IMG/VR virus record: IMGVR_UViG_3300029922_000054
Coordinates: 3,763-67,762 of that record
Source: a virus
Reading direction: 5' to 3' (one strand)
Length of the DNA: 64,000 nucleotides
Under the pieces are notes generated by a model. The model ran no database searches and had not been told where the DNA came from. It was given only the letters and a program-made list of their open reading frames with translations. Both the position numbers and the translations under genes were made by a program. The first letter of the stretch is position 1; each line of letters starts with the position of its first letter. Positions 1-64,000 of this stretch are shown piece after piece.

Positions 1-39
1 CGGTCACGTAAAGGGACACTGCAATGAACTCATAGAACC

Positions 40-747
40 TTGCTGGTTGGCTCTCTTGATTCAGCACCACAGGAAGCAGGGCCGACTACTGGTCCCTACG
101 GGGATGGTCGAAGTGTATCTGAAAGGAAGATGATGATGCCCACTTTTGAGATCGACGATTCTGTAATTCATGTCCGCACAACTGAGCATGGAGAAGTTTT
201 GGCAGTTCGAGGGAAAACTGCCGTCATGCTCCAAGTGAAATGGTCGATAAACGGTAAGGAGGAATGGCTTCCTGCCGATCTTCTCCGCAAAGATGACCGA
301 CAGGAGCGCAGCGTTGCGCACGATATTTTTCACCAGCAGAATGGCGATGTGACGAAAGCCTACTACGATGCCATGAACGCGAAAGGGCTACCAGGCCAGC
401 TCGCAGTTGCCCTATTTCGCGCGCAGAAACGCTCGACAGCAGCCAAGAAGTACCGCGGCCGGCGCTTCACGCAGGACGCCTACTCGGTCAAAAACTGGTC
501 AATGAGTGAAGTATGCAGGATTTTGACTACCATGCAGGCATTCGAGAGCGCGCCGCGGTGGGGATGGAAGCGAGATCCGAAGACGCCAGGATACGAGTGG
601 GTTCTCTACGTCGATCTTCCGACTGGGCAGTGCTCATTCCATTCTGCAGACCGTCTGAGCGGGCCGGATTACGCTGGTGACTGGGATGGAGCAGGAATGA
701 GCACGGAGCGCATCTGCCGTTATTGCGATCTGGTGGCGGCGAACTAA
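40..747 (+). CDS. Conserved phage hypothetical protein (true start probably near 130)
   Basis: 235-aa ORF with a YVDLPTGQCSFH...WDG motif seen in uncharacterised phage proteins; oriented against the neighbouring minus-strand genes. Confidence 0.65.
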   Translation: MLVGSLDSAPQEAGPTTGPYGDGRSVSERKMMMPTFEIDDSVIHVRTTEHGEVLAVRGKTAVMLQVKWSINGKEEWLPADLLRKDDRQERSVAHDIFHQQNGDVTKAYYDAMNAKGLPGQLAVALFRAQKRSTAAKKYRGRRFTQDAYSVKNWSMSEVCRILTTMQAFESAPRWGWKRDPKTPGYEWVLYVDLPTGQCSFHSADRLSGPDYAGDWDGAGMSTERICRYCDLVAAN

Positions 748-936
748 TGTCTTTCGAGTCCTGTCAGAACAGCTTAGTCTGGAGATCCTCAGCCGGCTTC
801 TCGACGGGCTTAGTCTTTCCATAACACTCTCGGCAGTATTGCGGTCGGCCGCCGGATACCGCCCAGATGGTGTCTTTTCCGCACTTTTTGCAGTAGATTG
901 ATGCCTCGACCGTCGTTTTGGTAAAGAAGTGTCGCA

Positions 937-1173
937 TCACATTTCCTCAGTCCTGCACCGATGATCGTCCCCCATCGGCATACACCGTTTGTGGCAATCG
1001 CAGGTACAGCGCAGTGAGAAGCACGTCCCGTGATGATTATTCCCACATGCGGCCGTCACGAATTCCGAGGGATCGCCATCCAACTCAGGAAGAACAACCC
1101 TCCGCCTCGCCCGCACCTTGCGCCCCTGCGCCACACTCGCGCGCCCTCTTGCACGTTTCAACATGTCCGTCAT
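937..1173 (-). CDS. Hypothetical protein (Cys/His-rich C-terminus)
   Basis: 78-aa ORF directly after 1183..1647 with GAGGG upstream. Confidence 0.45.
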   Translation of the reverse strand: MTDMLKRARGRASVAQGRKVRARRRVVLPELDGDPSEFVTAACGNNHHGTCFSLRCTCDCHKRCMPMGDDHRCRTEEM

Positions 1174-1182
1174 CGTTCCCTC

Positions 1183-1647
1183 TCAGAGTCCTGTCGAAGC
1201 ATTTGATTGTTGGCGCTCACGCTTTACTGCATCGCAGAGAGTCTTGACGGCTGCGCTTGCAGGCTTGTAGAAGTCAACATCCTGCGAGCCAATAGCCTCG
1301 GCCACGAGCAACTTTATGTGATAGCTTTCGCTGGCATCCAAGACAGGAATAATAAGTCGAGAAACTTCAGTTTCGTTGGAGCGATGGATCTGCGCCATTG
1401 CCGCTTGATAGGATTCAAAGATTTGCTTTGAGAATCCGAGCAGTAGGAGAGTCAGATCGTCGTAAGAGACCATCGCTCCCCCATGCTTCCGATACACCCC
1501 AGCCATACTTAGGAAGGAACGTACCCTGCTGAGCGCATTTTCCCGAGCTATATTGAACTGCATCATGGCGCCTGAAGCCGTTCTCGGCGCCTCAAACTGG
1601 TCCTTTTCGGCCAGCTTCATCAAGAACTCACGAAACACATCGTCCAT
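1183..1647 (-). CDS. Hypothetical protein
   Basis: 154-aa ORF, GGAGG RBS upstream, protein-like helical composition. Confidence 0.65.
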   Translation of the reverse strand: MDDVFREFLMKLAEKDQFEAPRTASGAMMQFNIARENALSRVRSFLSMAGVYRKHGGAMVSYDDLTLLLLGFSKQIFESYQAAMAQIHRSNETEVSRLIIPVLDASESYHIKLLVAEAIGSQDVDFYKPASAAVKTLCDAVKRERQQSNASTGL

Positions 1648-1686
1648 CGTTCCTCCACGCCCGCAGGCGCACTGCCTAGACCTCGC

Positions 1687-1881
1687 TCACAGCCTCCGGA
1701 GAGGCGAGATGCACTCGGGAGAGGCAGTAGCCAAGCGTAGCGCACGCTCCACCAGCGCGCACTGCGTCTCTGTGAAGTGGTCCCGCCCATCCGGCCACGC
1801 CTCGCGCACCTGAGAAAGAATCTCCTCGCGGTCCACGTGCGTCTTCTCGAAAACCTCGTCGATCAGATCAAGTAGCGTCAT
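1687..1881 (-). CDS. Hypothetical protein
   Basis: 64-aa ORF, ATGA overlap with upstream gene, AAGGAG RBS. Confidence 0.55.
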   Translation of the reverse strand: MTLLDLIDEVFEKTHVDREEILSQVREAWPDGRDHFTETQCALVERALRLATASPECISPLRRL

Positions 1882-2105
1882 TCAAGCTCCTTCATCAGAC
1901 TATTGACTATTCGAGCCGCGGCAATGTCTCCTCGATCTATCGGCCAAGATTCATCACGCATCACAAGATACCAGCACACTCTCTCAAGTTTTAGCCATCC
2001 AGCGTCTCGTCGCGCACGCTCAGCCCATTTAGGCCAGATCAATTCCTTCATCCACAAAGGCAGCGTCATCTTGGCTCCAATGCCGCGGTAATAGCTTCTG
2101 CCCAA
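1878..2105 (-). CDS. Hypothetical protein
   Basis: 75-aa ORF in a chain of overlapping minus-strand genes. Confidence 0.45.
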   Translation of the reverse strand: MGRSYYRGIGAKMTLPLWMKELIWPKWAERARRDAGWLKLERVCWYLVMRDESWPIDRGDIAAARIVNSLMKELE

Positions 2106-2190
2106 CTGTCACACCAGCGCCAGAACATGTATCCACAGGCGCACCATTTGCCGCGGAATTTGTACACCCTACGCTTGTACTCGGGATTTT

Positions 2191-2487
2191 TCATCTCAGC
2201 CTCAATTCTCGCCGGATATGCCGCGCCAAGTCCTGAACTTCAGCCGGCCTAAACACAAACTGACGAACCTTCCGCTTAGGATGCAACTGTCTCTCCACCG
2301 TCCTGTGCTCGAACGTCTCCGGATCAACCTCGTCCACGAGCACAGTCCCAGGGTCTACCGTTGCGTCACGCTGCTCGTACGGCGCCATCCACTCTCTCAC
2401 AACAGCATCTAGACCTGCATACCTGTCAAAGTCTGCCGGCAACCGAGCAAGTCTTACTGCCTGTCTCTTGCACTCCATTGCGTTCAT
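2191..2487 (-). CDS. Hypothetical protein
   Basis: 98-aa ORF, ATGA overlap with 2484..2705. Confidence 0.55.
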   Translation of the reverse strand: MNAMECKRQAVRLARLPADFDRYAGLDAVVREWMAPYEQRDATVDPGTVLVDEVDPETFEHRTVERQLHPKRKVRQFVFRPAEVQDLARHIRRELRLR

Positions 2488-2705
2488 CTCACACCCCGCG
2501 GCGCATGGCTCACAAACCGTATCGGCCGCACCCGAACTGAAACAAACATTGGTCTTATGTGCTCGTTTGGCTTACTGCTTATTTCGATCAAGGCTCCTGG
2601 AATTGCGTTCAACGCTTCAACGTCAATCACATCGGCGTCATAGAGACAGCGCTGAACTGTTTTTTGTCGAGCCCACTTTACAATGTCCATAAGTCTCCTA
2701 TCCAC
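2484..2705 (-). CDS. Hypothetical protein
   Basis: 73-aa ORF; AGGAG precedes an internal ATG. Confidence 0.5.
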   Translation of the reverse strand: MDRRLMDIVKWARQKTVQRCLYDADVIDVEALNAIPGALIEISSKPNEHIRPMFVSVRVRPIRFVSHAPRGVR

Positions 2706-2959
2706 ACCAATAGTGTACTAGTCTTTTTGCTCAGTTTTGGTGATTATTTTTTGCCATTTTTCTGCACAGAGTGTGGATTTGCATATACGTGTAGTATCCG
2801 CGGAAAGTCGGCGTCGAGGGAGATTCGAGATTTGGGAGGGCAGTTTTGGGATTGGGCTGGGGGGAGGGGGATGGAGCGGGGGATAGAGATGATCGTGATG
2901 GGATGGTCGATAGGACAATGCGGATGGTCAGAGTGGGATGGTCACCATGGTTGAGGGCT

Positions 2960-3379
2960 TCAGATTCGAGCGCCACGAGTGTGTTTGACCTTAAAGGTGT
3001 GCTGTCTGAGGCCACATTGATAGGTCTCGCCGCTCTCAGGGTCGTATTCAGTGTAGTCGCACATCGGTAGGAGGGGCTCGTCGTCCTCGACAGGAGTAAG
3101 GATGGGCGCTGAGGGCTGTTCGTGCATCCTTGAGGCCGTGGTGAGCCCAAGGCGTGCCATAAGGTCAGCTGGGGAAGCTGGCGCGGCTGTGATGGGTTGA
3201 GGAGCGCAAGGCGCCAGAGTTGCCTCTGTCTGGCCAATGATGGTCTGGCTGTCGTTCCACCGACGAGAGCGGCATTTGCGGCTGGGGCATTGAGTGGGTA
3301 TCGCATCATCTTGCTCTGGAAGCCAGCGGTGCCCACACTCATCGCACTGGAAGACTCGAATGTTGTACTTGATTGCCAT
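2960..3379 (-). CDS. Zinc-ribbon protein, possibly DNA-binding
   Basis: N-terminal CDECGHRW...P..CPSRKCRS..W zinc-ribbon motif; second C/H cluster at the C-terminus. Confidence 0.65.
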   Translation of the reverse strand: MAIKYNIRVFQCDECGHRWLPEQDDAIPTQCPSRKCRSRRWNDSQTIIGQTEATLAPCAPQPITAAPASPADLMARLGLTTASRMHEQPSAPILTPVEDDEPLLPMCDYTEYDPESGETYQCGLRQHTFKVKHTRGARI

Positions 3380-3418
3380 GAGTACATTGTACTCAAAAGG
3401 GTGAGGCAGATGTACTCA
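3379..3418 (-). promoter_or_regulatory. Palindromic operator over a leaderless promoter
   Basis: TGAGTACA-T-TGTACTCA palindrome at 3379-3395, third half-site at 3411-3418; minus-strand TACAAT (-10) lies 6 nt before the ATG. Confidence 0.55.
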
Positions 3419-3582
3419 GCGTCATTTGCTCATTCTGCCGTTGTTTAACACTTTGGGCCCCAAAACACCCCCAAATGCCGTCACCAGAGCCCCTCAGACG
3501 CGTTCCTGAGACCTCCAACAGGGGATTGTATGGCCGTTTTCACCTTGAGGCATTCTGTTCGCTCTCGCATCTATATACAAGA

Positions 3583-4293
3583 TCAATCGCTTACATCCTC
3601 ATCCATAGAACTCACGACGATCTTTGAACCCCTCATACGCCCTGGATTGCTGCTTTTACGCCCATTCTCACGCCTCCAACGCTCCCAACGCTCCGCACGC
3701 CGATCACCCCAGTTTGGAAGCACAGAACGCAGAATATCGGGCAAACTGTGCACAGAATGGCTCGAAACGCACAAGCCATCATATTGATTGCATGGGATTG
3801 GTGTATTTGATGCAGGAATGATGCCTGCAATGGTGAGCACGGACTCAAGCTTGGCAAAGTTGCGGCGCATGGCGACCTCACGGTGGAGCAAAGTGTAGGC
3901 CTTGAAGCCCGTGAACGAGTAGCATTTGATTGGATCGTGGCCTTGAGGCTTGAGTGAGTGGGCAGGATTAAGAAACTCACGACCGACGCGGGCGGCACGC
4001 CCCCGCTCCCCTTCCGTCCCCCACCAACAGCCTAGACATACAAGGGCGATATGAAGGGTCCTGCGGGACACCCCAAGCGCAGCACAAACCTCGTCGCAGT
4101 CGATGATAACCGGACCATTCTCGGGGCCTGAAATGCCGTCTGGCGAGTCCTGTGGGGCCGGATGATGCCACTCAAGGTAAGTCAGCACCAGCGCGAGGGT
4201 GGGGCCGTGAAGCACTTTGGCGAGTCCTGCATAGTAGGGAATGGGGTCATTTGCGTCCATGCGTCCATCATATATGGAGTGATTTTCAGCCAA
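3583..4293 (-). CDS. Hypothetical protein with a possible winged-HTH
   Basis: 236-aa ORF; DEVCAALGVSRRTLHIAL resembles an HTH. Confidence 0.55.
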   Translation of the reverse strand: MAENHSIYDGRMDANDPIPYYAGLAKVLHGPTLALVLTYLEWHHPAPQDSPDGISGPENGPVIIDCDEVCAALGVSRRTLHIALVCLGCWWGTEGERGRAARVGREFLNPAHSLKPQGHDPIKCYSFTGFKAYTLLHREVAMRRNFAKLESVLTIAGIIPASNTPIPCNQYDGLCVSSHSVHSLPDILRSVLPNWGDRRAERWERWRRENGRKSSNPGRMRGSKIVVSSMDEDVSD

Positions 4294-4344
4294 ATAAGAT
4301 CGTCGTGCGATCTTTGATAGCGTTGATTATCAAGCACTTGCAGA

Positions 4345-4400
4345 AAGTTGAATTAAAGCTAAAATAAAGCTTGACAAGTATTCGGCATAAGCGCACTATT
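4345..4400 (+). promoter_or_regulatory. Putative sigma70-type early promoter
   Basis: AT-rich UP-like tract, TTGACA at 4371-4376, 17-nt spacer, CACTAT at 4394-4399, at the switch between minus- and plus-strand blocks. Confidence 0.5.
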
Positions 4401-4450
4401 GGGACAGTTAAGCAATACAGCGGCAATCAACCGCATAAGGAGCAGCAAAA

Positions 4451-4621
4451 ATGAATCTCGTACGAATCAACAAATTGCCCGCAGGCGCTGTGAAGGAAGG
4501 CCCCACTATGCGCCACGAAGTTTCGCGCGCTACCTCTCAATCTTATCGCATCGGCGACCAACTCTATGAGCGCATCATCCGGGACAGCGGAGAAATCACT
4601 GTCTACAAACTCGTGGATTAA
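4451..4621 (+). CDS. Small hypothetical protein (56 aa, below the ORF track cut-off)
   Basis: AAGGAG RBS; MNLVRINKLP...YKLVD*. Confidence 0.6.
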   Translation: MNLVRINKLPAGAVKEGPTMRHEVSRATSQSYRIGDQLYERIIRDSGEITVYKLVD

Positions 4622-4748
4622 CCTCCGCCGCGCGGTACTTGCCGTAAGCGGTAGCGTCCGGTCGATCACCGGCAAGCCAGGCGAAAGATGGCACCCATTC
4701 GCAGGACTCACGAGGGTCCTGCCAACCTCTTTACCGGGAGGCAACACC

Positions 4749-4934
4749 ATGGCATCACGACGCACAATCTTTGCTCGTCCTGGAAGCGCACTTCGCGCCG
4801 CTACAAGCAACAATCCCCGCAATCTCCCGTGCCCCACGTGCGGCAAGCCCAACAAGCTCACGCCGGCCGATGTGCGCCGCGGCTACCAATGCGACGAGTG
4901 CGCCGGCCGTGAAGAAGGGTTCGGTTGCTGCTGA
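4749..4934 (+). CDS. Small zinc-finger protein
   Basis: GGGAGG RBS; CPTC...CDEC motif. Confidence 0.65.
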   Translation: MASRRTIFARPGSALRAATSNNPRNLPCPTCGKPNKLTPADVRRGYQCDECAGREEGFGCC

Positions 4935-5015
4935 ATCACTCCCACAGGACTCTGACCATTTGAGTCCTGCCAACCTCAACCGGCACCATCAACCTCTTTT
5001 ACAGGAGAGACGACA

Positions 5016-5666
5016 ATGCCAAGATATGGAAACAATGCACGCGGGGTTCGTAAGATGATCGCCGACGATAAAGCTGAAGCCCACGTACAGCGCACCCAGC
5101 CCAAAGTATGCGGTTGCGGCTATCCTCCTCATGTGGGACGCTGCCAGCCCAAGCTAATGCCATCCCCACCCCAGCAGGCCGTGATTATGCTCCAGCACAT
5201 CATCAATCTGTTTCCCGATGAGCCAGACGTGATCTTTGTCGCAGCCGTGGCCATTGCCGACATTGCAACCGAGGCCGCCAACAACGGGACCATCGTAGAC
5301 CCGCTCATGGGATCAGACTTTGTTCCTCCGAGTCCTGCACCATGGAAATTCCACCTCGAATTGCAGCATCCCCAAAGCGATGAGCACTTGGCCGCTTGCC
5401 CATCGTGCATGATGGCGCATGACAAAGCGCTCCCCGATGTACCGAGTCCTGCCGCCACAGCGACCGAGAGCAGCACAGGACCCATCCAGGTGTTCAGCGA
5501 CCGCGAGCTGGCGACGGTGCTCTATGCGCTCAGGGAGATTCAAATGGGGCTGCACGATACTGACGATGTACGCGAAGAAATGGCAGTCAGTGAGCACTTT
5601 GACCATTGCACACCGCTTGACGAAAGCGAGATAGACGTACTCTGTGAACGGCTGAACCTCGCATGA
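5016..5666 (+). CDS. Hypothetical protein
   Basis: 216-aa ORF with AGGAG RBS. Confidence 0.65.
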   Translation: MPRYGNNARGVRKMIADDKAEAHVQRTQPKVCGCGYPPHVGRCQPKLMPSPPQQAVIMLQHIINLFPDEPDVIFVAAVAIADIATEAANNGTIVDPLMGSDFVPPSPAPWKFHLELQHPQSDEHLAACPSCMMAHDKALPDVPSPAATATESSTGPIQVFSDRELATVLYALREIQMGLHDTDDVREEMAVSEHFDHCTPLDESEIDVLCERLNLA

Positions 5667-5973
5667 ACCGGGCAGGCTTGCCCTGCCTAGGATGTCGAAG
5701 CCTGGGGCACCATGAAACCTTGGGCGGTGGTACCACAGTAGCTCTGCTTCATGGGAAACAGACTACGTGAAATACCCGGCATCCTAGGGAGCGCAAGATA
5801 CTCCAGAATTGAGGAACCAAATGACCATTCTTGTCCTGTTGTTCTCGCTGTTGCTGCATGTTCACCCAGTCGGACCCGAGCCCAGTCGCATCGGCGTCCA
5901 TGTCTGCCATCCCTCAACTGTTACCACCCAATCCGTTCGCAGGACTCTCTAGGTCCTGTCGAGGAGCGCAACC

Positions 5974-6243
5974 ATGCAGGTAATCCTCCATTGCACAGTT
6001 ATCGACGTGAGCGGAGTGGCTGAAGCTAGCGCGCAAGACCAGGCAGAGGCCACGCGCGCAGAGGCTCGTGAGATAGTGGCCGAGATGAACGAGATCGCTG
6101 CCGAGTGCCTAGCTACTGGCTATAGCGGGGATGGACGCTGGCATAAACCTCAACAGGAATCATCATGGAAGCGCATGGCAGCTCTCTACGCCGTATACCT
6201 CCTGCTCATCTGCGGCACCGCCTGGGACATCACGCATTGGTAG
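5974..6243 (+). CDS. Hypothetical protein with a C-terminal hydrophobic segment
   Basis: GAGGAG RBS; 89 aa. Confidence 0.55.
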   Translation: MQVILHCTVIDVSGVAEASAQDQAEATRAEAREIVAEMNEIAAECLATGYSGDGRWHKPQQESSWKRMAALYAVYLLLICGTAWDITHW

Positions 6244-6485
6244 CCAAGTATCGAGGTTTTGTGCGCGGTGCTGGTATTTGCGCTGCTGGTCTGCCTTATC
6301 GTGCATCGGAATACGGGAGGCCGCGCATGAGGACACCAGCAGAGAACCAGCAGTTCGTGCGGGATCACTGGGTGCGGGTGTGGATTCATTCTTGGCTTGT
6401 TCGTTTGGCAGATCACCGACACAATTCATGGCAAGCGTTGGCTTCGGCAGGAACGCCGCAGGGCTGAGCGCAGAAAAGAGGGACA

Positions 6486-6707
6486 ATGAGCAAGATTTTC
6501 GTTCCGTTGACCCCAGAGGCAGAGGCACTCGTGGAATATCACGAAAAGCGTTACGCCGCCCTGCAAGCTTCACACGAGGAGCTGATTGACGCTCTGCATC
6601 GGGCGGTAACCGAGATGAAGTTTTGGGCGAAAGGGCACGCCGATGCGGAGATCTTCATCGCGGAAAAGGCCCTAGCCAACGCGGCGAAGCTGGATCCAAC
6701 CAAGTAA
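6486..6707 (+). CDS. Hypothetical protein
   Basis: GAGGG RBS; 73-aa helical protein. Confidence 0.6.
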   Translation: MSKIFVPLTPEAEALVEYHEKRYAALQASHEELIDALHRAVTEMKFWAKGHADAEIFIAEKALANAAKLDPTK

Positions 6708-6723
6708 CGTCAACGTTGGTGCT

Positions 6724-7032
6724 ATGACACCTGAAAGGAGTAAGGCAGTGAACGCGAATTATGTGATTGGTAGCGAATTCCCAGAACGGAGATTACAGCA
6801 AAGCGCAGAAGAACACCCTCTCCTACACAGCAGGATTACTGAACTACAGGTTCACACTCTCCTAAGCGTGAATTTCAATGATCACGAGGTGTGGACAACG
6901 AACGAAATATACGCCCATCTCAGCAAGGTAGCAAAGGGTTTGAATGCGACGGCGGTGATGATCTACTCGAACACGCTTTCCGATGAAGGATGCTTCCACC
7001 ATTATGTTGGAAATCCCACCATCAAAGTCTAG
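6724..7032 (+). CDS. Hypothetical protein (lower GC)
   Basis: 102-aa ORF. Confidence 0.5.
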   Translation: MTPERSKAVNANYVIGSEFPERRLQQSAEEHPLLHSRITELQVHTLLSVNFNDHEVWTTNEIYAHLSKVAKGLNATAVMIYSNTLSDEGCFHHYVGNPTIKV

Positions 7033-7090
7033 GCACCGTCTCGATACCCACTAACCCGTACCGGCGGCTCCGGCTGTGAGAGGTGAGAGA

Positions 7091-7246
7091 TTGAAGATCA
7101 AGGTAGGGTTGAGCATAGGTTTTGTTGCTGACCGCAAAGATGAGATTGAAGTCGAAGACGGCCTCACCGACGAGGAGATTGAAATCGAAGTAAGAGATTG
7201 GGCCAACAATTACATCGAAACATGGTGGGAAAAGGTGCCTAAATGA
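7091..7246 (+). CDS. Small acidic hypothetical protein (51 aa, TTG start)
   Basis: GAGGTG RBS; MKIKVGLSIG...DEEIEIEVRDWANNYIETWW. Confidence 0.55.
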   Translation: MKIKVGLSIGFVADRKDEIEVEDGLTDEEIEIEVRDWANNYIETWWEKVPK

Positions 7247-7539
7247 CTGCTCTCTTAGTCCTGTCCGCGCCAACCCTGCTGGCCGTGCCTGTGCCGGGGA
7301 AAGAAAGGTGTGCTGTGATTGAGAAACTGGAACGGTACGGGCGAACGATCATCAATGATCCAGATGGGCCGCAAGGTTTATTTGTTCTCGCCGACAAGGC
7401 CCACGCCCGCGAGGATGCGCTGCTAGAGGCAGCAAAGCGTTCTCTATTCTCCACCGATTGCGGCGGGGATTGTGTAAGTGAAGGATGTTCCCACAGAAAA
7501 TTGCGGTTAGTAATTCAAGAGATTGAGGCCACCCAATGA
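7243..7539 (+). CDS. Hypothetical protein
   Basis: ORF with ATGA overlaps on both sides; start uncertain. Confidence 0.5.
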   Translation: MTALLVLSAPTLLAVPVPGKERCAVIEKLERYGRTIINDPDGPQGLFVLADKAHAREDALLEAAKRSLFSTDCGGDCVSEGCSHRKLRLVIQEIEATQ

Positions 7540-7745
7540 CACTCCGCAATGGCTCCTGGACCAACCGCCCCGACCCGATGTACGACCACTCCCACGAGAT
7601 GCCGAGCAAAGACTACCCGCTCTCAACCGTCTTGACTGAGCATCGCTGGTGGCAAGATGTGCCCTGGGGCCAAGTCGTCGCCGCAATCGTAATCGCTCTC
7701 ATCATCTTCGGCGCGTGCCACTGCGCTGGATGCTTTGACAAGTGA
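7536..7745 (+). CDS. Small membrane protein
   Basis: C-terminal hydrophobic helix VVAAIVIALIIFG. Confidence 0.5.
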   Translation: MTLRNGSWTNRPDPMYDHSHEMPSKDYPLSTVLTEHRWWQDVPWGQVVAAIVIALIIFGACHCAGCFDK

Positions 7746-7753
7746 GGAAAACC

Positions 7754-8014
7754 ATGATCGAGATACCACCCCAATACGAAGCTCTGAGTCCTGCCAAGGT
7801 CGCCAAGCTGCTCAAGGTTTCAATCTCTGCCATCACGCAGGCCCGTAGGCGCACCGCAGGACTCTGCAGGTACTGTGACAGCCCAGCACTCGATGGCCTG
7901 ACGGTCTGTGCAGCCCACAGGACACAACGCAACAGCACGACCAGGCAGCGCATGGGATCGAATCCCTGGAAAGCCGGGGGCCGCGGTCGTCCACCCAAGA
8001 AAGCAGGTGAGTAA
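7754..8014 (+). CDS. HTH plus zinc-finger DNA-binding protein
   Basis: SPAKVAKLLKVSISAITQ (HTH-like), CRYC...CAAH, and an AT-hook-like GRGRPPK. Confidence 0.6.
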   Translation: MIEIPPQYEALSPAKVAKLLKVSISAITQARRRTAGLCRYCDSPALDGLTVCAAHRTQRNSTTRQRMGSNPWKAGGRGRPPKKAGE

Positions 8015-8262
8015 TGGCACAGCGTGATTTGCTGGCATTGTCGAAGATCGACGAGTTTGCAACCTGGGCGAAGACTCAAGGCTTCGAGCGCGAACCGATC
8101 CGTGGTCCTTATGAGGTCCTGCGGCTGAGGTTCGAGGACTCTCCACCGCTCCTCTATTTCACCCGGTCCACGAGTTTGAGTGGCGGTAAACCAGTCCACG
8201 CCACAGCCCAACATGACGGCGCGCAGCTCGTCCGCAGATGGATCAGAAGCAGGACAAAATAA
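8014..8262 (+). CDS. Hypothetical protein
   Basis: 82-aa ORF, TAATG overlap. Confidence 0.6.
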   Translation: MAQRDLLALSKIDEFATWAKTQGFEREPIRGPYEVLRLRFEDSPPLLYFTRSTSLSGGKPVHATAQHDGAQLVRRWIRSRTK

Positions 8263-8325
8263 TTATGGCTTTTATGTCCCAATGGTGCTAATGTAAGATT
8301 CACAACCGGCCAGAGGAGGCCACGA

Positions 8326-9612
8326 ATGACCGAACAGAACGCTCTCGAAGTCCAACAGCAGACCCAGATTCAGCCGTACCAGGAGCAGAACATCTCCATG
8401 GTCCAGCAGTACGCGACGGCGCGCATCCAATCCGCCTACACGATGGCTCTCCGCAACCCGCGTGACAACCGCATCGAGATGATCCGTCAGAATGTCCTGC
8501 GCGAGTGCCAGAGGCCGTCTTTCTGCGCACCCGACGAGGCCAAGTATGGCTCCAGCCTCGCCATCTATGCCGTGCCGCGTGGCAAGGTCCAGGTCAATGG
8601 CAAATGGGTCGACAACCTGATCCAAGGCCCGACCATTCGCTTTGCCGAGATGCTGCTCCGCGAGTGGGGCTTCCTGTCCATCGAAGTCAACCCGATGGGC
8701 GAGACGGACGACTATAAGCTGCTTCAAGTGGTCTGCACTGATTACCAGTCGTGCAACTTCACCAGCGAGATCGTGAACGTCCCCAAGAGCATCGAGCGCA
8801 AGAAGCTGCGCGACGGCGACGAACTGATCAGCCAGCGCACAAACAGCTACGGCGATCCGGTCTATCTGGTGTGGGCAACCGACGATGAGATCGCCATGAA
8901 GACCAATGCGCTGGTCAGCAAGGCGCGTAGGAACCTGATTCTGCAAGCTGTCCCCGGCTGGCTTATCGAGGAGGCAATAGTCAAAGTACGCGAGACAGCG
9001 CGGCAGAAGGATGCAGCCGATCCGGACGCTGCCAAGCGCAAGCTATTCGATGCCTTCGCCACCGTGGGCGTATCAGCGCAACAGTTGAGCGAGTTCGTAG
9101 GACACGGCAATGCTTTGAGTCCTGCCGAACTGGAGGACCTGCGCGGCTACTTCAGCGGGATCAAGGAAGGCTACACAACCTGGGCGGCCATCATCGCGGC
9201 CAAGGAAGAGCACAAGGACGACGACGGCACCGCCGCGGCGATCGCAGCAGCTTTCGAGTTCTTGGAACTGCCTCTCGCTCAAACCCGCAAGATCAAAGGC
9301 AAGTATCTGAAGGTGGGCGGAGACAAGGAACTGCTGACGTGGCTCCAGGGCGAAGTGGCGAAGAAGCAGAACACCGGCGCCAAGCAGGAAGAGAAGAAGC
9401 CAGCGGCCGCCAAGCAGCAGGATGATCTCAAGCACGCAGGAGACGTGGCAGAAAAGGAACTGAACCGCATGGCCGATGAAGTTGTCGCGGATCTCAAGCA
9501 AGACGCCGAACCTGAACCGCCAGCGAAACAGGACTCGAAGCCTGATCCTGCACCAGCCAAGCAAACCAGCCGGCCAGCACCCATTCCGGTATCTGACGAC
9601 GACGATTTTTAA
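8326..9612 (+). CDS. Putative single-strand annealing protein / recombinase
   Basis: YAVPRG...IQGPTIRFAEMLLREWG motif, acidic C-terminal tail (DDDDF), near an exonuclease gene; GGAGG RBS. Confidence 0.55.
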   Translation: MTEQNALEVQQQTQIQPYQEQNISMVQQYATARIQSAYTMALRNPRDNRIEMIRQNVLRECQRPSFCAPDEAKYGSSLAIYAVPRGKVQVNGKWVDNLIQGPTIRFAEMLLREWGFLSIEVNPMGETDDYKLLQVVCTDYQSCNFTSEIVNVPKSIERKKLRDGDELISQRTNSYGDPVYLVWATDDEIAMKTNALVSKARRNLILQAVPGWLIEEAIVKVRETARQKDAADPDAAKRKLFDAFATVGVSAQQLSEFVGHGNALSPAELEDLRGYFSGIKEGYTTWAAIIAAKEEHKDDDGTAAAIAAAFEFLELPLAQTRKIKGKYLKVGGDKELLTWLQGEVAKKQNTGAKQEEKKPAAAKQQDDLKHAGDVAEKELNRMADEVVADLKQDAEPEPPAKQDSKPDPAPAKQTSRPAPIPVSDDDDF

Positions 9613-9616
9613 CCAG

Positions 9617-9842
9617 CTTTCCGTGCGGTAACACGGAGAGGATGCGCGGCGGGGACCAACGCGATGAGCAGAACAGCCCCACAGACGATGCGCCCGTACT
9701 GAAGACCCTCAGAAGGCTACGAAACGGGCAGCCGCGCACACTTCAACAAGGCAGGTAGGTGTCCTGCCGAAGCCGATCTAGCGTACAGCGTTGTAGTTTG
9801 ACTGATGTGGCGCAAGTTGGACCGGCTTCGGCAGCACATTCA
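9617..9842 (+). ncRNA. Structured intergenic element(s): hairpin, multibranch and long hairpin
   Basis: Stems 9617-25/9632-40, 9643-50/9731-38, 9692-97/9724-29 and 9764-75/9823-34. Confidence 0.55.
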
Positions 9843-9857
9843 CCAGGAGACAGGACC

Positions 9858-10022
9858 ATGGACCGAACAGGACCTCAATATTGCCCTTTGTGTGGGGCTC
9901 ACGAGTTTGAACAGGAAGAGGGAACCTCAACCGATGCTGAGATCCTGAAGCGCCACGATGAGATCATCGCCCTCTACAACAAACTCATCAACCTTGAACT
10001 CAATCCGCCGAAGCCAGAATAG
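9858..10022 (+). CDS. Small zinc-binding hypothetical protein
   Basis: CAGGAG RBS; CPLC motif. Confidence 0.45.
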   Translation: MDRTGPQYCPLCGAHEFEQEEGTSTDAEILKRHDEIIALYNKLINLELNPPKPE

Positions 10023-10031
10023 GACAGCACC

Positions 10032-10214
10032 ATGCCGAGATGTACCGCATGTGATGGAACGGGCTGGCTGCGCACTCAGCGCGATGTGAGCAAGATCTAC
10101 GGCAGGACTCAGTTCAACAGCTACTCCCGTCCATGCCCATGCTGCGGGGCAACCGGGAAGGTCGAGTTACCGCCATTCGACCGTAAACAGGCAGCAGCAG
10201 GAGAAACGCAATGA
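10032..10214 (+). CDS. DnaJ-type zinc-finger small protein
   Basis: CTACDGTG...CPCCGATG. Confidence 0.6.
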   Translation: MPRCTACDGTGWLRTQRDVSKIYGRTQFNSYSRPCPCCGATGKVELPPFDRKQAAAGETQ

Positions 10215-10639
10215 AGAGTTTCCACATCAGCGATGTTTTGAGCGTCACCACAGGGAGGCTAGTGTCCTGCCGCCACATGGAAGGGATCTACGACATCCTC
10301 AACTTCCTCACTGGCGACAATCTGTTCACTCACCAGTTACCGCGCGCTGGCCGCGAATGTGAGCCGTGGTTGCGCACTCAATTCCCTCAGTTGTTCCCGG
10401 ATCAGCCGTTGATAGCTCTCGCCCTGACTCGTCTCGATGAGTTAATGGAAGATGGCGACACGCGAGAGGACCGAGCCGCAAAGATAACCAAGTGGGTAGA
10501 AGAACTGCGCACCGTTCTAGAGTTGCCAGAGCAGATCCCCGTTTACGAGATGGACGAAGAGATGCACACCCACATTGACCCCGTAGAAGAACTTGGCGCT
10601 ATGATAGGCGACCAGAAAGTCATCAAGGTGCAGTTATGA
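10211..10639 (+). CDS. Conserved phage hypothetical protein
   Basis: DVLSVTTGRLVS...YDILNFLTGDNLFTHQLPRA motif; AGGAG RBS. Confidence 0.7.
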   Translation: MKSFHISDVLSVTTGRLVSCRHMEGIYDILNFLTGDNLFTHQLPRAGRECEPWLRTQFPQLFPDQPLIALALTRLDELMEDGDTREDRAAKITKWVEELRTVLELPEQIPVYEMDEEMHTHIDPVEELGAMIGDQKVIKVQL

Positions 10640-11946
10640 CACGTCCAGTTCCACCCCTCACGCAGACATTGAGTAACGAGATGAGTTGCGAATACGGATA
10701 CTCCCTCGTGGAGATCCAAGGCCTGAAGACGCCGAGCACACCCGCCAGTTGGCGCGGCACAGACATTCATGAAGCTCTGGCGCCCTACGCCATGCACTGC
10801 GCACAGAAGCACGTCCCCGCAGACTTCATGTTCCTCGACTCGCTCACCAGCAGCCTGGGAGAAGAGGCCGCAAGCATTCTTGAGTCCTGCCGCGACAATC
10901 TTACAATCGATTGGCAGAACCTGTTTGCCTGCGAGATTCTGTGCGGACTTGACCGCGACTTTCAGCCCACCTATGCAATCGACCATGATGGCAAGCCCCA
11001 GCCCATCAATCATGTGTGGGGATTGGACGCCAACGGAACCGAACCATCTTACTGCGGGACACTGGACGTGATCTACCTCATGCCCGGCGGCAAGGTTGCG
11101 CGCATCGTGGACTGGAAGAGTCACCCGCGGCCATTCGATGCCGACACCATCCAGGGCAAGATGTACAGCCTATTTCTGTTCATGCACCTGCCCGAGTTGA
11201 CCGAAGTTGAGTTTGGGCTCCGGTTCGTGCGCTATCAAAATGTGACCAAGACACACAAATACTTCCGCTCTGACGTGCCGCAGATGATGGAGGACGTTCG
11301 CAGGACACGCAATCGGCAGTTGGACATTCACCGCAAGGTGGAAGAGGGCGGCGAACTGCGGTGCCATGGTGGCTCTCATTGCGTTTACTGCCCGTGCGCC
11401 ATCGACCCCATCGGCATCCCCTGCCCCAACGGTGCGCTGAATCCGATGCTCAAGAGTCCTGCGGAGATGCTGAACTGGATGCTGTCGACCGAGGTTCAGT
11501 TGCGCCAAGTGAAGGACGCGCTCAAGCAGTTCGTCGACGGGACTCAGGAACCAGTCGTGAGTATCGACGCGAACGGAAAGGCATATACCTACGGTCCGAA
11601 GCCACGCGAGAAGGTCACCTATCCGCTGTTCGAGGGCAGTCTCGAAGAGGGCTTCAACATGCCCATCCTCGATGCACTGTTGGACTGGGTGAGGGCCAAC
11701 CCGAAAGACTTGGTTCCGCGTAAGGGCAGCCAGCCGTGGTTCAACAATCTCGCCATCGGCGCGACGAAGCTGAACAGCTATCTCAAGGCCAACAAGCGCG
11801 AGATACTGCACAACAGCATTCGCGGACTGGCAAAGATTGAGACGGTCGTCCAGTTGGGAATTACGCGAGACGCCAGTGTGGACGATGGCCAGGGCTCCGA
11901 GTATCACACCTGGGATGCGTCCGGGGATGAGTTGATTGATTTCTAA
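10636..11946 (+). CDS. PD-(D/E)XK exonuclease (Cas4/AddB/RecB-like)
   Basis: GTDIHEAL, GTLD...IVDWKS catalytic motif, N-terminal Cys plus C-terminal CxxCxC..C (Fe-S-like). Confidence 0.8.
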   Translation: MTRPVPPLTQTLSNEMSCEYGYSLVEIQGLKTPSTPASWRGTDIHEALAPYAMHCAQKHVPADFMFLDSLTSSLGEEAASILESCRDNLTIDWQNLFACEILCGLDRDFQPTYAIDHDGKPQPINHVWGLDANGTEPSYCGTLDVIYLMPGGKVARIVDWKSHPRPFDADTIQGKMYSLFLFMHLPELTEVEFGLRFVRYQNVTKTHKYFRSDVPQMMEDVRRTRNRQLDIHRKVEEGGELRCHGGSHCVYCPCAIDPIGIPCPNGALNPMLKSPAEMLNWMLSTEVQLRQVKDALKQFVDGTQEPVVSIDANGKAYTYGPKPREKVTYPLFEGSLEEGFNMPILDALLDWVRANPKDLVPRKGSQPWFNNLAIGATKLNSYLKANKREILHNSIRGLAKIETVVQLGITRDASVDDGQGSEYHTWDASGDELIDF

Positions 11947-11950
11947 CAGT

Positions 11951-12047
11951 TTGCGCGGCTTTACCGGGGTAAGCAGGACTGCCCGCTAGATTGAACGTCC
12001 TTTGCTCGGCTGAAACCTGAGCGTCGCAATCTAGCCCGCGCAATTCA
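11951..12047 (+). ncRNA. Structured intergenic element
   Basis: Stems TTGCGCGG/CCGCGCAA (11951-58/12036-43) and GCTAGATTG/CAATCTAGC (11985-93/12027-35), with inner hairpins. Confidence 0.5.
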
Positions 12048-12064
12048 ATTCTAAGGAGAATGCT

Positions 12065-12229
12065 ATGAAGATTCTCGGAATGTATTTCATGAAAGGTCCG
12101 ACGGCTTACGAGTTCCAGGCTGGCAGACTAGGGATACGAATCTGCCATCTCTGGGGCGGCTATTGGAATACCATCGCGCACAATCTCCGTTATCGAGTCA
12201 CCTTCTATTGGTGGCCGAAAGAGTTCTAA
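12065..12229 (+). CDS. Small hypothetical protein (54 aa)
   Basis: AAGGAG RBS; MKILGMYF...WWPKEF*; sits between two structured elements. Confidence 0.55.
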   Translation: MKILGMYFMKGPTAYEFQAGRLGIRICHLWGGYWNTIAHNLRYRVTFYWWPKEF

Positions 12230-12233
12230 CAGT

Positions 12234-12370
12234 TCGTGGGGCTACGGCCTGTAGAAGAACAGGACCCTCTGGGGGAGACGACCCTGGATATGAAATGTGA
12301 GGATCGTTCCGAACGTGCTCCCGTAGCGGCTTGACCGGCTAGAGCGTTCGCCTCACAGCCCCACGATTCA
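12234..12370 (+). ncRNA. Structured intergenic element
   Basis: Perfect 10-bp closing stem TCGTGGGGCT/AGCCCCACGA (12234-43/12357-66); inner stems CCTGT/ACAGG, TGTGAGG/CCTCACA and CGAAC/GTTCG. Confidence 0.5.
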
Positions 12371-12405
12371 CCCGCCTCCCGCCAGAGGCAAACAGAAAGG
12401 GAATC

Positions 12406-14307
12406 ATGCAAATCGCCGCAATAGCGCTCAAGAACTTTGGAATCTGCGAGGAAACCGAACTCGCATTTGACCAGCCGCTCAACATCCTCATCGGTGAGCA
12501 CGCAAACGGAAAGACAACCGTCGCCAACGCCATTCGCCTTAGCTTCACACAGCGTGCCGGCAAGACCACCGACCGCAAAGGTGGAGGCGCCATGGACAAC
12601 GTGAGACTCGGTGCCAAGAAAGCCGAGATCACCACTATCGTGGAGACAGCCAAAGGACCACTCCAGATCTTCACGACGTATGGGCCGGGAGCATCACGCA
12701 GGAATCAAAACATCACTGCAGGTGAAGGAAAGGGAGACGGCGCGGGTCCTGTCGCAGCCTTTGAGCACTTCCTCGACCGGCAATCTGAGGCGCTGTCGTG
12801 CGTCCTTGATTCCGCTTACTTCTTCGACGCCAAGACGCCACAGAAAGACATTCTGGCCGCGCTGATCCTGCCTGCATCGCACGAGTTCGACGCCGAGAAG
12901 ATTGCGCTCGTCGAGAAGCACCTGGGCAAGTTTGTATGGACGAAGAGCCCTGTTGCCGTCATCGACCAGGTGTACAGCGCGGCCTACAGCGCCCGGAAGG
13001 ATGCCAAGGCCGCTCTGGGGGCCATCTACATACCGACGCAGCCACAGCGGCCCGAATACGACGCCGAGCACGTACAGGAGCAGATAGCGTCCTGCCGCGC
13101 TACCGTCCAGAAGGAAGCCAAGAAGATCAAGGCGGGAGGTACGGTCCAGATCGGCCGCATCGAGCAGAGTCTGGAGCAGGAGAAAGAGAAACTGGCAACG
13201 GCGCGCACCGACTATGCCGAGGCCAGGAAGCGTACCGGCGAGATCGACCAGGCTATCCTCGACGCGCCGAACCTCAAGAAAGCCGAGCGTGCAGCCGCCG
13301 GCAGGACTCTCTGGAACCAACTCCAGGAGCAGATTCACGAGTTTGTACGCGAGATCACCGCGCAGCAAGAGGCACAGGAGATTTACCGCGACCTGGGCTC
13401 CAACCCGCATTGCCCAACTTGCACACAGAAGATCACCAAAGAGTTCATCGCTGGCAAGGTGGAGGAGCACAAGAAGCTGGAGGACGAAGCGCGCACGGCC
13501 AAGCTGAGCGTGGAAGCCGAGCAGCAGGGCCTGGGCGACCTCGCCGAAGCAGAGGCCGTGATTGCCACCCACAAGGCGCTGACCGAGAAGAAGCTCCAGA
13601 ACGTCAAAGACGTGGCCGATGCAACAGGACGCATCGAAGGGTTGGAGCGGTCGCTCCAGCAGCTTGAAACAGCACTTCTAAATGCCAAAGCGCAGGAGAC
13701 GGCACCAACCGACACCAGCGCCCTAGACGCAGCCCAGAATGAACTAAGCACTTGGGAAGCTCGTTTGAGTCCTGCGCTGAACTACGATGCAACCCTGGTT
13801 CAGATTGAACAGGCTACGGCGCGCCAGAAAACACAGAAAGAAACGGTAGCGGATCTCGAAACGCTGGTAGCCTACTTCGGCGACAAGGGCATCAAGGCTG
13901 ACCTGATCGCTGAAGGTTCGGCGCACTTCATGGCGACCGTCAACGGCGTGCTGGCTGCCTGGGGCTACGAGGCCAAGCTATCAGATGAGGCTGACAGCTT
14001 TAGCGTCCTGACGCCGAGTGGATGGCTGCCGACAAAGCAGCTCTCAGGCTTCGAGGAGTTCATGTTCCGGGTGGCGCTCCAGTGCGCGATTGCCGTTCAC
14101 TCCAAGCTCAAGATAGTGGTGATTGACGAGGCGCAGGACATTATCGACGCGCACAGGACCCGGCTGTTCAAGGCCGTCCAGGGGATGCTGAGGGATGGTC
14201 TGCTCGACGAGGCCTTCATCATCATGGCGGATAACCGCGATACGGTTCCTGTCAAAGAGGGGATCGCGTACTACCGCATGACCAATGGCACTGCTACGAG
14301 GCTCTGA
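12406..14307 (+). CDS. Rad50/SbcC-like SMC-family ATPase
   Basis: Walker A GEHANGKTT, long coiled coil with a CPTC zinc hook, signature LSGFE, Walker B IVVIDE. Confidence 0.85.
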   Translation: MQIAAIALKNFGICEETELAFDQPLNILIGEHANGKTTVANAIRLSFTQRAGKTTDRKGGGAMDNVRLGAKKAEITTIVETAKGPLQIFTTYGPGASRRNQNITAGEGKGDGAGPVAAFEHFLDRQSEALSCVLDSAYFFDAKTPQKDILAALILPASHEFDAEKIALVEKHLGKFVWTKSPVAVIDQVYSAAYSARKDAKAALGAIYIPTQPQRPEYDAEHVQEQIASCRATVQKEAKKIKAGGTVQIGRIEQSLEQEKEKLATARTDYAEARKRTGEIDQAILDAPNLKKAERAAAGRTLWNQLQEQIHEFVREITAQQEAQEIYRDLGSNPHCPTCTQKITKEFIAGKVEEHKKLEDEARTAKLSVEAEQQGLGDLAEAEAVIATHKALTEKKLQNVKDVADATGRIEGLERSLQQLETALLNAKAQETAPTDTSALDAAQNELSTWEARLSPALNYDATLVQIEQATARQKTQKETVADLETLVAYFGDKGIKADLIAEGSAHFMATVNGVLAAWGYEAKLSDEADSFSVLTPSGWLPTKQLSGFEEFMFRVALQCAIAVHSKLKIVVIDEAQDIIDAHRTRLFKAVQGMLRDGLLDEAFIIMADNRDTVPVKEGIAYYRMTNGTATRL

Positions 14308-14622
14308 ATGGCTAAAAGCAAACTCAACCTGCATGAGTCCCACATCGCCGAAGCGACTCAGCAGTACATCGCCTCTCTTACGGCCCTGGGCGTGAAGTCG
14401 TTCATCGTCGGTTACGCTCTGACGGAGGACCCCGAGGGAGATGGTCTAGTCGTGATGCAGGGAACCTCCACAATGCTCATGAACCTGATCTGCGGCATGA
14501 TCCACCGGCTGGTCCCGGATGACTTCCACAACCTGCTGGCGGTGTTGCTTTCAGGAGATTACTTCTCTACCCACCGCGGCGAGAAGAAAGAGCAGCCAAC
14601 AAAGAAAGCGATGGTGAACTGA
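14308..14622 (+). CDS. Hypothetical protein
   Basis: 104-aa ORF abutting the previous stop. Confidence 0.6.
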   Translation: MAKSKLNLHESHIAEATQQYIASLTALGVKSFIVGYALTEDPEGDGLVVMQGTSTMLMNLICGMIHRLVPDDFHNLLAVLLSGDYFSTHRGEKKEQPTKKAMVN

Positions 14623-14623
14623 A

Positions 14624-15202
14624 TTGACCGCCATCAAACCCAGCATCAAAGCAGGGGCGCTCTTCCAACAAGACGCGCACACCACTTTCATGACGATCAC
14701 TGGCAGCCGTTACCGGAACATGGTCCTGCGCTGCCAGAAGAAGAAGCTCCCACGGCCGTCATTCACGCTGGAAGAGTTCCGCCGCGACCTGCTCGACAAC
14801 GTGATGGGCGGCAAAGAGGATGCTCCGATCCAGTGCAGATATTGTGGACGCTGGTTCACGCTGGCCGAGGTTGACGTTGACCACGGAACCGCCCTCAGCG
14901 AGGGAGGATCGACTGGGCTCGACAACATCGATTATCCATGCGCGCAGGACAATGATCGCAAGGGATCTCTCTCGGTCGCCCAGTACAAGGACCTCCTAGC
15001 CTATCTCGAAACGATTCATCCACGCGCTCGGCAGGACATACTGTCCAGGCTGGAGAAGGCCAACAAACTTGCAGCATCGGCAAACAGAGCGCGCGGGCTA
15101 ATGGCCGAACTGGACCGGCTCAAGAAAGGCGGGAAAGCCAAGCAGCCGCAGGACACCGAATACTTTACCGAGATCCCTGATTCCGATCTTGGCCAGTTCT
15201 AA
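14624..15202 (+). CDS. HNH endonuclease
   Basis: CRYCG...VDH...SEGG...N...C..DN..KG. Confidence 0.8.
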   Translation: MTAIKPSIKAGALFQQDAHTTFMTITGSRYRNMVLRCQKKKLPRPSFTLEEFRRDLLDNVMGGKEDAPIQCRYCGRWFTLAEVDVDHGTALSEGGSTGLDNIDYPCAQDNDRKGSLSVAQYKDLLAYLETIHPRARQDILSRLEKANKLAASANRARGLMAELDRLKKGGKAKQPQDTEYFTEIPDSDLGQF

Positions 15203-15231
15203 CCCTCAACCCTCCTGAAAGGAGACAGACA

Positions 15232-15870
15232 TTGGCAAAACCCAAAGTGACAAAGCTCATGAACTTCTTCGAGAGCCACCGGCGCCGGGCATCCCTGACC
15301 GCCTGGAGCCACTTGAAGACCAAGGCCGGCGAGTCCCGCATCAAGCTCGATCTCCGGATTCCCCTCCTCAATGAACCAGTCGTAGGCATGAACGATGCAA
15401 TCGGCGAGGCTTTCACGGTGATGGCCAAGGACGAATCCAAGATCGACAGGACCAGTCTCAACGTCGAATTGGATGGCATGACTCTTGAAGCTTTCTCTAC
15501 CGGCGACGTGAAGCATGTCTCCGTATCCAGCACTGGCGTCAAGATGATTAAGCTGGCGCTCGTGGCGGCCGGCGAGGGCGAGAAGCGCACCGTAGACCTC
15601 TTGCTTACCGCCTACGCCCCGGCAAGCATCCAGCTCCGTGACTGGGCCTGGGATCACATGCACGCCGAATTTCACATCGAGGCCGTCTACAGCCAAAGCG
15701 AATTGGAGTTCAGCGACGAGCCAGACGAGGGTGATTCCGACGAAGAAGATAGCGAGGATGAGGATCTCGATCCCGACAACGAGGAGGACGTTCTCACCTA
15801 TCCATCCCGGCCAGCCAATAAATCAGGACCCAAAGAACTGGTCGAGTTCCACACCAAGCAGGTTCAGTAG
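15232..15870 (+). CDS. Hypothetical protein with an acidic tract
   Basis: AAGGAG RBS, TTG start, 212 aa. Confidence 0.65.
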   Translation: MAKPKVTKLMNFFESHRRRASLTAWSHLKTKAGESRIKLDLRIPLLNEPVVGMNDAIGEAFTVMAKDESKIDRTSLNVELDGMTLEAFSTGDVKHVSVSSTGVKMIKLALVAAGEGEKRTVDLLLTAYAPASIQLRDWAWDHMHAEFHIEAVYSQSELEFSDEPDEGDSDEEDSEDEDLDPDNEEDVLTYPSRPANKSGPKELVEFHTKQVQ

Positions 15871-15960
15871 GGTCCTGCGGGGTACTCTCAAGGCTGTACT
15901 TGGGACTGCGCGCGTGGTCCCGCACTCCAACCAGCAACCCATTTCCTCTGGAGGAAATCA

Positions 15961-16581
15961 ATGTCCGAAGAAAAAGTTCCCGTTATCGGTGGCGCTGTTC
16001 TGGTCACCTTCTACAGCGATACCCTGAAGCTCTCCACGCTCGTCGCTCACGTCCTGGCTATCACCGGCTCGGCCGCAGGACTCGCAACTGCAGACGGCCA
16101 GCCAGCGCTCACCGTAGCCTATCCCGATCCCAACGCTGACCCGGCCATCCTCTCCAGCCCAAACTGGCAGAAGGCCTACATCCGCAAGACCGGCGTGGTC
16201 CACTTCAGTCACCAGTCAGCCGTAGATGGGCAGGAGTCAATCGTCTGGGGCTATCCCGTAGGCGTAAACGATCTTCCCACGCTCATCAAACCGGAAGGAG
16301 CCGCAACCAACCCGATCTTCGAGCGTCCTGTCGATGCCGAGGTTCCCGAGGTTCCGCTGGGGCAGGCTGGTGCGGTGACACTCAGAAGCGAGTCGGAGCC
16401 GATCATGCCAGCCGATCCAACCAGTGCGGAATCCGTTGCCGCGGCGCAGAAGGCTGACGAAGAAAGGCAGGCTGCTGCTACCACGGAAACTGCTGAAACC
16501 ACAGCAAGCGCGACTGGGGGCGAGACGGCTACAGGAGCCACGGAAACCACAGGTGAGGCCACTGGGGGCGCAATCTCCTAG
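15961..16581 (+). CDS. Hypothetical protein with a low-complexity T/A/E/G tail
   Basis: GGAGG RBS; 206 aa. Confidence 0.65.
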   Translation: MSEEKVPVIGGAVLVTFYSDTLKLSTLVAHVLAITGSAAGLATADGQPALTVAYPDPNADPAILSSPNWQKAYIRKTGVVHFSHQSAVDGQESIVWGYPVGVNDLPTLIKPEGAATNPIFERPVDAEVPEVPLGQAGAVTLRSESEPIMPADPTSAESVAAAQKADEERQAAATTETAETTASATGGETATGATETTGEATGGAIS

Positions 16582-16582
16582 C

Positions 16583-16652
16583 CGTGGTACTCTCGCTCGT
16601 GCGTGGAGGCAGGACTCTTATTGGCGGTAGGGGTCCTGCCAGCGGCACCACG
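16583..16652 (+). ncRNA. Putative c4/CI-like three-stem antisense RNA
   Basis: Closing stem CGTGGT/ACCACG, a small hairpin, and a 13-bp stem (16608-20/16628-40) with loop TTGGCGG complementary to three downstream CCGCCA sites. Confidence 0.45.
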
Positions 16653-16797
16653 CCGAGCGGTCGATGCGTCCAGGTGCTCCTTTCCATCTGGACGCTCCCG
16701 CCAAACCTTTTCAGTCACCGCCATGGCTGAAAATAACCCGAAAAATAATCCTTGACAACACTTCACCAGATTCTCTCTGACCGCCATTGGAGACAAC

Positions 16798-17280
16798 ATG
16801 ATCACGGAAGATGAACAAATTGAAGCGATTCGACTTGCTTACCCAAGACGAGTTGCGCCCGACGCTGCAAGAAAGATGATCGCCCGAGCTGCATCCCGGC
16901 TTGTGAAGAAGAAGCGATTCCCAGATGAATATGCCAGCCGTCGGTTCCTCTACAAGAAAGCGGCCGAGTTTGCTCTGAGTCCTGCCGGGCAGCCAGTTCC
17001 CAAAGGAGATCCAGATTACCGGCCCTATCCAGCGACATGGTTCAACGCAGGACACTACGACAACGATCCTGCCGAATGGCAGAAGCCCAACGGGGGAAGC
17101 AATGGTAGACAGAACAGCACTGCAACGAAGGCAGAACGCACAGTTGATGCAGTCAGAGCCGCTGTCTCCCAAGCAGCAGATCATAGTCGCCCTCGGGACA
17201 CTGGCATTGATGAGGGGCGGCGAGTACAGCCAAGCGACGCTGACAGCCTTTTCGGAAGGACTATTGAAGGAACCGTTTGA
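16798..17280 (+). CDS. Putative replication initiator / replisome organiser (C-terminal-type domain)
   Basis: YPRRVAP..A...YRPYPATWFN..HYD motif typical of phage replisome organisers; upstream of the loader and DnaB. Confidence 0.6.
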   Translation: MITEDEQIEAIRLAYPRRVAPDAARKMIARAASRLVKKKRFPDEYASRRFLYKKAAEFALSPAGQPVPKGDPDYRPYPATWFNAGHYDNDPAEWQKPNGGSNGRQNSTATKAERTVDAVRAAVSQAADHSRPRDTGIDEGRRVQPSDADSLFGRTIEGTV

Positions 17281-17629
17281 GGATGTGATTGCAACCATCC
17301 AAAAGATCGCAGAGAGCCCGCGGCGTGACCGGGAAACCGCGTGTCCTGACTTCGGTACGCTTCTGGTGGCCGTCCGGTCCATCCGGCATCCGCAACGGCA
17401 TCTGCGCGAGATTGTGTGCCGTCTGGCGCGCATCTACGGTGTGATTGTAGACGAGGAGATGTTGACCGAATACGAGGCCGAAGCAGGACACAGAACAGAC
17501 GATGACTTGGACAAAGCTCTTGGAGTCCTACGGGGCGATGAGAATCTGAAGCGGATGCCGACGCCGGCACAGTTTCGGGCAGCCTGCGGGATTCCTAAGG
17601 TCTACCGGGATGGGACGAGGCCAGAGTGA
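17102..17629 (+). CDS. Putative helicase loader / replication protein
   Basis: Two helical repeats ending CPDFG and MPTPAQFR, as in G39P/lambda-P-like loaders; overlaps the initiator 3' end. Confidence 0.5.
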   Translation: MVDRTALQRRQNAQLMQSEPLSPKQQIIVALGTLALMRGGEYSQATLTAFSEGLLKEPFEDVIATIQKIAESPRRDRETACPDFGTLLVAVRSIRHPQRHLREIVCRLARIYGVIVDEEMLTEYEAEAGHRTDDDLDKALGVLRGDENLKRMPTPAQFRAACGIPKVYRDGTRPE

Positions 17630-18756
17630 GCAAGCCTATTTGCTATGACGGGTACTGCGTACTTGGGGGCTGGAGCGAAGGATTTCTCTCTGAAGGATAC
17701 CGATGCGTAGGCTTCGACATTGAGGCACACGATTATGGGACCGGGGGCTATCCCGGCGAACTGATACTACGCGACATGCGCCAGGTTCATGGAAGCGAGT
17801 TGAAGGACGCGGCGTGCCTTGTGTTTTCTCCTCCCTGCCAGGAGTACAGCTACATGGCGATGCCGTGGAGTCGCTCAAAGCAGATAGCTAGGGCGTTGCA
17901 GGGGAAAGATGAGTTCCCGGAAGGATACAGCGGATCGCGCTCCGTCGAGCAACTGAACGAGTTATTCAACACATGCTTCCGCATTCAGCGCGAGGCGTGC
18001 GAAGCCGCAGGACACTACATCCCGATGGTGATCGAGAACGTGCGCGGGGCACAGAAGTGGGTCGGCCGGGCGAAAGCGCACTACGGATCGTTCTTCCTGT
18101 GGGGAGATGTGGGCATGGTCGGGAACCGGGTGGTAGCGATCGTTAACGGTAAGATACTGGGGCGCGGAGTGGCACCAATACGAGCTCAGAAGTTCAACCC
18201 AGACGGGACTCAGCACGGGGCCGGATCATGGTTTGCAATTGCCAATAGCCAAAACAGAGGCGCAAATGCTGAGAAGGTGCCCAGTTTCCGCTTCGATGGC
18301 AGCGGCGGTTCGTTTCAGAGTGCGGCAGTGGAAACAGTCGGTCGCAGTCTGAGCAAGGGCGCTTTGAAGTGGGGACCGCACAACATGGGTCCGGGCGAAG
18401 AGATGATGGCCGAGATTGCAGCTAACCAGCGGGAGAGCGATGCGGTGAAAGGGGACGGCTCAGGATGGACGGAGAAAGGTTCGCTCAAGTCGCACAATCG
18501 GCTGGTGGCGAATACTGGCGTGAAACAGCACGGGAGTGGAGCGGCATGGTGGGATGACGCACTCAATGAACGCAGAAAGGAAGCCACTGCCGTCAAGAAT
18601 GGCGGTGATTGGTTCGGTTCAGGAGATAACGCATATGAGCAACGCAAGCACGGCAGTAAGTCTAGCTCTCGCAAGGCCGCATCCGCGCTGATCGCCAAGA
18701 TTCCATTCGCACTCAGCCAATACATTGCTCAATCGTTCAAGCCGGAGGAAGCGTGA
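17626..18756 (+). CDS. DNA cytosine-5 methyltransferase-like protein
   Basis: Degenerate motif I (YCVLGGWSEG), GFDI, catalytic SPPCQ, VIENV. Confidence 0.7.
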   Translation: MSKPICYDGYCVLGGWSEGFLSEGYRCVGFDIEAHDYGTGGYPGELILRDMRQVHGSELKDAACLVFSPPCQEYSYMAMPWSRSKQIARALQGKDEFPEGYSGSRSVEQLNELFNTCFRIQREACEAAGHYIPMVIENVRGAQKWVGRAKAHYGSFFLWGDVGMVGNRVVAIVNGKILGRGVAPIRAQKFNPDGTQHGAGSWFAIANSQNRGANAEKVPSFRFDGSGGSFQSAAVETVGRSLSKGALKWGPHNMGPGEEMMAEIAANQRESDAVKGDGSGWTEKGSLKSHNRLVANTGVKQHGSGAAWWDDALNERRKEATAVKNGGDWFGSGDNAYEQRKHGSKSSSRKAASALIAKIPFALSQYIAQSFKPEEA

Positions 18757-18868
18757 AAGCGGACCTCCAGATAGACAGCCTACCGGCGAATTCAAAGCAT
18801 AATGTGATAAGGTTGTGGAGTGTCGGGACGCCAATCCCGGCAAAGCCTTATCGCTTATAGGAGCGAGA

Positions 18869-19612
18869 ATGACACCCCACGAATCTAGTATACCTGTCGG
18901 CCTGTGCCAGTGTGGATGCGGTCAGAAAACACCTATAGCCCAGCGAACGCGCACTGGGGACGATGTATTCAAAGGATTCCCTTTGAGATTCATCCTCAAC
19001 CATCATGCAAAGCTGCAAAAGAGAACAGTTCTGACTGGGTGCATCTGCGGCAATGCTGATTGCTCTATCCCTTATGGGCTTTGTCATTGCGGTTGCGGGA
19101 AGCGCACACGGACAGCGAGAGTAAGCAATGCTGCCCGGCATCGCGTCAAAGGCCAACCTTATCGCTATTGCCACGGACATGCCCTATGCTTATCCGGCCC
19201 CGAATATCTTATCGAGGATCGCGGTTACAAAACCCCTTGTTGGGTGTGGCAGAGACACATTAACCACAAAGGATATGGCATGATGCGTGACTTAGAGAAG
19301 TCAGGGAAACTGCGCTCTGCCCATCGGACTTATTACGAGCGCAAGTTCGGCCCTATCCCTGAAGACCTCACCTTGGATCATCTTTGTCGTGTTCGGTCCT
19401 GCGTTAATCCCGATCATCTGGAAGCTGTGCCGCTTGTTGTGAATGTTGATCGCGGAATTTCATGTACCATCACGGCCGAGCAGATTTCCAAGACGAAACG
19501 CTTGCTCGCTCTGGGGCATATCCAGGTTGATGTTGCATCTTTGGTGGGCATTTCTCAGGCGGCTGTTAGCGACATAAATCTTGGGAAGAAAGATCATCGG
19601 CTCAATGGGTAA
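18869..19612 (+). CDS. HNH (homing-type) endonuclease with CxCGCG repeats and a C-terminal HTH
   Basis: CWVW...GYG...AHR..YE...LDHLC....CVNPDHL; CQCGCG and CHCGCG; lower GC. Confidence 0.8.
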   Translation: MTPHESSIPVGLCQCGCGQKTPIAQRTRTGDDVFKGFPLRFILNHHAKLQKRTVLTGCICGNADCSIPYGLCHCGCGKRTRTARVSNAARHRVKGQPYRYCHGHALCLSGPEYLIEDRGYKTPCWVWQRHINHKGYGMMRDLEKSGKLRSAHRTYYERKFGPIPEDLTLDHLCRVRSCVNPDHLEAVPLVVNVDRGISCTITAEQISKTKRLLALGHIQVDVASLVGISQAAVSDINLGKKDHRLNG

Positions 19613-20942
19613 ATTAATCGACACTGGACTACCGGCAGACATTGACTGCGAGCGAACCCTTTTAGGCGCCGTACTCAAGAACAATGACGCGTGGGAAGAC
19701 GTCGCACAACTCGCAAGAGATGACTGGGCGCTCGAAAGCCATCAGCGCATTCGGCAGGCAATGAAGCGGATTCGGGATGCAGGTTCTGGAATTGACGAAA
19801 TTACTCTTTGTAACGATCTTCGTTCCCGCGGAGAGCTGGATGCTATCGGAGGGGTATCATACATCTCCGGTCTACAAGAGGGTGTATACCGCAACATAGC
19901 TATTGATGACCATCTGCGCATCGTGCGGGACAAAGGGATGTTGCGTAGACTGTTGAGTTTTGCTAGTGAAATATCTGACCGCGCACAAGGCATGGGAGAG
20001 CCGGCGCTTGAAATATTAGGGTCTTTGCAGTCGCAACTGGACGCCATGGCCGAACCTGCGATGCAGTCGAACAAGGCCCCAATTCAGAGCCACATCGTAG
20101 AACTCATGGACCGGGTAGTGCGGGAGTACACAGAGAAAACGCCCCGCGGCATTCCAACCGGCAACGCATGGCTCGACGACAAGATGGGCGGTGGATACCG
20201 AAAAGGGCGCTACACCATCGTTGCGGCGCGGCCGAAGATCGGAAAGTCAGGATTCGGAACAATGTCCACGGCCTATAACTGCCTTCGCGGGACTCGCGTC
20301 GTCTGGTTCTCGCTGGAGATGGACCATGAAGAGGTTGAACTGAATCTCATCCCGTATGTAGTGGACCTTCCGAATATCGTCGTGGTCAAACCGGAACTCA
20401 GGACTCCAGAGCAGCAGTCTTTGGTCCTGCAAGGTTTGGGAATCATCGGCGAATGGCCGCTGACCATCTATGACGGCGACATGGACTGTGACCAAATATG
20501 CTGGTCGATTGACCGTGAGGCGCGCAAGGAAGGTGATGTGCTGTTTGTATTGGACCACTTCGGGCTTATCTCCGGAGGCGACAAGGATATTCGCAAGCGG
20601 TACGTGGAGAACTCTGAGCGGCTGCGCAAGAAGATCAAGCAGCACAAGAACGCAGCGCTACTCAACCTATTCCAGCTCGGGGAAGTGCCGAGAGAGTTTG
20701 CAGACAAGCGGCCACAGCCAGGAGACATCAGCGAGAGCAAGAAGCCGCTGCAAGACTGCTTTGCCATGGTCCTGTTGCATCGGTATCAGGACAAAGAGAC
20801 GCTGAAGATGACCAAGAAAGCAAACATCAACCTAGCATTGGTCAGAGGCGGCGGCGCACCGGGCAATGTGGATGGGGAATTTAACACGCGCACACTCAGC
20901 TTTGAAGCCGAGGCTGAGCTTGACATGGACAGTTACGAATAA
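19605..20942 (+). CDS. dnaB: Replicative DnaB-like helicase
   Basis: N-terminal ERTLLGAVL...GGVSYI; Walker A AARPKIGKS; FSLEM; LDH; Q-L motif. Confidence 0.9.
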   Translation: MGKLIDTGLPADIDCERTLLGAVLKNNDAWEDVAQLARDDWALESHQRIRQAMKRIRDAGSGIDEITLCNDLRSRGELDAIGGVSYISGLQEGVYRNIAIDDHLRIVRDKGMLRRLLSFASEISDRAQGMGEPALEILGSLQSQLDAMAEPAMQSNKAPIQSHIVELMDRVVREYTEKTPRGIPTGNAWLDDKMGGGYRKGRYTIVAARPKIGKSGFGTMSTAYNCLRGTRVVWFSLEMDHEEVELNLIPYVVDLPNIVVVKPELRTPEQQSLVLQGLGIIGEWPLTIYDGDMDCDQICWSIDREARKEGDVLFVLDHFGLISGGDKDIRKRYVENSERLRKKIKQHKNAALLNLFQLGEVPREFADKRPQPGDISESKKPLQDCFAMVLLHRYQDKETLKMTKKANINLALVRGGGAPGNVDGEFNTRTLSFEAEAELDMDSYE

Positions 20943-20966
20943 CCAGCAACCGAAAGGGATGGCGTC

Positions 20967-21830
20967 ATGGAAAAACTGACACTGAGACAATCAATTCGAG
21001 AGGAACTTAGGAAGCATCGCTCTATAAACCAGAACCTGCTTACGCTAGATGAAGAAAGAGCCCTTCTCGATGGCCTAGCGGAAGTTATCAAGGAGTACGC
21101 TCCCACGGAATCAGGAGCGCCGCTGAGCGATGAAGAGTGGAAAACTCTTGTGCGATGGAGTTTTCCATCAAAACATCCAGACAACACCTGCGTCACACGC
21201 CTCCAACTGGACACTATTCTCGCCAAGCGCAACACTGCGCAGTCGATACCACCACAAAGCCAACAGGACGCAGAAACATGCGCTCTCTGGCGCAAGGTAC
21301 AAGACGGGCACAGCGTCAAGCAGCCCACACCACCGTATATGAATACGCCGAATGCTTTTGTTGGTGAGCGACCGGGCAAGAGCTGGAAGGATGCGCAGCC
21401 AGAGCCCATCGCATCCACAGCGCAGGACGACTGGAATGACCAGCACGGCCACAGGAGCGAGATACTGCCACTGATTGGCGGTGAGCCGGTGAAGAAAGAA
21501 AATGCTGCTCCAGTGGATGGCGATCTATCCGAGAAAGCACGCAAGGCGTTCTTGAGTGCTCCAGATAATTCTTGGGATACAGCGTTCGGTGTGATACAGC
21601 GGGACCGTGATGCACGGTGGGAGAAAGCAATTGTCGAAGAATGCGAGCACCGCAGCTACATGGTCGGTATAGGTCAAAAGTTAGTGAATGATACTCGCGC
21701 CCGCATCGAAGCCAAGCCGCAGACCTTGGAAGAGCGTATCCACGCAATTCTGATTGGCTCCGATTCCGTCACAGACAAGTTCAACGCGGTAATGGCTCTG
21801 ATTCCGAAACCAGCAAAGGAGCAGCGATGA
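20967..21830 (+). CDS. Hypothetical protein
   Basis: 287-aa ORF. Confidence 0.55.
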   Translation: MEKLTLRQSIREELRKHRSINQNLLTLDEERALLDGLAEVIKEYAPTESGAPLSDEEWKTLVRWSFPSKHPDNTCVTRLQLDTILAKRNTAQSIPPQSQQDAETCALWRKVQDGHSVKQPTPPYMNTPNAFVGERPGKSWKDAQPEPIASTAQDDWNDQHGHRSEILPLIGGEPVKKENAAPVDGDLSEKARKAFLSAPDNSWDTAFGVIQRDRDARWEKAIVEECEHRSYMVGIGQKLVNDTRARIEAKPQTLEERIHAILIGSDSVTDKFNAVMALIPKPAKEQR

Positions 21831-22012
21831 GCCGGGAGTTATCCCAACGCAGCAAGGCTGATGCGCGGCAACCATTCACAACCGCGGAATTGGCTATCAA
21901 GTGTGCTGAAATACTTGAGCACATGACTGGGGAGAAGTGCGTAGTTATCTCCAGGGGACAGGCATACCATTACATCCTGCGTCAGTCAGGAACAAAGTTG
22001 GTGAGGGGATGA
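21827..22012 (+). CDS. Hypothetical protein
   Basis: AAGGAG RBS, ATGA overlap. Confidence 0.5.
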   Translation: MSRELSQRSKADARQPFTTAELAIKCAEILEHMTGEKCVVISRGQAYHYILRQSGTKLVRG

Positions 22013-22209
22013 CGAAGATATGCCCCACCTGTGGTCAGCCGCTTCCGCAACTCAAAGGAAAGCGTATTTGTGCTGACTGCCATAAGACCATCGGTCGCCA
22101 CGACAAGTATTTCAACGGGAACGATGGCCGGCTGCATCACTACTCCTGCCAGGAGCCGACAGGATACGGAAAGCCGGATCCGCCTCAGAATTTGGAGCTG
22201 ATCGCATGA
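22009..22209 (+). CDS. Small zinc-finger protein
   Basis: CPTC, CADC...HHYSC; ATGA overlaps. Confidence 0.55.
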   Translation: MTKICPTCGQPLPQLKGKRICADCHKTIGRHDKYFNGNDGRLHHYSCQEPTGYGKPDPPQNLELIA

Positions 22210-22562
22210 GCTACCTGAAGCGCTACACGCCAATCAAGAAGAAGCGGGACAAGCCGCGCCGGGGTGAGCCGACCAATGAAGAGAAGCAGGCCGCACGCGC
22301 TCTTTGTTTCTCTCGTGCAGGAGGCATGTGTCAGCTTCACGTCAACAATCAATGCCTTGGATATGCTCCCTTGAACGCGGAAGATGGAGATGAGCACCAG
22401 GGACAACTTTGCCACCTGAAAGGCAAACGCAGGTTCGGATGGCCTGAGTCAGAAGTGACCGGACAAAAGCATCTGTGGGGTTGCTGGAAGTGTCATGCAG
22501 CTAGTCACAACTGCGGTGGAAGGCCGCTCTCAACCAACAACACCAATAGTGAGGTAAGATAA
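22206..22562 (+). CDS. HNH-like nuclease
   Basis: GGMCQ...C...QLCH...GCWKCH...H. Confidence 0.55.
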   Translation: MSYLKRYTPIKKKRDKPRRGEPTNEEKQAARALCFSRAGGMCQLHVNNQCLGYAPLNAEDGDEHQGQLCHLKGKRRFGWPESEVTGQKHLWGCWKCHAASHNCGGRPLSTNNTNSEVR

Positions 22563-22566
22563 GCCC

Positions 22567-22908
22567 ATGAAGACACCAGCATTCCGCCCAGGTGGTAACC
22601 GCTATCTCGTGCTGCCTGACCAGATCGCAGAGGACAGCGAAACAATCGGAGGGGTCACGCTCTCGATCCCCAAAGACCCCAACAAGCAGGCCATTGAAGG
22701 AACCGTAGTTGCCCGAGGTCTGGCCGCTAGCGACTATGAAGTGAACGACAAGGTGATGTACGGCCAGTATTCCGGCTATGACCTGAAGCTGGAGGGCGTC
22801 GACTACAAGGTGCTCCAGGAGAATGAGCTGCTCGGCCAGCACCTTTCTACGCCTTTTGATTCGGATCAGTCCGCTCTGCCGCTCGTGATGGGCACAATTC
22901 AGCTCTAA
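22567..22908 (+). CDS. groES: Co-chaperonin GroES
   Basis: FRP.GNRYLV, mobile loop TIGGV, GTVVARG, DKVMYGQYSG. Confidence 0.9.
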   Translation: MKTPAFRPGGNRYLVLPDQIAEDSETIGGVTLSIPKDPNKQAIEGTVVARGLAASDYEVNDKVMYGQYSGYDLKLEGVDYKVLQENELLGQHLSTPFDSDQSALPLVMGTIQL

Positions 22909-22962
22909 CCTCACCGCCAACCGCTCTACCAACCGCCAAGCACCACAGGAGAAGAAGCCGCC

Positions 22963-23388
22963 ATGGCAATCACTGAAGAATCTAACCTCGTCCATCATGC
23001 ACGGCGAGAACTTGAAAACGCAGGCTGGTTTAAAGAGGACTCCGACTTTGGAGGATTAGTCGGTCCTGCCGTCCTCAAAATGGTCGAAACGTTCAGCGAT
23101 GAAGGACACAGCGGGTTCTCTGCTGGGTTGTGCATTGATCTCTTCAAAAGAGTTGCATCGTTCAAACTCCTTTCTCCTATCAAGAATCCAATGGAGACGG
23201 GAGAATACATCGACCACACAGACATAAGCGGTGGCCATCCAGTGTTTCAATCCACTCGTCTCTCCAGTTTGTTTTCAAACGATGGAGGCAAGCACTGGCA
23301 CGACATCGACATTCACGTTCCACGCTGGAGACGCATATTCCTCCGTCAGAACGTGGTCTTAGTGAACTTCCCCTACCTACCGGAGTGA
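22963..23388 (+). CDS. Conserved phage hypothetical protein
   Basis: NLVHHARREL...F..EGHSGFSA...FQSTRLSSLF motif. Confidence 0.7.
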   Translation: MAITEESNLVHHARRELENAGWFKEDSDFGGLVGPAVLKMVETFSDEGHSGFSAGLCIDLFKRVASFKLLSPIKNPMETGEYIDHTDISGGHPVFQSTRLSSLFSNDGGKHWHDIDIHVPRWRRIFLRQNVVLVNFPYLPE

Positions 23389-23403
23389 AAGGAAAACAGG
23401 AAA

Positions 23404-25134
23404 ATGGCAATCACTATCAAGACAGGGAAGGAAGCTCGCGCAGAGATCCTTTCAGGAGCAACGCAACTCAACCAGGTAGTCAGTTCGTCACTGGGCCCTG
23501 CCGGCCGCTGGAGCCTGTTTCGGCACGGCAACATGGTCGTACTCAGCAAAGACGGCGTTACGCTGGCAAACGAGGTCAACCTCCCCGGCGTATACGAGTC
23601 TATGGGGGCCGACCGGCTCAAGGGTGCAGCGCGTCAAGCAGTCGACGAAGCTGGCGACGGGACCACCACAGCCGTCCTGCTGGGCCACGCCATCCTTGAG
23701 GCAGGACACAAGGCCATCAATGATGGTGCGGAGCCTGTGAAGCTCACCCGCGGCATTGAGCGTGCGCGGAAGGCCATTGTGGGCGATTTCGACCAGAAGA
23801 AACGGAAGTTCACAGGCGGCATTCTGGAGTCGTTCGCCATTCCCTGCACTCCGGAGCTTGCTTTTCAGGCAGCGCGGATCAGCGCCAACGGAGACGACAC
23901 GATCGCCAAGGCCGTCTCCGAAGTAGTGCTGAAGGTGGGCACTGACGGAGATGTGACGATCGCCAACAGCTACTCGACAGAGCATTTAGTCGAATTCCAG
24001 GAGGGGATGGGGATCAACACAGGACTCGTACATCCCGGCTTTGTGAATGATGCCTATCGGAACCGCGCCATGCTTGAGAAGGCTATGGTCCTGTGCGTCA
24101 ACAGACAAATCTCAACTTCCGTTGAAGTCGTCAACATCATGAAGAAAGCGGCGCAGAAGGCGAAGTTAGACAATGTGCCATTCTCCCTGTTGGTGATCGC
24201 TGACGAGTACACACCCGAGGCGTTGGGACAGTTCCTGCATCACCGGAAGCCGCAGAACTTGGGCGGCGATGGGCTGGAGATCGCCATCGTTCGGGCGCCA
24301 CTCTTCAAGGACTCGCGCCGGGATATTCTTGAGGATATTTGCCTGCTGACCCAGGGAACTCGAGTAGAGAACCCGCAGGGGAAGGCGCTCGAACAGTTGA
24401 GCGTCAACTCTTTCGGTCTTGCCGAGCGCGTAATCGTCACCCAGAGCCGGACCACAATCACTGCCGGCACGTCCGATGACGACTACAGGACCAGTACCAT
24501 CGAGCCCTACCTCGCGCGCCTCAAGGCCATGTCGGAAGACACGTCACTGCGCGCAGACGAGATCAGCACGCTCAAGAGCCGGCTGGCAGCTCTTACTGGC
24601 GGCGTGGCCGTCATCAAGGTTGGCGGGACCAGCATCAACGAAGTGGAGAAGCTGAAGTTCCAGGTAGAGGACGCCATCCACGCCACACGGGCAGCCGTCT
24701 CAGAGGGCGTTGTACCGGGCGGCGGTAGCGCGCTGCTGTTCGCCAAAGAGGCAGCGTCCGACGTTGACGATGACTCGCTACTGGAGGACTCAGACGAGAG
24801 CAGGGGCTACGTGCTGCTGCTCGACTGCCTCTCGAAGCCCATCCAGCAGATTGCTTTGAACGCAGGGTACGACGGAGAGAAGATCGCTCAGGCCGTACAT
24901 AATGCGAATCATGGTCCTTACGCAAACGACCGCAATGGCTTCGACGCTTCCACAGGACTCTACCCTGCAGACATGTTTGAGGCTGGTATTGTGGATCCAC
25001 TTCGAGTTGTCCGCTCGTCACTCAACGCCGCGGCAAGTGAAGCCTGCTTGCTCCTGCTCACCGAGGTTGTGCTGGGCAACATTCCAGAGCCAGCACAGCA
25101 GCAGATGAGCGGCCAAGTCGGTCCTCGTCGGTAA
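23404..25134 (+). CDS. groEL: Chaperonin GroEL (divergent)
   Basis: LGPAGR, KDGVT, AGDGTTTA, ISANGD, GGVAVIKVGG, EDAIHATRAA.EGVVPGGG, GIVDP. Confidence 0.95.
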   Translation: MAITIKTGKEARAEILSGATQLNQVVSSSLGPAGRWSLFRHGNMVVLSKDGVTLANEVNLPGVYESMGADRLKGAARQAVDEAGDGTTTAVLLGHAILEAGHKAINDGAEPVKLTRGIERARKAIVGDFDQKKRKFTGGILESFAIPCTPELAFQAARISANGDDTIAKAVSEVVLKVGTDGDVTIANSYSTEHLVEFQEGMGINTGLVHPGFVNDAYRNRAMLEKAMVLCVNRQISTSVEVVNIMKKAAQKAKLDNVPFSLLVIADEYTPEALGQFLHHRKPQNLGGDGLEIAIVRAPLFKDSRRDILEDICLLTQGTRVENPQGKALEQLSVNSFGLAERVIVTQSRTTITAGTSDDDYRTSTIEPYLARLKAMSEDTSLRADEISTLKSRLAALTGGVAVIKVGGTSINEVEKLKFQVEDAIHATRAAVSEGVVPGGGSALLFAKEAASDVDDDSLLEDSDESRGYVLLLDCLSKPIQQIALNAGYDGEKIAQAVHNANHGPYANDRNGFDASTGLYPADMFEAGIVDPLRVVRSSLNAAASEACLLLLTEVVLGNIPEPAQQQMSGQVGPRR

Positions 25135-25143
25135 CCATCAACT

Positions 25144-25241
25144 GGCAGGGTGTCCTGCCAAGACGGCTGGGGCCGCAAGGCAAGGAATGGTAGACCTCTC
25201 GCCAGAAGGAGAGGATGCCAGCCGTCTTGGCAGCACATTCA
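25144..25241 (+). ncRNA. Structured intergenic element related to the 9750-9842 element
   Basis: Perfect 16-bp stem 25155-70/25218-33 enclosing a GCAA tetraloop hairpin and a CCTCTC/GAGAGG hairpin; flanks GGTGTCCTGCC and GGCAGCACATTCA shared with 9758-9842. Confidence 0.6.
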
Positions 25242-25262
25242 AACCAAAAAAGGAGAAATTCA

Positions 25263-25544
25263 ATGTCTTGGAGCATCTCACTATCGGGTGGAAAACAACA
25301 GGTGCAGGACGAATTGCGCCATGCGGCAATCGAGATCAGTCACACAATGGACGCTCTTGATCGCGCGTCTGGCCCTCTCGTCAACGTGTCAGTCAGCGGG
25401 TCAGCGTATGCGAGTCCTGCTGATTCAAACGGCAACAGCAACAACGGAACAGGCGCATCTTTCAGTGTCGGAAGCTATGCGCCCGAGCCGCCTCCCGCTC
25501 AGCCGCAGGACATTCCCGCAGAAGCTGCACCGTCCGCAAGCTAA
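25263..25544 (+). CDS. Hypothetical protein
   Basis: AAGGAG RBS; MSWSISLSG...; 93 aa. Confidence 0.6.
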   Translation: MSWSISLSGGKQQVQDELRHAAIEISHTMDALDRASGPLVNVSVSGSAYASPADSNGNSNNGTGASFSVGSYAPEPPPAQPQDIPAEAAPSAS

Positions 25545-25561
25545 ACCGCCAACCGCAGGAC

Positions 25562-26767
25562 TCACCGACCGTAAACCCCATGGCGCTTTCGCAGATCCAC
25601 TGTGCAGGCGCCATGTTTCTTTGTAGGCCGTCCGTCTGCTCCCAGCTTCCCCTGCCGTGCCAGATCGCTCATCATCCACTTGCTTGCAATCTGCGCTGTG
25701 AATGGGTCCTTGCCCTCAATGGCGGCCGCTAAGGCCTCGTTGGGGTCGATTCCTGCCGGGTTACGGAGAGTGCCCAGGATCTCTTTGAGGGTGTCGAGCA
25801 AGTGGTTGTTTTTATTTTGCAATCCCTCTGACGGGTTCCGCGTGAGCAACTGCCGGCTCGTCATCTCGACTCGCTTGGCGCGCTTCATTTCCCACAGCAG
25901 GTTGGGGCAGTCGAACTCATGCAGGCCAGGCTGAGGACGTTCACTCGGATAGCGGCATACGATGTACAGACGGGGTTTGAGTCCTGTCCAGTGCCCGTCC
26001 AGGGTTGAGATTCCCCTCCACCAATCAGACATGACCCACTCGACGAATGTCACGTCAGAGCGCACGCCGTCGTAGGGGCTCATCTTCCACATGTTGTTTT
26101 TCTTGTAGGTCTGGTAGATGTTCGTGGGAGCGCCCTTGTCGGTGGCCACGGCGTCATAGAAGATGGACGGGTCAGCTTTGATCCAGCGCGCCCGCTCCAG
26201 GTCAGGCATCTTCTTCATGACTTTGACGTTCTCATCGACGTTGTTATTCCACTCGGCCGAGCGGTAGCGGTAGAACTCCCCAGCCAGATACAGTTCAGGA
26301 GGATTCTTGGCTCCTGTGACGGGATTGATCGTTTCCTTGGGGACGTAGCCCTTGAGCAACGCCGTGGCATTCGTGACGCCATGATCGAATCCGGCCACAA
26401 TGTCGGGGTTGGCTGGCATGTAGGGCGGCCCCGGATACCAGTTCGGGTCAGAGATCACGACGATCTGGTAAAGCTCCTCATTGCCCAGGATGGAGCCAAA
26501 GACAGCCTCGCCGCCGGTGGCGTAGGGGTCCATCTCCTGCTCTTTCTTCCACCGGGCAGGTGAGGCATAGCGAGAGGCGTTCTCTTCGTACCATTTTGCG
26601 CCCTTTGGCGTCTCTGGATCACGGTCAGGTATGGCAGAGTAATGCAGGCTCATGATTGTCAAGCCATTTTTTTTACGCCTGACTGTTACTCCTCTGATTA
26701 CCTCCATCCGGGTCTGCGGAGGAACGTCCTTGAGCCTCTTGATGGCCTCTTGTAGTTTGGTGGGCAT
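25562..26767 (-). CDS. Terminase large subunit, C-terminal (nuclease) part
   Basis: LHYSA..D lid region; RNase H-fold acidic motifs GFDHG, ADPSIF and NHLLD. Confidence 0.8.
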   Translation of the reverse strand: MPTKLQEAIKRLKDVPPQTRMEVIRGVTVRRKKNGLTIMSLHYSAIPDRDPETPKGAKWYEENASRYASPARWKKEQEMDPYATGGEAVFGSILGNEELYQIVVISDPNWYPGPPYMPANPDIVAGFDHGVTNATALLKGYVPKETINPVTGAKNPPELYLAGEFYRYRSAEWNNNVDENVKVMKKMPDLERARWIKADPSIFYDAVATDKGAPTNIYQTYKKNNMWKMSPYDGVRSDVTFVEWVMSDWWRGISTLDGHWTGLKPRLYIVCRYPSERPQPGLHEFDCPNLLWEMKRAKRVEMTSRQLLTRNPSEGLQNKNNHLLDTLKEILGTLRNPAGIDPNEALAAAIEGKDPFTAQIASKWMMSDLARQGKLGADGRPTKKHGACTVDLRKRHGVYGR

Positions 26768-26770
26768 TGT

Positions 26771-27529
26771 TTACACCATCTCCGCATCGTTGTTGTGGTC
26801 CCAGAATGGCCCCATGTTCGAAGTCGAGTTCATGATGATCTTCGGCGTGCCGGCCGCCATCGCCTCATCGAACGCGATCATCGCCTCTGGCTGGAATGCG
26901 GATTCGTCCGAGAAGAATCCCCAGGGGTGATAGGCCCTGATCTTTCCCTCGCCCGACGGCAGCACGAACATGACGCTGGACCCTACGCGGAATTCGTTCA
27001 TCGGCTGCTTGTCGGTGGGCTTCGGAAGCGGGAACTCATCTTTGAGCCACTGGGGCTGTGAGTCGTAGAGCTGCTTGGCGTAGGTGATGACCTCTGACCC
27101 CTTCTCGTCAGTGATCGTCTGGACGGCAATCTCTCGCTCGTCCACCAACATGCACTGAAGGGTAAGGTAGGCGGTGATCGCCCAGGTGACCATCATGGTC
27201 CTGCTCTTCTCGAAAATCTTCACCCTGTTCGCATCATCCTCCAGGTACTCGAAGACGACAGGAAAGAACGGCCAGTCAGGGAACGGCTCCCAGGGCGTTG
27301 GCCGGTTCTGCTCTTTCCAGTGCTGGTTGAAGGTCTTGGTGTAGCCGGTGGCCCAGGTGAGGGTGTCGTTGGTGGCGGCGCGGACCTCGTCGGCCCGTTT
27401 ACGCTGCTCTGTATCCGTCAGCTTGTTCTCAGACCGGATGGCCCGGTCGAATGCTTCTTGCTGGAGTTCCAAGCGCATGGCGGCGCGCGCGGCAAGCAGG
27501 AGTTCTCGATCTTCGGCGGCTGTACTCAC
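26771..27529 (-). CDS. Terminase large subunit, N-terminal (ATPase) part
   Basis: Walker A variant EKSRTMMVTW, Walker B FFSDESAF, coupling motif STSN. Confidence 0.8.
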   Translation of the reverse strand: MSTAAEDRELLLAARAAMRLELQQEAFDRAIRSENKLTDTEQRKRADEVRAATNDTLTWATGYTKTFNQHWKEQNRPTPWEPFPDWPFFPVVFEYLEDDANRVKIFEKSRTMMVTWAITAYLTLQCMLVDEREIAVQTITDEKGSEVITYAKQLYDSQPQWLKDEFPLPKPTDKQPMNEFRVGSSVMFVLPSGEGKIRAYHPWGFFSDESAFQPEAMIAFDEAMAAGTPKIIMNSTSNMGPFWDHNNDAEMV

Positions 27530-27533
27530 ACGG

Positions 27534-28121
27534 TCAGTTTACAGGAGGGGTCCTGTTGCCTTCGATGAACTTGGCTTTGCTCAGCACCAGCTTCTGCAAT
27601 TCCTCTGGCGTCATGTTCTCTGTGGGGTCAGATTCCTTGCCGTAGCCAAACCGCGTGGCGAGGGTATTCAGGGCCTTCACTTGCCCGTCCACGGAGCCCT
27701 TGGTACGCTCGGGGTCCAGCATAGCCAGTTCCATAAGCCGCTGCTCAATCGTCGCCCGGCAGATGCCTACCTTCCGCATGACGCGGACCTTGACCTTGGC
27801 CAGTTCCGTAATCGTCCGATCTTGGAGCTTCTGCAGGTAGAGACGCACTGGCGCCGACTCCATGACCTCGTTCACTTCGGTCAGGCTCATGTTGAGCTGG
27901 ATCGCCGCTGTCTCTTTGTCCTTCTCAACGCAGATGATGGCGCAGGCTTGCTCGATCTCGGTAAGCGCCAGGCACTCAGTCTCGGCCTGCTCGGGACTCT
28001 TCTGGTCCTTCTTCCGGAGAGGCTTCAGCTTCTCAGGCTTGCGCTTCTCCGCAGGACGCGCAACTGGGTCAAATCCTACCGGACGGCGCGGCATGAGGGG
28101 TTTCTGGGGTTCGTCTGACAT
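27534..28121 (-). CDS. Putative terminase small subunit
   Basis: Immediately upstream of TerL; HTH-like N-part, VKALNTL helix, MTPEELQKL tail. Confidence 0.55.
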   Translation of the reverse strand: MSDEPQKPLMPRRPVGFDPVARPAEKRKPEKLKPLRKKDQKSPEQAETECLALTEIEQACAIICVEKDKETAAIQLNMSLTEVNEVMESAPVRLYLQKLQDRTITELAKVKVRVMRKVGICRATIEQRLMELAMLDPERTKGSVDGQVKALNTLATRFGYGKESDPTENMTPEELQKLVLSKAKFIEGNRTPPVN

Positions 28122-28125
28122 CTGG

Positions 28126-31100
28126 CTACTTCCTTCTGGCGGATTTGATGGCATTGATGCGCTTCTTGTCGAGGAACGGTTTCAGCTCTGTGCGCTCTGC
28201 CACTGTCGTCTTGGGGTCATCATAGACGGCCTTGGCGTCAGTATAGCTGAGGGTCTTGAAGATGCGCTCCAAGTAATCGAGGTTCTTGGCCCTCGCTGCG
28301 GCACGGATGCTGTGCCGAGTTGGTGTCTCCTGTGAATATGCGCGATCCGCTTGCTGCTCTGGAGTTAATGGTGTGTGAGGATGGGCCACGTCCCTCAGTT
28401 CGATTGCTTGGCTGAGAGCGTGGGAGCGGTCCAGGCTCTTCGGCGCGCCACCAATTAGGCCGGTGAACCGCTCAGCCTTGCTTGCGGGGTCCTGCGGGCC
28501 GTAGGTGCGCAGCCAGTTGTCCGCGGACATAGGCGTCAGATCGCCGACGGCGTTGTATTTCAGGCCCTGCCACATCTGCACGTAAAAGGGATCGTTCGGG
28601 TTGAAGATGTAGTCGCCCTGGTAGGTGCGGTTCATTGCCGTGTTCCAGGCATTCACCGCCACGTCAGAGACCTTGCCTTTGGCGTAGCGGCCGGGGTTCT
28701 CGTAACCGTGCTCGTAGTCTTTGAGTCCTGTCGGCCACGACATTCTGATAGGCTCACCGTGCGCGTCCAGGGGTCCAGTACGGGGGTGCATTGCCTCCAG
28801 AGCAGAGTTGGTCTCGACCGACATGCCGTTGTTCTCTGTGTCCTGTTGCGCCCACTCCCAAGGGAACTTGTCAGTCGCCAGTTTCTCGGTCACGCTGCCG
28901 AGGGTGCTGGTCAACAGAGCCATTGACAGTATCCAGCCAGCATTGACGCCGAGCTGCGGCAGGCGGGATGTAGCGCGCCGGGCCTGACTCAGCCAGTTGC
29001 CTTTCTTCGCCTGCGCGTCCATCTTCTCGAACATCTTGTCGTCGAACATTTTGGAACTCGCCTGCTCCTTCACGGCCTGAGCTGCGCCGCGCCATGAACC
29101 GATGGCCCAAGTTGCCGAGCGGAAGAAGAATTGCATTGCGCTCTTCAGGTCGTTGTTGAGATAGAGAGAATCCCAGTTCAGTTCACCAAAGCGGTTGTCG
29201 GTAGTCTGCGCAACCTCGCGCGCAATCTCCTCTTCTGTCCTCTCGCCAGAAGCGATTGCGTAGCTATACTGCGCAAGCTTGGTAGAAAGCAATTCAACGG
29301 CAAACGCCCACTTCGACCGCGGGATGTAATGGTTGAACAGCGGGGTCATCAGACCATGGCTGAGCCACGGGAGGAACTTGGCAATCCCCTTGCCGATCTC
29401 TCCATCCTTCCAAGCGTCGAGGCAGTGGTCGCCAAACGACCCTTGGAACTGGCCGGCAATGTTCCAACGCAGACCGCCGGTGAAGAGCAGTTCCATCAGG
29501 TGGGGGAAGTCTGGATACCGCTCGGCGAACTTCTTGCCTTCGGGAGATTCGAGGAACTCATCCGGGTTCCGAGCGTACTGAACGATCTGGCCGCCGCGCT
29601 TGATGGCCGTGTAGGGAGCAACCATCGTTTTGGCTATGTCCGCGAGTCCTGCGGAAACCTTGGTCGGATCCAGTCCGCGAATGCCTTGATTGACCACCTT
29701 GTCCATGCCGGTGTTCAGGACAGACGCCATATTCTCGACGGTGATGTAGGCCCAGTGGAATGCCGAGATCGCCAACTTCATCTCGGTGGAGAAGTTCTTG
29801 AGCTTCACGAATGCGCTCAGGACCTCACCGCCTTTGATGTGGTCGACGCTCAGGTAGTTGTTGAGCAGACGGGCTGCGTCCTTTTGAATGATCCAGCGTC
29901 CTGTCTGAACCGGGAAAGTGTCGCCATCGACCGATTGAACCATGCGCCATACGTTGCCGCTCTTGTCGTCGACGTAGGAGTAATCCTTCGGCAGCTTCTT
30001 GCTGCCCTTCAGGAACATCGCCAGCCCCTGGTCCTTGAAGTTGTACCAGGCGTACCGGGCCGCTACGAACTTGGCACCCTCCTGCAAGCGCCTGAGCAGC
30101 ATCTCAACAGGATTGCCCAAAGGAACTGCGCCATCGGCCACCGCTTCCTTGAGGGTGTACCGCTGCTGCTTCATGAATCCCTTGGAGCCTTCGAACGGCC
30201 GGCGGGACACTTGGCCAAGCCGGGCTATCTGCTGATCCTCTGTCAGCGCCTTCTCGCCTCCCGGCGCCACCTTGTAGCGGTTGGGGAAGTAGTTGGTCTT
30301 GTCGCTCAACTCCACTTCCTGGTTCTTGCGCTTGCCCAGGTTGATCGCTACCTGTTCGCGTAGCCTCTGCTGGCTTAGTACCTCTTGCATGAACTCCTGA
30401 GCGTTCTGCAGGTCCTGCGTGGGTTGTTCTTTGCCCGTCTGCCAACGGTCAACAAACTCGATGCGCTCTTCAGGGGATAGACTATCGAGCATCTGGCTGA
30501 TGCTGTGCAGGAACTGACCAGCCTCGAAGAGACGAAGTGCAGGCTCTCCCAGTGCTTTTCCCATGATGTCGAGCGCATCAGTATCAGCTACAGAGGCGGG
30601 GGCAAACGCCGCAGCAACCTCATGCCCCATAGCTTTAGCACTCGCCCCAGCCATCTTCACCGCGCTGGTAGCTTCTTTCCATGTGGCTACTGTTGCTTTC
30701 TTGGTGTAGTCCACGACGGGCTGCAAGAGCTTCGTGGCTAGCGGGTCCAGCGCTCCCATACCCAGGAAGGACATTGTGACCGAACCCTTTGCGCGCTTTG
30801 GCATCTTCGGCTTGTCGAGTTCAGTCTTGGCCTTCTCGTCATGCTCGCGCGCTTTATCAATGTGCTCAGGATTCGCGTAGAGCGAAATCTTGCCCATGAT
30901 GGCTTTGAGCGCATCCAGTTCCCGGCCATCTTTGATCGTGGCTTTCATCAAGCCGTTGCTCGAAGCGAATTCTCCGCCCTGCACTGTATCAAGCAACTTG
31001 GGATCAAGGAAGAACTTGCCGGCCGCAGACTTTGAGGTCTTGGTCTTGATCTCGTAGCCTTCTCTGCGATTGGACGGCCCCACCACGCCGATCTCTTGCC

Positions 31101-34100
31101 CGCTGCTCTGGAGATATGCGTCTCCTGTTTCGAGGAACGAGAGCGCTCCCTCTGGCGTCCGCATGGCGTAGGTTCCGTTCACGTCGGACTTGATGTCGAA
31201 CTTGGACGGCATCAGGATTCCGAGTTTCGTGGTCCCGTCTTCCATCGTGAAGCTGATGATCCTGCCTTTGGATCCAGTCTTCAGTTCGCCGTATGCGCCC
31301 AAGAGGTTGCCGGTGATGATCTTGGCCTTCTGCCGATCGCTGCCATAGTCCTTGAAGAGTTGCCGTACGTCTGCGTTACGTCCCAGGTTAGATGTGACCA
31401 ACGCATCCATCTGTGAGCCGGGCACCTTGGTCTGCCGCAGGCCACTGTTGACCGCAATGGTGAACTGGAGGGCCGACGGGGCATAGGGGTTGCCGGATGG
31501 CTTCTTGGCGCCCTCTATGTTGGTGATGATGCCGTTGTACTGCTCCCCGTTGAGTTCGATCCGGACTCCGGTGCTCACACGGTAATCATTCAGAAGCTGG
31601 CGGCCGCGGGTGCGCATCTGCTGCGCGCGCTCTATCGATCCCTCGTTTGTGAGTCCTGTGACGTACGGCTTGTAAAGCTCCTCGAAGTGTGCGGCTAGGT
31701 CACGTGCAGCCAGCGTGTCACGCTCTCTTGGGGGAAGCTGCATTGCAGCAGGACCGAAAGTATCGGCGATCTTCTCCATAACCTCTTCAGGAGTGAACGG
31801 CTTGCCTTGACGCTTGATTGAATACTCGCCGTATTGCGCGTCCTGTCCGAATGGCGAAGTGGGATCGATGCCCTGGTACATCCGCTCGATATGGTTCTCT
31901 CGCGCTGCAAAGTCATAGGTCCGGGGCTCCAGATCATTCTGGCCGGTCTCGTCGAGGAAGTCGATGTAGTTGGTGTATGCCTCCGAGATCGAGTCCATGA
32001 ACTCTTGCTGTTGAGCAACAGGAAGAAGAGCAGAGTGCCCGGTCGCCTTCATGGCCAGCCCCTCATTGCCTGTCGGTTCGCCTTTCTCGTTCGTGTCGGC
32101 CTTCAGGCCCAACAGCCGCGCCATCTCCGGGTTGTCGGACAGGTACTGCGCGACGATCTTGTCGCCGTACTTGTTCATCAGGTCGACGGCCTTGACCGAC
32201 GTCGCCGCGCGCGTGTTGCTCGAAACGTTGGCGTTCAGCGACTTCATCTTTTTGGCGAGGTTGATGGCCGGTCTCTGCTCGGCCGGGAGCGCCGCAGCCA
32301 GCATTGTGTATTTCGGCAGGACCATCTGTCCGGTCCTGTTGACGCGACCTAGGATCTGCATGACGATGTTCACGTCGCCGGCAGGCTGCCCGACGATCAT
32401 ATGCCGGGGGCGCTGGTCGCGGAACTTCTCGCCCGCGTGGAGCGAGATGCCGGTAGATCCTGCGCGGTTGATGATGAGCGCGTCCAGACCGCCGTTGTTG
32501 AACTGCGTGGCCGTGTTCACCCGGTCCTTGCGCTCGATGCCGGGCACTGTCGCCAGCTTGGGAACATCCCCGCTATAGTCGATGCGCCAGTTGCGCCCGG
32601 TGATCTCTGCGATCTTGTAGCCAGCCTTCTCCACTTTGGCGCGGATGTAGTCGATGGGTGAAACAGGAAGATCAACCTGGAGCGCGTCAATGAGCGCCTG
32701 AGTCTCGTCATAGGCTTCACGCACCTGTGGGCTCAGATCGTCCAGCGGAACCTCCACGCGGTTCTTGTTGCCCATCGGGTCAGTCTCGTTGTAGTAGCGC
32801 GTCCGCATCAGGGCCCGGTCGCTGATCCGCGAGTAGTCGAGTCCTGCGAGGGAATCGCCTTCGCTCAGGTTGTGGCCCTGGATGTAGCTGTCGAGGAAAG
32901 CGCCCATGGTATTTTCAAGGGCGAACACAGGCTTTTCTCCGCGCTCAATTGCGGCGATGATCTCGTTGGCTGCCGTATCGGCCTTGAGCGCAAGAAGGAG
33001 CTGTTTGACGAGGTTGTGGACGATGGACGAGAACTCCATGTGCTGCACAACGACGCCCTTGCTCTGTGCGCCCCCGCCTTTACGCTTGGCTTCCTTTTGA
33101 ATCCTGTCGAAGTCGAGGTTATGGAATAGAGCATCGGCCTTCACAATACCCCGCAGGACCTCAGTCACCTTGTCGGAGATGCGCGTGTGCTCGGCCTCGT
33201 TCTTCTCGTCCACGACGTTCTTTATGTCGATCCCGTCGAAGGAACGCTCCCGGCGCACGAACTGGCCAGTCTCGGCCAGCAGGCTTGTGAGGACGGCTTG
33301 GAGCGGTGCGCCGCCGGCGGTGATGGCGTCTGCAACCAGCGCCCGGTCGGGGATAGCTGTCGATATGTCCGTCATGCCAGCGTAGAGCGGGAGATTGTCG
33401 GGACGCTTCGCCCAGGTGGCAGAGAGGAAGACAACGCCTTTTGATCCTGTCAGCAACTCTGAGAGGAAGTTTCCCGTGTTCGAATCGCCGCCGGCATTAT
33501 GGCTCTCGTCGAGGATGAATATTGCATTCGGCGCAATCCGATGCAGGGTGAGCTGCTGCCGGTTGTCCGTGTTGATCTGCGAGTACGTGAGGAAAACCGC
33601 ATTACGTCCCTTTGGTAGTTCCCCGGTTTCTCGTATCCTCTCGAGCACAGGACGCATAGCGCCTGGATTCTGGAAGATCTTCGCTCCAGTCTTCGGGTCC
33701 GTGATCGAGGCATCGGCATTGAAGAGCAGCGGAGAAATGGTCTGGCCAGAGCCAATGTCCTGAAGGTCGGCATACATGGGGGAGAACAGCGGCGCGCTCT
33801 CGGTCACAAAGATGGGGATGTGGCCATGCAGTTCAGCCCAGCGGATCATGGCGGCTGCCACGCGCCCCTTGCCGACGCCAGTCTGGTCGCCGATCACCGT
33901 GCCCTTGCCGCGCTGCATCTGGTAGATTGCCGCGGCGATGGCGTCCGTCTGGATGCCCATGAACGCCTCGTGCATCGTCTCCACGTCCGGATATCCGAGT
34001 TGGTCGGTGACCCACTGATCAATGTCGCCTACCTCATCAGCAATCCTGTCCATGGCTGTCTGCATGGGATCAATCAGGGCCTTTGGCGCCATGACCGCTA

Positions 34101-37100
34101 CATCCTTCTTCGAGGAGTGCGGCCGGTAGCTGGTCTGGAACTGATTGGTTTCGTCCGCTAGAGCATTTGCAGAATGTCCATCAGGCTCGGCAGTTCCTCG
34201 TCTGACAGTTCGCGGGGCGGGTTGTCCTTCTGCCAGTCGATCTGACCGAGCAACATCGCCATCCGGTCTAACTGTGCTATCTGTGGAGCCCACTCTTGGA
34301 CTGGCGACCCGACCGCTATGTGCGATAGGTCCGGGCTGGGGCTCGGTCCCCCCATCGCTTCCAGTTCGCGCCGGGCTCGCTTCGGGTTCTCCTGAATCAG
34401 TCGGTCGATTGCGTCCTGTAGCAGTTCTGGATACTGCTCCGGTGTCGGCGCTTTCGTCCCGCATGGGACCGCCAGCGACATTGTCGGCCGGTCGTTGCCC
34501 TGCAAGATTGGTGCCCAGATGTTCAGCGGCTTTGTCATATACTTCTCCCCATGTTTTCAGGCGTTGGATGGCGGCGGCGTCCGGGCTAACTTTGGCGGAA
34601 CGAACACGGCCGTCGATTGCAATCATGCGAACAGGGTAGGATGCGCCCTGGCGCGAGTAGAGGTCGCCTTCCAATTCGAAGTCGGAGACGACGTTGTAGT
34701 GGGCGTAGAGCCAGTTGAAGAACGGGCGGACTTGGTTCGTGATCTCGCCCGGCTTCTCCCGGTCCCCGGCGGCGATGATGATGGCTGCCTTTCCAGCATC
34801 CTTCATCGCTCCCAGAGCCTTGGCAACTATCAGATGGTCCAGCTTGACTACGTTGTAGCCATCGACCTTGACGGGTCCTGCCAGCGGCCCGAATGGGGGA
34901 TTGGCGACTACCGCATCCTGGCGCTTGGTAGGACCCCACACGGTTGCATCTTGACGGGTGACGCTGAAACCTTCATATTCAAGCGTCTGAGCGCGCGCCG
35001 GGTTCAACTCATTCGCCAGCGTCAGTTCAGGATTGGCAGCGATCAGCAGTGCGCCATTGCCCGCTGTCGGCTCGTAGACGGTGGCCTGCTTGTCGATGCC
35101 CGCGAACCTGTCAGCGATGAATGCCAGCGGAAGCGGCGTCGAGTAGGCCTGATTGGCGATGCTGGTGCTGGTCCTGATGGAGAGATTGGGCTGCCCCTCG
35201 TAGAGCGAGACCAACTTATTGAAAGCCTGCTCATTCGTAAGGCCGTGGCCATATCCTTCAGTGCGAGCAACAATGTCGCGCCCGGCCCGGTTCAGCATGG
35301 CCTCATAGGCTTCCTGGCCTTCCTTCATTCGAAGTTGGTCAGGTTCCTGTCTGTCGTACAGTTCGACAAGGTTTTTCAGGTCGTTGTAGTTTTTTGGAGC
35401 ACGGCCGTTTTCGAAGCGATCTTGAAGATAATCAACCAGCGAGGTACCGTGAGTCTTCTTTGCGGGTTCCGCAGAACTCTCGATCGGCTTCACATCCTCG
35501 ATGTTCTTGTTGACCGTCGATCCGTTGTCGGTGACTCGAACCTTTTTCCCGTCTGTCCAGGCTACTTCTCCGGTGAGCTCCTTGCCCTTGTTGGTCCTAT
35601 AGGTTACCTTGTCGCCCTTGGCCAACGGGCGCGCTACTTCCCGTTTTGCTCCACTATTTGCGGAGAGCGGCCTGCGCGGTCCGGTTATTGATGATTCGAG
35701 TTCGATGGTAGATTTCGGCACGACTCCTTGATCTAGGGGATCGTTTGGATCGTAGCCGCGCAGTTCGTTGAATTTATCGGTTGGGATGTCCACATATTGA
35801 AGTTCTGCCCCAGAACGATAGTTCCGTGCATAATTTTCGTCCGTAGAGAACCACGCAGGACCGTCGTAGCGCCCATGCTGCGCGCTTCCGTGGTACAACC
35901 GCGTCGTCTCGTTGTTAGCCGGTTTCATCTCTTCGACTAACGGCTGGCTAACAGACTTTTCAACCGGCTTGAGTCCTGCCTTGAACTGCTCCTCGGTGAG
36001 TTCCGTCCCGAACGCCAGATTGAAGTCGAAGAAGGGTTTGTCGCTCGGATCGTGATTCGTGGCCGCAACCGCGAACGAGGAGAACGCGGCCCGCACCTTG
36101 TCAATCGGATCGTCCAGCTTCTTGAGGATGGCCTCAACGACAGGACCTTGATCGTGCGTATCCAGCCCACGGAAGATTTGCCCGTACCGCTCTGTGGCCG
36201 CGACGATCTGGTCTTGTAGGTTCCAGCCTTCACCGGCTGACTGGATACCCTTGATTGCGCCCATGGTGCCTAGAAGCTTCTGTTTCAGGAACTCGGGCGT
36301 TTGCTCTATCACTGCTGGTGGCAACAGTTCGGCGAGTAGGGCATCCCCTACTTTGGCTTTGGCGGAAGTGGTCAGTAGTCCTGTTTTTGGGTTCACGTTG
36401 TCTGCACTATTGGTGATAATACCATCGTTCACCAGAGCCTGAGCGATAAAGTTTCCGGTGTCCTTGTGCCGCAGAACGTCGTCCAGCGTGGCCGTGGGGT
36501 CTGTTGAGGCGTGGTCATCGACCAAGACGGTGAGTCCTGTTGCGGCCTCGGGCGGGAGAGTGATCGGCTCCGGCATAGTCCCAGCCTGAGAGAGCAACTT
36601 GAGCGGCCCGTCTTCCGGGTTGGAGTCTTTCGCTAGTTTCTTGAGGGCTTCTTTGACCCGGCGCGCATGGGGTTGGAGTCCTGCCGTCGTCCCGAACTGG
36701 TCCCGGTAGTATTGCAGGAATCGGTCTTGCGCTTTGTTGGGCGTCTTCTGGGTTAGAGTGTATGCAGCCAAGTCGGTTGGGTCTTCAAAGTCAACCTCAA
36801 AGTTCTTGTCGCGGTATCCGTAGCGAGGCTTCGACTTAGAGAGGTCGGATGGCAGGACGGCACCCTCGGGCTTCTCTACGAGTTCAACGTCGCGGGGAGG
36901 GCCAACCGCTTCCGCTCCGGCTGCTCCCTGTTCCTGCCGAGCCTCCAGCATCTCCCCATCCCCGGCGCCACGGTGGGTCAGTTCCCTCAACTTCTCGGTC
37001 GCGGCCTGTTCACGCGGAGTCGCCGCTGGCACCTGAGAGACTTCCTCCGTCTCAACGTCTTCGGACTTCAGCTCGACCGGCTTCTGCTCGGGAGCTTCGC

Positions 37101-39408
37101 TTTTCCACTTGGCCGTCAGCGCATCCAGTGCGCCCTGGGCGTTCGTCTTGTCCCGCGCCGCCTTGCGAATGTCGGCCGGGCTGATCTCCTTGGCGTGGTA
37201 GTAGGTCCCGCTGAAGGGTCCTGCGCCCTTCACTTGCGTCCGCGCCAAGTTCTCGGCATTGGCCGGCTTGAACTCGGATGCGGCAGGAACGTGAACGTAG
37301 GGATGCTCGCCTTTAACCACGGCATCTGTCCAGCGCTGCAATTCCTCTCGGCTCTGGCCCGGCGCGATCGGTTCGCCCATCATGCCGGCTTGCGCGTGAT
37401 CTTCCTGCCGATGAGCCCGGCGCTGAATCTCTTGCTCGACCAGCCGCTTACGCACTCCAGCCGTAACCGTCGCCGTTCTGCGAATCAGCGCGTCAAGCTG
37501 TTCCGCGGTCGTTTCCATTGGGGCCGCTGCCAGCACCACAGCAGCCTTCTGAGTTGCAGGCGTATCAGGGATTTCCACTGGCTGTTCGAGTCCTGTGGAC
37601 TTCTCGGCTGGCTTCTTCGTCTCGGGCGAAATTGCTTGATCACGTTCCTCCTGGGCTTGCTTGGCGCTCTCCTGGCGCTCCTGGATGGCTTGCTGTTGCT
37701 TCTCCTGCACCGCCTTGGCCTGTTCGGTCTGCCGGTCTACCTCATCGTTGATGATGCCTACAGCAGTCGTCTGAGCAGCCTTCTGGCTGTCTACGTTGAC
37801 CACTTTGCCATCAGGACCGATGGCCGTCTTCTGGCCAAAGAGCCACTTGGCGAGGTTGCCGGTAGCTTCGAGGATGGCATGGGGGCGCAGCGCGGGGGGC
37901 AATGCCTGGATCGCTGCTCCTGTGTGATTTACCGTGTCCTGCGTCAGAATCCCTTGGTCTATTCCGGCAGGAGGAGGAATCTGCTTTGAACCAACTTCTC
38001 CGGGCTTTGGTGCTGGGGGCGGCGGCGGCGCGAGTCCTGCAATCTGGGCGGCCTGCTTATTGATGTTGGCAGCGCTGGCCGCAACTTCAGTGATCGTTTG
38101 CGATTGCGCTTTCTGCTGGATGGCAACAGGATCAGGTGGAGCGGGCGGCGCGGGGCGCGGCAGACCGGCCGACGCAAACATGCTGCCGACTACCTGCTGG
38201 GCTTGCGCAGGACTCGTAATCGGAATCGGTTTCCCATTCATTCCGAGGATGCTGCCCTTGGCGATGGCCTGCTTAATCGTCTGATCGTGCGCCTGGAGAG
38301 TGAGCTGGTCACGCATCTCTGGAGGCGCGTTTTGTACCAATCCTGCAATCTGCGAGACCAGCTTCGGGGTAACGACTCCCGCCGGGTCACTGGATTGCAG
38401 ATAGAAGTTTGGAGCTGCGCCGCCATTGGGTGATGGCGCGGATGTAGCGCCGGGGGTAGACGTGGGTGATTCTGGACCACCACCCAACCCGGTTGTCGGC
38501 CCCTGGCTGCTGAAGTCCACGTTTGGATTGCTGCGCGGCTTGGCCCATCCAAATTTGAACGAACCCACCTGCCCGGCAACGCCCACCGCATCAGGACTCG
38601 TCGCGGCAACGCCTTTTACTTTTCCACCAAAAGCCTCAACCCCGGCACGCTGCGTATTTCCCTGCGTTTCCGTGAAGGCTTGAACGCCAGCCAGCTTCAC
38701 CATCGTGTCGGGAATGAAGAACGCTGTGGTCTTGAAGAATTCTTGTTCGTTCGGCGTCGCGCCCATTTTGGCAGCAACGTCCTGCGCGGCATTTCCGGCA
38801 AGGATTCCTGCTCCATAAGAGATGGCAGCGCGGATTGGAGCTGCGGCGATTCCAACGGCCATCAGCGGCTTCGTTACGCCCATGGTGCCCGACAGGACTT
38901 GAGTCCCGCCAAGGGCAGCCTGATCTATCGGATTATGTTCTCGTCCCTTAGGACTTTGGGCATTCTCGTAACTCTCACCGAAATTAGTTAACCCTGCGCC
39001 GATCTGCTTGATGGCTCGGACAGGGTGATACTCGAACGCGCTGGTGTCCGACTGGCGCTGCTGGCGCGCCGTCTCTGATTCTGTCGGCTGGATGTTCAAG
39101 GCGCGCGATACGCCCGGCGCGTAGGTTTCAAGCGCTTCTCCAGGACCAGAGTTGGCAACCCATTCCCGTGCGCGCTCAAACATGCCCGGCGCAGGCGCGG
39201 CGCTAAGAGTCGCATTGTGCGGTCCTGCGCCTTGAGGTTGTGGCGTTGGCTTCTGCTGATTGGCGTAGGGATTGACAGGACCCTGCTGTTGCGGAGCGCC
39301 TTCAATCTCAACATCGGAAGAGGAAAGTGATGGCGTTTGGCTTCCACCGGAGGATGGAGGCGCGAGTTCTACATCTGCCGAGGACAGATTGACCGTCGAA
39401 GTGCCCAT
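28126..39408 (-). CDS. Giant DarB-like polyvalent internal virion protein (ART-like, N6-adenine MTase, Strawberry-notch/SF2 helicase)
   Basis: 3760 aa; LYHGS...WFST...A.NY; YSTP, EPTAGNG, NPPF; GDQTGVGKGR, DESH, GSTGISLHA, QILGRVNRTGQ. Confidence 0.85.
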   Translation of the reverse strand: MGTSTVNLSSADVELAPPSSGGSQTPSLSSSDVEIEGAPQQQGPVNPYANQQKPTPQPQGAGPHNATLSAAPAPGMFERAREWVANSGPGEALETYAPGVSRALNIQPTESETARQQRQSDTSAFEYHPVRAIKQIGAGLTNFGESYENAQSPKGREHNPIDQAALGGTQVLSGTMGVTKPLMAVGIAAAPIRAAISYGAGILAGNAAQDVAAKMGATPNEQEFFKTTAFFIPDTMVKLAGVQAFTETQGNTQRAGVEAFGGKVKGVAATSPDAVGVAGQVGSFKFGWAKPRSNPNVDFSSQGPTTGLGGGPESPTSTPGATSAPSPNGGAAPNFYLQSSDPAGVVTPKLVSQIAGLVQNAPPEMRDQLTLQAHDQTIKQAIAKGSILGMNGKPIPITSPAQAQQVVGSMFASAGLPRPAPPAPPDPVAIQQKAQSQTITEVAASAANINKQAAQIAGLAPPPPPAPKPGEVGSKQIPPPAGIDQGILTQDTVNHTGAAIQALPPALRPHAILEATGNLAKWLFGQKTAIGPDGKVVNVDSQKAAQTTAVGIINDEVDRQTEQAKAVQEKQQQAIQERQESAKQAQEERDQAISPETKKPAEKSTGLEQPVEIPDTPATQKAAVVLAAAPMETTAEQLDALIRRTATVTAGVRKRLVEQEIQRRAHRQEDHAQAGMMGEPIAPGQSREELQRWTDAVVKGEHPYVHVPAASEFKPANAENLARTQVKGAGPFSGTYYHAKEISPADIRKAARDKTNAQGALDALTAKWKSEAPEQKPVELKSEDVETEEVSQVPAATPREQAATEKLRELTHRGAGDGEMLEARQEQGAAGAEAVGPPRDVELVEKPEGAVLPSDLSKSKPRYGYRDKNFEVDFEDPTDLAAYTLTQKTPNKAQDRFLQYYRDQFGTTAGLQPHARRVKEALKKLAKDSNPEDGPLKLLSQAGTMPEPITLPPEAATGLTVLVDDHASTDPTATLDDVLRHKDTGNFIAQALVNDGIITNSADNVNPKTGLLTTSAKAKVGDALLAELLPPAVIEQTPEFLKQKLLGTMGAIKGIQSAGEGWNLQDQIVAATERYGQIFRGLDTHDQGPVVEAILKKLDDPIDKVRAAFSSFAVAATNHDPSDKPFFDFNLAFGTELTEEQFKAGLKPVEKSVSQPLVEEMKPANNETTRLYHGSAQHGRYDGPAWFSTDENYARNYRSGAELQYVDIPTDKFNELRGYDPNDPLDQGVVPKSTIELESSITGPRRPLSANSGAKREVARPLAKGDKVTYRTNKGKELTGEVAWTDGKKVRVTDNGSTVNKNIEDVKPIESSAEPAKKTHGTSLVDYLQDRFENGRAPKNYNDLKNLVELYDRQEPDQLRMKEGQEAYEAMLNRAGRDIVARTEGYGHGLTNEQAFNKLVSLYEGQPNLSIRTSTSIANQAYSTPLPLAFIADRFAGIDKQATVYEPTAGNGALLIAANPELTLANELNPARAQTLEYEGFSVTRQDATVWGPTKRQDAVVANPPFGPLAGPVKVDGYNVVKLDHLIVAKALGAMKDAGKAAIIIAAGDREKPGEITNQVRPFFNWLYAHYNVVSDFELEGDLYSRQGASYPVRMIAIDGRVRSAKVSPDAAAIQRLKTWGEVYDKAAEHLGTNLAGQRPADNVAGGPMRDESADTGAVSRTATGRNRPTDSGEPEASPARTGSDGGTEPQPGPIAHSGRVASPRVGSTDSTVRPDGDVARSDRLAEGQPAPRTVRRGTAEPDGHSANALADETNQFQTSYRPHSSKKDVAVMAPKALIDPMQTAMDRIADEVGDIDQWVTDQLGYPDVETMHEAFMGIQTDAIAAAIYQMQRGKGTVIGDQTGVGKGRVAAAMIRWAELHGHIPIFVTESAPLFSPMYADLQDIGSGQTISPLLFNADASITDPKTGAKIFQNPGAMRPVLERIRETGELPKGRNAVFLTYSQINTDNRQQLTLHRIAPNAIFILDESHNAGGDSNTGNFLSELLTGSKGVVFLSATWAKRPDNLPLYAGMTDISTAIPDRALVADAITAGGAPLQAVLTSLLAETGQFVRRERSFDGIDIKNVVDEKNEAEHTRISDKVTEVLRGIVKADALFHNLDFDRIQKEAKRKGGGAQSKGVVVQHMEFSSIVHNLVKQLLLALKADTAANEIIAAIERGEKPVFALENTMGAFLDSYIQGHNLSEGDSLAGLDYSRISDRALMRTRYYNETDPMGNKNRVEVPLDDLSPQVREAYDETQALIDALQVDLPVSPIDYIRAKVEKAGYKIAEITGRNWRIDYSGDVPKLATVPGIERKDRVNTATQFNNGGLDALIINRAGSTGISLHAGEKFRDQRPRHMIVGQPAGDVNIVMQILGRVNRTGQMVLPKYTMLAAALPAEQRPAINLAKKMKSLNANVSSNTRAATSVKAVDLMNKYGDKIVAQYLSDNPEMARLLGLKADTNEKGEPTGNEGLAMKATGHSALLPVAQQQEFMDSISEAYTNYIDFLDETGQNDLEPRTYDFAARENHIERMYQGIDPTSPFGQDAQYGEYSIKRQGKPFTPEEVMEKIADTFGPAAMQLPPRERDTLAARDLAAHFEELYKPYVTGLTNEGSIERAQQMRTRGRQLLNDYRVSTGVRIELNGEQYNGIITNIEGAKKPSGNPYAPSALQFTIAVNSGLRQTKVPGSQMDALVTSNLGRNADVRQLFKDYGSDRQKAKIITGNLLGAYGELKTGSKGRIISFTMEDGTTKLGILMPSKFDIKSDVNGTYAMRTPEGALSFLETGDAYLQSSGQEIGVVGPSNRREGYEIKTKTSKSAAGKFFLDPKLLDTVQGGEFASSNGLMKATIKDGRELDALKAIMGKISLYANPEHIDKAREHDEKAKTELDKPKMPKRAKGSVTMSFLGMGALDPLATKLLQPVVDYTKKATVATWKEATSAVKMAGASAKAMGHEVAAAFAPASVADTDALDIMGKALGEPALRLFEAGQFLHSISQMLDSLSPEERIEFVDRWQTGKEQPTQDLQNAQEFMQEVLSQQRLREQVAINLGKRKNQEVELSDKTNYFPNRYKVAPGGEKALTEDQQIARLGQVSRRPFEGSKGFMKQQRYTLKEAVADGAVPLGNPVEMLLRRLQEGAKFVAARYAWYNFKDQGLAMFLKGSKKLPKDYSYVDDKSGNVWRMVQSVDGDTFPVQTGRWIIQKDAARLLNNYLSVDHIKGGEVLSAFVKLKNFSTEMKLAISAFHWAYITVENMASVLNTGMDKVVNQGIRGLDPTKVSAGLADIAKTMVAPYTAIKRGGQIVQYARNPDEFLESPEGKKFAERYPDFPHLMELLFTGGLRWNIAGQFQGSFGDHCLDAWKDGEIGKGIAKFLPWLSHGLMTPLFNHYIPRSKWAFAVELLSTKLAQYSYAIASGERTEEEIAREVAQTTDNRFGELNWDSLYLNNDLKSAMQFFFRSATWAIGSWRGAAQAVKEQASSKMFDDKMFEKMDAQAKKGNWLSQARRATSRLPQLGVNAGWILSMALLTSTLGSVTEKLATDKFPWEWAQQDTENNGMSVETNSALEAMHPRTGPLDAHGEPIRMSWPTGLKDYEHGYENPGRYAKGKVSDVAVNAWNTAMNRTYQGDYIFNPNDPFYVQMWQGLKYNAVGDLTPMSADNWLRTYGPQDPASKAERFTGLIGGAPKSLDRSHALSQAIELRDVAHPHTPLTPEQQADRAYSQETPTRHSIRAAARAKNLDYLERIFKTLSYTDAKAVYDDPKTTVAERTELKPFLDKKRINAIKSARRK
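34158..34538 (-). CDS. Probable overprinted gene nested out of frame in the giant protein
   Basis: 126-aa same-strand ORF with GGGGAG 6 nt before the ATG and helical protein-like composition; the host frame here is a low-complexity linker. Confidence 0.55.
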   Translation of the reverse strand: MTKPLNIWAPILQGNDRPTMSLAVPCGTKAPTPEQYPELLQDAIDRLIQENPKRARRELEAMGGPSPSPDLSHIAVGSPVQEWAPQIAQLDRMAMLLGQIDWQKDNPPRELSDEELPSLMDILQML

Positions 39409-39411
39409 AAG

Positions 39412-39978
39412 CTATTGTGCTCCTTTGCCGGTCTTCAAATAGCTCTGCATCTTCTGCAAGATTTGAAGTTGTCTCGGTGAATACATGGTATTTCCAGATT
39501 CCTTTTGTCCTTGTCGCCCTTCACCTTCATTTGCAATCCATCCCCTTAGATATGCGTCATAGGTGGGGTTCCCGTGTGGTCCTTTGGACCCATTAACGTC
39601 ATCCCACCATGTCTGGCGTTTCTGCTGGCGAGCGCTTTCCTGCGGAGTAAAGCTCTGCATGAACTGAGTGCGTAGACCATTCCAATATGGATCGCTAGAC
39701 ATCCCGTGCATGAGGTCTCCATAGACGGCCTGTTTCAGCGCGCCGGGATTATTCCTTAGTTTTGGGTCGTAGATTTCGAGAGCGTTCTTTCCAGGAGCAG
39801 GGTGTGGGAAGTCAGAAGTCCCCGCATCGTTGGACGACCAAAACTCTAAACCGCCACGTTCTTTTAGTCCGCGTTGCGCACGTTGACCGTTGGCAAACAC
39901 CACAGATGTATTGTTCGAGTTGAAATTCTTGGCTAACCCAGGATTCTCACTCAGCACCTGTTGCAAAACGGGATGCAC
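39412..39978 (-). CDS. Hypothetical protein (possible virion-associated)
   Basis: 188-aa ORF between the ejection genes. Confidence 0.55.
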   Translation of the reverse strand: MHPVLQQVLSENPGLAKNFNSNNTSVVFANGQRAQRGLKERGGLEFWSSNDAGTSDFPHPAPGKNALEIYDPKLRNNPGALKQAVYGDLMHGMSSDPYWNGLRTQFMQSFTPQESARQQKRQTWWDDVNGSKGPHGNPTYDAYLRGWIANEGEGRQGQKESGNTMYSPRQLQILQKMQSYLKTGKGAQ

Positions 39979-40004
39979 GGGAGCGGTTTGAGGAGCGCCG
40001 CTCC

Positions 40005-41513
40005 CTACTGAGGGTTTGGCGGTCCCAAGCCGCCTCCTGCTTGCTGTGCTCCAACAATCAATTTTCCCGTCTTAGGATTGAGCCCTTTGACCACCGCAGG
40101 CTTGCCATTGACCATGACGGTCTGGCCGGGCGTGAAGGTCTGGCCCTTGTACTGGAAGGCACCAGCTTGCTGCTGCGGGGCTTGTTGTGCCCGTGGAGCG
40201 GCTGGTGCCGGCGCGGCAGGACTCGCTACCCTCTGGCCGCCCCTGCTCCAAGTAAAGTCGGGATTGATTGTCATGTGCCCTGGGCCGCTCGGATCTACTC
40301 CGATCTTCTGCTCGAACGTGTCCTGTATCGACTGCATCTGTGTGGCTGCATCCTTGGGTGACAAGGTTCCCGCCTGCAGAGCAGTCTGTGCTGCTGTCAT
40401 ATCGTGCTGCTTGGCTTGTAGGATCACGTCCTTCTGGGCCTGGGTCATCCCCTGGTTCCTCGGTGCCACAGCGCTCCCATCCGGGTTCTCGCGGATGTTG
40501 ATGTTGGTCCTGACGCTCGGCGTCACCTTGCCGCCGCTGGCGACGATGGCGCGCTGTTCAGGAGTGAGCTTCACTCCAGAGGCTTCGAGCGCCTTCAGAG
40601 TGGCTACTCCCTTTTGGGCCTGGGCATTCGCTACGTTCTGCGGCTGCTTCTCCCAGTTGGCAATCCACTTGTCAGGCGGCGGTACATTTTTGATGGTCCT
40701 GCCGTCGGCTGTCGTTCCGGTGCCCCCAGCGTAGGGGTTGTTCGGATCGTCGGGGGTGAATGCTGTGATCGCATTGCGCCGCGCCGCGGCCTGAGCTGCA
40801 AAGTTCCCTGCGCGTGCCGCATCCTGTTGGGCGATGATTCGGTTTCGGTAATCCGACTCAGCGATGCGCCCCTGCTGTTCGGCTGAGGCATTTGCTCTCT
40901 GAGTTGCCGCGTCCTGCGCCTGGTCAGCGCCGATCCTTGCTTGGATAGGGGCCTCATCACGTGCCCATTGTTCTCGCGCTCGGTTGGCAGGAGCTTCATT
41001 GACGGCTTCCGCGACCTTCATACCCTCCGCAGGATTACGCGAACCAAAAGCTACTGCTCCACCGGCAAGAGCTGCTCCCAGACGCCGCCAGCGACTCGGC
41101 TTGATGTTCTGCCCAGCCTCTTTGGCCTTCTGCACCTGCATGGCGGCGTAGTCGGCTGAGTGATCTGCAAACGGTGAGAGGGAAACAGCCGCAGGTGCAG
41201 TGATTGGCTTGTACGGATCTTCCGAACTGTCTACAGGTTGGCCAGAGACAGCATACTGCGCGGCTCCCGTGTCGCCATCTCCACCAACTTCAATACCAGA
41301 AAGGTCCTGCCCCTGGGTTTCAGGCTGCTCGGAAGATTGCCTATAGGCTGCTGCGTCATCCACCGGAACGACTTCAGGGGTACCCTGCTGTCCACCCGGT
41401 TCCGCAGGACTCGGAGTCTCGTTCTCTGAATCAGGTTCAACCGGGCCGCCAGAGAAGTCAGGAGCAGCACTCTGGGGAGTTTCTTCTTCTTCGTCTTGGC
41501 TAAAAAGTGCCAT
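40005..41513 (-). CDS. Putative DNA ejection / internal virion protein
   Basis: A/Q-rich, GAALAGGAVAFG segment, upstream of the giant protein; GGGGAG RBS. Confidence 0.6.
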   Translation of the reverse strand: MALFSQDEEEETPQSAAPDFSGGPVEPDSENETPSPAEPGGQQGTPEVVPVDDAAAYRQSSEQPETQGQDLSGIEVGGDGDTGAAQYAVSGQPVDSSEDPYKPITAPAAVSLSPFADHSADYAAMQVQKAKEAGQNIKPSRWRRLGAALAGGAVAFGSRNPAEGMKVAEAVNEAPANRAREQWARDEAPIQARIGADQAQDAATQRANASAEQQGRIAESDYRNRIIAQQDAARAGNFAAQAAARRNAITAFTPDDPNNPYAGGTGTTADGRTIKNVPPPDKWIANWEKQPQNVANAQAQKGVATLKALEASGVKLTPEQRAIVASGGKVTPSVRTNINIRENPDGSAVAPRNQGMTQAQKDVILQAKQHDMTAAQTALQAGTLSPKDAATQMQSIQDTFEQKIGVDPSGPGHMTINPDFTWSRGGQRVASPAAPAPAAPRAQQAPQQQAGAFQYKGQTFTPGQTVMVNGKPAVVKGLNPKTGKLIVGAQQAGGGLGPPNPQ

Positions 41514-41531
41514 GCTTCAATCTCCCCTGTC

Positions 41532-42110
41532 TTAACCTTTTGATAAATATCCGCCGGCCGCTGTTCCTACTGCTCCAATTCCCGCATCGATCATGCCATT
41601 GGTCGCCTGCTCCTGAGCGTCGGCACCCTGCTGTGCAGTCGATAGAGCGCTGTTTTGCCCATTGAGAGAAGTCGAGTAGAGATTCGATTCCAGACTGGCT
41701 CCCGTAGCCTCATCGCCGAGAAGAGACTGTTTCTCGTTTTCCCATTTGCTCTCGTTCTCTGTATTGCGGGTGGCGTTGTAATCTGTCATATCCCGCTGGC
41801 CTGCTCGAGCATTCTCAGAAACGGTGCTTGCGAGGGCTGCGCTGTTCGTCCCAGTCCTGGCTACAGTTCCCTGCTCCTTCTGCTGCGCCGCAGTATTCGC
41901 TGAATTCATGGCGCCAGAAGTGTCGAGGTTTTGCTGGGTCAGATAGTCTTTGGACTGATAGGGATTGCCGGCAGAAAGCGTCGAATTGACATTGCTCAGG
42001 TAGTTGCTAACGTCTCCCGAAGCCGAGCTATACGAACTGGCCGCGTTGGTGCCGTTCGTCGTAGCTGCATCATCGGCTACTGCTGCTTGGTCTCCTGCGG
42101 CTGAACTCAT
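41532..42110 (-). CDS. Putative DNA ejection (pilot) protein
   Basis: S/A/N/Q-rich with a C-terminal GIGAVGTAAGG glycine motif. Confidence 0.6.
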   Translation of the reverse strand: MSSAAGDQAAVADDAATTNGTNAASSYSSASGDVSNYLSNVNSTLSAGNPYQSKDYLTQQNLDTSGAMNSANTAAQQKEQGTVARTGTNSAALASTVSENARAGQRDMTDYNATRNTENESKWENEKQSLLGDEATGASLESNLYSTSLNGQNSALSTAQQGADAQEQATNGMIDAGIGAVGTAAGGYLSKG

Positions 42111-42130
42111 TGGCGCTCCCGTCCGAGGGA

Positions 42131-42143
42131 AAGAGTAGCACGG
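42131..42143 (-). promoter_or_regulatory. Late promoter motif CCGTGCTACTCTT
   Basis: Extended -10 type TGcTACTCT; one of four copies upstream of late genes. Confidence 0.6.
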
Positions 42144-42145
42144 GC

Positions 42146-42589
42146 TTACAGGTGGCGAGTCCACCGCGAAAAGGTGTCATCCCCGCACTTAAAGCCGAGC
42201 TTTTCCAGCAGCGGCCTCATGCGCTCCCGCAGTCCATGGTTTGTATTGATGATGGCCTGCTTGAATCCAATGCCTCTGAGCCACGCGTAGAGGTCTGCTT
42301 CGAGTCCTGCTGTTTCCTCGAAACCTGCTTCCGTGCAGGTGATCTTGCTGATTTCTACTATGGATTGGACATAGAGCGCATCGACGATCTTGCCGTGCTC
42401 ATTTTCGGCCACCAGTGTCAACAGGACCGGAGGACTGAAAAGGCCGATCTGACTCTGCTTTTGATGGAGGAACCGCTCTGTCACGTTCCGCATCTTACGG
42501 ATGCGCGGAAGATCATCCGGAACGGCCAACCTCCACGTCAGCCGTCCCGTCTTCTTGCTGTACCCTTTCCAGAACTCTGCAGGATTCAA
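42146..42589 (-). CDS. GNAT-like acetyltransferase (T7 gp13-position virion assembly protein)
   Basis: TTG start overlapping the upstream TGA, GGGGAG RBS; WRLA..DD...LVAE...LEKLGF pattern. Confidence 0.55.
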   Translation of the reverse strand: MNPAEFWKGYSKKTGRLTWRLAVPDDLPRIRKMRNVTERFLHQKQSQIGLFSPPVLLTLVAENEHGKIVDALYVQSIVEISKITCTEAGFEETAGLEADLYAWLRGIGFKQAIINTNHGLRERMRPLLEKLGFKCGDDTFSRWTRHL

Positions 42590-44550
42590 ATCAAGCTCCC
42601 CTTGATAGCCACCCATCCACTTGAAGTGTAGATGTAAAGAATCTTCGCAGATCCATCTACAAGTTGCTCTCCCAAATAACCAGGGGCAGTCGGTGCGCCA
42701 GAGGTTGTACCGGCAGAGGTTGACGTGACCAGCACGGATGCGGTGCTGTAGAAGGCCGGTACCGCCGTGCTGGCTGCTGCGATAGTGTGCGTGCCAGCCG
42801 TCACTGGAGGCGTGTAGACTCCATCTGCTGTGATGGTGCCGACTGTCGCGTTGCCGCCGACAATCCCATCCACTGACCAAGTGACCGTCTTCGTCGCATT
42901 TCCTGTCACGGTCGCAACGAACGTAATCGTTTGGTTGATGTTCAAGATGGAGCTGCTAGGCGTAATCGACACCGCCATACCTGTTGCTGGTGATTCTGCC
43001 GAGGGAGTGAAGGTCCAGGCAAAGGCAAACCAATTCACATTTCCACCCCAGCTATTACCCGCTCCATCGACGTAGATAAGCTGCGCTGTCGTATCAGCAA
43101 TGTCGCAGTTGGAAATGGCGTGCAGAACATTGTCTCCTGAACCAGAGAAGCTGGCAGGAGTGGCGATCGAGAGCATCTGAGTTGAGTTGTATCCTGTCGG
43201 CAATCCGAAAGAGCTTCCGGCCGGAATAGAGCCTGACCCAAAAGCCACTTGATTGTTTCTGCCAAGATTGATGAGAACCCACTCCCCACCCTGTACGGCC
43301 ACTGTCTCGCGGCCCGGCATCCATGCTATGGCTATCCAGTTTACCGACCCTGGCCAGACGTTACTGGCACTCCCAGTATCTGCGTAGGTGGCTTGGATTG
43401 TCAGGCCATTCAGTCCGCACTGATTGACGCCGTGGGCTCCGTTTCCTGTACCAGCCCCGCCATGAATCGAGCAGATGGAACGCATGTTGCTAGCATTTAT
43501 CCAGGGCGCATCGGTTGGTGTGAAGATTGTTTCGCCGTTTGCTCCTGATCCCTGGCCAATGGCGAACTTGGATCCGCCTGGAAGCGTGATGACCGTCCAT
43601 GCCGATAGCCCGTCAGGACTCACATAGGTCTTGAGAGCGCCAGATATTCCTGCTGCTTCAGGGGTGAAGGCGATGGCAATGAAGTTTGCATTTCCGCTGT
43701 AGGTGCTTTGAGGCCAATTGCGATCTCCGTACTTCATGTCCACGGTAGGAGGATAATCTGCAATTCCCGATGTGCCGCTGTTGGCAGCTTCTACCGTGAT
43801 GGCACAGGATGCAATATCTGTCACTTGAGGAGGAAGCGCGTTAAATCCGTTGGGTCCCGCTAGCGCAACCATCGAGGATGAATAAAGCCCCTGCGGAACA
43901 CCGAACGTTGCTCCATCCTCGGCGAATCCATCTCCTACACCAATCAGGACGCCACCGGGCAAGCTAAAGAGAGCCCACACAGAATTTGATTGAGTCTCCA
44001 CAGTAACGGTCTCAACCAAAGACGACTGGCCAGAGTTCGCATCCTTCCACGAGTTCCAATTAACGCCGTCGTAAGTAGACCTGAATTGAACATACCAAGT
44101 TCCAGTTCCGAGTCCTGTCAATGTCCAGTATGTTTGCGTCTGACCTGTATCCCCTCCAAACGTTTGCGTATTCGAGTTGACGTTGAAAGCCCGGCTTGTC
44201 GACACGCGAATCTGATGATAGATCGGAGTGACTGACTGTACAGATGTTTTCGCTGTCGCATTCTGAGCGGACTGAGCTGCTTGGAGTTGACTTATAGCTG
44301 ATTTTCCACCAGGATTCACAAGCTGTACGATATACGAACCATTCAGAAGGCTCACAGTTCCGGTGGCTTGCTTTGGCCGGGCAGCGGATGCGTTCGGTTG
44401 TCCCGCCGTAGTTCCTGCAACAGCAGTTGTCGATGTTACTGTCTGAGTTTGCGAAGACACTTGACTGAGAGAATCAAGGACTTCGCGCAGATCCTGATTC
44501 CCCTGACTAGCCGCTATCGTCTTCTGCTGCGAAATTGTTGGCGATCCCAT
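42586..44550 (-). CDS. Tail fibre / tail protein with three internal repeats and an Ig-like domain
   Basis: Repeats W..(F/I).LPGG...G.G; C-terminal VSITP...F.ATV.G..N..VTWSV...GTI...G.YT.P. Confidence 0.7.
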   Translation of the reverse strand: MGSPTISQQKTIAASQGNQDLREVLDSLSQVSSQTQTVTSTTAVAGTTAGQPNASAARPKQATGTVSLLNGSYIVQLVNPGGKSAISQLQAAQSAQNATAKTSVQSVTPIYHQIRVSTSRAFNVNSNTQTFGGDTGQTQTYWTLTGLGTGTWYVQFRSTYDGVNWNSWKDANSGQSSLVETVTVETQSNSVWALFSLPGGVLIGVGDGFAEDGATFGVPQGLYSSSMVALAGPNGFNALPPQVTDIASCAITVEAANSGTSGIADYPPTVDMKYGDRNWPQSTYSGNANFIAIAFTPEAAGISGALKTYVSPDGLSAWTVITLPGGSKFAIGQGSGANGETIFTPTDAPWINASNMRSICSIHGGAGTGNGAHGVNQCGLNGLTIQATYADTGSASNVWPGSVNWIAIAWMPGRETVAVQGGEWVLINLGRNNQVAFGSGSIPAGSSFGLPTGYNSTQMLSIATPASFSGSGDNVLHAISNCDIADTTAQLIYVDGAGNSWGGNVNWFAFAWTFTPSAESPATGMAVSITPSSSILNINQTITFVATVTGNATKTVTWSVDGIVGGNATVGTITADGVYTPPVTAGTHTIAAASTAVPAFYSTASVLVTSTSAGTTSGAPTAPGYLGEQLVDGSAKILYIYTSSGWVAIKGSLI

Positions 44551-44609
44551 TCTTTCTCCTAGCCCTCGTACTCTTGCCAATACTGCTCAGGCACCGCAGT
44601 GCTTACAGC

Positions 44610-47600
44610 TTAGTTAGCATTGTTGCTCGTGCAACTGTACGTTCCCGCGATAGTTCCGCTCACGGGAACATTCACGGTAAACCCCGTCGTGAGGGGAGAT
44701 GTTGGGAACGGTTGCCCGGTGGCTGCTGAACTTGCCGAGGGAGGAACCGAGCAGCTCGTCGGGGCCGCGCTCATTGGGGTTGCAAATATCACCGCAGCAG
44801 ACGTTGCGGCTGAAATAGACCATGTACCAGCACGCACTGGTATAGCCGCTGCTGGAGTAGTCCATACTTGCGAAGCTGAGCAGTACTGCGCTCCAGTTCC
44901 CCCCGCTGGGCAGGCGACTACCGGGTTGCCCCCAACATACTCACTCGCAAAACGCGCTACCCCATTCACGATGCTCCACGTTCCAGGCAGTACCAACCCG
45001 TATTGCGACGTTGCATACTGGCTAAAACTCTGAAGCTGAGTGGCAGTTAAAGCGCTTCCATAAGCCAACGTGTCCAAAATGTCACCGTTCCAAGGGCTGT
45101 TTCTATCTTGCCGCGCTCCGACCGTGATGCCATTTAAATATCCAGCCGCTGTCCCTTGCGCTCCTGTTGCGACTTGTACCCCATCAAGATAGAGAGTGCC
45201 TATTCCTGTGCTTGAGATCGTATAAGCAGCGACATGGACAGCATTATCGTCTGCGACTGTGGATGACAGACTTATGCTGTTATACCTTGCGTTGATGGAT
45301 GTTGATGGATTGAAGTATATGGAGTTAGTCGCGGCACTAACATAATCATCAACCAAAAACCCACTAGCCCCAACGGTTTTTTTGTAAATTGTGATGATGG
45401 TGGTACCCGCCGTGAATGCGGTGCCGAACGGGCCTTGATACCCGGTCCCGCTTCCAGCCAATCTCAATGCTGGCTTGCCATTGTAAACATTCATCTGGCA
45501 GGTGGCCCCCGTACCCGTAAGTGTATTGCCGTTTCCGCTTGCATCGATGAGCGTTGTTGGTGTGGTGCCTGTCGTGGAGCATGTAGATGATGCCGGGTAC
45601 CATGCCGCTGGACTATACGGCGGTGCGGTTTGTGGTCCGTTGGCGATGCCATAAGGGAAGGGGAGAACATTTGTTTGCCCAGAAATCCACCCAGCAACAA
45701 AAGCATCAGTAGCTAGGTTGTTGCTGGCATCGGTGACCATTTGGGTTACGGCTGTAGATCCGGAAGGCAAAGATTGTGGCGTGTTTGATGTGATTGTTTC
45801 AGGTGTAAAACTGGACGTATGAAAAGGAGTGGTTACTCCAGAGAAAAATGTGTTGGATACGCTTCCCGTGGCCGTGTAAATCTCATACCCGGTCTTCGCT
45901 CCGTAAATTTGATTATCGCTAGCGGAGAACTCTACGGGACAAGTGTGATCGCTCGATGAATCGCCTATATCCATACCCCGCGCAAACGGGCCATAGATAT
46001 GATTCCCGCTTATCTTCCCACGCTGCGTTGAACCGGACGACGTGTGGCAACCAAAACCAATACCTCCAGAGCCAGCATCCGTGTTATCGGCGGCAGCATT
46101 TATGATGGCGTTGTTTAGTATTTGCACATCGTCACTGGCGCGCGTCAAGACTATTCCTCCGACCAGTCCAATTCCTCTAGCGTGAGCGCCAAATCCATTG
46201 CAGATGTTATCAGAAATAATTGCGTTTTCGGCATAGGAAATAATGCAACCATAGGTCTGCGCGTACGCGTCTGGAGTCTCAAAAACATTGTGAGTTACGG
46301 TGCAGTTTGTGCAACTCATTTCATACGCAGCATATTGAATATACTGCGATGTTCCTGGCGCTAACTGAACGGTGTTTCCTGAGAATATAAATCCATCGCC
46401 AGCGACATTAGACCAACCGCCAAATATAGCAGCCTTGGCTATTCCGGTATCAGCCCCCGATCCGGTAGTGCAAGTTGTCCCGTTCGTGGAAAAACTCACA
46501 CTTGTTCCGCTAGTAGATGTTGTCGGCAGGTCTTTTCCGTTTAGACAGGTAAATGTGGAAAAACCTGACAGAGTGACATATTCTTTCGCCCAAAATGGAG
46601 TCGCCACTCCAAGAGTCAAAGTGATAGTGCCCGTTGATCCAGACCCCGAGATGACTACATTACTGACCGTCGGAGAGGCAGTTCCTGAGATTGTGCAGGT
46701 GGTCCCCATCACGGTTCCATTCAGGACAGAACCGAGTCCGGCAGAGCCCGAGTAAATACCAACGTTGCCACACGTGGCATCACCACCAACAGCTCGAAGA
46801 TTGACGTCAGCCACGCGAAAATTTTTGATTACACCATCAGTGCTCCCAGTCCCACTAATAGGTAGAACCACGATGGCCAACGTGCCCATGTTTCCACCGA
46901 TTACTTCGAAATTCTGCGATACGCCATTTCCGGGATTTCCCGAACCTCCAGCGGCAACTATTTCCATTCCGGCGCTACTTGTCCCGCCTAAGTTCATGCC
47001 ATTGAACTTTCCTCCGTTGATGTTTATCGCACTCACGCAGCTGGGCATTGCGTTTATTGAATAGCAATTTACGACGGTAACCCCATTAAGAACAGTGTTG
47101 GTTGAACCTTGTAGGTCAAGCGTGGCTTGACCATAGTTATATATTGGGACATTGTTGTTATCGAGCTTACACCCCGCACCGATAGTGTCGTTTGTCCCGG
47201 TAATTACCATCACCGCACTTGACGCAGTCCCGTTGATCAGCACGGACCCCGGCTTGCAATCAATCATCACGTCGTTTTGTGAAAGAGCGATTGTTGATGT
47301 TATTGTTTCGCTGTAATCGGGAGGAAGAACATAGGTAGCGTTTGCGCCATAGGTGAGCAGAAATGATGCCAGCGTGCCTGCCGATTGCACCCCGCCCGGA
47401 AGTTGGATCACTTTGCCGATACGTGAAGCGGGAGCCGCGACGGTGCCCGGAAAAGTGTTTACCTGCCTAGTCCCACTCCCAGTCTGCGTGCCACCCGTGA
47501 TGCTGAACCATGTTCCCGCACCACCGCTACCACCACCTAACGTATTTTGCCCAGTAATAAGATTCAGAAAGTTGATTGGCTGCGTCAAGGCTGATATTTG

Positions 47601-48005
47601 CGCACTGAGATCGATGGGGACTGTCACAGACAAGGAATAATTTACGGCCCATGGCGGTTGATAGGTAAGTATTTGCGTGCTCGTCGGATAGGAAATCGAG
47701 ATTGCCCATCGAGTGCCAGATGGATTCGAGAGGATGTTATTCGGAACCAACTGGATTGAAAAGTGTCCTGTCGCATCCAGAGTCGCCTGAACCTGCTTGG
47801 CATTGAAAAGCTGACCATTCGGAGTAGATGCACTCGACACTGGGTAGCCTGCCGAGTTGACCAGATTAGCAGTCAGAGCCGCATTCGCATAGGGATTGCC
47901 GTTCGGGTCAGTGACCGTCGCCGTGACGGTCGAGTAGCTAACCTGGGCGAAAGACCCGGTTGCCGTTCCAAACATGACTGCCAGCAGGACAAGAATTTTG
48001 CGCAT
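44610..48005 (-). CDS. Tailspike-like beta-helix protein with a LamG/ConA-like domain and an N-terminal signal peptide
   Basis: GAGGAG RBS; MRKILVLLAVMFGTATGSFA|Q; repeated I.GN/I.NN/ISDN rungs; H.A......LYLDG...VGA...GDI. Confidence 0.7.
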   Translation of the reverse strand: MRKILVLLAVMFGTATGSFAQVSYSTVTATVTDPNGNPYANAALTANLVNSAGYPVSSASTPNGQLFNAKQVQATLDATGHFSIQLVPNNILSNPSGTRWAISISYPTSTQILTYQPPWAVNYSLSVTVPIDLSAQISALTQPINFLNLITGQNTLGGGSGGAGTWFSITGGTQTGSGTRQVNTFPGTVAAPASRIGKVIQLPGGVQSAGTLASFLLTYGANATYVLPPDYSETITSTIALSQNDVMIDCKPGSVLINGTASSAVMVITGTNDTIGAGCKLDNNNVPIYNYGQATLDLQGSTNTVLNGVTVVNCYSINAMPSCVSAININGGKFNGMNLGGTSSAGMEIVAAGGSGNPGNGVSQNFEVIGGNMGTLAIVVLPISGTGSTDGVIKNFRVADVNLRAVGGDATCGNVGIYSGSAGLGSVLNGTVMGTTCTISGTASPTVSNVVISGSGSTGTITLTLGVATPFWAKEYVTLSGFSTFTCLNGKDLPTTSTSGTSVSFSTNGTTCTTGSGADTGIAKAAIFGGWSNVAGDGFIFSGNTVQLAPGTSQYIQYAAYEMSCTNCTVTHNVFETPDAYAQTYGCIISYAENAIISDNICNGFGAHARGIGLVGGIVLTRASDDVQILNNAIINAAADNTDAGSGGIGFGCHTSSGSTQRGKISGNHIYGPFARGMDIGDSSSDHTCPVEFSASDNQIYGAKTGYEIYTATGSVSNTFFSGVTTPFHTSSFTPETITSNTPQSLPSGSTAVTQMVTDASNNLATDAFVAGWISGQTNVLPFPYGIANGPQTAPPYSPAAWYPASSTCSTTGTTPTTLIDASGNGNTLTGTGATCQMNVYNGKPALRLAGSGTGYQGPFGTAFTAGTTIITIYKKTVGASGFLVDDYVSAATNSIYFNPSTSINARYNSISLSSTVADDNAVHVAAYTISSTGIGTLYLDGVQVATGAQGTAAGYLNGITVGARQDRNSPWNGDILDTLAYGSALTATQLQSFSQYATSQYGLVLPGTWSIVNGVARFASEYVGGNPVVACPAGGTGAQYCSASQVWTTPAAAIPVRAGTWSISAATSAAVIFATPMSAAPTSCSVPPSASSAATGQPFPTSPLTTGFTVNVPVSGTIAGTYSCTSNNAN

Positions 48006-48019
48006 CTCGATCTCCTCGT

Positions 48020-50779
48020 TTATCCAGGGTTCCCTGGCCATGTTGGAATGACCATCAAATTTGACTTGTAGACCATCCACCATGCACCGGCTACTCCTCC
48101 ATTATCCATCCCGACAGCCCAGCGTGTTGAATAGGACTGTGCGCCCTGAACTGGCATTGGGATATTGACCTGGGTGCGCTGGCCGGGAGTCAAGAGGATT
48201 GGCGTCAATGGCCCGGTGAGCAGATATGCGTTCTCCTGGTCATCGTAGGCCTTCACGTTCCAGAGTCCATTCCCAGTCCCCCACATCTGCGCGCCGATGA
48301 GCTTATCAGCGGTCAAAGCGTCTTTCTCTCCAAGCACTCCACGCCACTCCGCAAAATATCCGAGTTGAGTCCCGTCGTAGTCCTCGTCGAAGTATTGGTC
48401 TTCGACCACGTTCTTGATTGAGCCATCGGCCGCAAAGAAGAGCATCTGGTTCTCAACATTTACTCCAGCCAACTGGACAGCATTCTTGGACTTTTGCGGG
48501 ATGTAGAGCGCGTCATTGAAGTTCAGCGTGTCCTGCGACCACTTGCGACCATCGGCTTTAGGTACCAACTTTCCGCTGCGAGTCTCGAACATGACAGGAT
48601 CACCCGTACCAAAGTAATAATTCACGACTAGGCGGCAGTTGATTGTCGTCGAACCGTTGATAGGGCACAGGACATAAACGAGCCGCCTCACCTGATCGAT
48701 CTTTACTTTGACGATGTGGCCATAGTCCCAATTGATCGTTTCCCAGGCTACTAGCTGTTCTCGGCTGATGAGAGTCGGATGCTGCCCGGCAAAGAGGTAT
48801 AGTCCGCTTCGGTGAGCCCACACCGCAAACTCTGAATCGTCCTGTCCTGCTACGTCAATCGCTTGTGCTCCGACCGGCCCGTTTCCGCTCCATGATTGCC
48901 GTGGCGTCCATGTAGATGGATCACCTCCGTTCGTAATGACTTCGAATCCCGAGTTTTCCTTGAAGGAGTATCCAATGCCGCGGATTTCCCGGTAGCATAC
49001 GGTCCTGTCGCCGTCATTCTCCGAGACCTGGAAGTTTCCGCCTGGCACGCGCACTGTCTCCGCATCGGTAATATCCGAGAAGAGATGGCCGCTCTGGTAT
49101 CCCACTGATCCCGTGTAGACCGTGCGCTGGAGCGTCTTGGCAAAGTACACGTCCACCGATGGAGGGATCTGGATCTTGTTGAAGTAGTTCGTGACGCTCG
49201 ACGCGCCCGGCAGATACGTGTCCGTGAAGTTGAACAGGGCCGTGGTCGATGTATTGTCCTCAACAATGGTCGCTGTAATCGTCACGTTGGGCTGGTTGAA
49301 TCCCGGCGATTCAATGTCTGCCTGGGAAATCCATGTGAGAGGACCCGCCGCGCTGGCGCCGGCCACAGTCGATGCGACAATGCGGGAGTTCCAGTTGTAA
49401 GGTCCAATTGGCAGCCGCAGACACTGAATAGGCCATCCAGACTGAGTTACGTTCAAGGCGACAGGACCCGAGTTCGAGAATCCTGTCTGGTACATTGAGT
49501 TCGTCTGACCGAAAACTGTGAGATAGCGGACACCCGTATCCACGTTGCCAATCGTCGCCGTTGTGGCCGCCGTGCTCGTTGTGGAGAGCTGCACGCCTGT
49601 TGGGTAAGCCGAGATGGTAACGGTCGCTCCTGGGAGCACTGGCGCAGGATTCACCAGCGCGTAATAAGCGGCATCGATAATCTCGCTTGTCGTTGCGCTC
49701 GAATCTGGATCAATAAAGGCGTAGAGGTTAAATTCTGTGGCTCCATAGGTCGCACCAAGTGACCCGGTAACTGCCACATAGTCCGGTATAGCAGGAAGCG
49801 TCACAGAAAGATCTACAGGTCCGCCTGTTGTATTTTTCCAGGTCAATACACGCTTGGGATCAAGATTGCCTTTGACGTCAACCAGCGAGTTCACGCCTTC
49901 GCCAATCGTATTGAGCATCGTTGCTGCGAGGTACACCGTTGCACCGTCAGCAATCGGAGATGCTGCATCGGCCGTTGTCGATCCAAAAATAGGCACAGAG
50001 GCATCTGGCAGCCCTGAAATGAAAATAGGTGTGCATTCTTTCCATTTTGTGGTGTTGTCGTCAACGGTTCCATCGATCACCGTGGGCCATGCAGGCTGGC
50101 TAGCGGAATTCCCGCTCGTACCTGCCGTCGTGCATTGGTAGACGAAACCTGTTTGATCTTCAACCCATGTTCCCTGGCCTCCAGTCTGCCCAAACGTCTG
50201 GAACGTGGATGGGGAAACGACTTGGCCGACACGATAGTAGGTGTCTGGATTCCATGGCGCGGCGAATGGAAGGTCTGAAGCCGGGTAAAGCGTTGAATCG
50301 GCCGAATTGTAGATCAGGACAGGACCCTTGGGAAGAAGTAGGTCTGTCAAACCAATGAGGAAGTTATTGAATGCTTGCCCCATGGTGGGGTTGAGTCCTG
50401 CCGAGATCGTAATACCAGAATTGGTTGTGAAGTTGGCAGTGTTGAGGACCGCCATTGCGGACTGAATGAATGGTGGGCAGGAAAATAGTGATCCGGTCAC
50501 CGATCCATACGCAAAGATCAGGATGGTCTCAACGGCTTGCAGGTTGAGCGTCCCTGGTTGAGCGGCGAGATACCGAAGCAGGCCGCCGCCCGTCAAGGAG
50601 TCGTTCTGGCCAAAGGTAAGTTGGGTCGAATGCCCAAAACGTGCGGCAACGGATCGCGCCGTGTACCGCACATTTTGAGCAACTTTCGCCAACCCGAGAG
50701 GCAGGTTCACTGAATCGTCATAGCTGCATGACGAGCCGTACCGCGGAATGACTATCGGCTTACTGCCTTCAAAGTTCAC
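48020..50779 (-). CDS. Tail tubular/nozzle (stabilisation) protein
   Basis: 919-aa beta-rich protein starting AQNVR; downstream of the adaptor, as in P22 gp10/T7 gp12 gene order. Confidence 0.6.
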   Translation of the reverse strand: MNFEGSKPIVIPRYGSSCSYDDSVNLPLGLAKVAQNVRYTARSVAARFGHSTQLTFGQNDSLTGGGLLRYLAAQPGTLNLQAVETILIFAYGSVTGSLFSCPPFIQSAMAVLNTANFTTNSGITISAGLNPTMGQAFNNFLIGLTDLLLPKGPVLIYNSADSTLYPASDLPFAAPWNPDTYYRVGQVVSPSTFQTFGQTGGQGTWVEDQTGFVYQCTTAGTSGNSASQPAWPTVIDGTVDDNTTKWKECTPIFISGLPDASVPIFGSTTADAASPIADGATVYLAATMLNTIGEGVNSLVDVKGNLDPKRVLTWKNTTGGPVDLSVTLPAIPDYVAVTGSLGATYGATEFNLYAFIDPDSSATTSEIIDAAYYALVNPAPVLPGATVTISAYPTGVQLSTTSTAATTATIGNVDTGVRYLTVFGQTNSMYQTGFSNSGPVALNVTQSGWPIQCLRLPIGPYNWNSRIVASTVAGASAAGPLTWISQADIESPGFNQPNVTITATIVEDNTSTTALFNFTDTYLPGASSVTNYFNKIQIPPSVDVYFAKTLQRTVYTGSVGYQSGHLFSDITDAETVRVPGGNFQVSENDGDRTVCYREIRGIGYSFKENSGFEVITNGGDPSTWTPRQSWSGNGPVGAQAIDVAGQDDSEFAVWAHRSGLYLFAGQHPTLISREQLVAWETINWDYGHIVKVKIDQVRRLVYVLCPINGSTTINCRLVVNYYFGTGDPVMFETRSGKLVPKADGRKWSQDTLNFNDALYIPQKSKNAVQLAGVNVENQMLFFAADGSIKNVVEDQYFDEDYDGTQLGYFAEWRGVLGEKDALTADKLIGAQMWGTGNGLWNVKAYDDQENAYLLTGPLTPILLTPGQRTQVNIPMPVQGAQSYSTRWAVGMDNGGVAGAWWMVYKSNLMVIPTWPGNPG

Positions 50780-50804
50780 GATTCGCCCCTCAGACCAGGT
50801 TGAG

Positions 50805-51533
50805 TTAGATCCTGCCCTTGGGACCCTCGATGAACAGGATGAACACGCCAGCCAGAATTTCAGCCGGATAGGCTCCTGTTGCCAGTTCGGTGTTCTCCGC
50901 AGTGAAGATGCGCAGACGCCAGTTGTTCAAGGTTGTTCCCTGAACCAGTTGGGCCGTGCAGCCGGCTGGACAGGATATGACCGAGTACATAGTGATGGTT
51001 CCGGGATAGCCAACAGTCGCATCCGGCTGCGAAATAGTTGGTGTGATGGCCTGCAGGTTGACCGTATCGCCGCCGGGGATCGTCTCGACGAGGCTGGAAA
51101 CTGTGATCGAGAGGACCTCAGCGCCCTTGTTCGTTGTGATCGACAAGACCCCGTTGGTGATTGTCCCGGTGTAGACCGAGCCGCTGGCCGTGCCGAGTGC
51201 GCCGTTGGTGAGCGCTAGAGCCAGAGCAACCGCAGCCGCTGTAGCCGTCGCAGCCGTAGCGCTGGTCAGGTTGGTGTAGGTCGCCATGTTGACGGCCTGA
51301 GTTCCCGCGCCGGTCCCGCCAGACGTCGAGAAGGTGACACTTCCGGAGAGAGCTGACCCAGTTATGAATCCTGCCGTGGGACCCTTCAGCGCTGCGCCGG
51401 CGGCCGACTGAGTGAACTGGGTTGTCGGGACTGCTGTCGTCGGGCCCTGGTAGTTGCCGCTGGGCGTGCCGATGAGGTAGAGCTTCTTTGTACGAAGCTC
51501 GTGATTGACTGTCTGTACTGTGAGAGCAAGCAT
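50805..51533 (-). CDS. Putative virion structural protein
   Basis: T/A/G-rich beta protein in the structural operon. Confidence 0.5.
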   Translation of the reverse strand: MLALTVQTVNHELRTKKLYLIGTPSGNYQGPTTAVPTTQFTQSAAGAALKGPTAGFITGSALSGSVTFSTSGGTGAGTQAVNMATYTNLTSATAATATAAAVALALALTNGALGTASGSVYTGTITNGVLSITTNKGAEVLSITVSSLVETIPGGDTVNLQAITPTISQPDATVGYPGTITMYSVISCPAGCTAQLVQGTTLNNWRLRIFTAENTELATGAYPAEILAGVFILFIEGPKGRI

Positions 51534-51618
51534 GATGAAGCTCTTTCCTCCGGGTCGAATCCCCGGCCATGCCGAGTTGATCTCGACAATGGAAAGAGTA
51601 GCATTCATCAGATTGGAG

Positions 51619-52344
51619 CTACGTGAAGTTCTTGCCACCAGCCGCGATGGGATAGGCAGCGCCGCGCCGAGTCCCGCGGAAGTGGATCAACTGGGCCTGA
51701 GCGACCATCACCATGAGATTGCAGAGATTCTGCTTGTCCCGCGCCAGACTTCTTTCAAGCCGGGGAACCAATTTTCCCATGTTGTTGTTGAGGGAAGCGA
51801 TCTCTAGAGCTACTTGGCGAGCGAGGATGAATCCCACGCCACGCATCACACTCTGCGCATTGTCCGAGTACACGTCGGCCAGCGCGTAGAAATAGACGCG
51901 AATCGTAACCGGTGTGTAGCTGGGAATCAACTGGATCGATCCCTGGGCCCATCGATACTGCCAGCAGCCGAGATTGTCGGCCTGCACATCATCAAGCTCG
52001 TCGACAGGATCAGATTGCAGGTAGGCGGTGTCCGGCTGTCCTTGGACCTTCCAGTCGATCCTCTTGGGTCGCAGGAACCACTCAAGCGGCATACCGGGTG
52101 CAAATTGAGGGGAAAGGTCCACCGGTGGGCAGGTCCCGTTGGCGCCGGGGGTGGCAGATGGCAGATCAATGATGGCGATCTGTTCTTGCTGCTGGATTCC
52201 GAGTCTTTCGAGGGTGATCTCAAAAGACTCGTTCTCCTGGTCGATGAATGGGAGGATGTACGCGCTTGAGAACCGAGCATTGGCCGGGTCGTCCAGCATG
52301 ACACCGACGCGCTTTACGATCTGGCCAACAGTCAGAACTGCCAT
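51619..52344 (-). CDS. Putative head-tail adaptor (tail tubular A-like)
   Basis: TVGQIVKRV...LDD...RFS...I..FI N-terminus; position in operon. Confidence 0.6.
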   Translation of the reverse strand: MAVLTVGQIVKRVGVMLDDPANARFSSAYILPFIDQENESFEITLERLGIQQQEQIAIIDLPSATPGANGTCPPVDLSPQFAPGMPLEWFLRPKRIDWKVQGQPDTAYLQSDPVDELDDVQADNLGCWQYRWAQGSIQLIPSYTPVTIRVYFYALADVYSDNAQSVMRGVGFILARQVALEIASLNNNMGKLVPRLERSLARDKQNLCNLMVMVAQAQLIHFRGTRRGAAYPIAAGGKNFT

Positions 52345-52367
52345 GGAGTTTCACCCCTCGTTGGGGA

Positions 52368-52377
52368 AAGAGTAGCA
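52368..52377 (-). promoter_or_regulatory. Late promoter motif TGCTACTCTT
   Basis: Same motif as 42131, 58251 and 61991. Confidence 0.55.
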
Positions 52378-53061
52378 TCAATCGAAGATGCGTTCGCGCT
52401 CCATGCGCCTCAGTGTCTGCTCTGGAGTCTCGCCGGGGAGCATTTCCCACGAGCAACCGACACATCCACCTTTCCATGACCCGCTGCGCTCTCCCACTTC
52501 ATCGTTGAACGCAACATCTATGGTCTGGCGAGATTTCTCGAAGAGTCCTGCCCAGGTGAACCCTGTCGGGCGCCACGCTCTGCGATCGACAAATACCGTC
52601 GCCGTGCGCTCCTGCACTTCCCCGCGCTTGAGTTTGTACTGGTAGGAGAAAGTGAATTCTTCCCGTCCATCGCTGCCTTTTCCCTGCTCCCACGAGCCGA
52701 TGAATGGAACCCATGATCCGTCGGCGCAGCGAACTTCGTGACGTTGGAAGACGCTTGAGAACCATGGCAGATTCCAGAATTTGCTGTGTTCATTCCAGTG
52801 GAAGTGAACCGCGTCGTCGCAGAGTGAAAAGCCATATTGCTGCCAATCGCGCTGCCATGCTTCCTGCTTTGATTTGGGGCGGAACGCGAAAGGGAAGTGG
52901 AGGAACAGATTCAACAACAGGAAGTGGAAATGCAGCATCCACGGCGAACCGTATTCTGCATCGTGGTCAAAGATGAAACAGAAGGCGAGGCCGAATCGCT
53001 TCCAACTGAATTCAAAGAATCCGGGGACTCGAAGTCCCCGGCTTTCTGATATGACGTGCAT
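52378..53061 (-). CDS. Conserved phage hypothetical protein (W/F-rich)
   Basis: GGAGG RBS; EVGERSGSWKGG...LRRMERER motif. Confidence 0.65.
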   Translation of the reverse strand: MHVISESRGLRVPGFFEFSWKRFGLAFCFIFDHDAEYGSPWMLHFHFLLLNLFLHFPFAFRPKSKQEAWQRDWQQYGFSLCDDAVHFHWNEHSKFWNLPWFSSVFQRHEVRCADGSWVPFIGSWEQGKGSDGREEFTFSYQYKLKRGEVQERTATVFVDRRAWRPTGFTWAGLFEKSRQTIDVAFNDEVGERSGSWKGGCVGCSWEMLPGETPEQTLRRMERERIFD

Positions 53062-53104
53062 GAGTGTTTCCTCCTTTTGGCGGTTGGAGATTAAGGTCGG
53101 CTAA

Positions 53105-54361
53105 CTACTCCTTTTCTGTCTTTTTTGCAGATTCCTTGGATTTTGGCGTCATGGCCTCTGCGACTGCCGTGGCAATCGCCGTGCCTGTCCGAGTGGCGTC
53201 AATGGCCTTGTACTGATCTTCTGCTTTCATCAGGCGCATCGCGCTCAGACTCTTGGGCTTGATACCGCCCTGCTTCAAGCGCGCTGCCTTCTCTTCGCAG
53301 GACTCGGCCACGTAGTCCGAGATGCCCATCTCTATCAAAGTCTTGCGGGAAAGGCGTTCCAGAGACTCATCCTCTTCCGTGATGGCGTTGATCTCGTAGG
53401 CCTTTCGTGGGTCCAGCACATATGGGCCGCGCAGACCGCCGCAACCTGGATTTGTGCAGGACACAGCGCCAGGCTCGCACCGGCGCGCGCACTGTGGGCA
53501 AGTTGGGGGCTTTGTGTCCAAATCGCGCTTTTTCTCGACCCAGTCTGGTAGGACCTGGATATGACCCAACTGAAAGAGCCGCTGTGCTGAAGCCTTCTCG
53601 GGATAGCCGGGACGCTCGTGCGCACGCTTGCTGAGGTCCATCGTAGTACCGCGGCTGAGGCGCTCAAACATCCATGCCACGCCGCTCTGTCGTTTGGCCT
53701 CCAGAGCCTCGCCGTAGGTCATGTTGTTGTGCTGCGGCTCCCGGCTCATGGACGCAAGCCACGTAGGATCTTCGAGCAACTCGGCCATCTTGCGATGAAC
53801 CTCATCTTTGCTCATGCCATGCGTGCTGAAGTTTCCCTGGTAAACGAAAACTCCGGAGGGATTGGTCTTGCTGAAGTCCTCTGCCAACTGAATGGGAGCC
53901 CACTCGAAGGCTGTCGTAGGACTATCGACGTGCTGTTTTGTGTTGTCGATGAAGTATTCAGGGAAGACATAGAGCGCATACGGCTCTTTGTGCTGCGGCG
54001 GCTTGATGACGGCCGTCTTGAGCGGGAAGAGGTAGGAGTCGCTTCTCAGCTCGATCGGCAGGAAGCTGACCACGCCGGCCGCGATGGTTCCCAGGCTCCT
54101 GATGCGTCCCTTGACGCTGCGCTCACTGCGCTCGAATGCCGGATCCGTTTTCCGACCCATGGCCTTGTGATCGAGTGTCGGCAGAGTGACCGTCTCCCGA
54201 TTGCCCTGGGCTGTCACCACGGTTACCGATGCCTCCGCGCCGATGCGGGGTCCGTTTTCGCTTCCCGCGAGATCGCGCTCGTGCGCTACATCGGCAGGAG
54301 TGGCCTGCTTGGTGATTGCGTTTCCGGTATAGCCTTTTGCTTTGAGATCGTTGACTTCCAT
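53105..54361 (-). CDS. Hypothetical protein with a zinc ribbon
   Basis: 418 aa; CPQC...CTNPGC. Confidence 0.7.
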   Translation of the reverse strand: MEVNDLKAKGYTGNAITKQATPADVAHERDLAGSENGPRIGAEASVTVVTAQGNRETVTLPTLDHKAMGRKTDPAFERSERSVKGRIRSLGTIAAGVVSFLPIELRSDSYLFPLKTAVIKPPQHKEPYALYVFPEYFIDNTKQHVDSPTTAFEWAPIQLAEDFSKTNPSGVFVYQGNFSTHGMSKDEVHRKMAELLEDPTWLASMSREPQHNNMTYGEALEAKRQSGVAWMFERLSRGTTMDLSKRAHERPGYPEKASAQRLFQLGHIQVLPDWVEKKRDLDTKPPTCPQCARRCEPGAVSCTNPGCGGLRGPYVLDPRKAYEINAITEEDESLERLSRKTLIEMGISDYVAESCEEKAARLKQGGIKPKSLSAMRLMKAEDQYKAIDATRTGTAIATAVAEAMTPKSKESAKKTEKE

Positions 54362-54385
54362 TTGAAATGGTCCTCTCTTTGGCGG

Positions 54386-55123
54386 TTAGTTGCCGTAATG
54401 GCTGGTGAGTCCTGCGTGTTCGGCGGCCAGTGCGCGGGCGCGTCCGGCTTCAAGGTAGGTTGAGAAAAACGGCTGCATGGCGGTCATGTTGGCGGCCGAA
54501 GCGTTCCGGCGCCACTCTGCATCGGCGTTGTCCTGCTCCTCGCGGAAATCCCGGTTGCGCTTCAGGATGTACGTCTCTGGGGTCATTGACAGGACCTCAG
54601 CCTGCATCATGTCCCACATTTCAATGAGACGGTCCAAGAAGGGTCCTGTGGGAGCCTCGGGATAGGGCCTGAATCCCTCACCCATCACCGAAATGTATCC
54701 GCCGCGGTACGGGTATGGTCCGAGCTTTGGCAGGCTTGTACCCGGTACAACCTCGCTTGCCCACCACTGCGGTGTTCCAAAGTAGGCTGGCGGCATCCAC
54801 CGTTCGAGAATCCAGCCTGGGAATGACGCGAACTCGGCATACTTGAGCCGACGGCGCATCTCCGTAACCTGGCGCTCAGCAATCGTGTTCGGCGTGAGGG
54901 ATTTTCCGGTTTCGTCCGCTACAAGTGTCCCGCGGGACTCGACTGGAAGGTTTGGATCCCAATCACTCCATTCTCCTGCTGAGAACTGCCAGATGAAAGC
55001 TGAATGAACGAGGCGGTAAAGAGGGTAGCCCATAAAGCACTCGCCATGGCGTTGGCGAAGGTACTCGTTCGTTTCGACGTTCTCCGGGCCAGAGTAGGAG
55101 TCGAGTTCATTGTGGTCTGGCAT
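54386..55123 (-). CDS. Hypothetical protein
   Basis: AAGGAG RBS before MPDHNE; WILERW..P motif. Confidence 0.65.
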   Translation of the reverse strand: MPDHNELDSYSGPENVETNEYLRQRHGECFMGYPLYRLVHSAFIWQFSAGEWSDWDPNLPVESRGTLVADETGKSLTPNTIAERQVTEMRRRLKYAEFASFPGWILERWMPPAYFGTPQWWASEVVPGTSLPKLGPYPYRGGYISVMGEGFRPYPEAPTGPFLDRLIEMWDMMQAEVLSMTPETYILKRNRDFREEQDNADAEWRRNASAANMTAMQPFFSTYLEAGRARALAAEHAGLTSHYGN

Positions 55124-55307
55124 GTTCTCCTTTTTCTGCTGAGCAAAATACTTGTTGCTCAGTGATGGTCGCAAGAGTCGCGATCCGAGCAAGTGCTTCT
55201 TCTCTTGAGCATTTGGTCTGCACCATAAGCGCTCCAATAAACGCGCACAGGAGAACATCGTATTTGTGTTGCAGATCATCCGGCATGAGCCAAGTCTATC
55301 AAATGGG

Positions 55308-55347
55308 CAAAAGGAAGCCAGTGGAACCCTTTCGGAATCCCACTGGC
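55308..55347 (-). terminator. Intrinsic terminator after the capsid gene
   Basis: GCCAGTGG/CCACTGGC stem followed by TTCCTTTT on the minus strand. Confidence 0.5.
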
Positions 55348-55375
55348 CACTTCAGTCATTGTTCAGCCGCTGGCT

Positions 55376-56653
55376 TTAGTAGCCGACGGGCTCGGGCAGA
55401 CCGCTGATATAGCACTGGTTCTTCGGATTAGAGCAGAAGTGCTGCTCGGTGTCGAGCATAAACGATGCGAACGTCGCGGTGGGCAGTCCATTGGTTCCGG
55501 TCTGGGTGAAGATCGTCCGGCCCTGGTCATTGAACCAGAACGGGGAGTCGCCCCACTTGATCGAGTTCCAGGTTTCCCGATAGAGGAAGTCCACCCGGCT
55601 CATGTTTGCGTGGATGTTCATGAGGAACGGGTTGCCGGCGGCCTTCATATCGCCTGAGGTCAGCAGATCGAATCCAGATCCGACGTTGCCATCCGTGCGC
55701 ATGAAGTTGGTCAGCGACAGGCCACTCTGCTCGTAAACAGCCTTCTGGCTCAAGTGCATGTGCATCTTGAACTTTCCGCTGGTCACTGCCTCTTCGCCAA
55801 TGGCCTGGATGATCTGATCAAGGCCGAGACGGAAGAGAGGCGGGGTCAAGCTGGAGCCGCCGGCTGCCACGCCATTGGACAGAATGAAGTTGTTGGCCGC
55901 TTGGGTCCTGTCGATGCCGATAGTCAGGCCGGTCGAGGAATTGTTGTTCCAATAGGGCAGCCCATAGACGAACGACGGAGAGCCGGAAACGAGTCCGCCA
56001 AAGCGAATCACGTTGCCCTGAGCGCCGTAGGCTGTATCAACGGTCAGAATCTGCGAACCACCCAGCGCGTCCTGTACCGCGGTGACACTGGACGTGTTGA
56101 CGTAGTTCAGGCCGTTGTAAATGTCGATGTTGTTGCCGATGCCGAAGTTGCGCGCGCCGAAGTCTGCGGAACTTAGGGTATAGGTACCGCCGGCGCCCAG
56201 AGTCACGGCCGAGATGGTTGCCCAGTAGCCAGTTCCATCGCCGTTGCACAAAGCCTCATCACGGGTGATGGCAAGCTGGTCAACCGCATCCGTCATGGTC
56301 TTGTCGACCACGTTGGCCACGGCCAGGGTGTCACTCGAAGTGGTGAGGGACGCCAACTGGGTCCAGCCAACAGACACAGCGTAGGCGACGGGCTGCATAA
56401 AGCCTTCCTGCCAGGCCGGCGAACCGGGACCGGGGAAGTTGGCCGAGCCGTCCAGATAGACCGCCGACCGAACGCCGGGGAGCGCATTCTGGAACGTCAC
56501 ACGATAGGTATGCTCGGAAACCTTCTGGGCCTTCGCGCCGCCCTTGAGGAACTTGTCGAGGGAGTGGTCCTTTTCCACCAGCAACTGAGGCTGGTTCCAG
56601 ACACCTTCCAACATTACTGCCGCTGCTCCAACCGCTGCTTGAAGAGCTGCCAT
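55376..56653 (-). CDS. Major capsid protein
   Basis: 425 aa after portal and scaffold; GDGTG motif, G.DR, terminal C..PKNQ..I.G; followed by a terminator. Confidence 0.75.
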   Translation of the reverse strand: MAALQAAVGAAAVMLEGVWNQPQLLVEKDHSLDKFLKGGAKAQKVSEHTYRVTFQNALPGVRSAVYLDGSANFPGPGSPAWQEGFMQPVAYAVSVGWTQLASLTTSSDTLAVANVVDKTMTDAVDQLAITRDEALCNGDGTGYWATISAVTLGAGGTYTLSSADFGARNFGIGNNIDIYNGLNYVNTSSVTAVQDALGGSQILTVDTAYGAQGNVIRFGGLVSGSPSFVYGLPYWNNNSSTGLTIGIDRTQAANNFILSNGVAAGGSSLTPPLFRLGLDQIIQAIGEEAVTSGKFKMHMHLSQKAVYEQSGLSLTNFMRTDGNVGSGFDLLTSGDMKAAGNPFLMNIHANMSRVDFLYRETWNSIKWGDSPFWFNDQGRTIFTQTGTNGLPTATFASFMLDTEQHFCSNPKNQCYISGLPEPVGY

Positions 56654-56725
56654 GGTTCTAACTCGCTTCTCCGGGTCCTGTCCCGGTGGTGATCGTCAAT
56701 CCTATGTACGCAACGCGGGATAGAT

Positions 56726-58243
56726 TTAGGCTGCAATTCTACGAGATTTCGCATGGGCAAGCATCATGCCGATACGAACTTCCGCTTCACCGCTGGGTTC
56801 CCTGCCACCATTGGCCGCCTTGAACGCTTCGACTGCGCGCGCTTGCTGCTGCGCGGCATCTCCACTTCCAACGGCTGCTGGTGCCGGTGCCCGGCCTCCA
56901 CCTACCTCGCTACGGGCTGCTTGCTCCCGTGCGGCCTGCGCTGCTGCGCGTTCCTCGGCTTTCTTGCCAATCGAAACCCCCGCTTCCTTGAAGATCGGTC
57001 TTGCGATCGTCACAAGTTTTTCGCGGGTGAACTGAGCGGCCAAAGCGACTTCTTTCTGCCGTCTTGCCGCGCTCAGAGGTTCCTGCCGGATGCGGTCGAG
57101 GCGAGTGTAATATGCCGTCGACCTGGGATCGCCACGCTTCAATGCCGCTGTAAACTCTGCATTGATCTGCCCTTCAACCGCCTTATGTTCAAGGGGGCTT
57201 AGGGCTGTGGCATGTCCCATCAGTCCAGTGAGAGCGGTTGTGAACTGCGAGAGCGACTCGCCGTCTACCGCCGACTGGTGCTGTTTGTACGCTTCCTGGC
57301 TGGCTTTTTGACGATCGGCTGCGATTTGCTGCCGTTCCGTCGCGAGTTGCGCTTTTTCGGCAAGAAGTCCAGCGTCCTGTGACTGGTCTTGATCCGCGGT
57401 GGAGGGCCGCAATCCTACACTCTCCATGACCAAATCCCAAGCTGCGCTCACGTTCTCGTCGTTCAGTGCTTCTACTTTCTGGGTGATCTTGAGGTTGATG
57501 TGACGGTTCCCGATCTGGTTAAAGAACTTCCCAGGTGTGCCGTCATTAAGGACATCCCCGTTGGCATCCTTGCGGATGCTGCCGTCCTCATTTCGCAGAG
57601 CAGCACCTTCAATCAGCTTTCTTACAAAGGCGTCTGTTCCTTTTTCCGGGTCACGGGAAATCTGGCTGTAGGCTTCCGCGAATGAGGCGTGCTCGTTGGC
57701 CGTATCGGCGGTGACCTTGGCCTCTTCCGGTGAGGAGAAAATCTGCTCATAGGGAGCCAAGCGCTCGGCGATGCGGGCGTTGGCCAGAATCTCATTCCTG
57801 AGTTCAGCGGGGAGAGCTGCCTTCAAAGCAGGATCGACATCGAGCTTGGCAGCGAGGTCGCGGGCTCCGACAGGACTCTCTTCGTCAAAGGAGTAGTCCT
57901 CAGATTCCTGCGCGGCTGGCGTTTCGGTCTCGCCCTCAGCTTTCGGTGTCTCGGCTGCCGGTGTTTCCACTGCCGGGGTCTCAACGGGATTCGGCTGCTC
58001 GACTACGGGCTCAGGCGTTTTCTCGCCTTGGCTCTTGGAGTAGGCGTCCACCATGGCCTGCTGCCGGGCATCGCTATCGAGTACAGGCGATGCGGCAGGA
58101 GTCGACGGCGTAGCGGCTGGAGAGGGGGTTACAGGAGTCGATGCGGCGGCAGGACTCGAAACGGGTGACGGCGATGCGGCGGCGGGTGTGGATGCCGGGG
58201 CGGCGGCAGGGGCGGCGGTGATCGGACTGGCTGGGGTGCTCAT
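56726..58243 (-). CDS. Capsid scaffolding protein
   Basis: P/A/T-rich disordered N-terminus plus coiled coil, between portal and capsid. Confidence 0.65.
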   Translation of the reverse strand: MSTPASPITAAPAAAPASTPAAASPSPVSSPAAASTPVTPSPAATPSTPAASPVLDSDARQQAMVDAYSKSQGEKTPEPVVEQPNPVETPAVETPAAETPKAEGETETPAAQESEDYSFDEESPVGARDLAAKLDVDPALKAALPAELRNEILANARIAERLAPYEQIFSSPEEAKVTADTANEHASFAEAYSQISRDPEKGTDAFVRKLIEGAALRNEDGSIRKDANGDVLNDGTPGKFFNQIGNRHINLKITQKVEALNDENVSAAWDLVMESVGLRPSTADQDQSQDAGLLAEKAQLATERQQIAADRQKASQEAYKQHQSAVDGESLSQFTTALTGLMGHATALSPLEHKAVEGQINAEFTAALKRGDPRSTAYYTRLDRIRQEPLSAARRQKEVALAAQFTREKLVTIARPIFKEAGVSIGKKAEERAAAQAAREQAARSEVGGGRAPAPAAVGSGDAAQQQARAVEAFKAANGGREPSGEAEVRIGMMLAHAKSRRIAA

Positions 58244-58250
58244 CGAGAAA

Positions 58251-58263
58251 AAGAGTAGCACGG
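58251..58263 (-). promoter_or_regulatory. Late promoter motif; probably leaderless scaffold mRNA
   Basis: CCGTGCTACTCTT with TACTCT 8 nt before the ATG and no RBS in between. Confidence 0.6.
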
Positions 58264-58272
58264 ACCTTTGAT

Positions 58273-60696
58273 CTAGCTCCCCTGCTGCCCCGGCGCTCCC
58301 TGCCCCGCCCCGTTCTTCGCTCCCTTGTTTGCCTGAGCCTGCATCGTGAGCGCATTGGCTGCAGCGGCCTCCTTCGCCATCTGTGAACTGATGGTGAGAT
58401 AAGCCAGCACGTTGCCGTAGCCTTTTGGATTCGTTTCCTGCTGCTCCCAATTGGCGAGCAACCACGATTTTGCCTCACTTGCGCAAATGGCCGGGTCATC
58501 CACATTCGACTCAGGAATGATCGACGGAACCACGACAGGCGGTCCCTGAGGATTCGCTGGGTTCGGTTGCGCAACAGGACCATTGGGGTCCTGCGCCAGC
58601 CGGTGAATGATCTTCTCGATCTTGGACAACTGCGCATCGAGCGGCAACTTGATCTCTGGCGGCAAGAGGTATTGCGCCATGACGCGCTGGATCTTCGGAT
58701 CGGCAAGCATCTGAGCCACGATCGGCATCTTCTGGTTTTCAGCCAGGAGCTGCATGAGTCGGGCCTGAATCTCTTGGTAGGTTGCCGGGAATCCTGCATC
58801 CGACTCGGGATAGGTGAAGAAGTCGCCAGAGAGTTCCGCTTTGAGCATCCTGATCGTCTTCCAGGAGTTCTGCGTCTCGCCCTCTTCGACGATCTTGATT
58901 TCCTCGTCCATGTTCTGGACAGAGCACTTCACCGAGAGCCGCGCCGCGTCCGCATCCTCGCCGCGCATCTGGTCGATGTACTGCTTCAGTCTACCGAGAG
59001 CTGTATTGAGAGCTTGCTCCTGCCCGGCTGCTGTCTCGACATGCTTGTCTGATCCGCCAAACACCTGGGGCATCACTCCGCATAGGAACTGGGCACGGGT
59101 GGTTAGGTTGTCGGCGTACTTCCAGATTTCAGGGTCAGGCTGGAAAGTGAAGTGGTGGAACAGGTCAGACATGGGCGTGCGCTGGCCGGTCTCTTCGTCG
59201 GTCCTGCTGACGCCTGTAAGGTTGCCCGGTGTCGCAATCTTGTTCTGCAGGGCATTGCCGTCGATGGCATCTGCGTCGAAGAATCCCGCACCGAAAGCGA
59301 TGCGGTCGGCATAGGCTTCAATCTTATTGACGATCTTGGTGACGCGCTCCTGCACGTCCAGAACGACTTTGCCGGCGGCGAATGGGTAGGCTCCCAGGCC
59401 TTTGATTGTTCCGCACCATGTCCAGTGATCCTCTTTGGCCTCATTCACGGCATCGAGGAAAGTGTCTTGGCCACACAGGACCAGCTTGCAGCCTTTCGGA
59501 TACCGGGCGGCCAGCTCCTTAGCCAGCGTCTCGTCTTCAAGTTCATTGAAGGCCACGACGTCGATCCAGCATCTGCTGTACGTGACCAGTCCGTCTGTGG
59601 TGATGACGCGCGCGTTGGATCCAGGCGTCGTCTGCTGCTGGCGCCCACGCTTCGCCGCATCCCCGTCTACCGCGGAATCGCTGCCCATCGTCGCGGCAAT
59701 GGCGGAATACATGGCAGGATAAGCTGCTCTGACTTTGGCGGCCGACAGCTCGATGGTGTAGTCAAGAATTTCTGTGTCGGCAATGGGGTCATCAAGAGCG
59801 TCTGGATTCACGTCAACCATCAGGCCGTTGGCGATCGTGAAGGCCGTCATTCCGTTTGCCTGCTCAATCTCGCCTACCTTGACAGGAAGATCGAGCAAAT
59901 CCCCTTCAAACCAATCCTTCTGATTGAGGGGTGCTCCGCAGTTGGAGCATACCGGGTGTGATGAAAAAGGTGTGATTCCTGCGTCTGGATTGAACTTTCC
60001 ACAGTTCGAGCAAATATAACCGTCTGGAGTAACTTTCGTCGGCTTCGTCTCATATTGAGGCGTGAACGATGTGCCGGCTTTCTTCTGGTCGATGGTGTAC
60101 CGCGTGTACCGAAAGAATCCGCCGCAGGTCCAAAGATAGAGCAGCTTCAACTGGTGCAGAGATGCGATCTTGTTCTTGCGCTCATTGAACGCCTGGATGG
60201 TTGATGCCTTGTTGGCGATCTCCAGATCCTGATAATCCTCTGCATTTGCCGGCTGGTACCGCACTTTTCCCAAATCCACCATCAGGGCCGCGATGAAGAT
60301 CATCATGAACGTCTGGTAGATGTTGTCGTTGTGTGCGTATAGGTCCGGATCTTCCCCTTGTCCAAGGAATCCTGCCATGAGCTGATTGATCGTGTCGAGG
60401 GCGGCCGACTGGTCGTTGAGCAGGGCAAACGTGCTGCCACGGATTGCTTCGAAGGCTCGTGTGGCTTCTGAGACGAATCTCCTGCGCTTTGGCTGATACC
60501 GCTGTTTGAATGTCGTCCGCAGTTCGATCAGCGCGGCTTGGCATCTCTGGTCGAGTTCCGCATTGGCGGCAACCTCTTCGCCCGTAAGCTCCTGGGGAGC
60601 GTCTGCGGTTGGGTCGGAACTTTGCGCAGGACTCGCGCCTGAACCACTGGCGTTCAGTTGCTGCATTGCGCTCTGCGGGGCCGCTGCGGTCGCCAT
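58273..60696 (-). CDS. Portal protein (P22-like) with a zinc-ribbon insertion
   Basis: 807 aa; NIY..., D.E.A..A, ETAAGQEQALN.A; CSNCG...CSNCG insert; upstream of scaffold and capsid. Confidence 0.75.
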   Translation of the reverse strand: MATAAAPQSAMQQLNASGSGASPAQSSDPTADAPQELTGEEVAANAELDQRCQAALIELRTTFKQRYQPKRRRFVSEATRAFEAIRGSTFALLNDQSAALDTINQLMAGFLGQGEDPDLYAHNDNIYQTFMMIFIAALMVDLGKVRYQPANAEDYQDLEIANKASTIQAFNERKNKIASLHQLKLLYLWTCGGFFRYTRYTIDQKKAGTSFTPQYETKPTKVTPDGYICSNCGKFNPDAGITPFSSHPVCSNCGAPLNQKDWFEGDLLDLPVKVGEIEQANGMTAFTIANGLMVDVNPDALDDPIADTEILDYTIELSAAKVRAAYPAMYSAIAATMGSDSAVDGDAAKRGRQQQTTPGSNARVITTDGLVTYSRCWIDVVAFNELEDETLAKELAARYPKGCKLVLCGQDTFLDAVNEAKEDHWTWCGTIKGLGAYPFAAGKVVLDVQERVTKIVNKIEAYADRIAFGAGFFDADAIDGNALQNKIATPGNLTGVSRTDEETGQRTPMSDLFHHFTFQPDPEIWKYADNLTTRAQFLCGVMPQVFGGSDKHVETAAGQEQALNTALGRLKQYIDQMRGEDADAARLSVKCSVQNMDEEIKIVEEGETQNSWKTIRMLKAELSGDFFTYPESDAGFPATYQEIQARLMQLLAENQKMPIVAQMLADPKIQRVMAQYLLPPEIKLPLDAQLSKIEKIIHRLAQDPNGPVAQPNPANPQGPPVVVPSIIPESNVDDPAICASEAKSWLLANWEQQETNPKGYGNVLAYLTISSQMAKEAAAANALTMQAQANKGAKNGAGQGAPGQQGS

Positions 60697-60700
60697 CTGT

Positions 60701-61183
60701 CTACGCTCTCTCTGCTTGTTCGATTCGGGCTAAGATTTCGGGAGGAACTGGCTTTGTTGGCTGTTTTGTCTCCAGTGTCCCAACAGTGCCGATTTGTGGG
60801 GTCCTGCCGGCTACCTCTTGCGCTCTTGAAATCTGGCCTCTGACCCGCTGGACCCACTGAGAGAGTTCAATCGGCGTAAGCTGCCTGCCAAACTCCTGTG
60901 CAGCCAGTTCAGCCATGACAAAGGGATTGTTCGGATCGACATTCGCCCAATCGACTTCCTGGGGTTCCTTGTGTACGGCAGGACTCGGCGCGTTCGCTTT
61001 CCTATGCCGCACGACTGCCGGCTGGACAAGTGCAAAGTTTTCGGGGAGATTCACGGAAACAGAGACAGGTTCTGCGAGCCGTTCGGCCAGGACAGCGTTC
61101 TGCGCCTCAAGCGAGAGGATCAGAGCATCCTTGGCCGCGACGACTTCCTGATGATGTTCGCGGCTTATCCAGGGCAGTTTCAC
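60701..61183 (-). CDS. Hypothetical protein
   Basis: GTG start just after the upstream stop; N-terminal coiled coil. Confidence 0.55.
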   Translation of the reverse strand: MKLPWISREHHQEVVAAKDALILSLEAQNAVLAERLAEPVSVSVNLPENFALVQPAVVRHRKANAPSPAVHKEPQEVDWANVDPNNPFVMAELAAQEFGRQLTPIELSQWVQRVRGQISRAQEVAGRTPQIGTVGTLETKQPTKPVPPEILARIEQAERA

Positions 61184-61185
61184 GT

Positions 61186-61518
61186 TTATGGCCACTCGCT
61201 GACGCGTACTTTGGTGTCGGCGCCCATTGACTCGACTTGGCAATAGACCGTGGCCGCGCCGCCGCCGTTGTTGTAGTTGGCCGGAACTCCCTCAATTGGA
61301 CCACGCCCAATATGGGTTTTGTCGCCGATGGTGATTGGCTGCTGGGCAGGAGGATATTCAGAGACGCTGCCATTCGGCCAGGTTACTTTGAGTCCTGCGG
61401 CAGATCCGGACCCGTCTTCCGCGATCTCGACATAGCTGGAGAAGGCTTTGGCGATCAGGTTGACCTGGGCCGCGCTTGTGACAACTTGTGGGGCTTGAAC
61501 GAGGGGACCGTAGGCCAT
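61186..61518 (-). CDS. Hypothetical (possibly virion) protein
   Basis: GGAGG RBS, TAATG overlap, 110-aa beta-type sequence. Confidence 0.6.
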   Translation of the reverse strand: MAYGPLVQAPQVVTSAAQVNLIAKAFSSYVEIAEDGSGSAAGLKVTWPNGSVSEYPPAQQPITIGDKTHIGRGPIEGVPANYNNGGGAATVYCQVESMGADTKVRVSEWP

Positions 61519-61970
61519 TACCGACCTCCTGCGAATGGATTACCGCCAGAAGCGGGCGGCTGATCGTCGGCGTCATTGTCGCTGGAGAACGGAGACTTTC
61601 CCGCGGGGGCTGCTGGGGCGGACGCGGCCGCAGGGGATGCCATAACCTGCTGAGCGCTCCGCTGTGCTTCAGGACCATGCTTACCGGCTGCGGCGTCCAT
61701 CATGTGCTGGTGGAGCTTTGCCGGGTGCATCTTGGCGATGGCTACGCGGTGTTCGCTCTCGGAATCGCCTTTGTCACCCAGCTTCTCGCGCGCCTTGGCT
61801 TTAATCTTGGCCTCTTCTTCCGGAGAGATGTTGCCAGCGTGCTCAGAACGGGTTGCGCCGCTGATCGCCATCCGGGCATGAGTCGCATCGTTTACTGGGA
61901 AGCTCTTTCCGGGTCCTGCGAAGTCCTTGCTTGGCATACCCCGGCGATCTGCTGCATTCAGTACGGCCAT
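61518..61970 (-). CDS. Conserved phage hypothetical protein
   Basis: R..MP..DFA.P...FPV.D..HAR.A motif. Confidence 0.65.
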   Translation of the reverse strand: MAVLNAADRRGMPSKDFAGPGKSFPVNDATHARMAISGATRSEHAGNISPEEEAKIKAKAREKLGDKGDSESEHRVAIAKMHPAKLHQHMMDAAAGKHGPEAQRSAQQVMASPAAASAPAAPAGKSPFSSDNDADDQPPASGGNPFAGGR

Positions 61971-61990
61971 GATGGTTCCCCTTCGAGGAA

Positions 61991-62003
61991 AAGAGTAGCA
62001 CGG
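61991..62003 (-). promoter_or_regulatory. Late promoter motif CCGTGCTACTCTT
   Basis: Fourth copy, right after a terminator-like hairpin. Confidence 0.6.
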
Positions 62004-62008
62004 GCCAA

Positions 62009-62031
62009 AGGAAAAGGGCCCCAAAAGGCCC
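62009..62031 (-). terminator. Putative intrinsic terminator
   Basis: AGGGCC/GGCCCT stem followed by TTTT on the minus strand. Confidence 0.45.
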
Positions 62032-62061
62032 TCATCCTGCTCTGACGTTCGTACTCCTTTC

Positions 62062-62406
62062 TTATCCGATGTTTTCTTCTGTCAAAACTGTTTCCGGCCT
62101 GAGTCCGGACCACTGGCAAACATGGGTAAGGTACGACGAGACATCGTTCTCGACAGGCGGTGCCCATTTGTTGAGCGCAGCCTGTACGGTGAGGCCGACA
62201 TATGCCGAACGGAGTAGCGCGCGCATGGCGGCATATCCTGCTTCCGGCGTGGGAAAGATGGCAAATCGCGGATCGCCCCCAGTAGCGCCGTGTGCCTGGG
62301 TGAACTTTCCCCACTCAATGTCGCCGGGGTTGTTACAGCGTTCGGGGCGACTTCCTTTGATCAGAAATCCCTCTTGTCTCGCAATTGCTTCCATGAAACT
62401 GAGCAT
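62062..62406 (-). CDS. Endolysin / lysozyme-like peptidoglycan hydrolase
   Basis: AIARQEG...R.NNPGDI...FAIF.T.EAG..A...KWAPP.END...Y motif. Confidence 0.75.
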   Translation of the reverse strand: MLSFMEAIARQEGFLIKGSRPERCNNPGDIEWGKFTQAHGATGGDPRFAIFPTPEAGYAAMRALLRSAYVGLTVQAALNKWAPPVENDVSSYLTHVCQWSGLRPETVLTEENIG

Positions 62407-62565
62407 GTGCCTCCAGTGCGATGTTCATCTTGCTGAGCAATTCAAGATCGGCGCGGGTCATATCCAAGATCGGATACCACTCCAGTACGCGGTACAGGAG
62501 CACGCTGTGCGGTTTCCCGTCGCCAAGATCGACCGTTGCGTAGAAGGCCCGCATTCGCCCTCCTG

Positions 62566-62598
62566 AAAAAACGGGCGGCGGCATTGCGCCCACCGCCC
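62566..62598 (-). terminator. Putative intrinsic terminator
   Basis: GGGCGG/CCGCCC stem followed by GTTTTT on the minus strand. Confidence 0.45.
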
Positions 62599-62623
62599 AG
62601 TTGCCTTGTGACTTACCGAAACT

Positions 62624-63355
62624 TTACCACAATCCGAGCGCCTTATTTCCTGCCTTGACGCCGAATTCCGCAAAAGGCCCAGCTTTTTTCCACCACGGGA
62701 CCGGGGCGAAGTAGCGCCGCGTGAGATCGTCGCCCACGCGTTGCCCATCGTCAGTGAGAGCGTCCACATGGCCGGTGATACCCGCCAGGTTGTCGAGCAG
62801 TTCGCCCACCGCCTTGCGCTTGAGCGTGTCATTCAGCGTGTCGGTTGTTGCTTGGAGTGACGCGCCGTTCGCCGTGAGCTGCGCCAGTAGAGGCTGTGCA
62901 GCTTTGATGGTGCGTTGGCCCTCTGCCAGCGTTCCGGTAGCGGCTCCGAGGGTTCCCGTGGCGGCGTTGGCCGTTCCCGCGACGGCATCTATGGCTGTGC
63001 CGCTCTTCCCGGCCAGGGTGTGGAAATCGGCGAACAGTTGCGCTCCGTAGGCGTCGTACACTCCAAGCTGATGTTCTTCGTGGATCGCGACCTTGTTCGC
63101 CGCGTCGATTGTCAGCCGCGTCTGAAGTAGCGTGCTATCGATTTCATGCAGCGTGCCCCATTTTGGATTGTTAACCGTGTCCAGAGCAACGTTGAACTTT
63201 CCGAGCGTATCCGCTGGTTTTGCCGCGCCCCAGTTATCCACCGCTACAACGACGTGGGGATAGAGATTCCATCCAGCCAGCACGAGCAGTCCCAGCACGA
63301 TCAGGTGCGGGAGGCTTGGACCCATCAGCCAGCGGATTAGGATGCGCTTATTCAT
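62624..63355 (-). CDS. Membrane-anchored coiled-coil protein (possible lysis accessory)
   Basis: N-terminal TM helix followed by long amphipathic helices; near the endolysin. Confidence 0.55.
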   Translation of the reverse strand: MNKRILIRWLMGPSLPHLIVLGLLVLAGWNLYPHVVVAVDNWGAAKPADTLGKFNVALDTVNNPKWGTLHEIDSTLLQTRLTIDAANKVAIHEEHQLGVYDAYGAQLFADFHTLAGKSGTAIDAVAGTANAATGTLGAATGTLAEGQRTIKAAQPLLAQLTANGASLQATTDTLNDTLKRKAVGELLDNLAGITGHVDALTDDGQRVGDDLTRRYFAPVPWWKKAGPFAEFGVKAGNKALGLW

Positions 63356-63488
63356 GAGCTAGCCCTTCAACAGCATTCGCAGGAGACTCAAGCGCAGTTC
63401 TCTGCTAATTCTGCGCATTTCAGGGGCAACGTTTGGATAGAGGCGATGGTATTCTACAACGCTGATTCTTTTCATAATTCCTCACTTG

Positions 63489-63522
63489 AAAAGATGGCCG
63501 CTCCTGTCAATGGAAGCGGCCC
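63489..63522 (-). terminator. Putative intrinsic terminator
   Basis: GGCCGCT/AGCGGCC stem followed by ATCTTTT on the minus strand. Confidence 0.45.
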
Positions 63523-63543
63523 CGTATGAATTGATGCAGTGAA

Positions 63544-63870
63544 CTAGAGTTTGATGTTGAGCGCTTCGAAGTCGGCCACAACCGTCTTCTCGCCAGCGAT
63601 GAAGTCCTTAACAACGGTCTGAACGAGGCTGATGGTTGTTTCGCTCAGAGTGACGGAGCTCGCCACGTTGCCTGTGCTAGCGGCGGCGGCGGCCTTCTCG
63701 GCGGCAGCGATGGTCTTCACCACATCGTAGAAAACAGCCATAGATGCGGCAATGACCGGGCCGGAAAGGGCCCCGTAGATCTTCTGGAGGGTCTTCGCGC
63801 CGTTGACGATGTTGGTCAAAAAGGTTCCGATTTTGGTTCCTGCGGATTCAAGTGTGCTGAGAAAAGACAT
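63544..63870 (-). CDS. Hypothetical protein
   Basis: AAGGAGG RBS before MSFLSTLE; amphipathic helices. Confidence 0.6.
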   Translation of the reverse strand: MSFLSTLESAGTKIGTFLTNIVNGAKTLQKIYGALSGPVIAASMAVFYDVVKTIAAAEKAAAAASTGNVASSVTLSETTISLVQTVVKDFIAGEKTVVADFEALNIKL

Positions 63871-64000
63871 GTCTTGCGCCTCCTTGGCGCTCTGTTGCAG
63901 TACGACTACCGGTTGCGCGACCGGAGCGGGTTGGCTTGCAAGTGTGCCCGTAGGCCGGTTGGGATCGAGCACGACGACTTGATGCGGTGCCGGGGAGGGT

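What the first reader, a model, noticed from the sequence alone, without database searches (positions are those of the whole stretch)
756..61397. An asymmetric DNA word, GAGTCCTG(Y)/(R)CAGGACTC, recurs about every 1.2 kb across the phage genome
Seen: exact 8-mers at 756, 1186, 4145, 4222, 4702, 4945, 4962, 5330, 5444, 5940, 7786, 7857, 9117, 9529, 10103, 10882, 11454, 13302, 13767, 16076, 16610, 16977, 20399, 24020, 24953, 25412, 25556, 25979, 28723, 29644, 31651, 32839, 35971, 36532, 36676, 37588, 38032, 38208, 38592, 40217, 41405, 42302, 43614, 44110, 50393, 52543, 53298, 54407, 57871, 58150, 60627, 60979 and 61390 (about 53, manual count). Base composition at ~58% GC predicts 2-3 on both strands. 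All but three extend to GAGTCCTGY. About 100 further copies keep the core GTCCTGY (GGGTCCTG, GTGTCCTG, AGGTCCTG and others) against ~20 expected. The word occurs in both orientations, in genes on both strands, and in different frames (read as SPA, AGL/TGL, QDS, ESC), so amino-acid demand does not explain it. Known analogues: Chi sites (RecBCD/AddAB), DNA uptake sequences, cyanobacterial HIP1, KOPS/matS, and asymmetric 6-mers of BREX/type IIG/III methylases (CAGGAC has A at position 5, as in BREX sites). Inference: a self-marking or protein-loading system. Candidate readers or writers on this genome are the virion-delivered N6-MTase/helicase giant protein, the C5-MTase-like gene, and the SSAP/exonuclease/Rad50 module. 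It could instead mimic a host Chi-like signal.
Basis: partly seen in the sequence, partly recalled or inferred. Interest (0 to 1): 0.9.

Follow-up and report, generated by a model that had tools for sequence, protein, structure and literature searches.

The report
Hyper-abundant DNA word in peat phage
A nine-base DNA word (R-CAGGAC-N-C) is written into this uncultured peat phage and its relatives about twenty times more often than chance, is kept by selection at silent codon positions in either orientation, and is most likely a genome-wide recognition signal whose reader is still unknown.

Summary
GAGTCCTG/CAGGACTC occurs 53 times in the window against 2.4 expected, 50 of the 53 extend to Y, and 102 further GTCCTGY copies occur against about 20 expected.

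The signal is in the DNA, not the proteins. With every protein sequence and every gene's codon usage held fixed, 40 copies are seen against 2.0 ± 1.4. 40 of the 92 places where the 8-mer could be written silently carry it, equally in sense (24/55) and antisense (16/37).

The word is R-CAGGAC-N-C with graded tolerance. It is spread at random spacing over all modules and shared by at least five related IMG/VR phage genomes. Silent sites inside it are conserved, 81-86% against 54-64%.

No reader and no host were identified. None of 660 sampled bacterial genomes comes near the phage density.

Best guess (0.3): a Chi-like identity and protection signal for a helicase-nuclease. A phage-encoded DNA-binding reader is nearly as likely.

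This scan already reported the same word in a related phage (e1-3271234). I found nothing on it in print.

The parts
756..61397 (.). Dispersed array of 53 exact 8-mers. GAGTCCTG on + at 756, 1186, 4145, 4222, 4962, 5330, 5444, 7786, 9117, 10882, 11454, 13767, 16977, 25412, 25979, 28723, 29644, 31651, 32839, 35971, 36532, 36676, 37588, 38032, 42302, 44110, 50393, 52543, 54407, 61390. On - at 4702, 4945, 5940, 7857, 9529, 10103, 13302, 16076, 16610, 20399, 24020, 24953, 25556, 38208, 38592, 40217, 41405, 43614, 53298, 57871, 58150, 60627, 60979. In addition there are 122 further CAGGAC/GTCCTG cores (175 in the window).
   Evidence: selection shown
4702..4721 (+). Convergent pair GCAGGACTC-N5-GGTCCTGC. 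It forms a hairpin (-16.1 kcal/mol, z -4.4) about 28 nt before the ATG at 4749, and has no U tract.
4945..4969 (+). Convergent pair of two full 8-mers, CAGGACTC-N9-GAGTCCTG. Hairpin of -13.4 kcal/mol (z -4.4), upstream of the gene starting at 5016. It is followed by the same GCCAACCTC leader as the 4702 pair.
5940..5958 (+). Convergent pair GCAGGACTC-N4-GGTCCTGT before the gene at 5974. Hairpin of -14.2 kcal/mol, z -2.4.
16610..16638 (+). Convergent pair within a 15-bp stem, GGCAGGACTCTTATT...GGGGTCCTGCC (-24.4 kcal/mol, z -4.5). It lies in an intergenic stretch of the replication module.
58575..58593 (-). Pair ACAGGACC-N5-GGTCCTGC inside the 807-aa gene. Hairpin of -16.3 kcal/mol, z -2.6.
32317..32338 (-). 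Pair inside the giant gene, conserved in G001. Hairpin of -13.6 kcal/mol, z -2.8.
28126..39408 (-). Candidate reader or writer only (not shown to be one). 3760-aa protein with a Strawberry-notch helicase (AAA_34 and Helicase_C_4) and a sub-threshold N6_Mtase match. It carries 39 cores and 11 8-mers itself.
10636..14307 (+). Candidate reader only (not shown to be one). PD-(D/E)XK exonuclease (10636-11946) and SbcC/Rad50-like ATPase (12406-14307).
17626..18756 (+). Candidate writer only (not shown to be one). 376-aa protein with weak DNA-methyltransferase matches (PHROG E 1.8e-6; Pfam C5 MTase E 0.013, below cut-off). It holds 1 core in 1.1 kb.
44610..48083 (-). Word-poor stretch: 3 cores in 3.5 kb, no 8-mer, GC 0.514. 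This is a tail-fibre-like gene (Laminin_G_3). It lies within the longest gap between 8-mers (44110 to 50393).

Best explanation
R-CAGGAC-N-C is a selected, genome-wide recognition word on the phage DNA. The function I think most likely is a Chi-like identity and protection signal.

Proposed mechanism: a DNA-tracking helicase-nuclease enters at a DNA end or break and meets a correctly oriented copy within roughly 1-2 kb. It then stops degrading and switches to recombination or repair. The enzyme could be the host's RecBCD/AddAB class or the phage's own nuclease machinery.

Why the layout fits: if the packaged ends are permuted, or breaks fall anywhere, both orientations are needed everywhere and every extra copy helps. 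That would explain equal use of both orientations, even spread, near-saturation of silent slots, and slow turnover of single sites while density is kept.

Shown: the word is under selection at the DNA level, is neutral to orientation, is dense, and is conserved in the clade.

Inferred: that a nuclease-type enzyme reads it, who encodes that enzyme (I put host about 45%, phage about 55% within this reading), and that the genome ends are permuted.
For: - Asymmetric 8-9-nt word, over-represented about 20-fold. The consensus GCAGGACTC occurs 156 times against 4.6 expected in six genomes.
- Single-mismatch variants are mildly enriched (about 2-7-fold, up to 12.6-fold at the N position) rather than depleted. 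That is the graded profile of a protein reading sequence.
- Selection is for density. 40 of 92 silent slots are filled, against 0-2 of 25-54 for eight control words.
- Sites turn over with divergence. The wobble-conservation excess is 22-28 points with G001/G002 but only 7 points with G003/G004, while density persists.
- All modules carry the word.
- The phage shows strong avoidance of 6-bp palindromes, so its DNA is exposed to restriction cuts that would feed such nucleases.
- Precedent: passages of PMC3784561 report that phages lacking RecBCD inhibitors over-represent Chi (median O/E 2.3-4.8), with the strongest effect in concatemer-packaging P1- and T5-like phages.
- No RecBCD-inhibitor family was seen in the ORFs scanned. 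This is weak evidence, because many small ORFs have no family at all.
Against: - Over-representation (about 20x) and density (0.84 8-mers and 2.7 cores per kb) are far above what the paper reports for Chi in phages (O/E 2-5, 0.2 per kb).
- Chi acts in one orientation and in lambdoid phages is concentrated between origin and packaging site. Here there is no polarity at any scale and spacing is Poisson-like.
- The phage has its own exonuclease and SbcC-like genes.
- No genome with the word enriched to host-Chi or higher levels together with a plausible link was found in 660 sampled genomes. The best ratios are 4-5x over the reversed control, at no more than 0.06 per kb.
- In the best Acidobacteriota case (G009), the listed sites show no obvious co-orientation per contig.
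- Packaging mode is unknown. The 99-bp terminal repeat of G002 looks like an assembly overlap.
Confidence: 0.3

Rival explanations
1. Binding sites for a phage-encoded sequence-specific dsDNA-binding protein. This could be a genome-wide operator in the style of stoperators, or a coat, nucleoid-organising or loading protein. Single sites would be bound by monomers and inverted pairs by dimers. The protein marks, compacts, shields or regulates phage DNA.
For: - The word appears restricted to this lineage. A complete IMG/VR scan with an 18-nt inverted-pair pattern gave 26 loci, and only one (L061, a family member) is word-dense.
- It was not found in 660 sampled cellular genomes.
- Orientation neutrality is natural for dsDNA binding.
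- The tolerance profile looks like a binding matrix.
- Convergent pairs are 8 of 16 close pairs, where 25% is expected. Several sit just upstream of early-gene ribosome-binding sites with a shared leader.
- The same word is kept across the clade, as expected if reader and sites are inherited together.
Against: - No candidate protein was identified. Pfam and PHROG scans of about 60 ORFs gave no sequence-specific DNA-binding family apart from a weak Zn-ribbon in a 61-aa ORF.
- Filling about 44% of all silent slots in every gene has no precedent for a regulator.
- 136 of 186 cores lie inside confident genes.
Confidence: 0.27
2. Target site of a DNA modification enzyme of the phage, either the N6-adenine MTase domain of the injected giant protein or the 376-aa MTase-like protein. 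Density would be selected because more modified sites give more protection or a stronger 'own DNA' mark.
For: - The core is a 6-bp asymmetric word with A at position 5. From recall, this is the shape of MmeI-family and BREX sites.
- A giant virion-type protein with helicase and MTase-like motifs is present (first-reader note e1-6187739).
- The tolerance profile is sharp in the core C-A-G-G-A-C and loose outside it.
Against: - Known modification targets are not over-represented in the genomes that carry the enzyme, and restriction targets are avoided.
- Both MTase matches are below the Pfam cut-offs (E 0.015 and 0.013), and the MTase region has no PDB relative by sequence.
- Flanking positions R(-1) and C(+8) also carry information, which makes the word longer than typical sites of that class.
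- GANTC, which the 8-mer contains, is not enriched outside the word: 92 GACTC outside it, against 139.5 expected in all.
Confidence: 0.13
3. A host-determined word of another kind: an uptake-sequence-like signal, or another chromosome-wide word of the unknown host that the phage shares or exploits.
For: The layout matches uptake sequences best in form, by recalled features of Neisseria DUS and Haemophilus USS:
- about 1 per kb;
- either orientation;
- even spread;
- preferred reading frames in genes;
- inverted pairs between genes.
Against: - No cellular genome with such density was found among 660 sampled.
- A phage with no integrase among the ORFs scanned has no obvious route to accumulate uptake words by transformation bias.
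- No prophage relative was found in 185,579 species genomes.
Confidence: 0.1
4. Non-adaptive drive: a biased repair or gene-conversion process, of the very-short-patch kind, that converts near-matches into the word, with no reader-dependent function.
For: High occupancy of silent slots and conservation could in principle come from a strong conversion bias. HNH endonucleases and MTase-like genes are present.
Against: - One-step neighbours of the word are enriched, not depleted. Transition neighbours reach 2-7x, the opposite of what a process that consumes them predicts.
- A 20-30-fold excess of a 9-nt asymmetric word is far beyond known repair-bias effects (recalled).
- The excess costs moderately rare codons: AGG is 8% of Arg, AGT 10% of Ser and CCT 18% of Pro outside the word.
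Confidence: 0.07

Closest known systems
Chi sites (RecBCD/AddAB regulatory octamers) and their over-representation in some phages (PMC3784561; passages read)
   Same: A short asymmetric word, over-represented beyond composition and maintained by selection for density. It is found in phages as well as in cells, and could act as a self-mark against end-degrading nucleases.
   Different: The excess here is about 20x and 0.84 per kb, against O/E 2-5 and about 0.2 per kb. There is no orientation polarity and no regional concentration. The sequence is unrelated to any Chi I can recall. The host and reader are unknown, and no host genome carrying the word was found.
DNA uptake sequences (Neisseria DUS, Pasteurellaceae USS; features recalled, not from a call)
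   Same: About one copy per kb, either orientation, even spread, preferred frames inside genes, inverted pairs forming hairpins between genes, and conservation across a clade with site turnover.
   Different: Those are chromosomal words of competent bacteria, maintained by uptake bias. Here the carrier is an apparently lytic phage lineage, and no cellular genome with the word was found.
Stoperators of Cluster A mycobacteriophages (repressor-bound asymmetric 13-bp sites; recalled)
   Same: An asymmetric phage-specific site repeated all over the genome and conserved in a phage clade, with related sites at early promoters or leaders.
   Different: Stoperators number about 25-35, lie between genes and point one way relative to transcription. 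Here there are 57-186 sites, mostly inside genes, in both orientations with equal use of silent slots.
HIP1 of cyanobacteria (recalled)
   Same: A hyper-abundant octamer of unknown function that is kept by selection and also seen in phages of HIP1-rich hosts.
   Different: HIP1 is a palindrome and is a property of the host chromosome. This word is asymmetric and was seen only in the phage clade.
Earlier finding of this scan, e1-3271234 (hyper-abundant R-CAGGACTC in an uncultured soil phage)
   Same: The same word, the same consensus and the same conclusion: about 20x excess, selected, reader unknown, Chi the closest known.
   Different: That report states a lean towards one DNA strand whatever the gene direction. 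In this genome the mild strand excess (83:103 cores) follows the supply of silent slots and gene direction, not an absolute strand.

Membership tests
Chi site | Recognised by the host RecBCD/AddAB enzyme, which changes activity at the site | not testable with these tools
   The host is unknown and there is no biochemistry.
Chi site | Over-represented in the host core genome and co-oriented with replication | tested here: inconclusive
   Host not identified. Among 660 sampled genomes the best ratios are 4-5x the reversed control, at no more than 0.06 per kb. The listed G009 sites show no clear per-contig co-orientation. The sample is thin, about 0.3% of species.
Chi site | Orientation-dependent placement relative to DNA ends or the packaging site in phages | tested here: not met
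   83:103 cores and 24:33 8-mers by strand with no regional switch. Silent-slot use is 24/55 in sense and 16/37 in antisense. The same holds in + and - genes. This could still fit if the ends are permuted, which is unknown.
DNA uptake sequence | Present at about 1 per kb in the chromosome of a naturally competent host with a sequence-specific uptake receptor | tested here: inconclusive
   Not found in the genomes searched.
DNA uptake sequence | Orientation-neutral, evenly spread, with inverted pairs between genes | tested here: met
   on the phage genome only.
Stoperator / genome-wide repressor sites | Sites lie between genes and share one orientation relative to transcription | tested here: not met
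   136 of 186 cores lie inside 42 confident genes. Sense:antisense is 80:56 for cores and 24:16 for 8-mers, explained by slot supply.
Stoperator / genome-wide repressor sites | Bound by a phage repressor | not testable with these tools
   No repressor or integrase family was found in the ORFs scanned.
KOPS / AIMS-type polar words | Strand skew that flips at the origin and terminus | tested here: not met
   No flip in 4-kb bins.
HIP1-type palindromic words | Palindromic sequence | tested here: not met
   The word is asymmetric. The CAGGAC core is a mirror repeat, not a palindrome.
Restriction-modification / BREX target site | The site is methylated by a cognate MTase, and unmodified sites are attacked, so they are usually avoided | tested here: not met
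   The word is enriched 20x, not avoided. Methylation cannot be tested. The MTase matches are sub-threshold.
Codon or amino-acid by-product | The excess vanishes when protein sequence and codon usage are preserved | tested here: not met
   40 against 2.0 +/- 1.4. The supply of slots is barely above residue-shuffled proteins, 92 against 78.5 +/- 7.9.

The most novel reading that the evidence does not exclude
The phage clade carries its own identity code. A phage-encoded reader recognises R-CAGGAC-N-C and uses its density to tell phage DNA from host or competitor DNA. This would be the first virus-autonomous counterpart of Chi or uptake-sequence systems. A hint of dialect drift is that G004 and L142 also over-represent CGGGA variants.
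Probability: 0.3. Interest if true: 0.9.

Novelty: new variant of a known kind. Interest (0 to 1): 0.72.

Why it matters
Dispersed recognition words such as Chi, uptake sequences and HIP1 are among the few cases where a short sequence shapes a whole genome. All the well-understood cases belong to cellular chromosomes. Here, a clade of uncultured peat and soil phages fills nearly half of all silent coding slots with one asymmetric word. That implies a strong, continuing benefit and a sequence-specific reader not yet recognised in these genomes.

Either way the word is a simple marker for this phage clade in metagenomes, and the case is directly testable by DAP-seq, by methylation calling on long reads, and by synonymous recoding.

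Tried and rejected
**Codon or amino-acid artefact: rejected**.

**Polar KOPS- or Chi-like skew and regular spacing:** not seen.

**General selection for GANTC (the 8-mer contains GAGTC):** rejected. GACTC occurs 149 times against 139.5 expected, and 57 of those lie inside the word.

**T7-type primase site (contains GTC; recalled):** dropped, because the best-kept bases lie 3' of GTC.

**RNA-level signal:** dropped, because sense and antisense slots are used equally.

**Close cultured relatives:**
- None by megablast, or by tblastn of the capsid-like and terminase-like proteins, against 50,697 phage records.
- Only distant hits (23-36% identity) for the 428-aa protein.

**Prophage relatives in species genomes:** none (268 pattern hits, 0 confirmed).

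**Host search by the word:**
- The metagenome contigs direct-pair scan gave tandem repeats, chance hits and one 1-kb word-dense fragment with small ORFs (L382).
- Whole-genome counts covered 401 Pseudomonadota, 251 Acidobacteriota and 8 further genomes. None came near the phage density.
- G019, the best ratio, was followed up. Its multi-hit contigs are unrelated to the phage and not word-dense.

**More distant relatives:**
- The GroEL alignment scan returned only cellular-like GroELs of 31-36% identity and was useless.
- Single GroEL queries P0076 and P0065 found nothing in viral contigs.
- As a result, no word-free complete relative was available for a gene-presence comparison.

**Other dead ends:**
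- The G003 'provirus' label gave no host flank. The record is a permutation of the same genome.
- The MTase region of the giant protein has no PDB relative by sequence.
- Literature searches for the word as a token found nothing relevant, and one search found nothing useful.
- Supplementary tables of PMC3784561 (for example Table S5 on non-lambdoid phages) could not be seen and may bear on how extreme Chi excess can be.
- Sequencing-run look-up: the three best holders (shares 0.50-0.83) are labelled peat metagenome.

Full report
**Observation**

The window is bases 3763-67762 of a 67,762-bp single-contig virus record. The expectation from 100 dinucleotide shuffles is 2.43 (sd 1.55, largest 7).
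- 50 of the 53 are followed by C or T.
- 102 further GTCCTGY copies lie outside the 8-mer, against about 20.5 expected.
- Over the whole record, CAGGACTC is the commonest 8-mer (57 copies) and CAGGAC the commonest 6-mer (186 copies).
- Markov expectations for the 8-mer are 2.5-4.9 at orders 0-3. They rise to 11.4 at order 4 and 31.3 at order 5, where the model is fed the word's own sub-words.

**The signal is in the DNA**

I called 42 confident genes (79% of the record). In each gene I shuffled synonymous codons among identical residues, which keeps every protein sequence and each gene's codon usage. Results from 300 shuffles:

| Word | Shuffle mean ± sd | Shuffle max | Observed |
|---|---|---|---|
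| 8-mer | 2.0 ± 1.4 | 6 | 40 |
| 6-mer | 42.7 ± 5.4 | 56 | 136 |

I then counted every place where the proteins allow the word to be written silently.
- 40 of 92 such slots carry the 8-mer: 24 of 55 in sense and 16 of 37 in antisense.
- Eight control words of like composition fill 0-2 of 25-54 slots.
- For the 6-mer, 136 of 407 slots are filled. Four control 6-mers fill 6-33 of 146-212.

The supply of slots is hardly above that of residue-shuffled proteins (92 against 78.5 ± 7.9). Selection therefore works through silent choices rather than by changing proteins. It uses moderately rare codons: outside the word, AGG is 8% of Arg, AGT 10% of Ser and CCT 18% of Pro. The two dominant frames, xCA GGA CTC and xxG AGT CCT Gxx, both put word positions 2, 5 and 8 on wobble sites.

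**Anatomy of the word**

The profile was pooled over six genomes.
- The consensus GCAGGACTC occurs 156 times against 4.6 expected.
- Position 1 is R: G 34x, A 29x, T 3x, C 0.4x.
- The core C-A-G-G-A-C is tight. The best tolerated change is A3 to G, at 6.8x.
- Position 8 is loose: T 34x, A 13x, C 8.5x, G 6.6x.
- Position 9 prefers C.
- One-step neighbours are mildly enriched, not depleted.

This is the graded profile of a protein that reads sequence. It argues against a repair process that consumes neighbours.

GANTC, which is contained in the 8-mer, is not enriched outside the word. No other word family is over-represented. Many 6-bp palindromes are strongly avoided, for example CAGCTG at 4 against 72 expected.

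**Layout**
- Cores are 83 on one strand and 103 on the other, and 8-mers 24 and 33. There is no regional switch.
- Once slot supply is taken into account there is no orientation preference, in genes of either direction.
- Spacing is Poisson-like: CV 0.8-1.1, except for the 6-mer in G002 (CV 1.34, with one 5.2-kb gap).
- Nearly all genes longer than about 1 kb carry the word. A low-GC tail-fibre-like gene, the MTase-like gene and the terminase pieces are poor in it.
- Of 16 close pairs of cores, 8 are convergent, against 25% expected. Several of these form stable hairpins without U tracts just upstream of early genes, followed by a shared leader.

**Relatives**

The 807-aa structural protein finds related IMG/VR contigs at 63-91% identity.

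| Record | Size | 8-mers | Comparison |
|---|---|---|---|
| G001 | complete or near-complete | 49 | reversed-word control 1-3 |
| G002 | complete or near-complete | 49 | reversed-word control 1-3 |
| G003 | complete or near-complete | 33 | reversed-word control 1-3 |
| G004 | 69.8 kb | 35 | 2.8 expected |
| G006 | 27.8 kb | 23 | 1.5 expected |
| G005 | 15 kb | 2 (only a weak excess: GCAGGAC 10 against 2.3 expected) | - |

L137 (4.4 kb) shows no clear excess (4 cores, no 8-mer).

Sites are conserved at homologous positions.
- Against G002 (75% nucleotide identity), 15 of 25 aligned 8-mers are intact, compared with 13% of all 8-mers.
- Third-codon positions inside the 8-mer are identical in 86% of cases against 64% elsewhere (G001), and 81% against 54% (G002). 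This falls to 60% against 53% (G003) and 57% against 50% (G004).

So single sites turn over while density is kept. G004 and L142 also over-represent GCGGGA and ACGGGA, which may be a dialect.

**Host and habitat**
- The three runs that hold half or more of the sampled words of a 10-kb stretch are labelled peat metagenomes.
- No prophage relative exists in one genome each of 185,579 species.
They returned unrelated REP-like or tandem repeats, chance hits and one short word-dense fragment.
- Whole-genome counts in 401 Pseudomonadota, 251 Acidobacteriota and 8 other genomes found nothing near 0.84 per kb. The best ratios over the reversed word were 4-5x, at no more than 0.06 per kb. The best of these did not stand up on inspection.
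- This is about 0.3% of species, so the correct statement is 'not found in those searched'.
- A complete scan of IMG/VR with an 18-nt inverted-pair pattern gave 26 loci, and only one, a family member, is word-dense. The sensitivity of that scan is low.

**Genes**

The phage encodes:
- GroES and GroEL;
- a DnaB-like helicase;
- two HNH endonucleases;
- a PD-(D/E)XK exonuclease;
- an SbcC/Rad50-like ATPase;
- a 3760-aa protein with a Strawberry-notch helicase and a sub-threshold N6-MTase match;
- a 376-aa protein with weak MTase matches;
- an Acb3-like protein;
- outside the window, a ferritin/Dps-like protein.

No integrase, repressor, RecBCD inhibitor or tRNA was recognised, but most small ORFs match no family.

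**Interpretation**

What is shown is a dense recognition word that is neutral to orientation, selected, and conserved in the clade. What reads it is inferred.

I rank first, at 0.3, a Chi-like identity and protection signal for a helicase-nuclease. It explains selection for density everywhere. If ends or breaks fall anywhere, it also explains why both orientations are used equally. It has a precedent in phages (passages of PMC3784561). Against it are the tenfold larger excess than reported there, the lack of polarity, the phage's own recombination genes, and the missing host signal.

A phage-encoded dsDNA-binding reader is nearly as likely (0.27). It fits the restriction to this lineage and the operator-like pairs.

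The other readings rank lower:
- a modification target, 0.13;
- an uptake-like or other host word, 0.10;
- a non-adaptive conversion drive, 0.07.

**Comparison and novelty**

In form the word resembles uptake sequences most closely, and in plausible function Chi. It fails the tested defining features of stoperators, KOPS and HIP1, and it is the opposite of a restriction target.

I found no paper that names the word. The searches were for the 8-mers and degenerate forms as whole words (two irrelevant hits) and for the 6-mers together with 'motif' (irrelevant hits).

This scan had already reported the same word in a related soil phage (e1-3271234). My data agree with that report except for its claim of an absolute strand lean.

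I class the finding as a new variant of a known kind (dispersed recognition words). There is a fair chance (0.3) that it is a virus-autonomous system, which would be new in kind.

Noticed in passing
whole record; also G002, G003: There is strong avoidance of many 6-bp palindromes (CAGCTG 4 vs 72 expected, TCGCGA 6 vs 54, GAGCTC 6 vs 48, GGATCC 18 vs 63). The asymmetric CACCTC is also avoided (4 vs 33, and 5 vs 34 in G002). This suggests exposure to several restriction systems.
   Followed up: no
window 22567-22908 and 23404-25134 (+): There is a GroES and GroEL pair. The GroEL has dozens of 45-82% identical relatives on 66-72-kb metagenome contigs, whereas cellular GroELs are only about 36-38% identical. 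This points to a large uncultured phage group with its own chaperonin.
   Followed up: partly
window 52378-53061 (-): A 227-aa protein inside the structural module matches the Pfam family Acb3 (CBASS inhibitor) at E 1e-53.
   Followed up: no
L151 2742-3404 (-), i.e. G000 bases outside the window: A 220-aa protein has a ferritin-like (Dps-type) domain, E 8e-23, and an 80-aa N-terminal extension.
   Followed up: no
L152, L154, L172, L173, L194, L199 and L189, L197, L200: Planctomycetota MAGs and a Nanopelagicales MAG carry multi-copy REP-like palindromic elements whose stems contain GGCAGGACTCC. These are unrelated repeats that happen to share the word.
   Followed up: partly
L382 (1,072-bp metagenome contig): It holds six dispersed copies of the 8-mer in 1 kb, in both orientations, with small ORFs and no tblastx match to the seven family genomes. 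It is probably a fast-evolving early region of a further relative.
   Followed up: partly
G004 (L144-L147) and L142: A second over-represented word is present: GCGGGA (123 vs 56) in G004 and ACGGGA (13 vs 2.4) in L142. These are the main word with A3 changed to G, possibly a dialect.
   Followed up: partly
window 4749-4934 (+): A 61-aa ORF with weak zinc-ribbon matches (E 0.006) sits between two of the motif hairpins, which share the leader GCCAACCTC.
   Followed up: no
G002 ends: The 'direct terminal repeat' of G002 is an exact 99-bp overlap. This looks like an assembler's circular overlap rather than physical ends.
   Followed up: no
window 44001-48000: The tail-fibre-like gene region has lower GC (0.51 vs 0.57) and few copies of the word. 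This would be expected for recently acquired DNA.
   Followed up: partly
core word: CAGGAC reads the same backwards (a mirror repeat), so the genome tool's reversed-pattern control is uninformative for the 6-mer.
   Followed up: yes

Follow-up and report, generated by a model that had tools for sequence, protein, structure and literature searches.

A conserved, strand-specific RNA structure upstream of phage replication genes and its possible role in translational control

The locus and its genes

The element described here lies in a gap of 216 nt (16582-16797) between a 206-aa ORF and the first replication gene within the 64,000-nt window, i.e. the whole stretch of DNA of an uncultured peat phage that was analyzed (Table 1). 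The genes downstream of this leader are initiator/loader-like and DnaB-like. The first of them, which encodes a 160-aa protein, had been called an initiator gene in the first-pass annotation, and this identification stands as a weak similarity to initiator and helicase-loader proteins (phrog_270, E 3.9e-6; 34-36% identity to Tunturiibacter phage proteins annotated as replication initiator or helicase loader). Three copies of the element are known, the one in the window and two homologues (G001 and G005; the copies compared below are L007 and L045). The 206-aa ORF has a homologue in G001 (73% amino acid identity), G005 carries a different upstream ORF, and in G001 an AAA ATPase gene takes the first-gene position behind the same leader, so that the flanking genes change whereas the element remains beside the replication block. 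Among the 10 ORFs scanned in the left arm, nine have no PHROG family and one belongs to a family of unknown function, a result that is neutral as to the remark in the first-pass annotation that no CI-like repressor or integrase was recognized. The idea of an N4-like system, with a giant protein as the virion RNA polymerase and the hairpins as its promoters, was rejected: the 3760-aa ORF contains Sbno-type helicase and methyltransferase-like segments and no polymerase.

Table 1. Features of the leader region and candidate targets elsewhere in the window
Feature	Position	Strand	Description or basis
Upstream ORF, 206 aa	15961..16581	+	no family; stop codon 16579-16581, 12 nt ahead of the element
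P1, 5' strand, CGCUCG-U-GCGUGG	16594..16606	+	pairs with 16648-16659; U16600 bulged; MFE and covariation
P2 hairpin	16608..16640	+	13-bp stem 16608-16620/16628-16640; loop UUGGCGG 16621-16627
Internal loop AGCGGCA between P2 and P1, asymmetric (1x7)	16641..16647	+	identical in 3/3 copies
P1, 3' strand, CCACGCCGAGCG	16648..16659	+	covariation
P3 hairpin, 11 bp, 8-nt loop	16666..16695	+	independent MFE folds of the three copies
Site 1, CCGCCAA	16698-16704 (CCGCCA 16698-16703)	+	in the single-stranded, invariant CUCCCGCCAAA (16695..16705), just after P3; 3/3 copies
Hairpin 3, UUUUCAGUCA-CCGCCA-UGGCUGAAAA	16708..16733	+	site 2 is the 6-nt loop, 16718-16723; predicted -10.4 kcal/mol
Promoter-like TTGTCA-17-TATTTT	16758-16730	-	promoter scan; overlaps TTGACA
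TTGACA, conserved -35-like hexamer	16752..16757	+	no acceptable -10 on the + strand
Ribosome-site hairpin UCUCUGA-CCGCCA-UUGGAGA, 7 bp	16774..16793	+	site 3 is the 6-nt loop, 16781-16786; Shine-Dalgarno GGAG 16789-16792 in the 3' arm
160-aa gene that opens the replication block, initiator- or helicase-loader-like	16798..17280	+	phrog_270 and Tunturiibacter phage matches
Candidate trans target, C/A-rich unstructured leader of the operon that includes a GroEL-like gene	22913..22963	+	ACCGCCAA twice (22913, 22932); CCGCCA abuts the ATG (22958); -13.0 to -13.6 kcal/mol
Candidate trans target, 227-aa gene (52378-53061)	53077..53084	-	ACCGCCAA 2 nt ahead of AAGGAGG
Candidate trans target, 418-aa gene (53105-54361)	54379..54386	-	ACCGCCAA 2 nt ahead of the ribosome site

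A conserved, strand-specific structure

The + strand of the region 16575-16800 folds at -90 kcal/mol (z -5.37), with none of the 200 shuffles reaching an energy as low, compared with a z of -0.63 and 49 of 200 shuffles for the - strand. The structure is strand-specific because of its G.U pairs, the U.G pairs in P2 becoming C.A mismatches on the opposite strand. The hairpin formed by P1 and P2 ranks second in stability among 12 784 windows of 80 nt taken from the two strands (-44.5; the windows average -20.9, sd 5.4).

The first-pass annotation had described a c4/CI-like RNA of three stems, namely a closing stem CGTGGT/ACCACG, a small hairpin at about 16590-16608 and a 13-bp stem with the loop TTGGCGG. 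The 13-bp stem was recovered as P2, and the inverted motif pair from which it was said to be built is real (CAGGAC and GTCCTG in the P2 arms). The letters of the closing stem are indeed found at 16583-16588/16647-16652, but as a structure it fails, with CGTGCT in L007 and unrelated bases in L045, and it competes with the covarying stem 16594-16606/16648-16659; the supposed small hairpin is in fact the 5' strand of this outer stem, P1. What survives is thus a conserved, strand-specific multi-stem element ahead of the replication operon, with the three-stem fold replaced by an architecture backed by covariation.

P1 comprises 12 pairs, with all 36 cells of the alignment paired and three pairs changed on both sides (CG/UA/UG, GC/AU and UA/GU), and P2 comprises 13 pairs, with 38 of 39 cells paired, two compensatory pairs and four one-sided changes that retain the pair. 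Overall, 74 of the 75 cells of P1 and P2 are paired over the three sequences and 5 of the 25 pairs are compensatory; sliding the partner by 1-3 columns as a control leaves 32-44% paired and no compensatory pairs. The observed P1 and P2 values are reached by 8 of 500 shuffles, and these covariation statistics are thin because there are only three copies. In P3, the shape is kept while the sequence has diverged: each of the three folds has a hairpin at this position, with 11 bp (window), 12 bp (L007) or 16 bp (L045), in a region with few conserved alignment columns and with a loop that differs in every copy. The element accordingly displays the generic features of a structured RNA, that is, conserved secondary structure and compensatory changes on one strand only. 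No ORF is conserved across it, each frame being broken in at least one of the three copies, and a hidden small protein was ruled out because no frame is open in all three. An ATG frame at 16722 has 10 codons and no Shine-Dalgarno sequence; L045 has a 5-codon GTG frame, and L007 has none. A likeness of CUCUUA in P2 to boxA/nut was dropped, as it is lost in the homologues, and GGUAGGGG..CCUGC resembles helix 45 of 16S rRNA presumably by coincidence.

A lower stem of 12 bp, an invariant (3/3) 1x7 internal loop and an upper stem of 13 bp, located between two genes, together resemble the processing signals of the T7 early mRNA. P1 and P2 could accordingly form an intercistronic processing or stability hairpin of the RNase III type, with cleavage in AGCGGCA separating the upstream and replication mRNAs and with the CCGCCA repeats either unrelated or bound by a protein. 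The high rank of the hairpin among the 80-nt windows is in line with such a role, but the invariance of the apical loop and the presence of three complements to it in loops or single strands are left unexplained, and we consider this explanation unlikely; it does not compete with the other RNA readings and could hold alongside them.

The suggested kinship with the Rfam families C4, c4-2 and isrK, which were expected in Rfam 15, found no backing. Comparison of the whole window with the 4227 families of Rfam 15 by cmscan gave no match at gathering scores, and 16300-17000 gave none on either strand at E <= 10. Named phages contain no DNA match to 15900-17700 in a distant-mode search and no protein match to the 175-aa ORF, and among the 324 pattern matches to the 175-aa protein in species-representative prokaryote genomes there are no relatives, hence neither a prophage nor a clue to the host. 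Viral, metagenome and genome contigs were searched by exact patterns. A 21-mer scan of the viral contigs returned nine stretches, one true homologue and eight pieces of unrelated GC-rich coding DNA. A gapped pattern returned four stretches in viral contigs (two true, both already known), five in metagenome contigs (none true) and six in genome contigs (none true by the covariance model), and a promoter-to-ribosome-site pattern returned just the two known copies. The covariance model R1, applied first to loci totaling 354 485 bases and then to loci totaling 121 791 bases, recovered only the three elements on which it was trained; the next best match (19.2 bits) lies on the strand complementary to the element of the window. 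No RNA run was listed among the sequencing runs that contain the sequence, and four DNA runs contributed identical contigs and one L007-type contig, with no new variants. In the Tunturiibacter phage Tunturi_1, the intergenic region upstream of the homologous gene folds (z -3.05), but no UUGGCGG loop or CCGCCA repeats were seen in the folded sequence, and R1 likewise finds nothing in L055. If the interpretation developed below is correct, the element would represent a new RNA family that escapes every Rfam model.

The apical loop and its complements

The P2 loop UUGGCGG starts with a YUNR sequence of the U-turn type and is invariant in the three copies. As noted previously, this loop is complementary to CCGCCA repeated in its own leader, once at the ribosome-binding site: the copies at 16698, at 16718 (in the loop of the hairpin TTTTCAGTCA/TGGCTGAAAA, 16708-16733) and at 16781, near GGAG, are all present. 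Such clustering is far above expectation, with three CCGCCA downstream of P2 in the window compared with 0.11 expected (none of 20 000 dinucleotide shuffles reaches three), and with two (0.07 expected, P 0.0016) and three (0.07 expected, P 5e-5) in the other two copies. Site 1 is a 7-nt complement of the loop (seed duplex -12.6 kcal/mol) and hence a candidate pseudoknot partner. Hairpin 3 is found, with CCGCCA in its loop, in the window and in L045 and is missing in L007, which counts against the leader reading set out below. Site 3 ends 2 nt before GGAG, and the ATG of the gene follows at 16798. The hairpin that carries this site has the Shine-Dalgarno sequence in its arm in all three copies, CUCUGACCGCCAU is likewise invariant, and the predicted energy is -4.9 kcal/mol in the window and L045 and -6.8 kcal/mol in L007, where a U to C change converts a G.U into a G-C pair. 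In the window, the unpaired probability is 0.59 for site 1, 1.0 for site 2 and 0.94 for site 3.

From these features, the gap appears to encode a sense-strand structured RNA leader of the phage replication genes that controls translation of the first of them through loop-loop pairing, a reading to which we give a probability of about 0.45. Read-through from the upstream genes would most likely place the leader and the replication genes on one transcript. The core of this leader is a long two-part hairpin, consisting of the 12-bp P1, the 13-bp P2, the invariant 1x7 internal loop and the apical loop of seven bases, and CCGCCA is offered three times in accessible form, as a single strand after P3 and in the loops of hairpin 3 and of the ribosome-site hairpin. 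We propose that the P2 loop engages these sites, either in a 'kissing' (loop-loop) complex or in a pseudoknot. On the ribosome-site hairpin, docking could spread into a duplex of 18-20 bp in which CUCU of the P2 5' arm pairs with GGAG, and the replication operon would be translated less, as the extended duplex keeps the ribosome site closed. Competition of sites 1 and 2 for the P2 loop would set the balance. Because one of the matching loops hides the ribosome-binding site, the element probably controls the amount of replication protein, and the effect would be repression. Three hairpins with mutually complementary loops of 6-7 nt, one of them holding the Shine-Dalgarno sequence, make for a clear prediction.

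The predicted folds bear on this proposal unequally. In L007 and L045, the MFE structure is a nested alternative in which P2 opens and pairs with the region of the ribosome site (-78.2 versus -74.4 in L007, -94.3 versus -81.8 in L045), with ensemble probabilities of 0.96 and 1.0, respectively, for the pairing of the loop with site 3. In the window, the local fold is better than the nested long-range one by 8 kcal/mol (-83.2 versus -75.2) and the nested ensemble gives the loop-site pairing a probability of 0, both of which speak against the leader reading. The loop and the sites are identical in all three copies and accordingly offer no co-variation for any loop-site pairing, which for this reason we infer. 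Should the proposal be wrong, the element would still be a well-supported structured RNA in the most conserved module of these phages.

Transcription from within the leader would also alter the picture. The promoter and ribosome-site rules used were of the E. coli type, which may not be those of the host, and under these rules the scan found no sigma-70-type promoter on the + strand between P2 and the ribosome site. If TTGACA nevertheless belongs to a promoter whose -10 is unusual, transcription would begin close to or within site 3 and yield an mRNA that lacks P2, contrary to the leader reading.

The same sequences could conceivably function in DNA, with TTGGCGG and CCGCCA(A/T) as iterons or as an operator for a phage DNA-binding protein at the origin or promoter of the replication block and with the P2 palindrome as a mere inverted CAGGAC pair. 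Initiator genes often adjoin their own binding sites, the four copies of the core (one of them inverted) lie within 170 bp, and the 20- and 63-bp spacings seen in the window come close to whole numbers of helical turns. CAGGAC, moreover, behaves as a DNA-level signal: it is the most over-represented hexamer of the genome (186 copies compared with about 41 expected) and occurs in all three reading frames and both orientations, so that part of the P2 conservation may be at the DNA level, given that the P2 arms are copies of this genome-wide motif. The spacing from site 1 to site 3, however, is 83, 67 and 89 nt in the three copies and thus does not keep phase, the conserved core is just 6-7 bp, and in L007 CAGGAC is lost from the P2 5' arm through C-to-U changes while the RNA pairing is retained. 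The compensatory changes in P1 and the persistence of P3 despite sequence change would not be expected of double-stranded DNA sites, the G.U pairs make the structure strand-specific, and we regard this explanation as quite unlikely.

Known systems and possible further targets

By analogy, the leader may work like the P1 c4 RNA, the P4 CI RNA or the UUGGCG pseudoknot of the I-complex plasmids, yet it belongs to none of these. The CI RNA of P4 immunity is a sense-strand RNA in the leader of the replication operon. One of its short sequences base-pairs with complements that recur within the same transcript, and it controls the replication genes of the element itself (PMC4825925). The phage leader is similar in being a leader-encoded sense RNA with one loop, repeated complements (compare seqB with seqA and seqC in P4) and replication genes. 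It differs in lacking a match to the Rfam family C4, in which we take the P4 CI RNA to be filed, and in having all targets downstream of the loop, one of them in a hairpin that sequesters the Shine-Dalgarno sequence; this arrangement points to translational control rather than premature termination. If the leader reading is correct, loop-loop control of replication in the style of plasmids and P4 would extend to large uncultured phages of soil and peat.

The c4 RNA of P1/P7 is a discrete RNA of ~77 nt that is released from the operon transcript by RNase P, whose two loops (a' and b') match paired target elements that precede icd/ant, with loop-to-target pairing at the ribosome site. Both c4 and the phage element are sense-encoded RNAs upstream of their targets in one operon, but here UUGGCGG alone has repeated complements, i.e. 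there is a single loop with three sites. The downstream genes differ too, being replication genes rather than those of the c4-icd-ant operon of immI, in which C4 represses ant (PMC8198154).

A processed riboregulator of this c4/CI type, acting in trans, is a further possibility that we consider doubtful. The P1-P2 hairpin (about 66-75 nt, 16594-16659) would be cut from the operon transcript and accumulate, and its loop would pair with (A)CCGCCA(A) tags by the ribosome sites of the replication operon, the operon of the GroEL-like gene, an SbcC-like nuclease gene and two capsid-region genes, thereby timing translation. The P4 CI RNA, which controls replication genes, is likewise processed from a leader (PMC4825925). 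The 8-nt tag ACCGCCAA occurs nine times in the window, compared with 2.17 expected (sd 1.44), a number reached in none of 100 shuffles. The complement of the P2 loop accounts for one of the nine, and four of the other eight are sense-oriented and precede, by no more than 50 nt, a start codon that has a Shine-Dalgarno sequence (22913, 22932, 53084(-) and 54386(-)). That this tag adjoins ribosome sites of chaperonin and capsid-region genes is a hint of action in trans. With a z of +0.96, the leader of the chaperonin operon is unstructured, and its sites are kept in G001 (3/3) and G005 (2/3); the site of the 418-aa gene, which has no PHROG match and owes the label 'capsid-region' to its position only, is kept in G001 (at 9306). 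The trans seed duplexes have energies of -11.6 to -13.6 kcal/mol, where -11 is reached by 1.9% and -13 by 0.3% of background windows. On the other side, the enrichment of CCGCCA near starts is modest (5 of 76 upstream windows compared with 1.4 expected, for a crude gene set) and the motif is not among the top hexamers, scoring of full-hairpin duplexes against all start regions did not single out the candidate targets, and no signal for processing was found. Leaders conserved in G001 and G005 are weak evidence, both being close relatives, and the relatives that lack the element (G002 and G003) also lack homologous structural genes, which leaves no presence/absence comparison. If the ACCGCCA tag beside other ribosome sites is functional, riboregulation of a single target would widen to a phage-wide regulon. 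In an extended version, which we deem improbable, a 'master' hairpin RNA cut from the leader and built from the inverted CAGGAC pair would use one U-turn loop (UUGGCGGU) to read ACCGCCAA beside the Shine-Dalgarno sequences of operons with unrelated functions (replication, GroEL-like chaperonin, SbcC-like nuclease and capsid-region genes), as a genome-wide post-transcriptional timing circuit in a lineage that probably infects Acidobacteriota.

In the I-complex plasmids (IncI-alpha ColIb-P9, IncB and IncK), stem-loop I bears a 5'-rUUGGCG-3' loop and takes part in a pseudoknot by the ribosome site of repZ/repA, with RNAI as the antisense RNA; the leader peptide (repY/repB) is translationally coupled to rep, and the pseudoknot activates translation. 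Work on these plasmids includes Asano & Mizobuchi (1998) and Asano et al. (1998), both cited in PMC10724649, which describes the kissing complex of RNAI and SLI. The phage leader has UUGGCG in a stem-loop of the leader of an initiator-like gene, a complement directly upstream of the Shine-Dalgarno sequence and a kissing-loop logic, a likeness of sequence and position only, which would reflect either convergence or a very old shared solution. Unlike the plasmids, the phage has its complement in a hairpin loop and in three copies, in a 68-kb phage genome; there is no conserved leader peptide and no convincing conserved countertranscript gene, and the geometry suggests repression where the plasmid pseudoknot activates. 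In a plasmid-like alternative of the I-complex or CopA type, P2 would be the target of a - strand antisense RNA that binds its loop and blocks an activating UUGGCGG-CCGCCA pseudoknot at the ribosome site. A UUGGCG loop combined with CGCC by the rep ribosome site is the I-complex arrangement, and besides the - strand promoter-like sequence of the window (Table 1), a similar and plausible CTGTCA-16-TATTTT is readable in L045. The site is poor in L007, which has no acceptable -10. The P2 complement is not followed by a terminator, the fold of the - strand does not stand out (z -0.63), and a conserved leader peptide and a match to any Rfam antisense or countertranscript family are both missing. 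We regard this plasmid-like reading as highly unlikely.

A different leader, type B, occupies the same position ahead of the same replication block in G002, G003 and a further 14 loci. The TTGACA...TGAC block, GGCGGTAG and CGCTCCCG are common to it and the leader of the window, but it lacks the P1-P2 element according to the covariance model, with GGCGG located in a stem rather than in a loop, and it has a sigma-70-like promoter (TTGACT-17-TACCTT) upstream of the structure. Its hairpin shows compensatory changes, and the hairpin loop UCCUUCA is complementary to the ribosome site UGAAGGA, invariantly so in 12 of 12 distinct sequences. The type B loop would thus pair with the Shine-Dalgarno region itself, whereas the loop of the window would pair with the neighboring tag.

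A structured RNA ahead of the replication genes

The source IMG/VR record (67,762 bp, bases 3763-67762 of which make up the window) has an estimated completeness of 99%, and the DNA sequencing runs that contain the stretch are labelled peat metagenomes. The GC content of the window is ~57%, and the genes lie on the + strand up to ~25.6 kb and on the - strand beyond. The most enriched hexamer upstream of the starts is AAGGAG, so the host uses ordinary Shine-Dalgarno sites. The sole named relatives of the 160-aa protein, the first of the replication block, come from two Tunturiibacter (Acidobacteriota) phages (34-36% identity), where the respective genes carry the annotations 'replication initiation protein' and 'helicase loader'.

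The gap in front of this gene (16582-16797) contains what is, with a probability of about 0.8, a functional structured RNA. The + strand of 16575-16800 folds at -90 kcal/mol (z -5.37), which is reached by none of 200 shuffles, compared with z -0.63 for the - strand, reached by 49 of 200, and just one of the 12,784 80-nt windows across the whole window exceeds the core hairpin in stability. The element is carried by only two other records, G001 (68,943 bp; loci L007, L009 and L020), reached via the upstream protein, and G005 (28,005 bp, 41% complete; loci L045, L048 and L057), reached via the conserved 175-aa protein; neither pattern scans of contigs (viral, metagenome and genome) nor a search of all collected loci with a covariance model yielded a further copy. 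The three copies are 73-85% identical across the gap, and their neighbors vary: G005 has another upstream ORF, and an AAA ATPase replaces the 160-aa gene as the first downstream gene in G001. No reading frame spans the element uninterrupted in all of the copies.

Features of the element, the replication block, the leaders of relatives and the candidate target sites
Feature	Position	Strand	Description
P1	16594-16606 with 16648-16659	+	12 bp, one bulged base
P2	16608-16620 with 16628-16640	+	13 bp, loop UUGGCGG
Internal loop AGCGGCA	3' side, between P2 and P1	+	7 nt, invariant
P3	16666-16695	+	hairpin
CUCCCGCCAAA, including site 1	16695-16705	+	invariant
Hairpin 3	16708-16733	+	loop CCGCCA is site 2; in the window and G005, missing in G001
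TTGACA block	between hairpin 3 and ribosome-site hairpin	+	conserved
Ribosome-site hairpin UCUCUGA-CCGCCA-UUGGAGA	16774-16793	+	7 bp; loop is site 3; Shine-Dalgarno GGAG in 3' arm; ATG at 16798
SbcC-like ATPase, HNH endonucleases, two ORFs without family (212 and 206 aa)	upstream of gap
160-aa ORF	16798-17280		directly after gap; weakly similar to proteins of replication initiation (phrog_270, E 3.9e-6)
Overlapping 175-aa ORF, methyltransferase-like ORF, HNH gene, DnaB-like helicase	after 160-aa ORF
Type B leader	L002 2620-2800; L029 4720-4905; 14 further loci		three parts
Type B, part 1			tandem TTGACA/TTGACT boxes, -10 TACCTT
Type B, part 2			hairpin with compensatory changes: CCCAGAGG/CCTCTGG, CCTCTGGG/CCCAGAG, CCTCTGGGG/CCCCAGAG
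Type B, part 3			12-bp hairpin; loop UCCUUCA complements ribosome site UGAAGGA
Two ACCGCCAA copies	unstructured leader 22913-22963	+	CCGCCA also abuts ATG
One ACCGCCAA copy each	before 418-aa gene; before 227-aa gene	-

Across the three copies, stems P1 and P2 hold standard pairs in 74 of the 75 cells, with changes on both sides in 5 of the 25 pairs and on one side, pairing kept, in 4 more. When the 3' partners are slid by 1-3 columns as a control, 32-44% of the cells pair and there are 0 compensatory pairs; the observed pairing values are reached by 8 of 500 shuffles. P3 has almost no conserved columns, yet separate folds of each copy give a hairpin there (11, 12 and 16 bp). Judged from these alignments and folds, the structured RNA element is real, conserved and specific to one strand, with an architecture unlike that drawn in the first-pass annotation, which proposed a c4/CI-like three-stem RNA at 16583-16800. 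Every coordinate of that annotation is correct in the sequence; its closing stem CGTGGT/ACCACG and its small 5' hairpin are not conserved in the homologues and clash with P1. All three copies also have an extended -10-like TGnTACTCT (16585-16593) right after the stop codon, in three different upstream contexts, which is not read as a promoter because a start 5-9 nt downstream would intrude on the covarying lower P1.

Proposed pairing of the P2 loop and competing signals

The P2 loop (16621-16627) begins with UUGG, a YUNR-type start that we take to be a U-turn, and is complementary to CCGCCA at 16698, 16718 and 16781 (sites 1, 2 and 3). This hexamer occurs 3 times in the 160 nt 3' of the hairpin, compared with 0.11 expected (reached by 0 of 20,000 shuffles), and the window as a whole has 42 copies of CCGCCAW (23.4 expected). 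Sites 1, 2 and 3 are predicted to be unpaired in the window with probabilities of 0.59, 1.0 and 0.94, respectively, and their seed duplexes with the loop come to about -12.7 kcal/mol. Beyond the loop, CUCU of the P2 5' arm is complementary to GGAG, and GGGG or GGAG of the 3' arm to CUCU, in the ribosome-site region. An alternative nested fold, predicted to sequester the Shine-Dalgarno sequence, is the MFE structure in G001 (-78.2 vs -74.4 kcal/mol) and G005 (-94.3 vs -81.8 kcal/mol) but in the window the local fold is favored over it by 8 kcal/mol, so that the elements look bistable in these models. Kissing of the 6-7-nt loops, which is outside the scoring of the folding programs used, would be a natural route between the two folds.

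Since neither the P2 loop nor any of the three sites varies among the three copies, the central claim, that they pair, is one that we infer. The changes nearby fit several pairings at once and are clean evidence for no single one: both relatives have G in place of U16619, a position that serves several pairings, and C in place of its P2 partner A16629, and G001 alone has C in place of U16788 in the ribosome-site hairpin. The complementary-loop layout is a strong hint that the replication operon is controlled post-transcriptionally; for loop-site pairing in cis as the mechanism, we put the odds slightly below even. The same segment, with its two stems separated by an asymmetric internal loop, could, by analogy, be an RNase III processing site, compatible and possibly coexisting with the pairing; those that RNase III cleaves in the early mRNAs of T7 are similar in shape. 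A countertranscript system has in its favor only a promoter-like match on the - strand, which is absent from G001. The view that the CCGCCA copies are binding sites at the DNA level is weakened by the strand asymmetry of the fold, the compensatory changes and the distance between sites 1 and 3, which is not conserved (83, 67 and 89 nt in the three copies).

P2 itself might combine RNA-level and DNA-level conservation. Its arms are copies of CAGGAC/GTCCTG, which is 4-5-fold over-represented on both strands of all five related phage records, with 186 copies in this genome (~41 expected) and 38 copies of the 9-mer GCAGGACTC. The 146 copies between 8326 and 61243 (75 sense, 57 antisense and 14 intergenic) occupy all three frames, and from this distribution in all frames and both orientations, the motif is read as a DNA-level signal. 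Inverted pairs are found, for example, at 4702, 4945, 5940, 16610, 20399, 32317 and 58575, those at 4702, 4945 and 5940 forming hairpins upstream of ribosome sites. Because its arms belong to this genome-wide motif, P2 may have originated from an inverted pair, and some of its conservation may lie at the DNA level; counting against this, the P2 5' arm of G001 has lost the motif via C-to-U changes, with the RNA pairing kept.

Known systems and the leaders of relatives

In the I-complex plasmids, the 5'-rUUGGCG-3' loop of stem-loop I forms a pseudoknot adjoining the ribosome site of the initiator, and the same loop is the target of RNAI. This stem-loop (SLI), whose kissing complex with RNAI is treated in PMC10724649, is the nearest likeness of the element in sequence logic; the element has no leader peptide and no clear countertranscript. 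Functionally closest is the P4 CI RNA, which is processed from a leader, binds repeated complementary sequences and turns off the replication genes of P4 itself (PMC4825925). The c4 RNA of P1 is also close (PMC8198154), but its two loops and icd/ant are absent. The comparison with the Rfam families C4, c4-2 and isrK that had been proposed gave no match, nor does the element match any other Rfam family. Because the defining features of each system fail, the element is filed as working like P4 CI, P1 c4 and the I-complex systems but as a member of none.

Among the 19 loci from the 175-aa protein search, the upstream sequence is absent in 2, 1 has the P1-P2 leader, and 16 (the relatives G002 and G003 and 14 further loci) have a different one, type B, at the same place, with its own sigma-70-like promoter. 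The type B loop and the ribosome site that it complements are both invariant in 12 of 12 distinct sequences, hence an RNA that pairs with the operon's first ribosome site may be a theme common to the lineage. The overlap of the 160-aa and 175-aa ORFs (16798-17280 and 17102-17629; 179 nt, with the 175-aa ORF in the +1 frame) is found again in 4 of 4 relatives. It is the most conserved stretch, with 11-13 of the 179 positions differing from G002 and G003, compared with ~45% upstream and 23% downstream, which points to dual coding or a programmed frameshift.

Complements of the loop elsewhere in the phage genome

The full 8-nt complement of the loop, ACCGCCAA, occurs 9 times in the window (2.2 expected), one copy being the complement of the P2 loop itself; 4 of the other 8 lie just upstream of Shine-Dalgarno sequences in sense orientation, and these are found again in G001 and G005 where the genes are present. 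When a crude gene set is used, CCGCCA is found in 5 of the 76 upstream windows (1.4 expected). Given this modest enrichment and the closeness of the relatives, trans targeting of other phage genes is treated as a lead, and a discrete trans-acting RNA seems unlikely.

Between the leader at 22913-22963 and the phage-encoded GroEL-like chaperonin gene (23404-25134, + strand; phrog_5725, E 1.4e-97), the window has a 141-aa ORF; in G001 and G005, the leader directly adjoins the chaperonin gene. The early region of G001 (L020, 26990) has a CAGGAC-pair hairpin with the loop UCGCCAAUGG, which includes CGCCAA, complementary to 6 nt of the P2 loop; its ortholog at 4702 of the window has another loop, UCACGAGG. 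Across the whole sequence, the 80-nt window with the most stable fold (39971-40050, -45.8 kcal/mol on the + strand; z only -1.9 for the - strand fold) lies between two - strand genes and carries ACCGCCAA on the - strand (40016-40023). A 3760-aa ORF (28126-39408, - strand) combines helicase domains of the Strawberry-notch type (PF13872, PF13871, ResIII) with a methyltransferase-like segment (residues 1412-1599) and, in our view, calls to mind DarB, the giant anti-restriction protein of P1.
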